Assembly (NCBI RefSeq): GCF_018350175.1
Contig: NC_058368.1
Location: 96,722,001-96,786,000 of the forward strand
Source of the DNA: Felis catus
Lineage: Eukaryota
Direction of reading: 5' to 3'
DNA: 64,000 bases
The translations under genes were made by a program, and so were the position numbers. Positions 1 to 64,000 of the stretch are shown here, in pieces. The notes beneath the pieces are model-generated. The model was not told the origin of the DNA. It saw nothing but the letters and a program-made list of their open reading frames with translations, and searched no databases. The stretch's first letter is position 1. Each line of letters starts with the position of its first letter.

Positions 1-56
1 ACCTGAGACAAAAACAAGAGTCAGACCCTCAGCCAACTAAGCCACCCAGGTACCCC
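1..56 (-). mobile_element. CAN-SINE 5' head (runs off window edge)
   Basis: Reverse complement reads GGGGTACCTGGGTGGCTTAGTTGGCTGAGGGTCTGACTCTTG, the tRNA-derived CAN-SINE head. Confidence 0.9.
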
Positions 57-365
57 AATGGCAAGTCCTTTTCATATTAACATACAACTACCATACAGCC
101 TAGCAATTACACAATTGGGTATTTATCCTAGAGAAATGAAAACGTATACTCATGTAAAAGCCTGTGCATGAATGATGATAGTATCTCTATTTCTAATAGC
201 CAAAAACTGCAATGAGCCCAGCTGCCATTCAAGAGGTGAGCAGCTAAGCAAATGGTTGTATATACCTAACAACAAATATCACAAAGCAATAAAAGAAATA
301 AACTATTGATACACATAACAAATTGGATGAATCAGAAAGGCTTTATACTTGGTGAAAAAAGCCAG
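57..365 (+). mobile_element. Ancient L1M (L1MC/MD-like) 3' region
   Basis: Degenerate ORF2-end motifs such as GCAATTACACAATTGGGTATTTATCCTAGAGAAATGAAAAC and AATAGCCAAAAACTG. Confidence 0.75.
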
Positions 366-1280
366 CACCCAGAAAAATTTATTTAAAGAAATAATAGCTG
401 AAAATTTCCTGAATCTGGGGAAGGAAACAGAAATCCAGATGCAGGGGGCACAGAGAGCCCCCAGTAAAAACAACATGAGGAGGTCCACACCAAGACACAG
501 AGGAATTAAAATGGCAAAAGGTAATCATAGACAGAGAATTTTAAGAGCAGCAATGGAAAGGAAAACAGTTATATACAAGGGAAACCTCATTATGCTATCA
601 GCTGATTTTTCAGCAGAACCTCTGTGGGCCAGAAGAGAGTAGCATGAGACAAACAAGGTGTTAAAAGAAGAAAACCTGCAGCCAGGAACACTTTATCCAG
701 TGAGGCCATCATTCAGGACAGAAGGAGAGATAAAAAGTTTCCCAAACAAAAGTTAAAGCAATTTATGACCACTGAACTAGCCCTATAGGAGATGTTAAAG
801 GACTTTTTGAGTAGGAAGAAAAGACCATAAGCAAGAGTAAGAAAAGTAGAAAGAACAAAAGCAGTAAAATTATGTGCATCTATAAAACCCAGTCAAGGAA
901 TTTACAAAATGCATGAATGTAAAGTATGACATCATATACCTAAAATATGGCAAGGATAGGAGTCAAGAATGAGTTCAAACTTAAGCGACTGTCAAGTGAA
1001 TATAGACTGCTATATGCATAAGATGTGGTATACAAACCTAATGGGAGCCACAAATAGAAACCCAGTAATAGGTATGCAAACAAAGAAGAGAAAGGAATCC
1101 AAGTATATCACTAAAAAAAGACAGCAGACTGTGAGATAAAAGAGCAAGAGAATAAAGCAACAGAGAAGAACTACAAAAACAACCATAAAACAAGTAACGA
1201 AATGACAATAATTACATACTTATCCATATAACTACTTTGAATGTAAATGGACTAAATACTCCAATCAAAAGACATAGGGT

Positions 1281-1468
1281 GGGCCGCTGGGTGCCTAAAT
1301 TGGTTGAGTGCCCGACCTTCAGCTTAGGTCATGATCTCACGGTTTGTGAGTTCAAACCCCACATCAGGCTCACTGCTGTCAGCACAGAGCCTTCTTCAGA
1401 TCCTCTGTTCCCCTCTCTCTGCCCCCACTCTTGCACTCTACCCCCCAAAAAAATAAATATGAAAGAAA
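1281..1468 (+). mobile_element. CAN-SINE inserted in L1 ORF2
   Basis: SINE head, CT-rich region and A tail; TSD AAAAGACATAGGGTG on both sides. Confidence 0.93.
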
Positions 1469-2120
1469 AAAAGACATAGGGTGATGGAATATATAAAAAA
1501 GCAAGAACCATCTATATGCTGCCTTCAAGAAACTCATTTCAGACCTAAAGACACCTACAAATTGAAAGTGAAGGAATGAAAAGTATCTGTCATGAATATG
1601 GAAGTGAAAAAAAAACAGGATAGAAATACTTGTATCAGACAGAATAGACTTTAAAACAAAGACTGTAACAATAGACAAAGAAGGATACTATATAATCATA
1701 AAAAAAATCCATTAAGGTATTACAATTGTAAATATTTATGCACCCAATATGGAAACACCCAAAAACATAAAGCAGCTAATAACAAACATAAACAAAACAA
1801 CTGATAATAATGCAATGGTAGTGTATACTTCAATACCTCACTTCTATCAACAGATAGATCATCCAAACAGAAAATCAACAACAACAAACAATAGTGGCTT
1901 TGAAAGACACATTGTACCAGATGGATCTAACATATATATTCAAAATATTTCATTCTACGATAGCAGAATACACATTCTTTTCAAGAGCACACAGAACATT
2001 CTCCAGAAGAGATCACCAATTAGGCCACAAAACAAGTCCCAACAAATTCAAAAAAAGAGTGAAGTCATACCACACATCCTCTCTGACCACATACTGTGAA
2101 ATTAGAAATCAACTACAAGA

Positions 2121-2333
2121 GGGGCACCTGGGTGGCTCAGTCGGTTAAGAGTCTGACATAGGTTCAGGTCATGATCTCACAGTTCATGAGTTCCAGCCCT
2201 GCGCTGACAGCTTAGAACCTGGAGCCTGCCTCAGATTCTGTGTCTCCCTCTCTCTCTCTCTCTGTCCCTCCCCTGCTCACGTCTGTCTATCTATCTCTCT
2301 CTCTCTCTCTCAAAAATAAACATTAAGAAAAAA
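2121..2333 (+). mobile_element. CAN-SINE inserted in L1
   Basis: GGGGCACCTGGGTGGCTCAGTCGGTTAAG head, (CT)n, AATAAA tail; TSD AGAAATCAACTA(C/T)AAGA. Confidence 0.95.
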
Positions 2334-2893
2334 AGAAATCAACTATAAGAAAAAGTCTGGAAATTACACAAATACATGGAAGTTAAATAACATGCTACTA
2401 AATAATGAATGGCTCAACCAATATGTCAAAGAGGAAATCAAAAAATACATGAATACAAATGAAAATGAAAACCCAATTGTCCAAAACCTTTGGGATGCAG
2501 GAAAAGCAGTTCTAAGAGGTAAGTTTATAGTAACACAGGCCTATCTGAAGAAGCAAGAAAAATCTCAAATAAACAACGTAATCTTACATCTAAAGGGGCT
2601 ACAAAAATAGTAACAAATAAAACCTAAAATGAGTAGTAAGAAGAAAATTAAAAAAAACATTGGAGCAGGAAAAAAAACCTAAATAGAAACAAACAAAAAA
2701 CTATAGAACAAATCAATGAAGCCAAGAATTTTTTTTTTCTGAAAATATCAACAAAATCGATAAACCTTTACTAGACTCCTAAAAAAATTTTTTTCTTAAA
2801 AGACAGAGGACTCAAATAAGCAAATTCAGAAATAATGAAAGAGGAGCAAGAACTGACATCACAGAAATACAAACAATTACAAGAGAATATTAT

Positions 2894-3113
2894 GGGGGTG
2901 CCTGGGTGTTTCAGTTGGTTAAGCATCCAACTTTGGCTGACGTCATGATCTGATGGCTTGTGAGTTCAAGGCCCACTGTGTTGGACAGTTCAGACCCTGG
3001 AGCCTGTTTCGGATTCTGTCTCTGTCTCTCTCTGGCCCTCCCCCACTCATGCTCACCTCTCTCTATTTATCTCTGTCTCTCTCCCCCTCTATCAAAATAT
3101 AAACATTAAAAAA
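2894..3113 (+). mobile_element. CAN-SINE inserted in L1
   Basis: GGGGGTGCCTGGGTG head, CT-rich body, A-rich tail. Confidence 0.92.
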
Positions 3114-5021
3114 TTAACAAATTGGACATCCTGTAAGAAATAGATTCCTAGAAACATATAATGTCCCCAAAATGAATCAGAAAAAATAGAAAATTTGAAC
3201 AGACCAATAACCAGCAATGAAATTGAATCAGTAATCAACAAACTCCCAACAAACAAAAGTCCAGGACCAGAGAGTTTTGCAAGCAAATTCCACCAAACAT
3301 TTAAAGAAAAGATAACAGCTATTCTTCTCAAACCATTCCAAAAAATAGAAGAGGAAGGGAAGTTTCCAAATTCATTCTACAAGGCAAGCATTACCTGATA
3401 CCAAAACCAGGTAAAGACACTACAAGAAAAGAGAACTAGCGTTCTCTCAGAGTATCTCTGATGAATGTGGAAGCAAAGATCCTCAACAAAATATTAGCAA
3501 ACTGAAGCCAACAATACATTAAAAAAATTCTTCAGCACAATTAGGTGGAATTCATCATGAGATGCAAGGGTGGTTCTGTATTTGCAAATCAATCAATATG
3601 AAAATCACAACAAGAGAAGGATAACAACCCTATGATCATCTCAAGAGATGCAGAAAAACATTTGACAAAGTGTAACATCTACTCATGATAAAAACCTTCA
3701 ACAAAGTAGTTTTAAAAGGAACATACCCCAACATAATAAAGACCATATAAGAAAAATACACCACTGACATTATACTCAATGGTGAAAAACCAAGAGCTGT
3801 TCCCCTAAGATCAGGAACAAGAAAAAAATGTCCACACTCATCATGTTTATTCAACATAGCACTGAAAGTCATAACCACAGAAGTTGGGTAAGAAAAAGGA
3901 ATAAAAGGAATCCACATTGATAAGGAATAAGTAAATCTTTCACTATTTGCAGATGACACTATATACAGAAAACCTGAAAGACTCCACCAAAAACTACTGA
4001 AACTGATAAATGAATTCATGATAAATTACACTATACAAAATTAAAATGCAAAAATCTGCTGCATTTCTATACACTAATAATGAAGCAGCACAAAGAGAAA
4101 TGAAGAAAAAAAATCACATTTATAAATGCACCAAAAATAAGAAGACACCTAGAAACAAACTTAACCAAAAGGTGATAGACTTATAGTGTAAAAACTATAA
4201 AACATGGGTGAAAGAAACTAAAGACAATACAAGCAGATGGAAGTATATTCCATGCTCATGGACTAAAAGAACAAATATTATTGAAGTGTTCACTTGATCA
4301 AAGCAATCCACAGGTTTAATGCAATTGCATCAAAATACCAGCAGCATTTTTCACAGAGTTGGATTAAAAAATCCTAACATTTGTATGGGACCACAGAAGA
4401 CTAAAGCAATTTTCAAAAAGAAAAGAAAACCTAGAGGTATCACAGTTCTGGGTTTCAAGTTACACTACAAAGCTATAGTAACCCAAAGAGTATGGCATTG
4501 ACACAAAAATAGACACAATGATCCATAGAACAGAATACAAAACCAGAAATGAACCCACAACTATATGGTTAATTAATCTTCGACAAAGTAGGTAAGAATA
4601 TGCAATGTGGGAAAAGACAGTCTCTTCAACAAATGGTGTTGGGAAAACTGGATAGTTACATATAAAAGTTATAGTTTCTTATACCACATGCAAAAATAAA
4701 CTCAAAATGGATTAAAGAACTAAATGTGATATCTGAAACTATGAATATCTTAAAAGAGAGCATAGGCAGTAATTTCTCTCATATCAGTCATAGCAACATC
4801 TTTCTAGATATATGTCCTGAGGCAAGGGAAACAAAATAAAAAATGAACTATTTGGAGTATATAAAAATAAAAATAAAAATCATCTGCACAGCAAAAGAAT
4901 CAACAAAATGAAAAGTTAACCTACACAATGAGAGAAGATATTTGCAAAAGACATATAAAACAAGAGTTACAATCCAAAATATATGAAGAACTTATATAAC
5001 TCAACACAAAAAAGAATCCAA

Positions 5022-5236
5022 GGGTGCCTGGGTGGCTCAGTTGGTTAAGCAACCTACTTGAGTTCAGATCATGATCCTGCGGTTCATGGGTTTGAGCCCT
5101 GCATCAGGATCTGTGCTCAGAGTCTGGACAGCTCAGAGTCTGGAACCTGCTTCGGATTCTGTGTCTCCCTCTCTCTCTGCTCCTCCTCCACTCACTCTCT
5201 GTCTCTCAAAAATGAATAAACATTAAAAAACTTTTC
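5022..5236 (+). mobile_element. CAN-SINE inserted in L1
   Basis: Typical SINE; TSD CAAAAAAGAATCCAA. Confidence 0.95.
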
Positions 5237-5700
5237 AAAAAAGAATCCAATTAAAAAATGGTCAGAAGATATTAAAAGACATTTCTCAAAAAAAAGCCAT
5301 CCAGGTGGCCAACACATGACAAGATGCTAATAATCAGGGAAATGCAAAATCAAAACTACAATGAGTTATCACCTCACATCTGTCATGATGGCTAACGTCA
5401 ACAGCACAAGCAACAAGTGTTACTGAAGATGTGGAGAAAAAGGAACCCCTGTGCACTGTTGGTAAAAATGCAAGATGGTGGAGTCACTCTGGAAAACACT
5501 ATGCAGGTTCCCAAAACAGTTACAAATAGAATTACCATGTGATCCAATAATTCCAAGTTTTGTATTTACCCAATACAAAAATACTAATTTGAAAAGATAT
5601 ATGCACCCCTATGTTTATTGCAGCATTTTTTATAGTAGTCAAATTATGGAAGCAACGTAAGTGTCCATCAATAGAAGAAGGGATAAAGAAGAGGTGACAT

Positions 5701-5845
5701 CAATGTCAATATTATGACTATGAAATTTTACTGTAGTTTAACAAAATACTGCCATCAGAGGAAACAGAGTTAATAAGTACATATGAAAAGTCTCTGTATT
5801 TTTTTCTTACAACTGCACATCAATCTACAATTACCTCAAAGAATA
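5701..5845 (+). mobile_element. Ancient L1MC-like extreme 3' end
   Basis: TCTCTGTATTTTTTTCTTACAACTGCACATCAATCTACAATTACCTCAAA resembles the L1MC terminal motif. Confidence 0.7.
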
Positions 5846-6326
5846 TTTTCAGGTAAAAATAACAATAGAAGGCTACAAAAAAGAACATTCTGAAAAAAAG
5901 AAAATTACTTAGGAAGTTACAAATATGCTACAAAAAATTAAAACACAGTACCAAAAAGTTGAAAATAAAAAAGAAAAGTTGAAGTGAAAAATGGGGGAGA
6001 GGAAACATAAAGGAATTAACAGTTCTGTCCAGAAGGTCAAACACTCAAAAAATAGGACTACAGAAAGAGTGAACAGAGAAACTACAGAAATAAATTTATT
6101 TAAAAAAGAAAATAAAAAAATTCTGCAGCAATGAAAATCTGTTTCCAGAATAAATGTGACACATAAATACAGAGAACAAAAAATATCAACAAGGTACATT
6201 ATACTGATTTTTCAGAAATACTGAGAATAATGTGAGAATTCTATAACAGTTTACAGTGTGAAAAATTTGGCCACATATAAATGACCAGGAATCAAAACAT
6301 CCTAATTCTCATCTAGAAGTTAAAAA

Positions 6327-6328
<2 letters not shown>

Positions 6329-6374
<46 letters not shown>
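6329..6374. repeat. (CA)n microsatellite
   Basis: Perfect AC run. Confidence 0.97.
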
Positions 6375-6378
<4 letters not shown>

Positions 6379-6597
6379 TATCTAGTAATTCCAAGAGGAA
6401 ATGACGGAGTCTAGACTTCTATACCTAGTTAGACTATCAATCAAGTGCAAGGATAAGATTAAGGTGTTTTCAGACAATTGTGGACTTAAAAGAGTTTAAC
6501 CTTCGTTCAGTGCAGTCTTTTTTTAGGAAGGAAAGTATTCCACTGAAATGAGGTAATAAGCGAAAAGAAGTCACAGGATCCAGAAAACAAAATCCAA

Positions 6598-6600
6598 CAC

Positions 6601-6628
<28 letters not shown>
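6598..6628. repeat. (CA)n microsatellite
   Basis: AC run. Confidence 0.95.
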
Positions 6629-6632
<4 letters not shown>

Positions 6633-6904
6633 ATTGACAGGAATGCCCTGGATGGCCAGAATCCACCACTCTCTTCCAAAAAAATTCAGGTCCAGATATT
6701 AGGGGAATGAAACACTCCAAAAAAACTCTCCAACACAAAAACTGAGATCTTAACTGATGCATTTGATCACACTGAGAGGCTTACTATTATTACAGATTTC
6801 AGGGCTAATTAAGTGATAAGTAAAGACAAGCATAAGTAATGACAAGACAGTATATTCTGGTACACTCCATGACTAAGATTTAAAAAACGTAGCCATTGAC
6901 AGTC

Positions 6905-7096
6905 TTTGTTTGTTTAATTTTAGTTGGTTAACATACAGTGCAGTATTGGTTTCAGGAGAATTCAGTGATTCATCACTTACATACAACAACCAATGCTCAT
7001 ATTAGTGCCCTCCTTAATATCCATCACCCATCTAGCCCATCTCCCACCCACCTTCCCTCCATCAACCCTGAGTTTGTTCTTGATCATTAAGAGTCA
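6905..7096 (-). mobile_element. Carnivore L1 3' UTR fragment
   Basis: Antisense L1 tail: TTAGTTGGTTAACATACAGTGCAGTATTGGTTTCAGGAG...CATCAACCCTGAGTTTGTTCT. Confidence 0.88.
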
Positions 7097-7602
7097 TCCA
7101 CAGTTTTAGTAATATAATCCCTGTATAGTCATTTAACCAAAAGAAACCAACTAAAGACACAACTGTACTTAGAGTTTGTAGTAAGTTGAAATGGAAGGTG
7201 AGAGTATGTGTGGTAGGGGCAGAGTAGGGAGCAGTCATGGTAACAATACCAAAATTTCACCTAATTCAGCAATCAGTAGAAAAAAATTTTAAACGCCAGT
7301 ATATTTTCATATTTTTAAAGACTACATAAATAAAACAAACCAAAGTATTGGAAATGAAACTCTGTGGGGAATGGGGGGAAGGGTACATTAGGACTACTCT
7401 TTTTAATTATAAGGCCTTTAGCACCACTTTGTTTAACAATTTATACATCTTACTTTAGTAACTCAGTATTTCAAAAAATAAACAGTGTATATACTTTTTA
7501 AAATTTAGAAACCACACAAAAACTTCAATGTACCCCTAAAATCCTGCTACCTGGAGGGTCCCAGAGCTAAAACTTGGGTCTGTTTTCTAAAATGATGGTG
7601 TA

Positions 7603-7790
7603 GGGGCACCTGGATGGGCTCAGTTGGTTAGGTGTACAAGTCTTAATATAGTCTCAGGCCATGATCTTATGATTTTGAGATCAGGCCCCATGCAGGGCAC
7701 TGAGTGTGGAACTTGCTTCAGAGTCTCTCTCTCTCCCTCTCTCCCCCACTTTTGCACTCTCACTCAAAATAAATAAATAAACCTTTAAAA
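7603..7790 (+). mobile_element. CAN-SINE (older subfamily)
   Basis: SINE head and tail; decayed TSD AAAATGATG(G/A)T(G/A)TA. Confidence 0.9.
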
Positions 7791-9129
7791 AATGATGATA
7801 TAAAGTTACAGAAAAAAGGAATAGCTGATTGCACCAAACTCAAAACATTTAATCATAGAATTTAAAATCTTCTTTTGGAAACCAGTCTTAACCTTCAAGC
7901 ACTCTTTTGGAAACACTAACATTACAAGTGACATTGCTACTGACGCTGGGGAAATCTTGGCAGGAATTGAATTGAGTAACTTGGAAAGGAATGACCCACA
8001 GCTGTCCCTGCCTAGATGTATCCAAATTTGACCATTAAACATGAGAAAAACAGAGGATTCACTAATCGAGAATGATCATCAACAATCTACCTTAGGGTCA
8101 CATTTGTGGAAGTTAATTCAGTTTGATTAAGCCTCCAAACCATCACTGTTGAGCTTGGAGCAGTATTTCACATGCCTGCTATTTCTCTCTAATGGATTAC
8201 ATTGTGACTTATCCTTTTTCGTCTTTTAAATTCAAAAATGGTACATATTCATGTCTTACACCTAGCCACTTTTACATCCTATCTTTAAACTGTTCCCACT
8301 TACACCAAAGTCACTATACCCTAATCAACTACCTACACAAATAACGGTCTCACCACAGAAATCTCATCTTATTTTGCAAGTCGTTTATAAAGATACTGGT
8401 TGTGCTTTTGCGCAGATGACCATGAATTTAAAGTGCAGTGAAAATGTGCCATTCTTTTTTAACAGATTTTTGTCACCTCCTTGCCATTAGTTGAAGAATG
8501 ACCTAACTTATCTGCTAGCCTTGGGTTTAAGATGTTAATTTCAGTACTTAATGTTCCTATCAATGACCCTATAATGTAGAAACTATTTTATTCCTGCCTA
8601 CCAGGGCAGACATTTCCTTGAAGGAAGGGCAACTTTAGTGAGCACTTGCAGGCTTTGGGACCCTTTCTAAGCATGTCCCATAGTCCTAAGAATGAAAGTG
8701 TGGTTTTAACAATACCAACTCAACAAAATGCAGAAGAAGCAGCCTGCTAACATTTTCTATTACATTTGTACTTGATTGATACCTGGGGCTATCGTATAAA
8801 TTTCCATAATTTATGCAAACAATGCTAAGTAAATCACACAACAAAAACAATCATATTAATGATATAATAAATTCTCAAACACTGGTTACTTGGCACCAAT
8901 TTTTGTGTAAATGGAGATGAAAATGTACATTTAAAGATAAGTATATAAGAACACATGGATTAATATGTTCTATTATTAAAAAGGTACTCCATCACCCCAG
9001 AAAAGATATCCGTTGAAAAAATGAGAAGCTATTGTTCCAGTGACACTCAAGATAGGGAAAGGAATTGGAAAGAAGATAAATATACCCACCCCTAAGCTAC
9101 TTCACCTAATAAGGCACAGTTTAAAAACT

Positions 9130-9342
9130 GGGTGCCTGGGTAGTTCAGTCGATTAAGTATCTGACTTCAGCTCAGGTCGTGATCTCATGGTTCATGAGTT
9201 TGAGGCGTGCACTGGGCTCTGTGCTGACAGCTCAGAGCCTGGAGCCCTCTTCAGATTCTCCCTTCCTCTCTGTCCCTCCCCTGTTCAAGCTCTGTTTCTC
9301 TGTCCTTCAAAATAAATAAAACATCCCAAAAAATTTAAAAAA
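9130..9342 (+). mobile_element. CAN-SINE
   Basis: GGGTGCCTGGGTAGTTCAG head, CT-rich region, AATAAA tail. Confidence 0.93.
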
Positions 9343-10454
9343 CCAAATTGTACCTGGAAGGACATTAACCAGAAATACAAGAATCTTATCATCACAAAGG
9401 TCCTATACAGAGAATGCATTTATTAGTTTCTATCATAAATCATTTCAGCACATTTAGAACACATGCAATTTTACCCAAATTGAGAAAACTAGATGTAACA
9501 TTTCATTTTGTGGGCTGGGAATATATTATACCTTTGGGGAAATTTGTAACACACAGAGTATCATATGATGCCTATACCCCCTACTGCACCCCTCCTCTAT
9601 GCTTTTTTTTTTCATTTAGCCCAGAGAGATAGAAATTAAGTTCAACAGATATTTTCCCAATCAAAAACACAAAATGGCTGGGCAAGGCAGCAGCAAAGGT
9701 TTCCATTCAGGGGCTCTTTACAATTCAAGCCCACAGACTGCTAACCTCACAGAGCCTTTCTCATACACCCAGCAAATGTACAGTCAGAAATATACAATCA
9801 ACCCTTTTCTATTGTTTTTGTTCATTCTGGGAGAAAAAATGACTATCTTAAAATTACCATCTTTATACTCATAACTGTCTTTTTTTGGCTCCAGACAAAC
9901 ATAGCTAGCTTCTGATTCAATAGACACCTTGAACTCAGCATGCCCCTAAAATTTAACTCATGAGCTGTTCTGCTCAAACCTAGCCCTCTTCCTGTATCCA
10001 CCATCTTAGTAAATGACAATCTCCAAAATGGAAGGCTGACGGTCACCGTAATTTCTCCACTCCCCAAAACACTGCCCACAATTAAAGCCATTCGCTCTGT
10101 TCTCTACTTGCTCATTACTCAAGTCCAGGTTAGACCACTCAGACTCATGTGGAATACTACAGTAGGCTTCCAACTGATGCTTCTTGCTTGAAAGACTTTC
10201 CATAGCTTTTCATTGTTCCTAAGAAAAAATCTAAAATACCAGTGAAAACTAATTGCCTTTGTGTGATCTGGCCCTTGCCTACCTCTCCAGCCTCATTTTG
10301 GGCCACCCTAATTTACTGTGTTCCAGATACAGGATCCTCCTTTCTGTTCTTATATTCTGCTAAGCTTACTCTTTCCACACGCTATCTCCTTGCCCCAGTA
10401 CTCTAGTGAACCTCTCTTTTCTCTCTCAACTACCATATAAATCTCACACCTTCT

Positions 10455-10659
10455 TTTTATTTTTTAATGTTTATTTTTAAGAGATAGAGAGAGAGCATGC
10501 ACAAGCAGGGGATGGGCAGAGAGAGAGGGAGACACAGTATCCAAAGCAGGCTATAGGTTGTCACCACAAAGCCTGACACGGGGCTCAAACTCACAAACTG
10601 TGAGATCATGGCCTGAGGCAAAGTCAGACACTTAACCAACTGAGCCACCCAAGTGCCCC
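10455..10659 (-). mobile_element. CAN-SINE
   Basis: Antisense SINE ending CTGAGCCACCCAAGTGCCCC; TSD AATCT(C/T)ACAC(C/A)TTCT. Confidence 0.94.
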
Positions 10660-10834
10660 AAATCTTACACATTCTTAAGCACCCATTAGACCAAAGGCCA
10701 TTGTCTGGTATCCTGAGACATGACATACTTCCCATGTTTATGCGGTGAGACCCTCTACTGTTCCTTCTCAGAGACTCTACTTAGTTGGAGTTTTGTATTT
10801 GACTGTTTAAGGTCTCTACCTTCTGTTATACCTA

Positions 10835-10980
10835 GAGGTTAAATATTTGGGGCTTTGGTGGACATAGGGTCTCCATTTACACTATTCAACTCTGCCCTTG
10901 TTATGAGAAAGCATCCAAAAACAGTAAGTAAACAAATGGGTGTGTATTTCAGCAGCCTTTTGACCATAATTTGCCCATCG
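10835..10980. mobile_element. MER58-like hAT-Charlie DNA transposon fragment
   Basis: AAATATTTGGGGCTTTGGTGGACATAGGGTCTCC..CTATTCAACTCTGCCCTTGT..GTAAACAAATGGGTGTG resembles MER58. Confidence 0.7.
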
Positions 10981-12235
10981 TTTCATTGGATGATATAGAC
11001 TCCAGAAAGGCATTGGGCATGCTTTGTAGGGTTTAGTTTTGTACCTCAGTACACTTTGTAATACCTGGTATACAATCAACATTCAATATATAAATATTGG
11101 ACGAATCAATAAGCCAATGGAAGAATACAAATTTGGATCAACATTAACCAGTTATGAGGGTGTAACTATATTTGCTGTTCTGTTTTTCATCTCTAAGAAA
11201 AGAAATTATAACGTAATTGTCTGACAAAGGAGGTTGTTCTTAAGTGATCAATTGATGATGCACGTTTGCTCTTGATGTCCCTGACAATCCCAGGAAAACT
11301 CAAGACACAGAAGGTTAAATAATTAGTGGGGCTGCCTGTACTTGTCCAGAAGGTCTCCTAAACAAAACAGGAAGTTTTGAGATGTATGGCAACTAAAGAG
11401 AGAACCCATGTTCCAACATTCTATTTTCACTGAGCAGGAAAAGTGACACGAGCAATTAAAGTAATCTTCCTTTGTGAACCACTGGGCTGAGCCCAGAGAT
11501 AGTAATCATAAAAACCATAGCTCCAACTAAGAATTAGAAAGACAATCATTCCAAAGGAAGGCTGAAAACTTCAGTAGTAGCCAATTAGGTACTTGAGCTT
11601 CACTTAAAAGTTTGGTGTTGTGTTTCTTAGTGTTTTTTTTTCTCTCCAAAGGAGAATAATTCTGGAGGCTTACAGTCAAGATGATGAATTGAGCAAACAC
11701 AGGTATATCCATCCTTCTCAATTAAAGCTGTTTTGAGGAAATACATAGCCAAGTTCAAAGGCAAAGAAGCAAACAATCTTTGTAACACTGTAGATTCAGG
11801 TAGTCTTGCCAATGTCAGGGAAAGAGCACCCAGCATGCTGTACAAACCTGAGGCTGAGGAAGGGGATATTTCTGGAAGGAATAGTGACTGGAAATTTTCT
11901 GAAAAGCAGCCAACTTCTTGCAGCCTGAAACAAATTGGTTCCCCAGAAATATGTGGCAAAAGAAAATCCTCAACCATACCAAGTAAGAAGTATGAGCACA
12001 TACGTTAATTGGGGCACATGCCAAGTAAGAATGATGGCACATTCATTAATTATCAAGCTCTTGAACTGGAAAAGAAAAGTATATATTGGGTCATACTTGA
12101 TGAAACCTGAAGGGTCATGTGAAAAGGGAATGAGGAAATTCTCCCAAGTATTCCCAAGGAAAAAAACTTCACATTAACAACATAAAATATACTCCACAGA
12201 ATCAATAAACTGGGAAATTTATAATTGACAAACTA

Positions 12236-12432
12236 GGGAAGTCTGGGTGTCTTAGTCGGTTGAGTGTCTCACTCTTGATTTCTGTTCAGGTCATGATACC
12301 AGGGTTGTGGGATCGAGCCCTGTGTTGGGCTCCACAGTGAGCATGGAGCCTGATTAAGATTCTCTCTCTCTCTGCCCCTCTTCCACTCATATACACTCTC
12401 TCTCTGTCAAACAAACAAAAATTAAATTAAAT
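12236..12432 (+). mobile_element. CAN-SINE (older subfamily)
   Basis: SINE body; TSD TTATAATTGACAAACT. Confidence 0.93.
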
Positions 12433-12449
12433 TATAATTGACAAACTGG

Positions 12450-13815
12450 AATACAGAACAATCCAAAAGGGATGTTTAAAATAAGTATGTCTCATGAAGG
12501 CAAAAATATAATCCATATAAAGGATCTTCTGAAAGAAGGTAGATACAAAAAATATTAATAATCAAGGATAAATAATACAGAAAATATAGTCATTGAAATA
12601 AAACATTCAATAACTGAAACTGTAGAGATGAGGAATAAATTACTATAATGAAAAAACAAATCATGAGTCTCTCACAATGTACCACAAAGTTACAAAGAGA
12701 TTGGAGGGATGAAAAAGAAGGTAAGAAACACAGAATCTATAGAAATTCCTGAAAAAAAAATAGTGAGAGTGTGAGAGAAATATATAATTACAGGATAAAA
12801 TTCCTAATAACTGAAAATATAATTTTTCAGACTAAAAGTACATCTTGAATTCCAAGAATTTTTTTTTAATTTTACTGAGACATGAAAATGGTTAGAAATA
12901 AGGCCTTAACATTTTGATGGAGAAAAATTTCAGTACTCAGAAACCAGTGCCTGGGGTAGTAAAACTGAAATGAGACCAAAGAATAATAATACTTCCACAG
13001 TGCCAAGGAAATGTATTTATCAACTTGAAATCTCAACCAACTAGCATGAAAATGAAGATGTTTTTAGATATAAGCGTAAGGTATCCAAAAGAATTTTCTA
13101 TACACAAATGTGTACTGAAAGGATTACTAAAAGATCCATTTCAGGAAGAGTAAAAATGATTCCACAACTAGAAGATCAAGGGAAAAAATTAAGAGTGTGA
13201 AAAGAAAATTATATAAAACATTTAAGGGAGAAATTATACCAATTGTCTATAATCTCTTCCAGAAAATTAAACAGAGAGATTACTTCTAACTAATGCAATG
13301 AGGCCAGCACTACCCTAACTGAAAGGAAAGACAAATTATAAACCTATGTTCCTCATGAACATAAGTGCAAAAATCCTCAACAAAACATTACCAAATTAAA
13401 TCTAACAATGTGAAAAAAAAAGACTGTACACCATTACAAAGTGGGGTTTCTCTCTGGTATGAAAGTCTAATTCATTTTTCAAAAGTGAATATACTTCATT
13501 ATATCAATTGGCCAAAGAAGAAAAAACATATACTCCTATCAATATACACATAAAAATCATAAAATGAAATGTAGTACCATTGCATGATAAAAACTATCAG
13601 AAAACTAGGAGTAGAGGGAGCTTCTCCAAATTGGTTAAAAAAAATCCACAAAAAGCCAACAGCTAACATCACACTTAATGTTGATAAACTAGATGCTTTC
13701 TTCCTAAAATCAGGAATGAGACAAGAACACCCCTTCTCAACACCTCCATTCAACATTGTGCTGAAATTCAATGGAAAAAGATGATCTTTCCAACAAATGA
13801 AATTAAAAATAAACA
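12450..13815 (+). mobile_element. Old L1M remnants (ORF1-like, then ORF2 RT fragment)
   Basis: ORF 13584-13784 gives KPTANITLNVDKLDAFFLKSGMRQEHPFSTPPFNIVL, an L1 RT motif. Confidence 0.75.
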
Positions 13816-13819
13816 TAAG

Positions 13820-14010
13820 CAGGAGCAAATGGACGGCTCAGTCAGTTAAGCATCTGAATTTGGCTCAGGTCAAGGTCTCATGGTTTATGAGTTCAAGCCC
13901 CATGTTGGGCTCTTTACTGACAGCTCAGAGCCTGGAGCCTGCCTCAGATTCTGTCTCTCCCCTCTCTGCACCCCCCATCTCAAAAAATAAACATGAAAAA
14001 TTTTTTTAAA
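13820..14010 (+). mobile_element. CAN-SINE
   Basis: SINE body; TSD AAAAATAAA(CA/TG)TAAGCAG. Confidence 0.92.
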
Positions 14011-15795
14011 AAATAAATGTAAGCAGACCTGAAATCTATGTACAATAAAGTAGAACTTAAAAAACAGGTGGAAAAAGACTTGTTAATTAAGATTTCAAGG
14101 GAGGAGCCAAGACAGCAGAAGAGCATGGAAGTTTTCTGTGTGTCTCATGTCCATGAAATACAGCCAGACCAACAGTAAACCATCCTGCACACCTAGAAAA
14201 CTGACATGAGGATCAACACAACAATCTGCACAACCTGAACCACAGAATTCAGCAGGTATGCAGCGTGGAGAGGTAAACTTTGGGAGAGAGAAACCACGGA
14301 GGACAGGGAGCCACTTTTGCATGCAGAGAGAGGATGGAGACAGGAGATCGGGGAAGAATGTGCGAAAAGCACCTCTTCCCAAAAGCAGCTGGAGACAAAG
14401 TGGAAAATTGGCAACAACTGCAGGGACTAAAAGGGGAGAAAGGAGAAAGGAAAGGGTTTAAATTCCATTAAGACTGTAAACAAGGGGAGTGCAGAGAGTC
14501 TGCAACTCCACAGCTTGATACCTGGCTATGCTCTGGTGGGAAGGGCAAATCCCCAGGAACAGAGTAGGGTCTGGGAGGTTCTCCGGCCACACAGAGAGAA
14601 GCGGTTCCACTGCTGGAAGGACATTTGTAAGAGGCTGTGTGGCCACCCAGGCCCAGCACCAGAGAATGACCACATTCACTTGTGCTAGAACAATGTTGTT
14701 GGGGGTGAAGCCTGGTGCCAGATATGTGTTGTGATTTCCCACAATCCCTGAGGCGCTGCTGCTACGCTGTCCCGCAAACTTTTTCTGGGGTGGGCTGGCA
14801 CCCAACCGCAGTCTCTGGGCATTGGCAGCAGCACGGTCCCATGAACTTTCATGGGTGTGGCCAGCCTTCAACTATTGCTTGGTGAGACCCTCCTCGATAG
14901 GGCTGAGTGGGTCAAAGCCACATTCCCTTACAAGTGGGGGACCAGGGAAGGGAGCCACATCTGAGACAAAACTCTGGAGGGAGGTGCTACCTGGGGCTTG
15001 GTCATGGACAGAGTGGAAGCAGGGAGTGGATGGAAGCTGAAGATGAAGGACAGGGGCACAACTGTTGACTGGGGAGAAAAGAGTTACGATACAAGAGACT
15101 GGGTACCTGGGTGATGCCATTTTGACCGCTCCCGTGCATACACATACACACCTACAAGCACCACAACAATCCACCCCAGTAAGCTAGCAGCGCCCTCTAG
15201 TGGAGAACAGAGCCGATACACTAAGCCACACCCAACTGGGCCAACCTTACTGTTCAAGAACACAAGTCTCACCACCTGCTTAGTTTATGGACTATAAAGT
15301 GCTTCACAGTTTTTTTTAGGGTAAAACAAAGTAATTTCAGTCATATTTCAGTCTGTTAGCTGGTCCAACTATTCAATTTTCCTTCTTTCTTTGCTTCTTT
15401 CTTTCTTTTTCCTCTTTTTCATTTTCTTTTCCTTGAATACAGAAATAAAAAATTCATTTTTATTTTCAATTTTTATTAAAAATATTCTTTAATTTTTTTC
15501 TACCATATTTTTTACTTTTGTGTAACTTTTTTCAAATTCTGTTTTACTTCCATCATTTCATTTTAGTCTATTTCAGTGTATTCATTTTTTCAAACTTTCA
15601 AATGATATCCTTTTTTTTCTTTTTCCCCTTTTTTCTCTAATATACCAAGCCACTTTCAATACCTAGACTAACACACACCTAGGATCTAGCATCATTTATT
15701 TGATTTTGTGTGTGTGTGTGTGTGTGTGTTTAATCTTTTAATTTTAATTTTTTTAATTTTAATTTTTTGTACCTAATTCCTTTTCTCCCTTCAAA

Positions 15796-16666
15796 TTGAC
15801 AAAACGAAGGAATTCATCCCAAAAGAAAGAGCAGGAAGAAATGACAGCCAGGGATTTAACCAACACAGATACAAGCAAGATATCTGACCCAGAATTTAGA
15901 ATCACAATAATAAAAATACTAGTTGGAGTCGGAAACAGATTAGAATCCCTTTCTGTGGAGATAAAAGAAGTAAAAGCTAGTCAGGATGAAATAAAAAATG
16001 TTATAACTGAGCTACAATTTCAAATGGATGCTGCAGTGGCAAGGATGCATGAGGCAAAACAGAGAATCAGCTACATAAAGGACAAATTAATGGAGAATAA
16101 CAAACCAGAAAAAGGGAGATCAAATCAAAAAAGTACAATTTAAGAATAAGAGAAACCAGTGACTCATTTAAAAGGAACATCAGAATCAGAGGGGTCCCAG
16201 AAGAGGAAGAGAGAGAAATAGTGGTAGAAGGGCTATGTGAGCAAATCATAGTGGAAAACTTTCCTAACCTGGGGAAAGACTCAGACATCCAAATCCAGGA
16301 AGCACAGAGGACTCCCATTAGATTCAACAAAAACTGATCATCAACAAGGCATATCATAGTCAAATTCACAAAATACTCAGGCAAGTAGAAAATCATGAAA
16401 GCAGCAAGAGAAAAAAAGTCCTTAACCAACAAGGAAGACAGATCAGGTTTGCAGCAGACCTATCCACAGAAACTTGGCAGATCAGGAAGAAGTGGCAGGA
16501 TATATTCAATGTGTTCAATCAGAAAAATATGGAGCCAAGAATATTTTATCCAGCAAGGCTGTCATTCAAAATAGAAGGAAAGATAAAAAGTTTCCCCAGA
16601 CAAAAATTAAAGGAGTTTGTGACCACTAAACCATCCCTGCAAGAAATTTTAAGGGGGACTCTCTGA
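15796..16666 (+). pseudogene. L1 ORF1p, disrupted (start codon reads TTG, frameshifts and stops)
   Basis: (M)TKRRNSSQKKEQEEMTARDL..EFRITIIKIL; frame breaks near 16120; downstream ENFPNLGK and RFAADLS motifs. Confidence 0.9.
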
Positions 16667-18886
16667 GGGGAGAAAAGATGAAAAAAAATAATAATAAATA
16701 ATACCAAAAGCAACAAAGATTAGAAAGGATCAGAGAACACCACCAGAATCTCCAACTCTACAAGCAACATAATGACAATAAATTCATATCTTTCAGTACT
16801 CGCTCTAAACGTCAATGGACTCAATGCTCCAATCAAGAGACATAGGGTAACAGAATGGATAAGAAAACAAGATCCATCTATATTGTTTGTAACAGACCCA
16901 CTTTAGACCTAAAGACACCTTCAGATTGAAAGTAAGGGGATGGAGAACCATGTATCATGCTAATGGTCAACAAAAGGAAGCCAGAGTAGCCATACTTATA
17001 TCAGAAAATCTAGACTTTAAAATAAAGACTGTATCAAGAGATGCAGAAGGGAATTATATCATAATCAAGGGGTCTATCCACCCAGAAGACCTAACAATGG
17101 TAAACGTTTATGTGCCAAATGTAGAGGCACCCAGGTATATAATTAATCATAAACATGAAGAAACTCATTGATATTAATACCATAATAGTAGGAGACTTCA
17201 ACACCCCACTCACAGCAATGGACAGATCATCTAATCAAAAAATCAACAAGGAAACAATGGCTTTGAATGACACACTGGACGAGATGGATTAACAGATATA
17301 TTCAGAACATTTCATCCTAAAGCAGTGGAATATACATTCTTCTCCAATGCACATGGAATGTTCTCCAGAATAGACCACAAACTGGACACAAATCAGCCCT
17401 CAGCAAGTACACAAAGATCGAGATCATACTGTGCACATTTTCAGACCACAATGCTATGAAACTTGAAATCAACCACAAGAAAAAATTTGGAAAGGTAACA
17501 AATACTTGGAGATTCAAGAACATGCTACTAAAGAATGAATGGGCCAAGCAAGAAGTTAAAGAGGAAATTAAAAAGTATATGGGAGCCAATGAAAATGGTA
17601 ACACCACAAGCCAAAACCTCTGGGACACAGCAAAGGCACTCTTAAGAGGAAAGTATATAGCAATCCAGGCCTTCCTAAAGAAGGAAGAAAGATCTCAGAT
17701 ACACAACCTAACCTTATGCCTTTAAGAGCTGGAAAAAGAACAGCAAATAAAATCCAAAACCAGCAGAAGACAGGAAATAATAAAGATTAGAGCAGAAATT
17801 AATGCTATTGAAACCAAAAAACCAATAGAACAGATCAATGAAACCAGAAGCTGGTTCTTTGAAAGAACAAAATTGATAAACCACTAGCCAGTTTGATCAA
17901 AAAGAAAAAGGACCCAAATAAATAAAATCAAGAATGAAAGAGGAGAGATCACAACCAACACAGCAGAAATAAAAATAAGAGGATATTAAAAGCAATTATG
18001 TACCAATAAAATGGACAATCTGGAAGAAATGAACAAATTCCTAGAAACATATACACTACCAAAACTGAAACAGGAAGAAATAGAAAATTTGAACAGACCC
18101 ATAACCAGTAAGGAAATAGAATTGGTAATCAAACTTCCCCAAAAAACAAGAATCCAGGGCCAGATGGCTTTCCAGGGGAATTCTACCAAAAATTTAAGGA
18201 AGAGTTAACACCTATTCTCTTGAAGCTGTCCAGAAAATACAAATGGAAGGAAAACTCCCAAACTCTGAGGCCAGCATCACCTGGATTCCAAAACCAGAGA
18301 CCCCGCTAAAAAGGAGAACTATAGACCAATTTACCTGATGAACATGGATGCAAAACTCAACAAGATATTAGCCAACCATATCCAACAATACATTAAAAAA
18401 AATTATTCACCACGACCAAGTGGGATTTATACCTGGGATACAGGGCTGGTTCAATGTCCACAAAACAATTAACGTGATTCATCACATCAATAAAAGAAAG
18501 GACAAGAACCATATGATCCTCTCAATAGATGCAGAGAAAGCATTTGACAAAATATAGCATCCTTTCTTGATAAAAACCCTCAAGAAAGTAGGAATAGAAG
18601 GAGCATAACTCGAGATCATAAAAGCCATATAAGAATGACCCAACGCTAATATCATCCTTAATGGAGAAAAACTGAAAGCTTTCCCCCTAAGGTCAGGAAC
18701 AAGACAGGGATGTCCACTCTTGCCACTGTTATTCAACATAGTATTAGAAGCCTTAGGTCTGCAATCAGACAACTAAAGAAATAAAAGGCATCCAAATCAG
18801 CCAGGAGCAGGTAAAACTTTCACTCTTCGCAGATAACATGATACTCTGTATGGAAAACCTAAAAGATTCCACCAAAAAAACTGCTA

Positions 18887-18946
18887 GAATTGATTCATGA
18901 ATTCATGAATTCGAATTGATTCATGAATTCATGAATTCATGAATTC
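18887..18946. repeat. Self-complementary (ATGAATTC)n tandem expansion inside L1 ORF2
   Basis: GAATTGATTCATGAATTCATGAATTC twice, plus one more ATGAATTC. Confidence 0.9.
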
Positions 18947-20451
18947 AAAGTTGCAGGATATAAAATCAACGCACAGAAATTGGTTGCTTTCCTATACAAC
19001 AACAATGAAGCGACAGAAAGAGAAATCAAGGAATCAGTCCCATTTACAGTTGCACAAAAAACCATAAAATACCTAGGAATAAATCTAACCAAAGAGGTGG
19101 AAAATCTATACACTGAAAGCCATAGAAAGATTATGAAAGAAATTGAAGAAGACACAAAAAAGTGGAAAAAGATTCCATGCTCCTGGATAGGAAGAACAAA
19201 TATTGTTAAAATGTCGATACTACCCAAAGCAATCTACGTATTCAATGCGATCCCTACCAAAGTAACACCAGGATTCTTCACAGAGCTAGAACAAATCATC
19301 CTAAAATTTGTATGGAACCAGAAAAGACCCCAAATAGCAAAAGCAACCTTGAAAAACAAAACCAAAGCAGGAGGCATCACAATCCCAGACTTCAAGCTAT
19401 ACTACAAAGCTGTAATCATCAAGACAGTATGGTAGTGGCACAACAACAGACACTTAGATCAATGGAACAGAATAGAGAACCCAGAAATGTACCCACAAAC
19501 ATATGGGCAACTAATCTTTGACAAAGCAGGAAAGAATAACCAGTGGAATAAAGACAGTCTCTTCAGCAAGTGGTGCTGGGAAAAGTGGACAGCAACATGC
19601 AGAAGAATGAACCTGGACCACTTTCTTACACCATACACAAAACTAAACTCAAAATGGATGAAAGACCTCAATGTAAGACAGGAAGCCATCAAAATCCTCA
19701 AGGAGAAAGCAGGCAAAAACCTCTTTCATCTTGGCCACAGCAACTTCTTACTCAACACATCTCTGGAGGCAAGAGAAACAAAAACAAAAATGAACTACTG
19801 GAACCTCATCAAAATAAAAACTTCTGCACAGCGAAGGAGACAATCAGCAAAACTAAAAGGCAACTGACAGAATGGGAGAAGATATTTTCAAATGAAATAT
19901 CAGATAAAGGGTTAGTATCCAAAATCTATAAAGAACTTAACCACACTCAATACCCAAAAAAAACCAAATAATCCAGTGAAGAAATGGGCAAAAGACGTGA
20001 ATAGACACTTCTCCAAAGAAGACATCCAGATCGGCAACCGATACATGAAAAAATGCTCCATATCACTCATCATCAGGGAAATACAAATCAAACCCACAAT
20101 GAGATACCACCTCACACCTGTCAGAATGGCTAACATTAACAACTCAGACAACAGATGTTGGCGAGGATGTGGAGAAAGAGGAACCCTTTTGCACTGTTGG
20201 TGGAAATGCAAACTGGTGCAGCCACTCTGGAAAACAGTATGGAGGTTCCTCAAAAAATTAAAAATAGAACTACCCTACCACCCAGCAATTGCACTACTAG
20301 CTATTTATCCACGGGACAGGTGTGCTGTTTCAAAGGGACGTATGCACCCCAATGTTTATAGCAGCACTATCAACAATAGCCAAAGTATGGCAAGAGTCCA
20401 AATGTCCATCGATGGATGAATGGATAAAGAAGATGTGGGGTGTATGTATGC

Positions 20452-20473
20452 ATACACACACACACACACACAC

Positions 20474-20502
<29 letters not shown>
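20452..20502. repeat. (CA)n microsatellite inside the L1 3' region
   Basis: Interrupted AC run. Confidence 0.95.
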
Positions 20503-20505
<3 letters not shown>

Positions 20506-21699
20506 GGAGTATTACTCGGCAGTCAAAAAGAAGGAAATCTTGCCATTTACAACTATGTGGACTGAACTGGAGGGTATTATGCTAAGCAAAATTAGTCAGT
20601 CAGAGAAAGACGAGTATCATATTACTTTACTCAAATGAGGACTTTAAGAGACAAAACAGATGAACATAAGGGAAGGGAAACAAAATTAATATAAAAACAG
20701 GGAGGGGGACAAAACATAAGAGACAAATATGGAGAACAAACAGAGGGTTACTGGAGGGGTTATGGGATGGGGATAGGCTAAATGGGTAAGGGATATTAAG
20801 GAATCTACTCCTGAAATCTTTGTTGCACTATATGCTAACTAATTTGGATGTAAATTTTAAAAAATTAAATTAAGAAAAATAAATTAAAAAAGAATTATTA
20901 ACAATAAAAAAAGATTTCAAAAGCACATACCCTAGGAAAGCAGTAATAAATTTGATTACATTAACAGGAGACACTTGTACATATCCAAGTTCACCATGAG
21001 CAAGGTACAAATACAAGTAACTAACATGACATTATTATGACATGCATAAGAGCTAAAGGATCAGTATCCAACTCTTTAGTTCAGAATTAACACATTTAGA
21101 TTTTCTAGTACCGTTCACAATCTGATCTATATTGTATGCAATCTGAAGGCTGCTACAGCATTGGCTGAGTCAGATTGTTCAAAGATAACTTGCTCTTTCA
21201 GACCAAGGCATTGTGGGATCCTCTAGAAAGGAACACTCATATTTGTAACTGTACAAAGTTACATTCCTCTCTAACACTGGCCCCACACCACTGGGAAAAA
21301 GAGACCGTAGAAGAGAAAGAGAGGAAGTTGTGTTGGGTGGACCCTTCTTCATCACTGATGTCATAACACCAACAATAGTGCTGGCCAAATGGAGGTAGCT
21401 TCATCCCAAGGTAAGAATGAACTAGAAACTGTGTTGCTCTTGTCTTTCAGGGTTGGGACCCTGTTTATTATTTTCCTTGCAGCATTGCTTATAAAAGACT
21501 CAAGAAAACTACTTGAAATAGTTTTATTATCCTGATAAACTGAAGCACTTAAAAATTAAAAAATCCCATCCATATGAGTAAATAGCACCTCCATTCTTCT
21601 AGTGTCTCTGGCCAAAAACAATGGGTCATCCTTAATTACTCTGAATTCCAGAATGTGTATAGAACACTTGCAAATCAGTAATATAAAACATATGTAGCC

Positions 21700-22515
21700 A
21701 ATGAGAAAAGAGATGAAAAGTAGAAACCAGAATAGCCAATAAATCATAAAAAGTCACCCAACCTCACTAATAATTGAAGAAAGTCATTATTAATATAACT
21801 GCAATTGTACTCAATTCACCAAAATGGTAAAAAGTGATCTGGCTGATAATGTCAAGTACTGGGAAGGTCTGGAAAAAAAAATGGTCCTCACAGATACAGC
21901 CAGTAGAACCATAATTGATACACTCACGTAGAGAACAATTTGACAAACACCAGTCAATTTAAGTACATGTATATCACACATCTCAGTTTAGCAACTGCAC
22001 CTCTGAGTGTATACCTGAGAGATCTTAATAGCAAAATCAAGGGAACAACCCAAAGGTCTCCCAGTGGAAAAATGGAGGAAGACATTTGTACAATGGGTCA
22101 CGGTTTCAGGATTGAACATTATAAAACATAAAGAATGTGGATATGTCTCAAAAACATGAGGCTGGAAGATGTAGAACAATCTACGGCAATGATCTGGTAT
22201 AAAAAATACACCAATAATAATGCCCTTGGATTGCTTGTGCATGCATACTTAGGTGTGTAAAATGCAATTCAAAGAAAAATACTAAATGTGTGATACTGGT
22301 TACTTCTGGAAATGGAAGAAGAAAAATAGGAACACAGGCATTGGTAAAGGTAATTGTAGTCCTATCTGTAATACTCATAATGTTATGATATCTTTCGGTA
22401 AAAAAAAAAAGTCTAGAAAGAAATATGAAGGCATATCAGCCATTATTAATTCCAGGTGTTAGGTATACATACTATTGTTTGCAATTCTTTGCACATTAAA
22501 TTCCCCAAAAAAATA
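21700..22515 (+). mobile_element. Ancient L1ME 3' region
   Basis: Degenerate ORF2-end and 3' UTR motifs (AATAGCCAATAAATCATAAAAAGTCACCCAACCTCACTAATAAT; TACTGGTTACTTCTGG). Confidence 0.65.
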
Positions 22516-23752
22516 GAAACAGTACACGAAATGTACTTCTTCACAGAAAATTTACTTTTACTTTTCTATTCATTGTGTTTTACGAAGTAACTTCCTTGAG
22601 GACATCAAGTTCTTCTCTTCCTTACATTACGTATGCACTTTTATGTATCCAGAAAACAAAACAGGTGGCAGATGTAAAAACAATATAGAGAATTGAAGGG
22701 GAATATTAAACTCAGTAATGTGAATATTAAAATACATTATTTTAGAATTACTTATTGGTTTGAACCAATACAGGTGATGGAGAAAGACACAGATAAAGAC
22801 AGAGACAGGGAAGGAGGGAGAAAGGAAGGTAGGAGGTGATGGAGTAGGAAAGGAAGAAAGGAGATGAAATCAATGATGTATATTCGGACATGAAAGGGCA
22901 GTTTCTTCCACCTGAGCATTAAGTTTTCAAGGAGAGCAGAATTTTCCCCTTGCGCTGTCTTAACAGCAAAGAAGTTATTGAGGAGTACAGACTCACTAAC
23001 CATAGGAAAAAGGTGTACTGTGCTTCCCTTACACCCACGCAGAATCTATGCACTGAGCATTTTGTTGCAGACACGGGTCCAGAAACCACAGATGGCAGAT
23101 GACTTAAGAGGGTGGGATGGACAAGAATGGCGGCAGTTAAACTACGTGCTCAATCAGATCCCACTGTGCTCTCAGGTTGGAAAGTGCAAATACACTCCTC
23201 AAGGAAGATCCCTGTGTCCAGGAAGTACGTGATTCTCAGGAAGGCTTTCTCTGTCAGTAGAAAGGACCAAAAACTGGGCTGGAAATCAGTACACCTGGTG
23301 AGGTCATCTGACACCACTAGTAACACTCACTCGAGCCTCTCCAGGCTCAGTCTTGTTCACCACAATGTTAAGTAGAGAAGTTGATACTCAGTCTGCAACC
23401 TATTCTCAAAATGACAAGATGTGGGTTTTCATTGGCTTTTGTTATTAATAAATTGTATATGATAATTGAAAGAAAGTTGATAGATGTATGTGTGTACATG
23501 TGTGTGCCTATATATACACATGTATCTTTTGGTAACAGTGTTGACAGATCTTTAGCAGAGTATGACAAAATTAACAGTTATTAAAATGCTAAAGAATTAT
23601 AATGAAATATTAGTACTTTGCGTTTGGTTTTCTAGTATACAAATTGCTCTGAATCAATAGTCATGAACTGGAAGTATTTAAAAAATATCAATACAGGTCT
23701 ATTAAAAATATATTATTTTAATGAGTATTTTCACTTTACACCTCTACATATA

Positions 23753-24287
23753 CAGCTGACCCTTGAACAACATGAGTTTGAACTGTCTGGGTCCACTTAC
23801 ACTCAGATTTCTTTTAATAAATACAGCATAGCACTCTAAACATATTTTCTCAACATTTTCTTTTCTCTAGCTTACTTTAAGAATATAATATATAATACAT
23901 TTAACATACAAAATGGATGTTCAACTCTTTTTTTTAATGTATATTATCATTGAGGGAGGGAGAGAGAGAGAGACATAGTCTGAGTGGGGGAGGGGCAGAG
24001 AGAGTAGGAGACAGAATCCAAAGCAGGCTCCAGGCTCTAAACTGTCAGCAAAAGCCCGATAGGGGGGCTCAAACCCATGAACAGTGAGATCATGACCTGA
24101 GCTGAAGTCGGACGCTGAACAGACTGAGCCACCCAGGCACCCCTTCAACTCTTTTTGTTACCACTAAGGATTCCTGGCAACCATAGGCTATTGGCAATTA
24201 AGTCTGGGGGAAGCCCAGAGTTTTACTTGAATTTGTGACTGCATGAGGGGCTAGCATGAAGCTCCCATATTGTTCATGGGTCACCTG
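23753..24287. mobile_element. Tigger2a-like TcMar MITE split by a SINE
   Basis: TIRs CAGCTGACCCTTGAACAA (preceded by TA) and TTGTTCATGGGTCACCTG; internal GAGTTTGAACTG..GGTCCACTTA. Confidence 0.85.
23932..24143 (-). mobile_element. CAN-SINE nested in Tigger
   Basis: Antisense SINE; TSD TTCAACTCTTTTT. Confidence 0.95.
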
Positions 24288-24975
24288 GGTTTCTTACCAA
24301 ACACTTGAGGCAAATTTTTCATTTGAATTCCACTTTTTCATGTGACTACAGGTTTCCTATTACTTATGGTTTTCCATGTTTCCCTCCATTCCCTACCCTC
24401 CTCACCCCCAATATTCTCTCCTAATTTAATAGTATGTAAGCTTCACTGCAGGAAATATTGGAATTACTTTTTTTCTAGCAGATTTCCTAGAACAAAAATG
24501 GCAGCCTTTGCAACTCCTCGAATAAATAAATCAAGGTTAAAATTCTTTACAAATATATGAAAAATTATTTCAAACACCTAAATAGCCCCCCTTTATGTGA
24601 TCCTTTTTTCCCCCTTGCTTCCTATCACAAATCAATCGTCAGGAATAGGTATAATCAGTTCACTGATGAATAAAATGTGTAAAAAATATATAAAAATAAA
24701 TATATATGTTCAATGCAAGGCTGACTGATTTGTTGCTAATATTCACCCATAGTAGTAACTTAAGAATGATTCTGAGCTTGTATTCACACTCAGTAGGATA
24801 ATAGGTCATTAGCGACATGTAACTTCTTTCATGGGCATTGGCTAAAAACATCTTCAACCAACAGCATTTGCATTCTTTCAATGGAGAAATAAACAGTATG
24901 TTAGACCCCTACCAGCTGATGGAGAAGATATTTGGGAACAAAGAACTTTCTTAGGTTTTCCTATTCAGTCTAATT

Positions 24976-26408
24976 TTTTTTATTTTTTAAATATAATTTA
25001 TTGTAAGTTGGCGAACATATAGTACATACAGTGTGCTCCTGATTTTAGGGGTAGATTTCTGTGACTCATCACTTATATACAACACCCAGTATTTATATCA
25101 ACAAGTGCCCTCCTCAATGCCCATCATCTTCCGCCTCTTCCCCACCCCCACTCTCCACCCTCAGTTTGTTCTCAGTATTTAAGACCCTCTTATGGTTTGT
25201 CTCCTCCATTTGAAACTATTTTTCCCCTTCCCTTCCCCCACTGTCTTCTGTTAAGTTTCTCAAGTTTCACATATGAGTGAAAATATATGATATCTGTCTT
25301 TCTCTAATTTCACTTAGCCTCATACCTTCCAGTTCCATCCATGTTGTTACAAATGGCATGATTTCATTCTTTCTCATTGCCAAGTAGTATTCCATTGTAT
25401 ATATAAACCACATCTTTATAAATTCATCAGTTAATGGACAACTGGGCTATTTCCATAATTTGGCTGTTGTTGCAAATGCTGCTATAAACATTGGGGTACA
25501 TGTGCCCTTTGTATCAGCACTCCTGCATCCTGTGGATAAATTCCTAGTAGCGCTATTGCTGGGGCATTGGGTAGTCCTATAATTTTTTGAAGAACCTCCA
25601 CCTGTTTTTTGAGCAGCTATACCAGCTTGCATTCCCACAAGTGGTGTGAGAGGGTTCCCATGTCTCCACATCCTTTCCAGCAGCTGTTGTTTCCTGAGTT
25701 GTTTATTTTAGCCACAATGAGTGATGTTGAGCATCTTTTCATTTGTCTGTTGGCCATCTGTATGTCCTCTTTGGAAAAGTGTGTAATCATGCCTTCTGCC
25801 CATTCCTTCACTGGATTATTTCTTTTTTGAGTGTTGAGTTTGGTAAATTCTTTATAGATTTTGGAAGCATCACAATCCTGGACTTTAGCCTCTACTACAA
25901 AGCTGTAATCATCAAGACAGTATGGTACTGATGCAAAAACAGACACACCAGCCAGTGGAATAGAGAACCCAGAATTGGACCCACAAATGTATGGCCAACT
26001 AATCTTTGACAAAGCAGGAAAGAGTATGCAATGAAAAAGAAAAGACAGTCTCTTTAACAAATGGTGCTTGGAGAACTGGACATGAACATGCAGAAGAATG
26101 AACCTGGACCACTTTCTTACAACATACACAAAAATAAACTCAAAATGGATGAAAACGTTAAATGTGAGACAGGAAACCATCAAAACCCTAGAGGAGAAAA
26201 CAGGAAACAACCTCTTTGACCTCAGCCTCAGCAATTTCTTGCTCAACACAACTCCAAAGGCAAGGGGAATAAAAGCAAAAATGAACCACTGGGACCTCGT
26301 CAAGTTAAAAATCTTCTGCACTGCAAAGGAAACAATCAACAAAACTAAAAGGCAACTGACAGAATGGGAGATCTTTGCTAATGACATATCAGATACAGGG
26401 GTAGTATC
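24976..26408 (-). mobile_element. 5'-truncated, 5'-inverted feliform L1 (twin priming)
   Basis: 24976-25863 is an L1 3' end on the minus strand and 25864-26408 is ORF2 on the plus strand; decayed TSD TCAG(T/C)CTA(A/C)TTTT. Confidence 0.92.
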
Positions 26409-26521
26409 AGCCTACTTTTAAATTCTGGCTTATTAACCCCACAAAATCTTTCCTAAAATAAATCGTTTTCCTCTGTGTACAAGTCAATCACTAATTCAGT
26501 AAATACTCTTCCTGGCATCCT

Positions 26522-26586
26522 TATGGATTAATAAAGACAGATCTCATAATGTCCCATAATGTCATATGGATTAATAAAGACAGATC
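26522..26586. repeat. 22-bp direct repeat flanking a 21-bp internally repeated spacer
   Basis: TATGGATTAATAAAGACAGATC at 26522 and 26565; the spacer contains CATAATGTC twice. Confidence 0.9.
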
Positions 26587-26864
26587 CAAGCATGGCTGTC
26601 CTTCAAGTAAAGTGGTTGACAGGCCACTAACCATTTCTATGTTAACACTGTCATCTTGGATATTTTTGTCAACAGTTCCAGAAAAGTACTGTTACATAGT
26701 CTGATAAATATACTATCTTAAGACTCCTTATTGTTTTTGTAACCATCTGTGCCAAAGGAACCAAGTTTTAAGCCAAAATACTTTGGCATCACATGTATGA
26801 TATGTTCAATATGCCAGGCTACCTAACTGGAAAATAATTATAGGGTTTAGTAAATTAAGGATCC

Positions 26865-27160
26865 CTATTCAGTAAGGCCTTCTTTGGCCAACTCACCTTA
26901 CGTTCCACCAATGTGACCCCTCCCGTCCACCTTCTCTTCAATAGAGTGCTTTCTAACACAAATCAGTCTCCATTACCATTTTGTTATGGAGCCCATTATA
27001 TTGCATTCACTTATACTTTGTATTGTCTGTCTATTCTGTGAGAATGTAAGCTTTCCATGACTCAAACTATGCCTTTTGCCTACTGTTATAGTCACAGCCC
27101 CTAGAACACTGACTAGTCAGAATAGGGTTTTGATAAATTGTTATCAACTGAATGAATGCC
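26865..27160 (+). mobile_element. L2 3' end
   Basis: GAATGTAAGCTTTCCATGA..CCCCTAGAACACTGACT..ACTGAATGAATG terminus. Confidence 0.7.
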
Positions 27161-27799
27161 ATCAACGTTGTTACAATGGTAAGAGCCTATCTCTAGGCTG
27201 AGAAGCCCTGGCTCTATTTCTCTTTTTCTTTATTCTTATCAGGATTCTGGAAAAAATAGGGTAGTTATCAAAGCAGCTTCTTCCAGGGTAAGCCCCAGAC
27301 ATGTCATTTTCATCTTCTTCGCCTTCTTTTTTTCTTTGTTGTTGTTGTTAGTTTCTTTTATCTCAGGTAAAAAGCTACCAGCTACATAAAAATTAAACAA
27401 GTGTGAGTTAGCCCCAGAATACATCTTGCAGTAAAAGGGTCCATTCCTGTCTTTCTCACCCCTTTCCCTCTGACACTTGCAAAGTATATTCCAGACAGGC
27501 TGAATCATCACACAAGATGCTTGGTAATTAGCTATTATTTTTACAAAGGAAAAAAACAACAAACAGGTAATTCTATCTTTAACTATTTCAGCCAAACTAG
27601 ATATGGCAATGGAAGTCCTACCAAAAGTCTCAGAAAATTGCGGAAGTTCTCACTGGGATTAAAGCATAGGCAAGAATAATTTATAAATAGCTGGTGGTTG
27701 GTAAGTGTCAAAATGTAGCACAAAAACATCAGAGACTGATTTTTTTAATAAAATTGGGGCAGGAAAAGACCTGGAAAGTATTATTAAAGGCTATAAATG

Positions 27800-28500
27800 A
27801 GAAGACCAATGGACTAACTAAATAAAAAATTGTATTTTCTGACGAGTAGGATATATAATGAATGTGTGATTAGAAAAATGTGTAAAACGTGTGAATGATT
27901 AAGTCTTAAAAAGACACAATGGCGAATGGACAATAAAAATACATGTAATCCCACAAATACTTGAATAAATTCAATTAAAAATGTAATGAAATATCAACCT
28001 TTTTAATATTTATAAATACAGTAAATAATAATAAATTCTAATGTGGACTTTGATACGGATAAAAAGGGCACTCAAACTTCTGGTGAAACTTTATTATGTT
28101 TTCTAGAGGGCAATATTAAAGTATACATCCAAATTTCCATATGTATATTCCCTGAATTTAATCTAAAAAGAAATCACATACAAGGGCAGAGAGAAACACA
28201 TAAGAATGTTCACTGCAATACTGTTTACATGAAAAAATATGGTAGTGACTTTCCAACAGCAGCAGTGGGCAGATTAAACATTAATTACAGTACTTTCACA
28301 TAATGAGATGTTGTAGCCAACACAATTGGGTAAGAAATGGACACAGAAAAATGCTCAGGAAGTGGTGCTGAGTAAACTATCAGGTTATAGTTTAACAGAT
28401 GCAGTGTATGGTATGTTAAAAAATTGAAATGTCTTGGTAAAATGCATGCAAATACACCTATCTATTAGAAATGGTTGTCTCTGAGGAGTCAAGTTATGAG
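27800..28500 (+). mobile_element. Ancient L1ME 3' fragments
   Basis: AAGAATGTTCACTGCAATACTGTTTA and AATGGTTGTCTCTG motifs. Confidence 0.5.
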
Positions 28501-29559
28501 GACTGGGAGAAAATCCCATTTCGTTGTCACATACTTTTGCATTGCCAGAACTTCCACATCAGACCTTTATACCTTTATGTTTTAAAGTCCATCTCCATCT
28601 TGAACATATTCTTAGCAGGAGAGAACAAAAGGCAGACGACCCAAATGAGGAGCCGACTCCAGCAACAATTAAAGCTGGCTTATACATGTATTTCTTAGTA
28701 TTATTTCCATTGCATACAAGTCACCTAAACATCAGAATCCATCCCCCCATTTGTCTTCTCATTAACATCTGGCAAAAGCTTTGCTTCCTGAATCCTGAAC
28801 TTTCTCCCCTTGTTCTTCACTAGATGTCCTAATTCCATCCTTTCTCCCTGTGCTGAGAAAAGCAGTCTTTGGCAGGCAGGACAGCAGGTGCACAAGGATT
28901 CAGACAAGAGTACATAGAGCTCTTGAACAGGACAGGAAATCTGAGGGGCAGCTCCGCTATGCCCAGGAGTGGGGTGGCTACATCCACTGTTGTGCAGAAG
29001 TCCTCAGCCAGCAGAGATTGATGGCCCTATCAGTAGTTCTCAGATTTCCCACTTACACTTAGGCTGAATTCCTTTCAACAATGAGGTCATATAATCTCCA
29101 GAAGGTAAATCCTATTAACTCTTAGTGCATATGACATGTTCTCCCAGTGGGTACGAAAATTGGGCTATATCTTTTGGTGGTAGCTTTTTTTTTCCCCTCA
29201 GAGACTCATTTTTTTTTTTTGGTTTATGTCATATTTCTAACCCTTCTTTCTACATGATTGGCTATAGTTAGATTTTTCTTGTAAAAATTAGAACCCTAAA
29301 GTTGCTTGCGAATCCATTTCTATTCTTTAATTCAAAAGATTTAAAAGTTTTATTAAGAGGGAGGCTTATCATCTCAACAGGAAGGAAAAGGGAGAATTTA
29401 AGTCACACACAGATGTCAAAAACAGTGAGGAAATATCATGGTCTTCCATGTACAGAGGATAAATCATTCAATAGTGACAATGGCTCCCAAGGACAGCAAG
29501 CAAATCCCACCACATGTGTGGAACACTGTGCTTATGTAATCAATAATGGCAATATTGAT

Positions 29560-30165
29560 ACAGCCTCCAGAGCTGTCTTCCTTATTCCACATCATTCTAA
29601 ACACAGCAACAGTATTCCCATTAGAACATAAGAACATGTCATTCCCCTACTCAAATGTCTTCTGGGGCCTTCCTTTCTCAACAACTGACTCCTGTGCTCT
29701 CTTGCCCTTTTTGCCCTCCCTAGACCCCCTCTTCCTCTTGCTCCAGCTCATCTGCCAAACTGTCCTCCCTACTATTCCAAGAACTCATTGGGCTGATCCC
29801 CCTTTGCATGGCTTTGCACATGGCATTTCCTTTCCTTGGACCAACTTCCTTCCACAAACACAGATGGCTGGTTGCCTTACCTGCTTCGGATGTCATATTT
29901 TCAAAGAGGCCTTTCTTGACATCTGATTTAAACTCTAAGACTCCCTTATTGCCCCACTAACCCAGCAAGCCCACTCACTGCTTTCGTCTCCTGCACAGGC
30001 TTCCCAACACGTGGTAAATTGCATGTTTATTCATCTACTTCTCTCTCCCTCCGTTTGAACTAAGTGGCCTGTGGGTGGAATGTTGTCTGGTTTGTTTAGT
30101 CCTTCATTCCTAGTACACTGCAGATAACAATGATTTGTTAAAAGAATGAGTGTTTGCTGTCTAAG
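29560..30165 (+). mobile_element. L2 3' region
   Basis: GGCTTTGCACATGGCATTTCCTTTCCTTGGA, AGAGGCCTTTCTTGAC, terminal GAATGAGTG. Confidence 0.7.
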
Positions 30166-30479
30166 TGAACTAATGAAGAATAAAGAACGAAGGATAGGTC
30201 AGGAATGAACAAATGACATTCGTGAATGGGATTTCACAATTACAGCTAGAAGATAAAGATCCATGTGGGTGCCTATCAGCATAATATTAATTTAAGAGAA
30301 GGCAAGGGCCCTCTAAAAGAGCAGGCCATGGGGCAAACATGAAGGAATGGCAGAGATAGCCCATGGGGGGTGGGGTGCAATGTTTACCAAGCTTCACAGA
30401 TTTTTCAGAGCAGGTGAAACTATTCTATGACTTATTTTTAAAGCCTGATAAAATCTATGTACTCAAGAATAACACTATC

Positions 30480-31185
30480 TGAAAATATTCAGCTTGAAAA
30501 TACTTAACAGGAAATCCTCAATCTTTCTTCAATGCCACTTTGCCCCATACCCAATCTACCAATGAACTCAACTTTTTCTTACCAAGTTTACCACTATCTT
30601 ACCATTCCAGTCCCCTAGTGTCTCCAGCTGAGAGCTCCATTGCTTCTTAAATACAATCTGTGCTTCTACTTTTCCATCCTCACGTCCCTGATGACTCAGC
30701 ATCCAGAGTGATCACACTTAAAACAGAATCCTAAGGCCTCACCACACCCACAAGGCCCTAAGGAACCTGGCTACATCTCTGGCCTCATTTCATGCCCTTC
30801 CTCCTTCCCCCACCTCCATACCAGTTCTCTCGATGTTCATCACACCAAGCAAACTCATGCCTCAAGTGGTTTACACCCATGGTTCACTCTGTGGAACATT
30901 CATCCTGTCAATACACATATGGTTCACACCCTCACCTTGTTCGTGCCATCATTCATGTTTTTGTTCAAATATCACCTCCTCAGAGAAATCTTTCCTGACT
31001 ACTAAATATAAAATTATAGCACCTGTCATTCTCTATGTCCTTCCAGATTTTATTTTTCTTTATGGTCTTTCTTCCCCAACATTCTATTATAGATTTGTCT
31101 ATTTCTGTACTTTTATTGGTGTTTCTCCAGTGACCATACTGTACCAGGTTCAGGGTTGGTGCTCAAAATGTATTTATTGAAGGCA
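30480..31185 (+). mobile_element. L2 3' region
   Basis: GTTCAAATATCACCTCCTCAGAGAAATCTTTCCTGAC and GTGCTCAAAATGTATTTATTGAA. Confidence 0.72.
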
Positions 31186-31495
31186 TGAGTAGGGAGTGTG
31201 ATGCACAGAGAGACCCCAAGTTCAAGTTCATTTGAGTTGGTATTCATAGGAAGGAAATGGGCTTCAACAGTCGATTCACCGCTGTGCAGCACCCAACACG
31301 CTCATAATTAGAAGACTTTCCTCACACTTGTAAGCTCATGATCACTTCCCACTCTAGGGGAAAATATTCAGAACCACTAAAATAACTGTTAGAGTTTTCA
31401 ATTTCTGCACAATGACTGAAGGGTCATATGATGACCCAGCTTGCTGTTCCATCTGTCCTAGCTTAGTCTGCATAGAACTGATTCAGTCCAGGAGA

Positions 31496-31598
31496 CAGAA
31501 TTGTTGAACCGCTTTATTGTACCCCTGAAATTAACACAACACTGCAAGTTAATCATACTGGAATGAAAATAAATTTTAAGAAAACGTAAAAAAAAAAA
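31496..31598 (+). mobile_element. Short L1 extreme 3' end (older carnivore type)
   Basis: AATTGTTGAACCGCTTTATTGTACCCCTGAAATTAACACAACACTG followed by an A tail. Confidence 0.75.
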
Positions 31599-33808
31599 CA
31601 AGTAACTCCATTAAAATAAGCCACCATGACAAGGCAAAAAACCTCCATTTCTAAACGAGACCTCTTTTCTCTTCTCATCTGTATTTAAAAACAACCATGT
31701 CTGTGACCTAAACCTTATCATTGTGATTTTAGGAAAATATGTATTCACTGAAAGATAAAGATGAAGAAACCAGGCATTTAAATCCGAAAACCTGCTTCTA
31801 AGAAGCATTTTCCAATTCTATATAACTTATAAAAAATATTCATCTAATCTACTGTATTATGATTCCCTATATTTAAGGTAATAAAAAGGGAATTAAGTTG
31901 CATGTTTTCCATACTAATTTGGGTCTACTTAAAAAAAAGGGCCCAGAGAAACAGAATACTCTCCCTATCTAATGTTTATTCCTTCTTCTTAAATTGCTGT
32001 TTTCCTATAATCTAACTTTTACAATAATAAATCTATATATTCTTTCTCTCCAATCTTAATAAAAAGTTCTGTGCAAGTACTTCAAGAAAGTTCTGCGGTT
32101 GTAAAATGTCAAGATCTCATAAAGCATGTTGCTGTAGCAGAGGCAGGAAGATCTGACTATGTTGGAACTAAGGTAGAATTTAAAGTACTCAGATTCCCCT
32201 TATGCAACCTCTCCAGTCAGCGGGCACTGGTACTATTTTTCGATCACAGGTAGAATTTCTAATAGATTTTTCCCACTGGAAGCGAAGACCAAAGACATCT
32301 CTGTACAGAGAGCAGGTAGCTAGCTCAAGCTACACACAAAGACTTTAATTGATAAGCAGCTACGCTGTCAACAACCTCCACGTTCATTTCACATGAAATT
32401 ATTGATGATGCTTTTAGGATTCCTCTTTAAAATAAATGGCAAAGTAGAGACTAGGTGTTCAACCATTTTCTTCTCCATTTCCTTTGTTGCTTTTAACCAA
32501 ACATTCTTAGCAGACTGTCAAAATAGCAAGGTTCATCATCACTCACTTTTTACAGTAGCACTTCTAATAAACAGGAATGTAAACAACATAAAATCCATAA
32601 GGCAAACATTCACTCATTTGTCTCGACTATGTCAAGATATTCTCAGACAATCAGACAGTGTTTTGACTCTAAACTATAAACTGTGGTCAGTTTACTGGTA
32701 GGCTGACATTGCCTATAAAGAGAGCCTGGGGGGTTCCAGGATACCACGTGAAAATGTATTTTCTCAACATTCACCAGAACCTACTCCATGCCAAACACAT
32801 TCATAGGCATTGAGAGGACATTACTGAATGAGCCAATGTGGTTTCTGCCCTCAAGGATTTCAGGCCATTACGGTGTGACTTCTCTTTATAATAACGTGTA
32901 CACACACACATCCTTCTGAGCAGGTGCTGTTTTTTGATCTTTTTCAAAGGAAAGAAATGGGCAGTTTCAAAGTCACTGCCTACTGCTTAGAAAAAGCAGA
33001 GGTCATGAATGTTTCATTGATAGATCTCAGATGTTATCCTTTATGAATGAAGGGTTTCTATGCAACTTGATTGTAAAAATTATCTGCCTACAGGAATTCA
33101 GAGAAAAAGCCAACTATTTTAAGTGGGTGTTTCCTGCACAGAAGAAGATTATGATGATGCATTGTCAATTTCAGAAGTGCAGTTTTTTAAAAAGTCATGA
33201 CCACAACCGCTGCAACTGAAAATATCATCAGGAATTCGCTTCCTACACCACAAAACTTGGCCTGGAACAGCACATACTTTTGGCTACATCTACATTTCCG
33301 ATTAATTTTCTGAATGCAGAAAATGTACAATCTTGACATTTAAAGAAATGAACACTGACGCATACTGCTTCCACTTAGAGAAAAGAGTAAGAGCACATTT
33401 CATCATGTTATAATACATACACAAAACGGGATTTGTGTGAATGATCAGTTAAGGGGCTTTCAAAGGCATTTTATTCACTCCTTACACACATTCACAATGC
33501 CCACTGGCATTAATGGGGATTACTCAAGTGTACTGACAAAGAGCAGGCCTTTGTGTATATACTTGTACATTGAAGCAGTAAACTTAAATACTCTGGAAGA
33601 AACCTATTTTGATGGTTTCAGTGTTCAACTGATCTAAAATCTCTGGTGCACACTGCATGAGGTAGGGAGAGTGATATGGTGAGCAGGGAGAATTTTTAAG
33701 GCATTACACAGTGAGAGATACATTTCCATACATTGTCCTTATTTTCCCTAAACACCCAGGACAGGGACCAGTTTCTTAATTTTTCCTTCTTAAAAAATAA
33801 AAATTATA

Positions 33809-34218
33809 GGGGCACCTGGGTGGCTCAGTCAGTTAAGCGTGCAACTCTTGGTTTCGGCTCAGGTCATGATCTCATGGTTCATGAGTTCGAGCCCTGCGTG
33901 GGGCTCTGTGCTGGCAGTGTGGGGCCTGCTTGGGATCCTCTCTCTCCTTCTTTTATTGCCCCTCCCCTTCTCACACTCTCTATCTAAATAAATAAACAGG
34001 GGTGCCTGGGTGGCTCAGTTGATTCAGAGTCTGACTTCAGCTCAGGTCATGATCTCAAAGTTCATGAGTTCTAGGCCTACATTGGGCTTTGCACTGACAG
34101 CACAGAGCCTGCTTGTTATTCTCTCTCTCTCCCTCTCTCTCTGCCCTTCCCCTGTTCATGCTCTCTGTCTCTCTCTCCAAAATAAACATTGAAAAAAAAA
34201 AAAAGAAAGAAAGAAAGA
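33809..34218 (+). mobile_element. Head-to-tail CAN-SINE dimer (monomers 33809-33998 and 33999-34218)
   Basis: Two complete SINE bodies joined by CTAAATAAATAAACA|GGGG, with a single long A tail. Confidence 0.93.
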
Positions 34219-34631
34219 ATCAGAGTCAAATAAGACTGGGATGCATCCCGCATACAGGCCCAAGCATTTGGCAATATGAGACAGACAGACTGGGAGTCTG
34301 GACACCCTCGACCCCTTTACCTGTGACTCCAGCTAGCATCAAGAGACAGACACTAGGAATCATGGGACACTTGCTCAAGCCCTTCACCAAGATCATTTGC
34401 CTCCATCTTTTTTCGGAAAATAGTTCCTTTTTCTTGGTATTTTACAAGTTCATTAGATCAACCTTTGTTTGTAATGAGAGAGACTTTGAGTGGAAACAAC
34501 TGTACCATTCCTAGGATGTAACACCCTAGGAAATCAAAGGCTCTATCGCCCATACATTTCTTAATCAGGACATGGGTTTCCAGGAGGAGTGACAGTAAGA
34601 AGGACAAGTGGTGCCAATTTTGTTGTTGTGT

Positions 34632-34648
34632 TTTTTAAGTTTCTTTAT

Positions 34649-34696
<48 letters not shown>

Positions 34697-34869
34697 CATA
34701 CAAATGCAAGCAGGGGAAGGGAGAAAAAGAAGAAAGAGAGAATCCCAAGCAGGCCCCATGCTGTCAGTGCAGAGCCTGACACAGGGCTTGATCCCACAAA
34801 TTGTGAGGCCATGACCTGAGCCACAATCAAGAGTTGGACACTTACCTGACTGAGCCCCTCAGGTGCCCC
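34632..34869 (-). mobile_element. CAN-SINE with expanded (GA)n
   Basis: Antisense SINE; (GA)n at about 34652-34690. Confidence 0.93.
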
Positions 34870-36799
34870 ACAGTCAAGGTAAAATTTAAAAACCCAACCT
34901 GTGAAGCTGCCTATGATTTGCTTATTGTGGCTTTTGGCACCTTTATGGTGTAAATATAACGTTGAGACAGAGAATGTTCTCCATGATACTTCTGAGATAA
35001 ATAAAACGAATTCTGTTCTGAACCCTTCAGAACGAACATCTCCTCTCCCATGTTCAGAACAAAAATGAAATACCACTCAGACTTTCAGGTTTTCGACCTA
35101 ATTACTCAAAATCAAAACAAGCAGCTCATCTGTGATTAAGCAGAGTTCAACAGAGCAGGATTTGACACGGATGCTTGAGCAGCAGGTCTGAGGACACTGA
35201 AGCCCTCACTCTAAGCTACAGAAATGCAGCATATTCATTTATTTCAGTGTGTCCATTGAGACAGAGGAATCAACCCATAGCTGTTGCCCTAAGTCCCAGC
35301 ATTTCACCGTCAAGTTTGATGGCAAGGTACACAGTTAGATGGGGTTTCCTACAAGGACTACCCACCACAAAGTGCAACTGACAGGAAACATACAGAAAAA
35401 GCATTGCCACGTGAAAAGGGAGAGCACAAGTCTGATGGAGGCATGTGAAACCTTGCCCATAGTTCATGATTCATGACTTTAATAGCTGCACAATTAAATC
35501 TTGAACCTAAGTGACCCCATGCTGGTTGATGCATTTGGATTTTCTCCCTTGCTCACTACGCACCCCAACCATTAGGAAGTGTTTTGAAGACCTTTGGGGG
35601 TTCAATACCTTGCAATTGATGATTGCTGATTCTGGCTCCAAGTTCTCTGGTGATCAATAGTGATCTTCTACCCTCCCAGTCATCTATGATGATTCCACTA
35701 TCCACTTTAATTAAGAGGTAGAGAAGAATTACTATTAGAAAGGTATGTGCTAACACACCATTATTCTCTTTAGCTTCCAACATCTCGGCAGTATTAGAAT
35801 CTGTTGTAGTTTACAATTTCCCAAGACCATAAGCAAAGAAACTTGAAAAATAATCACATCTTGGGCCTTTGGAACCACGAAATATGATCAGAGTCCAAAG
35901 ATACTCAGAAATCTAAGGGACTCCTACCCACATGCAGCCAAGTATTTCATCTGGTGCCAGCTTTACATATCTATATTAGAAAGACTGAGGCCCTCGGGAA
36001 GTCAGACACAACTGGGGGTACATTCACTGATAAAATGATCTCAGAAGTATTCGTTACCCCAAGATCAAGTTTTCTCCATTGTCAAAGTGAGCTGTCTTTA
36101 CATTTATGGAATATGGGTCTTCTGGTGCTAGAGTGAGTAAAATCTTTCCATGGAGTAAGCACTCAGTAAACATTAGGCAATATATATATATGACCTTCTA
36201 TTTGGTTCATTTGAGAAAAGAGGAAATTCAGACCCACTGAAGTTAAGGGAGAAACTGTTAATGATGGAACCAGAGCAAAATCCCCGGCTCTTGCCCAGGG
36301 TATATTCCCCTCTAGTAGTACATAGGATAGGCTAGTGTATAGACCTACCGCTTCTCTTGGTGTGTGCCAGCACACGGGTGTGTTTAACTGAGACAACCCA
36401 TGGATGGTACTACTTCTACTCAACCAAAACAGTTAAGCTTATCCCCACAGGCACTTCCTCTCTTCTCTGAATCCCCTGGATTCCTTTCTCCTCAGAAGTC
36501 AGGTTGAGATACTTTGCTCCCAGTGACACTCGATCCTGTCCTGAAACATCTATGCTTTTCTCTTACTCAACATCTCCACAGTGGGAAACCCTCCTGTCAA
36601 CAGTGTCATTACTCAGTACAGCCATATTGACAAAATTTCTTGGAGCAAAAGGCAGATACAGGAATGATTAAGGGAAGTATCTCCTGATACTCATTAAGAG
36701 TGTCAGGTGTCAGTGATATGTAAGTCAGCAATACACACAAGGTTTTCACTCTCCTGAGCTTAGATTAGAGAGGGTGAAGGAAAATAAAAGCACAATTAT

Positions 36800-36878
36800 T
36801 TTGGGTGATCTTGAGCAAGTCACTTTGCTTTCTGTAATCCTTGGTTTCTTCATTCTTAGAATTCAGGGATTATTATTT
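36800..36878 (+). mobile_element. MIR core fragment
   Basis: GTGATCTTGAGCAAGTCACTTTGCTTTCTGTAATCCTTGGTTTCTTCAT. Confidence 0.7.
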
Positions 36879-37007
36879 TTTTTATAAAATCCATCATTAG
36901 CTGGGAAAATAGAATATTGATACACAGTATCAAAATGTTCACTACAGGTGTATCAAAGAACTAAACGTACAAAAAAAATTTTTAACCTTTAAAAATAAAT
37001 CCAGGCT

Positions 37008-37236
37008 GGGGCACCTGCATGGCTCAGTCAGTTAAGCGTCTGACTTCGGTTCAGGTCATGATCTTGCAGTTTGAGCCCCGTGCCAGGCTCTGTGCTGACA
37101 GATCAGAGCCTAGAGCCTGCTTCGGGTTCTGTGTCTCCCTCTGTCTCTGCAACTCCCCTGCTCACACTCTCTTGCTCTCTCTCTCAAAAATAAATTACAC
37201 ATTAAAAAAATTAAAAAAGTAAAAAATGAAAAAAAA
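37008..37236 (+). mobile_element. CAN-SINE
   Basis: SINE body; decayed TSD AAATC(C/T)AGG. Confidence 0.92.
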
Positions 37237-37244
37237 AATCTAGG

Positions 37245-37960
37245 AGACTATTGTATAATCTTGGGCTTAGGGAGATCCTGAGTAGCTACTTGTAAGCCAG
37301 AAAAGAAAATGTAGACATAGTGACTCAAATATATATACATACACACACACACAGCCACAGACATAGCCAAAGTCAAAAATTAAAGATGGGAAGAAAACAT
37401 TTGCAAAAGATGGAATATCCAAAATGTGCAACAACAACAACAAAAAGAAACATAAACTACCCATTATAAAAATGGCCAAAGGCTATGAAAATGTGTTTCA
37501 CATACCAGAAAATGTAAAAGATTAACAGTCTTAGGAGTAGACAAATATGCAAATTAGACAAAAAAAGTACCAAACTCTGGTGTAATCATCTGACAAGATC
37601 TGTCAAGACTCAGAGTATTCAGCACTGATAAAAGTTTAGGAAAATATTTTCTCTCAGACACTGTTGATAAGGTTATAAATTATGACACATTCTTAGAAAA
37701 AGCCATCTGAAAATATTTATTAAATTTTAAAGTCACATATCCTTTGACCCTAAAATCCCGCTCTGGGAATGCAACCATCTGGATTAGGAACACCAGTCCT
37801 TCAAGATAGAGATAGAGATAGAGATAGAGATAGAGATAGAGATAGAGAGATAGATATATATAGATTTGATTACATTCTAGTTGAAAAACCAAATTACCTA
37901 ACATACATTGTTTGCTTGTAAAAAAATAAAATACATTTATACTTGTAATTAATACAAATG
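37245..37960 (+). mobile_element. Ancient L1ME ORF2-end fragments
   Basis: GATGGGAAGAAAACATTTGCAA, AAAATGGCCAAAGGCTATGAA, CATATCCTTTGACCC. Confidence 0.6.
37804..37848. repeat. (AGATAG)n hexanucleotide microsatellite
   Basis: About seven tandem copies. Confidence 0.93.
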
Positions 37961-38399
37961 GATCATTTTCATTACACATTAGCAAAGGTGAAACCAAAGT
38001 ATGTTCTAGAACCTGCTCCACTGGGCTTTTTGAGGGAGTTCCAGAAAGGTGGCCATCTAACCCTCCCCCACAACCAATAATAATCACAGTCAAGAGCTGA
38101 TGACAATACAGGAGCGTGGTAGCTACCTATTTTTGTGCTAAACACCCAATTTCGCCATTGTATTATGTAATTACTGATTGATTACTGGAATCTAAAGCTA
38201 ATAAAGAAGTGCTAAGACTCTCTTCCCCACAGGACTACGGTAATGACTCTGAATTATGCATTATTTTAGAAAATGGATAAAAATATCTTATCTGCAATTT
38301 AGATCTTCTACAGTCCTCAAATTTCTATTCTGTGACAAACTAACACCCATCTTTGCAATGAGCATGCCATACAATAAGGAATAATCACAAATGCGTTAC

Positions 38400-38460
38400 C
38401 TCTTCAGAATCTTCCTCCTGCACTTGCTTTGCAGGTGGAAATACTGAATCTATCATTCTC
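38400..38460 (-). other. Candidate 61-nt spliced exon of an unidentified minus-strand gene
   Basis: Acceptor ttacctttttcaaaatgttattttgagcag| and donor GAG|gtaacg in unique sequence; purine-rich; one fully open frame RMIDSVFPPAKQVQEEDSEE. Confidence 0.5.
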
Positions 38461-39659
38461 CTGCTCAAAATAACATTTTGAAAAAGGTAAACACATTCCA
38501 TTAACTATGATTAACTATATGCTTCCATCATAATAAACAAGATGATCCCAAATATTCTACACTTCAGTCCTTTGTCTTGGCATCAGATGGACACAGCTGA
38601 AACCACTGCTAGGCATAATGGCTTTTCCAGTGAGAAAATTAGTGAAACAAATAGAAATGAAAATAATATTTGGAGGTAGGGGGAAAAGAAAGCTAGAATT
38701 GGAATCTATTCATCCCTTTGCTACTTACTAGTTTTGCATTTAAGCTATTCTCTTCTGTGGATCAGATTCCTTGCCTAGAAAATAATTGGGGACACTCTCA
38801 TTAACAGTTTGATTTGGATTTTGACTCTATTATCACTAATCCCTCACTTATATTTTTCTTTCTAAATATCAGTCAATACTACATCAGGAAAGCTGTTAGA
38901 ATATCATCTTAAAATGTGCTTAGTACTAGCCAAAAAGAATTTAAAAAATCAGGTTGATCATCCCTTGGTCTAGAAACTCTGTCTATTCTTCTAGTTAGTA
39001 CATTTGACTAACACTTTTCATAAAGAATTTGGTTTCTTGTGACTTGTCAAATGACACACAGAACAAAAACTTATTGACAGAATCACTAGGTGGGCAGCAG
39101 AAAAAAAAATCAATACATTTTAAATGCCAACCCTTTTAAAATGATCACTGTACTGGCTCATCTCAGGAAAATTATTTACTCAGGATACACAGATTTCCAA
39201 CTAGGCAGAAAATTCTTCCAGATTAAACTTTCCTTCTGCAAACCAAGCAATTGTTTTGGTTTTTATTTTTTCTTACGTATTATCTCACATGCAAAGGATG
39301 TTTCAAGTAAGAAAAAATGCAACCCACCCCCCCCCAAAAGGAGTCAGTGGATAAAAGAGAGCCACACTGACTTTGAATCATGTTTACAAAGCAAATAGAG
39401 TAGTGCATGGGCTTGAAGGAGAGTTTATACCCAATTAGGTGGGAGGAGAGAGGAAAAGCAGGGAGTTAGAAATATCTTCACTGAGAAAATTGTGCTTGAG
39501 ATTGGTCTTGGAAAATGAATGAAAAAGCATAAAGCAAAAAACAGAAAGCTATTTCAAGGAATTGCAACTCCAAGGGAAGGAGTCAGAGAAAAGATGAGAA
39601 AGAGGAAGGTACAGACATTATGCTAGATTTGTTCAATAGAGACACTGGTTCAGTGTCCA

Positions 39660-39790
39660 CAGCAATCTAAGCATTGGTACCATAATTTCACAGATGTAGA
39701 CATGGAAGTTCAGAGAGGTTAATTAACTTGCCCCAAATTACACACCTAATCAAGAGCACCTTCAAACCCTAGTCTAAAGGACTTCAAAGC
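39660..39790 (-). mobile_element. MIR
   Basis: TTTCACAGATGTAGACATGGAAGTTCAGAGAGGTTAATTAACTTGCCCCAAATTACACA. Confidence 0.75.
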
Positions 39791-40844
39791 CTTAACATAT
39801 TCAAAAAGCATTTTTGAGCATTTCCTGGGGTATAAAAGACAGTGCTTAAAACTGGTGATGCAAAGAGATATAGGATATAGTCACAGTCTGCAAGGAGCCT
39901 TTTGGACTCTTGGGCTGGGCTGGATTAAAGTGAGCTTCCAAGTTCATCAGTCATAATCTTGTCAGCCTCTTGCTTCCTGCTTTCTTTGATGCTCCAAGAG
40001 GTGCTTCTCTGAGTTCATCCTCATTGGGACCAGTTAAACTGTTGGTCCTTTCTGTCCACCTAAGGACTATTTTGGTCCAAGCAAGAGTCAGCTCAGTATT
40101 GCATGGGGAAAATAAGCCAAAAGGAGCTTCTCTCTTGATGGGGCCGCCCCTGTCCTTACAAAAAGCTCAGAATCAACTCTGTTAATGCCTTGGGTTTCCT
40201 TCATAGACACTGGGCAACTTGGATATTATATGCTCTGAAGCTCAAAGACACCAGTCTGTTCCCCTTCCCTTTTTCAGAAAGGATCAAGAGAACCCAGGAA
40301 TAGCATGACTCTCCTTCTGTACATGCCTGGTGAAGCTTTTGGAGGCAAGAGTTAAGTCACAGTTTCCCTTTAGCTTTCTTTTCTTTGACATTCTCTTTGC
40401 CCCCAACAATGCATTTCTTCCCCATCCCTTATGCTCATCATTCTCCATGAGCTAACATGAGGCCAATTGCCCTAATTCTCAGGAACTCTAAACCAGAAAA
40501 GCCATTTTGTTTTCCAGTTTTTCAAAGGCTATCCATCTCCTCCAGGGTGAGGGAGCTTTCTCAATGTCTTGAGCCATTTCCCTGGGTCTAACAGAACCAG
40601 GCTCCAGGCTCATCTATAGGCTTTGAGCACTGACCAGAAGGGGGTCCAGATCCCAGGAGCCAGTGATTCAATGTGCAGTCACTTCCACATTTAGACGACC
40701 ATCTGCAGGGGTAATTTCTGCAGAACACTCCTCTACAGAGCAATTATCAAATAGAATACCTAATTGTCACATATTATTATTGGCTGCATTTTGGAGAAAG
40801 AAATGTCTCAGCCACAGACTTTAGGACAAGATAGCATAAACCAG

Positions 40845-41067
40845 TTTTTAATTTTTTATTATTGATTTTTGAAAGAGAGAAAGAGAGAGAGAGCAAGAGA
40901 GCACGAGAGCGCGAGCTGGGGAGGGGCAAAGAGAGAGGGAACAGAAGATCCAAAGCAGGCTCTGCACTGACAGCAGCGAGGCCGATGTGGGGCTCAAATT
41001 GACAAATCACAAGATCATGACCTAAGCCAAAGTCAGACACTCAACCGACTGGGCCACTCAGGTGCCC
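40845..41067 (-). mobile_element. CAN-SINE
   Basis: Antisense SINE; TSD AAGATAGCATAAAC. Confidence 0.95.
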
Positions 41068-41286
41068 AAGATAGCATAAACTATTAAAAGATGCATACAT
41101 ACACACTTTTAACCTGTCATTTTGGCAAATATTTTACTTTTCATGCTTTTATGTTTTATTGTTTAGAGAAATGGGGGAGGCATTTAATACCATTTTTAGG
41201 GCATAGGTATGAATATGAAGAGGAATGGGACGGGGAAGAAAGTGACCTTCAGCCCCCGATAAGAATTCATTTAAAATTTTTCTTTT

Positions 41287-41475
41287 GGGGACACTTGGGT
41301 GGCTCAGTTGGTTAAGCATCTGACTTGGGCTCAGGTCATGATCTCACGGTTATGGGTTCTGTGCTGACAGCTCAGAACCTGGAACCTGCTTCAGATTCTG
41401 TGTCTCCCTCTCTCTCTGCCCCTCCCCCACTCACGCTCTGTCTCCCTGTCTCAGAAATAAACATTAAAAAATTTT
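41287..41475 (+). mobile_element. CAN-SINE
   Basis: SINE with a small internal deletion; decayed T-rich TSD. Confidence 0.92.
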
Positions 41476-41918
41476 TTTAAATTTTCCTTTTGACCCTCAG
41501 CATGAGTCACTTTAAAACATTCCACATGTACTGTTTCTTCCTTATTAATTCATTAACATACATTGGAAGATCTTGGTACATTTTGATTGCTACTGTGGCA
41601 CTAGTAACAGATATAAAATCTAAGTCACAATCCCCTTAGCACCTGCCCAAAAAGGTCTCAACAATTACTAGCTTTAACAGTTGCAAAGCTTTGTTTATTT
41701 GGCTTCTAATTTTGAATATATCCTCAGTAGCTAATTAAGAACTATGAGACCCTGGCTAAGTTTGATTGCCCCCACCAAGAAATCTATTCTTCTATCAAAA
41801 TAAAATGGGGCCCAACAGCTCAAAGATATAAGGTTCGCTTTATCTCAAACAAACACAGCTAGAATATTATGAACAAGGAAGAAGTAACATTTTCTGGAAA
41901 AGCTTAACATTTTCTTAC

Positions 41919-42182
41919 CGGCGAGCATACTTGCTTTGGAAAACCCTTCAAGTGAACAATGGTTTGCATTATACTCAGGCTTTAGTTTTTCTCTAAATCT
42001 TCCTTTGTACGGCATTTCCTAAGCTCTCTCCACTCTGCCTGACAGTTTTGTTATTTTAGCCTGATTTTCTGCAATTTTACTTTTCTGCTGTCTGGATAAT
42101 TTTATTATTTGCCATCTTCTCTCTTTCAGACTGGGGTTTTTTTATTCTGGTTTTGGCTTGCTGGGGTTTTGGCAGTCTTCTG
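41919..42182 (-). other. Candidate largely non-coding (5' UTR-like) exon
   Basis: Donor CCG|gtaaga; acceptor cctcttgtattttacag|CAG (NAGNAG), or a first exon from the adjacent promoter-like patch; stops in all three frames. Confidence 0.45.
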
Positions 42183-42239
42183 CTGTAAAATACAAGAGGT
42201 TTGGAAGCTGTGCAGATGGCAAATGCAGTGTTGTGTGCT

Positions 42240-42360
42240 TTCATTCATGATGGGCTTCCGGCTTTTTAGAACCGGCAGGAAAACCGCCAACTCTTATTTC
42301 CTGTGCCCACTTCTGACACGTTTCAGCAAGACTGCAGTAGTGACTTGACGGACTGAGGTT
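42240..42360. promoter_or_regulatory. Candidate ETS/RUNX-type promoter or enhancer
   Basis: CTTCCGG (42255), CAGGAAA (42276), AACCGC (42282), ATTTCCTG (42296) and TGACG; five CpGs within about 100 bp of unique DNA in a CpG-poor window. Confidence 0.45.
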
Positions 42361-42410
42361 TTACAGTGTGGGTAGTCCCTGGTGGATGGAACTTAAAAGA
42401 AAAATCATCA

Positions 42411-42608
42411 GGGGTGCCTGGGTGGCTCAGTCAGTTAAGTGACTTTTGGTTTCAGCTCAGGTCATGATCTCACGGTTGGTGGGTTCTAACCCCATTTGGG
42501 GATCTGCACCCAGAGTGTGGAACCTGCTTGGGATTCTCTCTCCCTATGTCTTTGCCCCTCCCCCGCTTGCTCTCTCTCTTGAAATAAATAAACAAACTTA
42601 AAGAAAAA
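42411..42608 (+). mobile_element. CAN-SINE
   Basis: GGGGTGCCTGGGTGGCTCAG head, AATAAA tail. Confidence 0.93.
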
Positions 42609-43169
42609 CCAAGTCTAGAAAAAAAATCTTCTGTTCATATTTAGCATTGATCTTCTTACATCATCTATCTTGGTACGTTTTTAATCAATCTGCTTACCTT
42701 TGAAGTTAACATCCCCTTCCTCCTATGGAAGAGTTCAGTGATTACCCAATCTTTCCTTACAGTTTACGTTGTTTGTTTCTTTTTCCCCTGAGCCAGTGCA
42801 CAAGAGAACAAGAAATTTTATTTTTCCCCCCAAAGAACACCTTGCCAAGTACTATCATTTAAATAGTAAGACCCACAATCTCAGGTGAAGTTTAATGATC
42901 TTTTTTCCAGAAATGGCACCTCGAAAAACACAGCATTTATTCCAGTAGTTATATTTGAGTGCTAAGCTCAGACAAACTATTCCTCTTTGGAAAAGGAAGA
43001 ACCATTTTGCCACACCATGGATCAAATATTTAGGACCCCCTGGTAAACCAAAGAGGATAGTGCAGTGCTATAGAAACAGGGAAATATTGGTTAGCACTAC
43101 TAAGGAAAGCACGTAGTTCCACAATATAGCTATTGGAATGTAAGAATTAGTAATAATAAAGTTCTTCCA

Positions 43170-43385
43170 GGGGCACCTGGGTGGCTCAGTCCGTTGAGCA
43201 TCCAACTTCGGCTCAGGTCATGATCTCACAATTCCTGAGTTCAAGCCTCACATTGGGCTTGCTGCTGTCACCACAGAGCCCACTTTGGATCCTCTGTCCT
43301 CTGTCTCTCTGCCCCTACCCCGCCTGTGCTCTTGCTCTCAAAAATAAACATTAAACAATTTTAAAAAAATAAATAAATAAAAAAA
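43170..43385 (+). mobile_element. CAN-SINE
   Basis: TSD AATAA(A/G)GTTCTTCCA. Confidence 0.95.
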
Positions 43386-44656
43386 TAAGGTTCTTCCAAT
43401 GCCCTCAGTTTCCCTTGACTCTGCTTTTCTTTTTTTTTTTTTTTGTCCCAGAGAGATGCATTAGGGAAAACACAATTAATTTCTGCACAATCTAAAAGCT
43501 CAGCACAAGAATATATAAGCATTCAGCCCAAGAAAAATAAACGTTCACAAATACAACTTCATATTCTCTGATATGCTATATAGTGCTTATTGATTTATGG
43601 GTGCTACTAAAAAAAAAAGGCACACCATTTTGCTCCTGGTCACAGATAAATAATTTGATTCCTAAGCAACTGGTCTGCTTCCCATTCTGCCCTCCATCTT
43701 TAACAAACTGGACTCAGTGGGAATTCTAAAAGCATAACTAATGAAGCCCCAACCATGGAACATGAAGCAAGGATTCCAGATTTCCCAGGAGGCTTTCAAT
43801 GCTTTACACAAAACCCAGACAAGACATGTCTCCATCATGGAAGACTCTTTTTTATAACAAGACATGTTCTTCTCTGGTCCTGCCTCTAAAATGGCAACAG
43901 CACTCTTTCCCCCACTCTCAGTTCATATGTCAGAAGGAAAACACCCCATACCCACCTCCAGAAGACTATGGATGCCAAGGCATCACGCTCATTGGAGAAC
44001 CACTGTTACACATGGTACCACGAAGGCTTCTCTAACGTAGGACCCCAAAGCGACTAAGATATTCTGTTACACATTAAATAAGGGAGTCAAGCCACAGGAA
44101 CCGCATATGCCTCAGATAGTTTCTTTTCCTTTTGAATGGATTCACATTTTGCATTATTAAATATTCAATTACTTAACTTGATCAAAAGAAAGTGGAGGGT
44201 CATGCACACGCAAATACAAGGTCAAGAAAATAAAACTATTTTTTTTTTCTCAGACCCTGATGCATTTCAATGAGTAGATAATTCGTATCTATTTGTATTG
44301 GATCGCCTATGCAGCCAAATTGAAACTATAATAAGGAGATTGTAATATGAGGCTAAACGGACCCTAAGACCACCTTATATGTAAATTAAGGTACAATGAG
44401 AGGGCCAATTTTATTATGGGGTAAATAGGCTATTCAGGATATTCATATGGAAATATTATCAGCCTCATTTAAAGTTATCTGATAACGAAGACAATATATT
44501 TTTTATAAAGTAGTAAGGATTGATTGTTTGAATGATATCTGTTTTTCAGTAGAAACTTAGCTACTGTGACATTGTCTCCATATTAATGTGCATATTTCAA
44601 GTTAGAAAGTTTAGTTTAGTTGTCATAGCACTAAGGAAAACTGGCTACAGGATCAT

Positions 44657-44772
44657 ATTTATTTTTTTAATGTTTATTTATTTTTGAGAAAGTACAAGTG
44701 GGAGAGGGGCAGAGAAAGGGAGACAGAGGATCCAAAGTGGGCTGTGCACTGAGAGAAGCGAGCCCAGTGGGA
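44657..44772 (-). mobile_element. 5'-truncated CAN-SINE
   Basis: Only the tail and 3' body are present. Confidence 0.85.
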
Positions 44773-45258
44773 CCTTGTTTTCCAAGGTCATAGGGGAAAA
44801 AAATCACCGAACAATAACATCCAGAGAAGGGCTAAGAAGTTGGAGGGTGCTTCTTCCAGATATTAAAACATAGTAGAAAACTTCTATAATGAAACTATAT
44901 AGTACTGGCACATGGATGACGAGACTTATGTGGAGAACACAATAAAAACTTCATAAATGGATCCTAGCGCATAGGAAAATTTAAAACATAAGCACAGCAT
45001 CTCAGATTAGTGCCAAGAAAACCGTACGTCATATGGAATACTACCCATGTAGATCATTCCTCACGTCACAAATCAGGATAAATCTCTAATCCATCAGATA
45101 CTGAAAGGTAGGAAACATGACCATACGTATACTAGGATAAAATGGGTCAACTCCTTTATAAACCAGACTGCAGAACACTTTTCTACTTAGGATTCAACAT
45201 CTGGAAGCAAAGTAAAGGAAGAGACTGGTAAATTTTTGTGCATTTAGAAAACTATCAG

Positions 45259-45465
45259 ACCATGGAGGAAGGTAAGGGAAAACAAAAAAAAAAGAGGGAG
45301 GGAGGCAAACCATACGAGACTCTTAAAAACTGAGAATAAACTGAGGGTTGATGGCAAGTGGAAGGGAGGGGAAAGTGGGTGATGGGCATCGAGAGAGCAC
45401 CTGTTGGAATGAGCACTGGGTGTTGGATGGAAATCAATTTGACAATAAATTTCATATTAAAAAAA
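45259..45465 (+). mobile_element. Felid L1 3' UTR-only insertion
   Basis: ACCATGGAGGAAGG..GAGCACTGGGTGTTG..GACAATAAATTTCATATTAAAA; decayed TSD ending ATCAG. Confidence 0.9.
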
Positions 45466-45649
45466 ACACATCAGCATAACACACACACGCACCCTAAGTA
45501 GTGTAAAAAAGACAAACTGCAAATGAGAAAATCATTTATCAGTAACCTATCACAGTAAAAATACCCTAGAAAATTTGAAAAGCTTGTTAGAAGAAAAAGA
45601 CCAAAGGGAATTTGTCTTAAAAACGGGGGGGGGGGGGGGGGGGCGGGGA

Positions 45650-45855
45650 GGAGCGCCTGAGTGGCTCAGTTGGTTGGGTGCCCGACTTCAGCTCAGGTCA
45701 TGATCTCACAGTCCGTGAGTTCGAGCCCCGTGTTGGGCCCTGTGCTGACAGCTCAGAGCCTGGAGCTTGCTTCAGATTCTGTGTCTCCCTCTCTCTGACC
45801 CTTCCCTGTTCATGCTCTGTCTCTCTTTGTCTCAAAAATAAACATTTTAAAAAAA
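45650..45855 (+). mobile_element. CAN-SINE with G-run flanks
   Basis: SINE body flanked by G runs ending GGGGAG on both sides. Confidence 0.93.
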
Positions 45856-46624
45856 GGGGGGGGGGAGAATAAGAATCTATAAAGATGCTCATCTTTGTTC
45901 ATAATAACAAACACAAATTAACCTATTCTCAAATAAGACTACTCACCTAAGGGTCAAACATCTAAAATTATGACAACATTTTCCTTGGATGGTTGGCCTG
46001 CAGGCCGTCAGGCACTGTCACTCATTACAGGTGGGAATGCTAAATGATACAAGCCAAGAGAATTTAATGTCTAGTCTAACTACATACACGATGGTCTTTA
46101 TCTCAATAATGCTCACCATTAGGACTTTCCCCAAATACAGTCAGAGTGGGCTAAACTGTCATACACAAAGATTATTCATTGTAACAATTGTTGCAATAAG
46201 AAAATCATGGGGGAAATCAGGATCCATCACCAGGCGATTCCCTGAGCAAACTTTAGTGGCATATCCTACAGCTATAAACGTGAGTAAGAAAGATGTGCTC
46301 TACTGTTATGCATCGAGCACCCGGACACATTGTTAGGCGACACACCATCTGTAGACCAGTTTTTATAGTATTACAGCACTGTTTGTATAAGAAAAAGGCT
46401 GGGAATGTGTGTGCATGTATGTGCATATAAGACACACACGTGCATATTGATTCACACACATTTATACGTGTACACATCTATGTGCATACAAATATATCAT
46501 TTTTTAAAACAACAAGATAAACCCAAAAGGACCCCAAATTGCTACATATTAAGATGAGGTAGGGATACAGATCAAACATGGACTTCTGTTTGGAGTTTTT
46601 ACTTTGGACATGATGAGTGATTTT

Positions 46625-47277
46625 TGTTTTGTTTTTGGAAAGAAATTTATTTTTTTTTTAATTTACATCCAAATTAGTTAGCATATAATGCAACAATGGT
46701 TTCAGGGGTAGATTCCTTAATGCCCTTTACCCATTTAGCCCACCCCCTCCCACAACCGCTCCAGTAACCCTCTGTTTGTTCTCCATATTTATGAGTCTGT
46801 TTTGTCCTCCTCCCTGTTTTTATATTATTTTTGCTTCCCTTCCCCTGTGTTCATCTGTTTTGTCTCTTAAAGTCCTCATATGAGTGAAGTCATATGATTT
46901 TTGTCTTTCTCTGACTAATTTCACTTAGCATAATACCCTCTAGCTCCATCCACGTAGTTGCAAATGGCAAGATTTCATTCTTTTTGATTGCTGAGTAATA
47001 CTCCATTGTATATATATACCACATCTTTTTTATCCATTCATCCATCGATGGACATGTGGGCTTTTTCCATACTTTGGCTATTGTTGATAGTGCTTCTATA
47101 AACATTGGGGTGCATGTGTCCCTTCAAAAGAGCACACCTGTATCCCTTAGCTAAATACCTAGTAGTGCAATTGCTGGGTGGTACGGTTGTTCTGTTTTTC
47201 ATTTTTTGAGGAACCTCCATACTGTTTTCCAGAGTGGCTGCACCAGTTTGCATTCCCACCAGCAGTGCAAAAGAGAA
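46625..47277 (-). mobile_element. 5'-truncated feliform L1
   Basis: Minus-strand ORF2 end [48 protein letters not shown](G/T)TG(A/T)TTTT. Confidence 0.94.
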
Positions 47278-48058
47278 CATGATGATTGTTTTACATAAAT
47301 GAACCAAAGTGACATTAGCTAACAAAAAGATATCCCTGTATTTTGAAAAGAAATTGGAGTAAATGAGCATAACTGAGTGTTAGGATGGCAGAATACCCAT
47401 CTAAAGAAATTAGGTTGAGAAATTAAAACAGTATTTTCATTCTCCAGGCCTTTGGGGATATATCCTAAGGACAACATGAACTAGAAAGAAATCCTCAATT
47501 GTACTTAGTTGTCTTATTATTAGAAAGGCTGGCCTAATTGTTTTGAGACTACTATATCATTGTATAAAAGAACTAAGTAACAATGTTAATGCCAATAAGA
47601 ACCAAGATTTTCAGACTAAAAAAAAGAGATCTCAGTATAAAAATCCTAGTAAGTATCCTCTAATTTGAAATTTAAGTTACCTTAAACTTCAACAAACTCA
47701 CGATGTGTTTTTGCTACGTAAATAAGTTTGGACTTTCCAGTCCTGTCTCCTGAGTAGGTCTAAAAGAAATGATAATGCAGTAGCAAGAGGTCAACCTACA
47801 GCTTAGATTCAAAAGGTCATTTCGTACTGAAAGAACAAAGGCTCTTTGGGGGAAGATTGGATAATTCCAGGTCTAGAGGAATATTCAAATGAGCCTGGGA
47901 CATCTTGTGCAAAAAAACAAGAAAGGTTTCAAAAATTGCTGGAGTCATATAAAAAGACATAAAAAAGGCAACAAGCTCCCCATTGGTCAAAAAGAAGATA
48001 ACTTGAGAATCAGACTGAGTAATGTTTCCAACTGATGAGAGCACATATATTGTTTTCT

Positions 48059-48062
<4 letters not shown>

Positions 48063-48109
<47 letters not shown>
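48063..48109. repeat. (GA)n(GACA)n compound microsatellite
   Basis: Direct reading of the sequence. Confidence 0.95.
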
Positions 48110-48373
48110 TTGGTCAACTCTAAGAATGTTAAAATATGAACTCATTAAGCAAACAAATTAACACACATACCAATTTGGGGCATTCTCCACCATTTCTTAC
48201 TTTCCATAAATCCTTCAACTGCTTTGGGCTTAAATGCATAACCAAATCTTTTTTCTGTGTTTGCATAAACCATATTTCGTGGTAGTAATATTACATGAAG
48301 GAACATTATGATTTATAGAAGAATGTCAGCTATAAATACAGAAGGAATGATCCCATTAAAAAATCATAACTCT

Positions 48374-48585
48374 GGGTCGCCTGAGTGGCTGAGTCAGTTG
48401 AGCGTCTGACTCCAGCTCAGGTCATCATCTCATGATTCTTGAGTTCGAGCTTCGCGACGGGCTCTGTGCTGACAGCGCGGAGCCTGGAGCCTGCTTCCAA
48501 TTCTGTCTGCCTCTCACTCTGCCCCTTCCCTGGCTCATGCTCTGTCTCTATCTCTCAAAAATAAATAAACATTAAATTTTTTTTT
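48374..48585 (+). mobile_element. CAN-SINE
   Basis: TSD AAATC(A/C)TAACTCT. Confidence 0.95.
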
Positions 48586-49039
48586 TAAATCCTAACTCTA
48601 TAATCTCTACAGAAAGCAAAGATCTTGGCAAGGAATTATAAAGAGATGATCCCTAGGTGAAAGTCAAATTCTGTAATAGACACAGTGAGGCTGGGACACT
48701 AACTCACTGACGTACCTTAACATCACTAGAAGTGGGGCACTAGAAAATTCACAGCACCCCCAAGAGCAACTACTGAAGTTTTTGTTTTTTTGTTTTGTTT
48801 TGCTGGTGTGTTGTGGCGAGCAGAGAGAGAGACTCTGAATCAAATTAACCATTTAGATGGACACTTTGCAGGAATTATGGGGAATGGATGAGAAAGTTAA
48901 GTAAATGAAACCACAAAGAAACAATCTGACAAATTCAAAATGTAATCAACTCCTCCAACACCTACTTTCGTTTTCAACAAATAAATGGTAATGGGGGTAG
49001 AAACAGGGAAGAAACTGCTATCAAGAAATTTACAAACAT

Positions 49040-50668
49040 AAATATTGTTAAAATGTCAATACTACCCAAAGCTTTCTACACATTCAATGCAATCCCAATC
49101 AAAATTGCACCAGCATTCTTCTCAAAGCTAGAACAAGCAATCCTAAAATTTGTATGGAACCGCAAAAGACCCCGAATAGCCAAAGTAATATTGAAGAAGA
49201 CGACCAAAATGGGAGGCATCACGATCCCAGACTTTAGCCTCTACTACAAAACTGTAATCATCAAGATAGCATGGTATTGGCATGAAAACAGACACGTAGA
49301 CCAATGGAATAGAATAGAAACCCCAGAATTGGACCCACAAATGTATGGGCAACTAATCTTTGACAAAGCAAGAAAGAGTATCCAATGGAAGACAGTCTCT
49401 TTAACAAATGGTGCTGGGAGAGCTGGACAGCAACATGCAGAAGAATGAAAGTAGACCACTTTCTTACACCATTCACAAAAATAAACTCAAAATGGATAAA
49501 GGACCTGAATGTGAGACAGGAAACCATCAAAACCCTAGAAGAGAAAGCAGGAAAAAAACCTCTCCGACCTCAGCCGCAGCAATTTCTTACTTGACACATC
49601 TCCAAAGCTAAGGGAACTAAAAGCAAAAATGAACTATGGGACCTCATGAAGATAAAAATCTCCTGCAGTGCAAAGGAAACAATTAACAAAACTAAAAGAC
49701 AACCGACAGAATGGGAAAAGATACTTGCAAATGACATATCGGACAAAGGGCTAGTATCCTAAATCTATAAAGAGCTCACCAAACTCCACACCCAAAAAAC
49801 AAATAATCCAGTGATGGAATGGGTGGAAAACATGAATAGACACTTCTCTAAGGAAGACATCCAGATGGCCAACAGGCACATGAAAAGATGCTCCACGTCA
49901 CTCTTCATCAGGGAAACACAAATCAAAACCACACAGATATCACCTCACACCAGTCAGAGTGGCTAAAATGAACAAATCAGGAGACTGTAGATGCTGGAGA
50001 AGATGTGGAGAAACAGGAACCTTCTTGCATTGTTGGTGGGAATGCAAACGGGTGCAGCCGCTCTGGAAAAGTGTGGAGGTTCCTCAAAAAATTAAAAATA
50101 GACCTACCCTAAGACCCAGCAATAGCACTGCTAGGAATTTACCCAAGGGATACAGGAGTACTGATGCATAGAGGCACTTGTACCCCAATGTTTAGAGCAG
50201 CACTTTCAACAATAGCCAAATTACGGAAAAAGCCTAAATGTCCACAAACTGATGAATGGATAAATAAATTGTGGTTTATATACACAATGGAATACTATGT
50301 GGCAATGAGAAAGAATGACATATGGCCTTTTGTAGCAATGTTGATAGAACTGGACAGTGTTAAGCTAAGTGAAATAAGTCATAGAGAGAAAGATACCATA
50401 TGTTTTCACTCTAATGTGGATCCTGAGAAACTTCACAGAAGACCATGGGGGAGGGGAAGGAAAAAAAAAAAAAGGTTAGAGAGGGAGGGAGCCAAACCAT
50501 AAGAGACTCTTAAAAACTGAGAACAAACAGGGTTGATGGGGGTGAAAGGGAGGGGAAAGTGGGGGATGGGCATTGAGGAGGACACCTGTTGGGATGAGCA
50601 CTGGGTGCTGTATGCAAACCAATTTAACAATAAACTTCATATTAAAGAAAGAAAAAAAGGAAAGAAAA
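49040..50668 (+). mobile_element. 5'-truncated felid L1 (1.6 kb), relatively young
   Basis: ORF2 C-terminal remnants ([18 protein letters not shown]...), 3' UTR and A tail; perfect 17-bp TSD AAGAAATTTACAAACAT at 49023-49039 and 50669-50685. Confidence 0.96.
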
Positions 50669-51053
50669 AAGAAATTTACAAACATTAATCAAGAACATTT
50701 AAACTGTTTCAATTTTGATGGGAACCAACTGTAAAAAGATGGGCTTTATTTTAGGTAATGGGGCAAATTGAACACAGACTGGATCATACACTATTGTTCA
50801 TATCAGAAGTTGTGATAATGGCAGTGCACACAGGGAAAAAGTCGTGAGGCATTTAAAATATAATCTGAAGAATTTATGGTATCAGGGATTCGTTTAAATA
50901 ATTTTGGAAAAAATAAGAGGATAAAACAGATTCCAAAATGTTGGTAACTCTCGAAGCTGGAGGTTATGTACATGGCAGTTCATGATGCTGTTTATTTTCG
51001 AATTTTCATTGGAAATTACGTTAAAAATATTTTACAATATAATGACTCCAGGC

Positions 51054-51231
51054 TTTTTAAAGAAAAAAAATTATTCATTTTTGAGAGATGGAAAGAGAGA
51101 GCACAAACAGGGGAAGGACTGAGAGACAGAATCCAAGCAGGCTCCCCACCGTCAGGGTCTTGAACTCACAAACCATGAGATCACGACCTGAGCTGAAATA
51201 GAGTCACATGGTTAACCAACTAGGCACCCCT
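51054..51231 (-). mobile_element. CAN-SINE (internally deleted)
   Basis: Antisense SINE; TSD TGACTCCAG. Confidence 0.88.
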
Positions 51232-51711
51232 AGTGACTCCAGAAATTTCTATCGTATGTAACTACTAGTTACGCACAGTAACTACATGTTCGTATGCAAG
51301 CACTACAGGACCTTTCCAGCATGATTCCTATTACGTACCTTTCCACTGTTGTTTTCAAAAAGGGCTATTTATGCTTTGATCAGACCTGGTGTGTGTACAG
51401 GCAGTTTTCAATATGTTCTGCTTCCTATGCTTTCCCAATCTATTAAGTAATATCACATAGGAATTTTCTATCGTTTCTTTGCAATGAAAAAATGAAACAA
51501 GATGCTGTCTAGAAAGGACCCTCTGCTTTTATTTGATATTTACCTCACAGACTCCCCACATGCAGATCCTGAACCTCCCGCAGACCACACAGAAAACCAT
51601 GAAACTGTGAAATAAACAGTGTGTGGAGGCTGAGTGAGGTCTTACACATACAAGATGCATTATATATAAAGTTGATAGAGATGCTTTATGATTGAGAAAT
51701 TAAAAACCTCA

Positions 51712-51940
51712 GGGGCGCCTGGGTGGCTAGTAGGTTAAGCGTCCGACTTCAGCCAGGTCACGATCTCGCGGTCCGTGAGTTCGAGCCCCGCGTCAGGCTC
51801 TGGGCTGATGGCTCAGAGCCTGGAGCCTGTTTCCGATTCTGTGTCTCCCTGTCTCTCTGCCCCTCCCCCGTTCATGCTCTGTCTCTCTCTGTCCCAAAAA
51901 AAAATAAATAAACGTTGGGAAAAAAAAAATTTTTAAAAAA
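51712..51940 (+). mobile_element. Young felid SINEC_Fc-type CAN-SINE
   Basis: Retains many CpGs (GGTCACGATCTCGCGGTCCGTGAGTTCGAGCCCCGCG); felid-type CAGCCAGG, GGGCTGATGG and GTTTCCGATT variants; TSD ending ACCTCA. Confidence 0.95.
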
Positions 51941-52742
51941 ACACCTCAAATAACAAATAATTAAATTAGGACTCCTCATAGGTAAAACTATGCTTTTTTT
52001 TCTTTACCATTAACAATGTCCTAATCCTTGACAGTACTGAGTAACTCTGACTCCTTAGTTCTCTGACTACAAGGAATTTAATTTTCAGGCATTTTATGAT
52101 TAGTAGTGATTTTTGTGTCTTTGGAAAGAGGAAATCTGCAAGACCTTTACTAAAATGATTCCTGAACGATTGATCAGGAGTGGTCCACCATCTTCCCTAA
52201 AACTAACTCCTCCCTACAAGACAAGATGTCAATAGGCTGAGAAGTCCCTCACCAGCCTATGTAAGTAGGATATCATGTGAATGGAACCTCTCGGAGGCGT
52301 GTGATATAGTGCCTGAAAACCAGGAACTTTTTGTCTTCAAGATTACAAAACGCAAAACCACTATCCTTTTTGTATCGAAATTACCTCAAGTTCAAGCACA
52401 AAGTAGCATGGTGTACCAACAGTACAAGACAGAGACAACACCATTGGCTAAGAGCATCTACAAGTGCACCATCTTACGGCATAAACTAAATCCCTACTGA
52501 ATTTTACATTAAATCTGATCTCCAGAGTGAGTGATTACAGGACTTTCAAGGAACGGATGGATCGCTGAAGGAAACATGCTAGAGACAAATGGACCCCGCA
52601 TCCTGGTGACTGGCTGCCTATTTATGACTGTAAATTATTATTTAGACCAGATGAAACCCTGATTCATTTTTCTAGAAGCTCCTTAACTATTTTTGCAGAT
52701 GTCTTCAGTGAATCCTTCCTTCTATCCTTAAGAACAAGGTAC

Positions 52743-53030
52743 AGAAGACCATGGGGGAAGCGAAGGGGGAAAATAGTTACAGAGAGGGAGGGAGGCAAAC
52801 CATAATAGACTCTTAAATACAGAGAACAAACTGAGGGTTGATGGGGGGGGATGCACGGAGGAGAGGGAAAAATGGGTGACGGGCATTGAGGAGGGCACTT
52901 GCTGGGAGGAGCACTGGGTGTTGTATGTAAGCAATGAATCACAGGACTCTACCCCCAAAACCAAGAGCACACTGTATACACTGTATGTCTGCCAACTTGA
53001 TAATAAGTTGTATTTAAAAAAAAAGAAAAA
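52743..53030 (+). mobile_element. Felid L1 3' UTR-only insertion
   Basis: Perfect TSD AAGAACAAGGTAC (52730-52742 and 53031-53043), TT/AAGA site, A tail. Confidence 0.95.
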
Positions 53031-53560
53031 AAGAACAAGGTACTTCTCAATGATTTTTTTTCCTTCGATATCCTCTTCCAGATGTTTTCCCTTTCTTAAG
53101 GTAAGTGTTTCCAGGTAGAATTTTAAGCACACGAAGGCACACTTTCAGAAGAAAATGCTAGATTGTTCTTGTTCATTTTTATGAAACGCTAAATCAAACC
53201 TCACGCACGGGTTATGCGTGTCTACAGCAGGGCAGGTAGAATACGGTGAGGAACTCTCTAACTATAGAGCCTCTGCTCTCTTCAGGCCAAGATGGTATTG
53301 GAGGAAGCCTAGATCCTAAAGCCTTAAATGTCAACTGAATCATTGCAATCAGCGTAAAACACACAAAAATAGTATTTAAGGTAAGAATAAGATGAAGGGA
53401 TAAATCTATCCTTGTTTTAAAGAAACCTGAAATTAGAACACTAAGAGTATAATGGAGACACATATTAATTCTGTCCCTGATCCTTTGTTTGTATTTGTTA
53501 TATTAATTTTTAAAAACGATTCTTTGCCTGGGTCTCTATTTAGGCCTGTTTTTTTGTTTT

Positions 53561-53562
<2 letters not shown>

Positions 53563-53607
<45 letters not shown>
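53563..53607. repeat. (TG)n microsatellite
   Basis: Perfect GT run. Confidence 0.97.
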
Positions 53608-53611
<4 letters not shown>

Positions 53612-54481
53612 AAGGCAGTAAAAAGTAAAGAAACCCATTACTTGAAAATAATTCTATATATGAAGGTCCTGAACTCACCAACTCCTTAATTCTATCAAGA
53701 ATTAGTTACCCTACCCTTAAGTCATCTACCCAAGAAATTTTTAATATGGAATATTTATAGCTAAATTAGTGTAAGATCAGAAATCGAAGGGCAGTTTTTA
53801 TAGAGAAAGAGCTGATGACAGACTCACTACCAAGCTCACTGCTTTCCCTCATCATGAGCAGACCTCTGAGTCACTTTTATAAATCTGATACCTATAAATT
53901 CAGAGGTAAGATGAATACAGTGATAAGAAGAGTACCATGAACCCAAGATTAAAGCAACTACCTAAGAGACTAGTTAAAATACATTAGTTCCCTTGTAGCA
54001 GTCATCGATGACATCTTCAAGAACAAATAGACCAATATGGAATGACACCAAGCAAGGAAATGCCCGCTGGTAGAGGGGATACTTAGGATAGGTTTTATGA
54101 TGGCTTGTTTTGGTCTGAGAAGCACAGACTCTCTGCTCAAGCCCATTTGTGTCATAACTGACTAAGCCAATAACTCAGCTGCCAGAGAAGTTTGCTTTGG
54201 TTTCTTCATCTGTAAAGTACGAAAATAAAAAGGCAGCTCCTTGACCACAAAATGAACAGAAATTGCTTTCTGAAAATACTCTTGCTGAAGGCAAAGTACT
54301 ATGGGTGCTCTCAAACAATTAGGGAATAAAAACTACTTGTGATTTTAGAAATAAAAGTGACCTGTTGGATCAATTATTACCTTTGTCATGGATGTATTTG
54401 GAATTTTTCAATTTCAACAATTCAACTCATTTCATTTATTCTCCTGTCATAATTAAAGGATGAACCTCCCCACCCTTTCTC

Positions 54482-54670
54482 TTATTTATTTTTGAGAGAT
54501 AGCATGAGTCAGGGAGGGGCAGAGAGAGAGGGAGACACAGAATCTGAAGCAGGCTCCAGGCTCTGAGCGGTCAGCACAGAGCCCAATGCAGGGCTTGAAC
54601 TCATGAACTGAGAGATGATGACCTGAGCCAAAGACGGACACTTAACCGATTGAGCCACCCAGGCACTCCC
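54482..54670 (-). mobile_element. CAN-SINE
   Basis: Antisense SINE ending GAGCCACCCAGGCACTCC. Confidence 0.93.
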
Positions 54671-56370
54671 CCCCCCCCACACACACACAGTTTGATATAC
54701 CACAGTGTAAGTATACAACTGAGGGAACTAGACACAAAATAGGTATCAGGTACATACCTATCGATGGGTTAGTTGATACACAGAAACTTGTATTCATAGT
54801 CGAAACGATGCCCTTCAGAAGATTCTCTCAGCCCTGCTCTCCATGACACGTTCCCTGTATCCTTCACTCATCTCAGCAAGGAAGACAAATAGGTGAGCAA
54901 AACTAACAAATCTGAGTCCTGTTCCATGGTCTATGAGCCAACACTGAAAATCTTACAATAAGAGTGGTGGGGTTTGAGCCCCTTCAAACCGGTGTTGATG
55001 AGGCCACATATCCATTAGGAATAGTATGGAGAAAGGCACCTGTCATGCTCCAATTATAGTCATCCAAATTCATGTCTTTCACAGTTCTGCTAAGACCAGA
55101 CTCTCCTCCTTTACCATGTATTACTGACGAACACCCTTCACCCTCAATAATATATGAAAGAAAAGACCAAGAACGTTAAGCATGGAGGAATATTCAAAAA
55201 GTAAACATAAGAAATGCAATCATGATGCAAACACAGATGGCCACAGGGTTTAAGCAGGTGATATAGATAAAACAATAAAACCCAGTTGTAGGAAGAGCAG
55301 GAGAGGGAGGGGAACTAAAAAAGATAAATGACCTTGACTGCAAGATGAGAAACTCACACTAGGGGGTGGTGTGAATGTGAACTGTCCTCAAACCTAAGTC
55401 CTGTCCACGGGGACAGTCATGGCTTGCAAGTCTCCAGCAGAGTGTGGCCGTGAGAACACTCTTTCAACAGAGCACAGAAACCTGGATTTTGTTTGACATC
55501 TCTGCTATTTTATATCTTCTAACCAATTCAAACAAAGCCTAGGTCATCATGGAAGCCAAACGAAAATGTATCTCTTTTGTGGATTAAAGCTTATTAAGCT
55601 TTGCTTTGGGTCTTTTGACATGGTTTGCATTTTAGATACTGGCTTCTGAGAAACAAGAGGCATACATTACAGCTGCTCAACTGGATGTTAATTATTTAAT
55701 TAGGAAAATAATTTTCACTTTAGAAAAAAACCTGGATTTCAAAGAGTTCCTGCAAGAGGTTATTAGTGAAATTTTAAAAGTATTTCCAACACACCCCAGG
55801 TGATCCAAGCTGCCATTAACCTCGTAGCAATGTCGCCTTCTACTGGAGTCCTTCATACAGGAGTTGATGTCTATTGTTTCCTATTTCCTTCACATTTGTG
55901 ACTGTGTTTTCTTTATTTAATAAATGTGTCCTGAGGTAAAAATGGCTACCTGTGAACTCAGGAGTGTGGGAGGTCGTATCAAATCAGTACTTAGTCCCCC
56001 CAAAGGTTAACACAAATGTGACCCCCTTAAGAACAAGTCTGGTATCTGTAGTGATAGAAGAAGGTCTACTTTTCTTACTCATATAGATGAATATCATATT
56101 TTCTCTCCAAGACTTCTTCTTTACCACTGAAATGTTTCTGCATACTTAGAATTTGAAGATCAAGTTCAAGTCACTGAAAAAAGGACTACACGGCACCCAG
56201 AAAAATGATAAATTCTAAGCCAACAGTTGTAAAATATCCTCCAAATTTACATCATTACTGATCATACACAATATGACTAAGGAGAAGAAGAGAAATCCTG
56301 TACCGTCAGGGAAAATTTAGGTGTCGTTTTAGCTTAGGAAAAGTCACAATCTAAAATAAAAAGATGAGGT

Positions 56371-56572
56371 GGAGTGCTTGGGTGGCTCAGTCAATTAAGT
56401 GTCCCATGCTTGGTTTTGGCTTAGGTTCTTGAGTTTGAACCCCACGTTGGGCTCTGTGCTGACAATATGGAGCCTGCTTGGGATTTATTCCCTCTCTCTC
56501 TCCCTCCCTGTGTTTGTCCCCCTCCCTCTCTCTCAAAGTAAGTAAATAAACTAAATTAATTAATTAATTAAA
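56371..56572 (+). mobile_element. CAN-SINE (older, internal deletion)
   Basis: GGAGTGCTTGGGTGGCTCAG head; (TAAT)n tail. Confidence 0.88.
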
Positions 56573-56589
56573 TCATAGACCAATTTATG

Positions 56590-56770
56590 TAATAACTATC
56601 ATGTGAGCACCTATCATGCAGTGGGTACTGTGCCACATAGCTTTTAATTGTCAAATGAAACCACCTCAATTATGCACATGAGCAAAACTGAGGCTGAGGT
56701 ACAAATAATCTCTAGAGGTTACCCAAGTAACAAATGGCAGGTATAGTCTAGACAAGATTCAAATCCAGGC
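56590..56770 (-). mobile_element. MIR
   Basis: GAGCACCTATCATGCAG..ATGAGCAAAACTGAGGCT..GATTCAAATCCAGGC. Confidence 0.7.
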
Positions 56771-56780
56771 ACAGGAAATT

Positions 56781-58137
56781 ATTACTTCTTTTTTTAATTT
56801 TATATCCAAGTTAGTTAGCATATAGTGCAGTAACGATTTCAGGAGAATACAGTGATTCATCCCAACAAATGTCTTCCTTAATACCCCTTGCCCAGTTAGC
56901 CCATTCCCCCACCCACAACCCCTCCAGTTACCCTCTGTTTGCTCTCCATATTTAAGAGTCTCTTATGTTTTGTCTCCCTTTCTGTTTTATATTATTTTTG
57001 CTTCTCTTCCCTTAAATTTGTATCTTAAGTTCCACATGAGTGAAGTCATATTTGTCTCTAATTTTGCTTAGCATAATACACTATAGTTCACCCACATTGC
57101 TGCAAATGGCAAGATTTCATTCTTTTTGATTGCTGAGTAATATTCCATTATTATATTATATATACGACATCTTCTTTATCCATTCATCTGTCAATGGACA
57201 TTTGGGCTCTTTCCATATATGGGCTATTGTCGATAGCACTTCTATAAACATAGGGTTGCATGTGCCCCTTTGAAACAGCATACCTGTATCTTTTGGATAA
57301 ATACCTAGTAGTGCAATTTCTGGGTCAGAGGATAGTTCTATTTTTAATTTTTTGAGGAACTTCCATACTGTTTTCCAGAGTGGCTGCACCAGTTTGCATT
57401 TCCACCAACAGTGCAAAAGTGTTCCTCTTTCTCCACATCCTCTCCAGCATCTGTTGTTGCCTGAGTTGTTAACGTGAGCCATTCTGACAGGTGTCAGGTG
57501 GTATCTCATTGTGGTTTTGATTTGTATTTCCCTGATGATTGATATTGAGCATGTTCTCATGTGTCGGTTGGCCATCTGGATGTCTTCCTTGGACAAGTAT
57601 CAATTCACGTCTCTTGCCCAATTCTTCACTGGATTATTCGTTTTTTGGGTGTTGAGTTTGCTAAGTTCCTTTTAGATTTTGGACACTAACCCTTTATCTG
57701 TTACGTCATCTGCAAATATCTTCTCCCATTCCATTGGTGGCCTTTTAGTTTTGCTGATTGTTTCCTTCGCAGTGCAGAAGCTATCCTGATGAGAACCCAA
57801 TGGTTCATTTTTGCTTTTGTTTCCCTTGCCTCTGGAGACAAGTTGCTGCAGCCGAGGTCAAAGAGGCTTTTGCCTGCTTTCTTGTCAAGAATTTTGATGG
57901 CTTCCTGTCTTATTAGGTCTTTCATCAATTTTGAGTTTATTTTTGTGTATGGTGTAAAAAAGTGGTCCAGGTTCATTCTTCTGTATGTTGCTGTCCAGTT
58001 TTCCCAACACCATTTGGTGATGAGACTGTCTTTATTCCATTGGAATAAATTCTTTCCTGCTTTGTCAAAGATTAGTTGGCCATACGTTTTGAGAGTCTAT
58101 TTCTGGGTTCTCTATTCTGTTACATTGATCTAAGTGT
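56781..58137 (-). mobile_element. 5'-truncated feliform L1 (1.36 kb)
   Basis: Minus ORF 57156-57596 is the ORF2 C-terminus ([14 protein letters not shown]); perfect TSD CAGGCACAGGAAATT at 56766-56780 and 58138-58152. Confidence 0.96.
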
Positions 58138-58422
58138 CAGGCACAGGAAATTCTAAGGAGATGGAAGAACTTTAGGAGTTATCTGATCCAAAGCTTCTGT
58201 CTTACATTTGAAAAAAAAAGGTCACCACAACAGACCATTGACTAGCTCAAGTGCTCACAAATAGACCACCTTTCTTTCAAGATAGTGCCAAAGCAAGGGT
58301 CACTTCTGCCAACTTTAGTAACTATTATTTAGCATTTCATTCCCTAAGATGATGTAACCCTCATAGCCGTGCCCTTATCTTTGGGAAGAGTGCGATGTAT
58401 CAGTCTGTCATTTAAAAGTCCT

Positions 58423-58811
58423 GGGGGTACGTGGGTGGCTCAGTTGGTTAAGCGTCCAACTCTTGGTTTTGGCTCAGGTCATAATCTTGTGGTTTGGTAG
58501 GTTTGAGCCCAGCATTGGGCTCCGTGCTGGCAGTGGGGAGCCTGCTTGGATTCTCTCTCTCCTCCTTTTTCTGCCCCTCTCCTAGCACTCTCTAAATAGT
58601 AAACAGGGCACCTGGGTGGCTCAGTTGGTTAAGCGTCTGATTTCAGCTTAGGTCATGATCTCATGATTCGTGAGTTCTAGCCCTGCATTGGGTTTTGCAC
58701 TGATAGCGTGGAGCCTGCTTGGGTTCCTCTCTCTTCCTCTCTCTCACTCTGCCCCTCTCCCTCTCACCCTGTCTCTGTCTCCCTCAAAATAAATCAATAA
58801 TGTTAAAAAAA
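58423..58811 (+). mobile_element. Head-to-tail CAN-SINE dimer (monomers 58423-58605 and 58606-58811)
   Basis: Junction CTAAATAGTAAACA|GGGC; possible TSD TTAAAAGTCCTG / TTACAAGTCTG around the whole dimer. Confidence 0.92.
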
Positions 58812-59533
58812 TGTTACAAGTCTGTGCAATTCAACTACCAAGTATACAGAGAATTTTCAGTGATACACAAAATAGTTCTTTTGTATTCTCCCCAATCATC
58901 CCCGCTCCCTCATCCATACAGATCCCGCCTCAGCCAACTTCAGAGAAACCCCTCTCTGATCCTATTCCCACATATCTGTTCCCTACATAGTGCCCTCAGG
59001 CTTCTCCCTCCTCTACCCAACCCAGAAGGCCCTACTCCTCTCTTCTCATGGCTATCGCCCTGGGCTGCCATTATGGCTAGGTTTTCAACCAGTGGAACCA
59101 ACAGGAGTTGGGGGCCATTGCAGAATTTCAACATAGATGGTACTGAGGACCAACAACCCGTTAAGTGGAGGTGGGCACTAGTAGATACCTTTACAACTTT
59201 GTTTATAAAACAAGCATTCCATTAATCAAGTGTTTATTTCTTTACTGTAGTTTACTGTGACTTCAGGAGTAGGGCCTGATGGGTATGATGGTGGTAAGGT
59301 TACTAAAGCCCTTATTTGCCTTCTTTTTGTGCTGTTACCAAAAGTGAGGGTGTTCCACCATTCAGGTCTCATTAAAGGAAGAACTCAAGGAAAATAATCT
59401 TTACAGGCCTAACCTCAAAGTGAAACGGGAAGTAGGGAAACTAATCTTTCTCTTGCTCATATTTTCTATTACTTTCTGCAAGATTCTGGTGTATTAAGCC
59501 AAAATTAGTTTCCCCCCCCCCCCTTCTTTCTCT

Positions 59534-59536
<3 letters not shown>

Positions 59537-59588
<52 letters not shown>
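59537..59588. repeat. Pure poly(A) tract of about 52 nt
   Basis: Uninterrupted A run, with a C run at 59512-59523 just upstream. Confidence 0.95.
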
Positions 59589-59592
<4 letters not shown>

Positions 59593-60419
59593 GTATTATC
59601 CTACCTTGATAGGAATTATGGCCTAGGGAGAGAGGTGGAAATTCATCTTGCTCCAGCCAAGAGTGGAGAGAAAAATAGGAGCCTCACCACAATAAAACCA
59701 ACCTATGCAAAATCCATCAGCTGTACCAAAATACACGATGTGGGGGAAACACCACGTAAGCTCCTTACTCCCTGAGAAGTTTTTCTCTAGTCAAATGGTA
59801 CTAAGACCACACCTGCGAATAAATAGCCAGGTTACTGTTGGCTAATAGGGTATGGGGGTGGGGGTCCAGAATGGAAAAAATTGTCTCCAGGAAATGCTTT
59901 TAAGAGGGAAGATAACATCTAGCCCTGTTCAGGAAACTGAGCCCTTCTGAGGATCTTAAATTTATACCTCTATCTCTCACCCCTTCCTCCTTGGTATATT
60001 TCATAGCCAGCTTTGCTACCTGACTATGCTACTACAAATGGACTCTGTCACTTTAGAAATAGGGTTGTCCTTTTATAGGCAGATTGACGGACTAGGTGTC
60101 AAGGTTTTAGAACAGTGGCATGACTGGGCCAAACACCCTCACCCGTAAATCCAATATTGACAAAAGTCCTACCCAATCCAGGTAATTCTGTTTGTCAAAT
60201 TGCCTTTATTAAGGCATTACTGCAAAACATAGGGCACAGAAAACCATTGACAGTGAATTATTAAACCCATTGTTTAAGGAGGAAAATGTTAATGAACAAT
60301 TGATTATTACAAATTGTCGTAAAAAGAAACTCGGCATTCTCTCTCCATTCTCAGCCTCCCAAAATATGCCCATAAACTTTCACTGCCTAATAAACAGAAA
60401 TCATCCTGAGTCTGAGGGG

Positions 60420-61030
60420 TTTTTTTTTAATATGAAATTTATTGTCAAATTGGTTTCCATACAACACCCAATGCTCATCCCAACAGGTGCCCTCCTCAAT
60501 GCCCATCACCCATTTTCCCCTCCCTCCCACCCCTGCCCCATCAACCCTCAGTTTGTTCTCAGTTTTTAACAGTCTCTTATGGTTTGGCTCCCTCCCTCTC
60601 TAACTTTTTTTTTCCCTTCCGCTCCCCCATGGTCTTCTGTTAAGTTTCTCAGGATCCACATAAGGGTGAAAACATATGGTATCTCTCTTTCTCTGTATGA
60701 CTTATTTCTCTTAGCATAACACTCTCCAATTCCATCCACGTTGCTACAAATGGCCATATGTCATTCTTTCTCATTGACAGGTAGTATTCCATTGTGTATA
60801 TAAACCACAATTTCTTTATCCATTCATCAGTTGATGGACAATTTAGGCTTTTTCCATAATTTGGCTATTGTTGAAAGTGCTGCTCTAAACATTGGGGTAC
60901 AAGTGCCCCTATGCATAAGCACTCCTGTATCCCTCAGGTAAATTCCTAGCAGTGCTATTGCTGGGTCTTAGGGTAGATCTACTTTTAATTTTTTGAGAAA
61001 CCTCCACACTGTTTTCCAGAGAGGCTGCAA
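60420..61030 (-). mobile_element. 5'-truncated felid L1
   Basis: Antisense 3' UTR and ORF2 end; decayed TSD GAGTCTGAGGGGTTTTT / GGGTCTGCAGGTTTTT. Confidence 0.93.
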
Positions 61031-61420
61031 TGGGTCTGCAGGTTTTTAAACTTGAGACTTTTTATTTACATCTTCTGTTTGATTTCTCAAGTCAGTGAAG
61101 ACTAGGTGAGTTAGTGAAGTAGAATCAACTGTAAACTCTATAACATCATCAAAAGCTTGAAAGCCATCTCCTTGGAATTCAAATTTAAGAATATTTAATA
61201 CAACTTTTTGAGGATACAATGTATGTGTCACTGTAAAAGCTTTGCTTTGGGAGTCCTAAATAAAAATAATGAGTTATCTACCAAAAAAAGCATCAGAATC
61301 AAGGAGTACCCAACCAATTCTCATTTTATACCCCTCATTCCGATATTGGCACTGAACATCCATTTCACTTTTTCAGACTTTGGTCCTCTATCAGTTTTTG
61401 GATGTTAACTCTGTTCACTA

Positions 61421-61567
61421 ATTACTTTCACTAACTTAAGATGCCTTCCATTGTAAACTGCACCATTATTTTACATATCACTAAAAAACAAAACACACCA
61501 ATTCCGAGACACATTCTGATTTTAGACAGGCTATTACAATATTAAAAACACACCTCTCAAAATTGAT

Positions 61568-61570
<3 letters not shown>
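61421..61570. mobile_element. MER104-like TcMar-Tc2 MITE remnant
   Basis: TAAGATGCCTTCCATTGTAAACTGCACCATTATTTTACATATCACTAA..GACACATTCTGATTTTAGA resembles the MER104 consensus as I recall it. Confidence 0.5.
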
Positions 61571-61610
<40 letters not shown>

Positions 61611-61624
61611 ACACACACACACAC
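61570..61624. repeat. (CA)n microsatellite
   Basis: AC run with one interruption. Confidence 0.96.
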
Positions 61625-62039
61625 CCATCCCTGGGTCTGCATAGAACATTATTATTAGAAGCCACTAACTACAGGAGATACAATGGAATTCAGTCATTGA
61701 CATTTTCTTGCTATCTCTCTTAACAAAGTATATTTGTATTTTGGAGTTGAAGACATGTTTTTCTGATTTCTGGCAAGCCCAGCATGTCCTATCTACACAT
61801 TGTTCAGGTTTTGCTAAGTGTTGGAAAAACAAATTCAGATTGAGGAGAGAACCGGCCAGGCATAAATAAATAAGCTATAAACTAGAACCTAATGAAAATG
61901 GTCATTGAACTATTCATGCCGTAGAACAGAGAAAATCTCAAACTTGGCAATGTCCTTTTTAAATATGCTCAGTGTGAACTCGCTTTGAAAATACCATTGG
62001 TGTTTGGGCAGCTGCCATCCTTCACAAGTTCATACTCAC

Positions 62040-62109
62040 CTTGTACCCTTCCTGCTCCCATGGGAAGACAAAGCTGAACATGCTTTCAAACAACATTTGC
62101 CTTGAACTT
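62040..62109 (-). other. Candidate 70-nt exon
   Basis: Branch-like CTGAC, acceptor cattgcatttccacag| and consensus donor AAG|gtgagt in unique sequence. Confidence 0.4.
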
Positions 62110-62439
62110 CTGTGGAAATGCAATGACTGATGTCAGAGGCAATAAAATCCTAGACTGAGAGATCCTGTGGCTGAATGAATCCCAAAGAAAAAAGCCCAAG
62201 AATGGATTTTCCTCTCTCCTGATGTGACAAAGGACATTTCACTAGGAACCTAAATGTTGGGTTTTTTTCCCCCTTTCTGAGAAGAAACACATGAATCCCT
62301 GACAGGTCTTTAAACAAAGAGCAAAAACTCCCTGCTTGGGTTTCTATCACAAAAGCAAACCCTGGCTCCAGAATGATTTACAGAAACATATCTTCACCAA
62401 AGCTTTTGGCTTAGTTGCCCACAAACACCATGTAACTCC

Positions 62440-63740
62440 TCTGGCGAGTTCCCAACTTCAGACATCCATCTTTGTACCGAACAGCTCCCCTGGGTTGTCT
62501 AATAAATGCCACCATCTTAATACGGCAAAGTCCCTGGGTCCTCACCTGCCCCTCCCCATCTCCCCTGTCACTTCCTGCTACACATGACACACCATCCACC
62601 CAGTTGGCCGAACCAACACCCCAAGAGTCTGACTGTTTCTCATTTCACTTCACCTCCTACATACCCTCCAGCAATAGCACAAAATATATGCCAAACCCTT
62701 TAGTTCAATTCTTCTTTCATTAACAATACTCTAGAAGAGCCTACAGTCATCTCTTGCCTGGATTCTCTAGCTGGTTACCACACAGCCCCTAACTGGTTTT
62801 CCATACAACAGCCCCAGTGATCTTTTTTAAATGCAAATCAGATTATGTTATTACTCTGTTCTAATGCCTCCAGTTGTTCCCCACTGTACTGCATCTGCTA
62901 GTTGCCTTCGTTCTCTGCTCTATGGTTTTGTCATCCACAAAATGTGACCAGGGAGGACACAACCACCTCATACCACAGCCATGGAGATGAACGGATGCAA
63001 TATAGGTGAAGCTGGTGCCCGGTGTGTGGCACATGGCAAGCATCAGAGCAGAGGACTTGTTGCCCTTTACAACTACGAGGCGATCCCCTCACCAAGTCTG
63101 ACCCTTACTCCTGCACTCCCATCTCACTGCTTAGCCCTGTCCTGTTCCCCACACATCTGGTCTTCTTTATTATTTTTTAAGTGTATTTATTTATTTTAAA
63201 GACAGTAAGAGAGAGCATGCACGTGTGAGAGGAAAAGGGGCAGAGAGAGAGAAGAGGACAGAGAATCCAAAGTGGCTCTGTGCGGACAGCAGAGAACCCA
63301 ATGCAGGGCTCAAAGTCAGCAACGCTGAGATCATGTCCTGAGCCCAAGTCAGACACTTAACCTACTGAGCCACCCAGGCACCCCTGGTCTCCTTTAAGTC
63401 AAGCACACTGAACTCATGTCATTAAAAAAAACAAAAAACAAAAAAAAACAAAAAAAAAAACAACAAAAAAAAAAACTTCAACCTTCTGTCTCATCTGTAA
63501 GATTTAGCCAATACCTTCTCTGAGCTGGTTCCTTTTCTTCACCCAAGCCTCAGATTCTGTGCCACTTGTCAACAAGATGTCCTCCCCTGCCAAAGGAAAT
63601 GATCTCTCTGTCCAGTGACTCTGCCCCATCACCTTGTTTTATTCCATCCATGGCACTCTGAACCTCTAAATGTCTTGTTTAGATATTTGGAACTTCTTCA
63701 TCATCTCCATTTCCATGCACTTGTGTGAGGGCAGGGCACA
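62440..63740 (+). mobile_element. L2 fragments, interrupted by a SINE
   Basis: CATCTCTTGCCTGGATT; CCAGTGATCTTTTTTAAATGCAAATCAGATTATGTTATTACTCTG; GTGAGGGCAGGG. Confidence 0.72.
63168..63383 (-). mobile_element. CAN-SINE
   Basis: TSD CTGGTCT(T/C)CTTTA. Confidence 0.94.
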
Positions 63741-63749
63741 ACATTGTCA

Positions 63750-63905
63750 CGTGCTGACTTGAGGCAAACATTTAACTTCTGTGGGTCGCAGTTCCCTTGT
63801 GGAAAAACTAGGTACGTTAATGCCTCCATCTTGGAATTCTGTCATTCAAAGGACTTCATCCCTGTCAGCTACCCAGTAGTGCCTGGCAAGTAAGTGCTCA
63901 TCACT
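63750..63905 (+). mobile_element. MIR
   Basis: GACTTGAGGCAAACATTTAACTTCTGTGGGTCGCAGTTCCC..GTGCCTGGCAAGTAAGTGCTCA. Confidence 0.7.
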
Positions 63906-64000
63906 CACAGTCTTTCTTCTCAAGAAGCCTAAATCCAATGCGTTATGTATAAGCAATCTGGACCTGAGGAGATAACTCATTAGAAATGGAGATTGATGGG

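Follow-up and report, generated by a model that had tools for sequence, protein, structure and literature searches.

SINEs of the CAN family (CanSINE, SINEC) are composed, in their feliform form, of a tRNA-like head, a pyrimidine tract and AAAT repeats, according to the available parts of PMC9599045 and PMC4084570. In felids, adjacent CanSINE copies of the same family may occupy one locus as tandem arrays, and in one supplementary legend each insertion of such an array has its own TSD (PMC4084570, accessible portion). Complex SINEs such as Alu and Urop have been described as two complete monomers placed head to tail (PMC3531059 and PMC13023118, available text), and 13% of the SINE families have been reported as complex in the accessible part of PMC3531059. 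In the L1 template-switch chimeras U6/L1 and U6/Alu, the 3' end of a Pol III RNA is joined to a second element and a single TSD surrounds the whole (PMC4476161, available portion). The main texts of PMC9599045, PMC4084570 and PMC13756887 nowhere use the word 'dimer', and no report of a carnivore SINE dimer was found in the literature searched, which consisted mainly of freely accessible papers.

The window, a 64,000-nucleotide stretch of the Felis catus genome, contains two head-to-tail CAN pairs in the same orientation and 24.6 kb apart, located at 33809 to about 34219 (dimer 1) and at 58424 to about 58815 (dimer 2), where the initial annotation had placed them. This tandem-pair pattern was found at two places in the window and at none in 100 shuffles. 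In each arm a tRNA-related head, in which boxes A and B lie, is accompanied by a pyrimidine tract and AAAT repeats, the features described for CAN elements in the available part of PMC9599045, and the arms carry at box B position 3 the T that is given there as the cat and civet state. A single alignment of 392 columns with 79.3% identity covers both arms and the junction of the two dimers. The flanks had been annotated as unrelated, and within 3 kb per side only SINE copies match, the four non-SINE matches being of 20-33 bases with E values of at least 0.003. A segmental duplication was rejected because the two dimers have no homologous flanks; their occurrence at two loci with unrelated flanks agrees with one part of the SINEBase definition of a complex (dimeric) SINE family (PMC3531059, accessible part).

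All the features described below lie on the forward strand. Sequence reading and alignment have revealed that the left arm of dimer 1 (33809..33998) is a long-head CAN monomer with box A at about 33821-33832 and an intact box B at 33883-33893, which terminates at AAACA without a TT terminator rudiment or an A-tail. The right arm (33999..34204) is a short-head monomer whose box B is altered at 34072 (TTCTAG), and its AATAAA motif (34181-34186) is followed by TT, a run of 13 A and the AAAG-type repeat of the tail (34205..34219). By the same means, dimer 2 comprises a long-head left arm (58424..58605), also terminating at AAACA without terminator or A-tail, and a short-head right arm (58606..58815) with the same box B change at 58678 and one single tail. 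The left-arm type presumably corresponds to SINEC_Fc3 in Repbase-style naming. After the AAAT repeats, a terminator or TT rudiment and an A-tail are present in both right arms and in neither left arm, and both left arms stop at the point where the terminators of CAN elements, or what is left of them, usually start (PMC9599045, available part). The dimers thus differ from ordinary CAN elements in that their arms are fused, the left one lacking terminator and A-tail and the right one having an altered box B. Within its pyrimidine tract, the left arm carries a T4 run in dimer 1 (33951..33954), a putative leaky Pol III terminator, and a T5 run at the matching position in dimer 2 (58566..58570); this run is also present in the solo copy at 34869. 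TTTT is a functional terminator in the accessible CAN account of PMC9599045, and the T4 or T5 run of both left arms would be expected to impede Pol III read-through, a point against one fused source.

The junction had been described as nearly the same in both dimers and free of internal poly(A). It reads as first annotated and internal poly(A) is indeed absent, but the two junctions are alike rather than identical, with four G after the shared A in one dimer and three in the other, and with 3 indels between the dimers in the final 45 left-arm bases. At least four of 22 solo copies in the window start with three G, and the one-G difference counts against a common source because independent 5' ends often differ in this way. 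Two independent events that converged on the same junction are a possible, although rather unlikely, origin of the pairs. A second CAN could have inserted where the tail of an older CAN begins, at a CT|AAAT site; the A-rich junction spacer of 12-13 bases would then be a TSD, and slippage between two near-identical tails would later have removed its other copy. Alternatively, the L1 reverse transcriptase could have left one CAN RNA at its 5' end and continued on a second one from the 3' end. Felid CanSINEs often target existing CanSINE loci, giving rise to tandem arrays, and 21 of 59 felid regions have several CanSINE insertions (PMC4084570, available part). The spacer is close in length to the usual TSD peak of 14-16 bases (PMC2912911, accessible text), the T shared before AAAT could reflect target preference instead of ancestry, and template-switch chimeras have a single outer TSD but lack an inner TSD (PMC4476161, available part). 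However, neither dimer has a second AATAAAC-TT block in its 3' end, and template switching may be largely limited to U6 and U6atac, U6/Alu chimeras being very rare (PMC4476161, same portion). Unlike the U6 chimeras, both partners of the dimers are CAN elements, and chimeras that form anew each time would not be expected to share private variants.

The 5' ends of both dimers lie at TT|AAAA, an L1-endonuclease-type site. For dimer 1, the candidate outer TSD in the A-rich 5' flank (33792..33808) reached a score of 9, no better than controls since 13 of 22 control tails reached it, and this TSD is blurred because the AAAG-type repeat has remodelled the tail. A plausible TSD around dimer 2 had been annotated; the candidate exists (5' copy 58414..58423, 3' copy 58816..58824, with 1 mismatch and 1 gap) but is borderline, its score of 7 being reached by one of 22 control tails. 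As a benchmark, 15 of 22 solo copies tested have a TSD whose score was reached by at most one of 21 controls. An outer TSD does not discriminate between the explanations because a nested insertion would also produce one. No inner TSD, around the right monomer alone, was detected above control in either dimer, in a test that has low power with an A-rich candidate; 16 of 22 controls attained the inner score of one dimer and 13 of 22 that of the other. The hallmarks of nested insertion, namely a TSD of the inner monomer and a leftover outer tail, were thus not observed within the power of this test. In this respect the dimers differ from the felid tandem arrays, as neither an inner TSD nor a surviving left tail was seen in them, and their two loci share paired variants.

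With regard to these variants, all four motifs quoted in the initial annotation are present in the dimers, but the claim that they are private to them held only in part, since among 23 aligned solo copies TTGGTTT was found in 2, TTCTA in 1, CATTGGG in 3 and G[CT]TTT[GT] in 2. CATTGGG and the CAA of CAACTC were dropped as diagnostic variants because they are attributable to CpG decay and also occur in solo copies. CTGGCAG and CTAAATA are present in both left arms and in none of the 23 solos, and the right-arm combination of a short head, no CTCAGAGCCTG insert and a long-type 3' part was also found in 0 of 23 by reading of the alignments. The box B site changed in both right arms is A or G in 30,759 of 32,513 X24 reads and in 8,799 of 9,285 X21 reads, so that at most 5.4% (X24) and 5.2% (X21) of the reads can carry the change. 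Independent events would require matching arm types on both sides together with four rare shared variants, and a right-arm parent bearing the box B change would be expected to yield little transcript, so that this change must then have arisen twice after insertion, at a rarely altered site. Under independent events, the matching variants would be explained by chance and by selection in the initial annotation, and such sharing does happen by chance, as two rare variants are shared by 8 of 351 pairs of copies and one by 55 of 351.

Each left arm has the other as its nearest neighbour, and the two rank 5 in similarity among 351 pairs, 3 of 351 when CpG-like columns are masked and 1 of 15 among long-head copies. 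The pair of right arms stands at rank 14 of 351 and, when short-head copies alone are compared, at 12 of 190, falling to only 59 of 351 after masking, when the nearest neighbour of the dimer 2 right arm is the dimer 1 left arm. Each arm pair formed a clade in only 4% of the bootstrap trees, and the tree resolved neither pair, with 20 of its 24 inner branches open. The weak similarity of the masked right arms, the tree and the three versus four G at the junction all favour independent events. Arm pairs as alike as those observed were, however, obtained in only 261 of 200,000 random quartets drawn from 27 aligned window copies, and the anatomy is compatible with a fused unit. Common descent is the best single reading of the two dimers, in partial support of the composite master element proposed initially.

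Genome-wide abundance was estimated from depth on two whole-genome contig sets and the X24 reads, with a bait from dimer 1 and an 80% cut-off. Depth in the CAN head was 169,571 and 212,545 copy-equivalents in the two contig sets, and 361 and 397 at 14-19 bases left of the junction, solo tails included. Heads continuing into an upstream tail in the dimer register are therefore at most 0.21% and 0.19% (contigs) and 0.18% (X24 reads). At the left edge of the covered stretch (33950-33955) only about 2 copy-equivalents were found in both DNA runs. With each of four blastn scoring schemes, the alignment of dimer 2 to the bait passes through the junction at 80-84%, and similar copies would therefore be expected in the depth count, for which another aligner was used. 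As judged by reading of contig ends, both DNA runs include at least two contigs that derive from other loci and cover about 33970-34020; these contigs, detectable only through differing junction letters, may be ordinary nested pairs. No third dimer copy was found in full, and none of the 16 contig pieces listed in the filtered records crosses the junction. Junction hits are thus few within a wide range, from a floor of 2 to a ceiling of about 360-400 copy-equivalents.

A large dimeric CAN family, on a par with other complex SINE families and with thousands of copies or more annotated so far as adjacent monomers, would agree with the window, where 2 of 28 CAN heads have such a left arm in front of them, but it is very improbable against the genome-wide ceiling of about 0.2%, solo tails included. 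The dimers amount to some hundreds of detectable copies at most, compared with 280,000 for Urop and more than 1 million for Alu (PMC3531059 and PMC13023118, available text). The number of dimer pairs expected within 25 kb genome-wide is 0.9 at 300 copies and 0.1 at 100, and two dimers within 25 kb are unlikely unless there are about 300 copies or more. Common descent and proximity despite this rarity would both be accounted for if one dimer had arisen once by nesting and ectopic gene conversion, through break repair with the neighbour as template, had then copied it to the site of a solo CAN at a distance of 24.6 kb. This would give two related dimers, each within its older outer TSD, and no mobile family; the shared orientation and the left-edge depth of about 2 also favour it. 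Such a conversion seems improbable, as Alu conversion works within about 10 kb and declines with distance (PMC8230782, accessible part), no tract boundary was seen in the dimer alignment, and about 190 bases of length would have to be added. Among 253 solo pairs in the window there was no trend of identity with distance (Spearman -0.01), a comparison of low power.

Other sequence collections were also searched. The tandem-pair pattern was found at 0 loci in metagenome contigs, a result that carries no weight because the control head pattern itself found few loci. It matched 12 in metagenome contigs, 3 in genomes of prokaryotes and 2 in contigs of viruses, and most of these were monomers of caniform type or bacterial sequences that matched by chance; a longer CAN pattern had no match in viral contigs. 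A 49-residue antisense stretch of dimer 2 gave three matches among 1.84 billion representative proteins, two of them translations of solo-type CAN elements, and none reaches the junction; among longer proteins there were 0 matches. This result is uninformative because those sets hold too few carnivore repeats. No match was found in Rfam.

Taking this evidence together, a low-copy composite source of fused CAN-CAN structure has about an even chance of being the origin of both dimers. The designation as a family stood less well, given the lack of a full third member, the low genome-wide ceiling, diagnostic variants partly due to CpG decay or shared with solos, and the known felid tandem arrays; the composite source would be at most a small side-branch and no Alu-like family. 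According to the model proposed from the anatomy, a right monomer would have been fused straight onto a left monomer at its AATAAA region, with loss of the left terminator and A-tail. Pol III would start at the left boxes A and B, pass the junction and end at the right-arm tail, and the damaged box B of the right arm would no longer be needed. L1 ORF2p would then reverse-transcribe the RNA of about 390 bases into TT|AAAA sites, leaving one TSD around the whole unit mobilised in this way. Many transcripts would end prematurely at the T4-T5 run of the left-arm pyrimidine tract, and the lineage could thus have stayed small. Its source would have had a short and ancient period of activity in a feliform ancestor, and would have left few copies but more than two, from a handful to some hundreds. 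By analogy, the dimers resemble complex SINEs in the head-to-tail order of two complete monomers and in that the left promoter would drive the unit and the right promoter appears weakened. They differ from Alu and Urop in being tRNA-derived and in having no A-rich linker apart from the AAAT repeats. A weakened right promoter is a feature of Alu. More tentatively, the dimers may represent a feliform family of dimeric tRNA-SINEs, uncatalogued and with a copy number between 100 and about 1,000, as a failed Alu-like experiment in which the left promoter was kept, the left terminator deleted and the right box B disabled, the T run capping amplification.

Should the pairs be independent or locally converted, the finding would be an ordinary one. 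Dimerisation made Alu the dominant primate SINE. If the composite source is real, a small CAN-CAN lineage would offer a natural comparison for the success or failure of dimers in terms of read-through, loss of the right promoter and terminators, and some adjacent SINEC annotations in cat genomes would be single insertions, which would affect SINE counts and the use of these elements as markers.

Two head-to-tail CAN-SINE dimers, described in the initial annotation, were both found in place at 33809-~34219 (dimer 1) and 58424-~58815 (dimer 2), among 29 CAN loci detected in the window by blastn. The dimers are 79.3% identical over 392 columns including both arms and the junction, and in their 3-kb flanks nothing matches beyond SINE copies and four hits that are short and weak. 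In both, the left arm (first monomer) is a long-head monomer ending at AAACA, which is directly adjoined by the short-head right arm, starting with GGGG in dimer 1 (junction at 33998/33999) and GGG in dimer 2. In CAN monomers, the AAAT repeats usually lead into a terminator, or its rudiment TT, and then an A-tail (PMC9599045); the last two elements are missing from both left arms and present in both right arms. The left box B is intact in dimer 1 and CpG-decayed in dimer 2, and box B of the window CAN copies has T, as in the cat and civet state (PMC9599045). The dimer 1 region is no assembly oddity, because 85-92% of the words of 32500-35500 were recovered in fourteen DNA or unlabelled sequencing runs.

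Relatedness was analyzed in 27 aligned copies (23 solos, or single copies, and the four dimer arms), omitting one edge-cut and one headless copy. Some variants proposed as diagnostic held up, CTGGCAG and CTAAATA being found in 0/23 solos, and others recurred there: TTGGTTT (2/23), TTCTA (1/23), CATTGGG (3/23) and G[CT]TTT[GT] (2/23). The sharing between the dimers' arms exceeds chance only in part: two rare variants were shared by 8 of the 351 copy pairs and one by 55, showing that chance alone can produce such matches. The left arms are mutual nearest copies (identity 0.836 over core columns, rank 5/351, or 3/351 with CpG-like columns masked). Right-arm kinship is less convincing, with identity 0.811 over core columns (rank 14/351); masking lowers the rank to 59/351, with the dimer 2 right arm then nearer to the dimer 1 left arm than to its right arm. 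Within monomer types, the ranks were 1/15 for left and 12/190 for right arms, and the summed arm-pair identity was matched by 261 of 200,000 random quartets; these values make no correction for the pair having been chosen for likeness. In the tree, 20 of 24 branches were open, and bootstrap support for grouping either arm pair was 4%. The strongest single point for relatedness is a shared right-arm change by which box B loses the purine of its fifth consensus position. Reads without A or G at this site were at most 5.4% and 5.2% in the RNA sets X24 and X21; the 18% in DNA contigs is biased upward, since of the depth at 34067 only some 3% extends to the site. Non-C at 34089 was found in at most 9.1% of X24 reads.

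Both dimers begin at TT|AAAA. The whole-dimer target-site duplication (TSD) proposed for dimer 2 was recovered as a candidate of score 7, a value also reached by 1/22 control tails; for dimer 1, whose tail has turned into an AAAG repeat, the outer score was reached by 13/22. Inner candidates were no better than controls (16/22 and 13/22). Among solos, 15/22 had a TSD score reached by at most 1/21 controls, with three solos outside the test and one tail mis-anchored. The outer TSD is compatible with fusion and nesting alike, and the missing inner one favours fusion weakly, since A-rich candidates score high in controls. That independent events produced both dimers is rather unlikely: felid CanSINEs are known to nest independently (PMC4084570) and a CT|AAAT site could be reused, but arm types and rare variants would have to recur.

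Other window copies showed particular arrangements: a ~14-base internal duplication ahead of the pyrimidine tract (solo 5021-5230), flanking G runs on both sides that lie within the apparent TSD (solos 45630-45880 and 54480-54690), and two head-to-head inverted pairs (40880-41480, ~220 bases apart; 51070-51920, ~470 bases apart). Long repeat fragments 66-90% alike (19200-20870, 25080-26410, 46640-47270, 49040-50650, 56790-58140 and 60420-61030) are taken to be L1 3' parts.

Pattern scans of sequence collections and protein-level searches gave nothing of use for a copy count. Genome-wide abundance was estimated by aligning contigs from two whole-genome sets and reads from two RNA sets to 33950-34114 at 80% likeness, with single-copy depths of 47.9 and 34.2 from eight listed pieces per DNA run. 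Head depth (34016-34021) corresponded to 169,571 and 212,545 copy-equivalents, rough values because summed depth is not copy number, and ones that represent a fraction of the CAN complement. Canids have 6.4-6.7 x 10^5 copies (PMC9599045), while the literature yielded no number for cat. Left of the junction, rough equivalents fell from 361/397 (33980-33985) to 235/263 (33974-33979), 76/77 (33956-33961) and about 2 (33950-33955). At 14-19 bases before the junction, the share of head depth, including solo tails that align there too, was 0.21% and 0.19% in DNA and 0.18% in X24; in the window, 2/28 CAN heads are preceded by such a left arm. With blastn, dimer 2 and this stretch align through the junction at 80-84% in all four scoring schemes, and therefore similar copies should be counted; those with other tail lengths or below 80% likeness are missed, and allowing for them and for the CAN copies outside the aligned fraction the true ceiling is probably near 1,000. 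A large dimeric CAN family is thus highly improbable.

None of the 16 listed contig pieces crossed the junction, the own locus included, in records that are filtered and contigs that break inside repeats. Reading the "from end" value as, presumably, distance to the nearer piece end, contigs with C33997G (25, 25), C33997T (23, 23) and T33993A (25, 25) span ~33970-34020; in at least two other loci a CAN head is probably preceded by a pyrimidine tract and an A-rich spacer, as kin or ordinary nested pairs. For contigs with A33982C the values stop at 21 and 18, and therefore most long left-hand pieces end at the junction as solo tails. At 33999, the first base of the head, 17,391 X21 single-cell reads had a loose end (consensus agreement 0.53) presumably resembling a template-switch adapter; this may reflect frequent CAN transcription starts at +1 or, alternatively, invasion of the G run by the adapter. 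A caniform-type metagenome contig (L012, ~350-600) carries a complete CAN copy behind a short SINE of tRNA-like type that keeps its A/T tail; unlike dimers 1 and 2, this is an ordinary tandem in which the spacer persists. In three prokaryote genome records (L013 451-542; L014, from a minus-strand match; L015), carnivore SINE heads lie at the ends of contigs or within a contig of 251 bases, likely through host contamination or chimeric assembly.

A fused unit would be driven by the left box B, with no left terminator, a damaged right box B and a single tail, which is the anatomy seen here, apart from the CpG-decayed left box B of dimer 2. A T run at position 143 of both left arms (T4, T5), also in solo 34869, speaks against such transcription, TTTT being a functional Pol III terminator (PMC9599045); if ancestral, it would imply leaky read-through, fitting a lineage that stayed small. 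This inverted solo (34640-34869, minus strand) lies 450 bases downstream of dimer 1 and, besides the T run, has a private G in common with the dimer 1 left arm, which may reflect chance, monomer lineage or short-range conversion. Closeness of the dimers is the second difficulty: with uniform spread, the genome-wide expectation for pairs within 25 kb is 0.1 at 100 copies, 0.9 at 300 and 10 at 1,000. Local conversion between neighbouring loci would account for it, but among Alu it acts mainly within ~10 kb (PMC8230782) and 253 solo pairs in the window gave no distance trend, making it improbable here.

The composite master element proposed initially remains the leading explanation, with an implied family that is small or unproven, and a shared low-copy composite source has about an even chance. 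No carnivore SINE dimer was found in the literature searched, including word look-ups in the main text of PMC9599045, PMC4084570 and PMC13756887. SINEBase gives joined complete SINEs the rank of a separate family once the combination has 100 copies or more (PMC3531059). Dimers 1 and 2 are real, old CAN dimers and probably related to each other.
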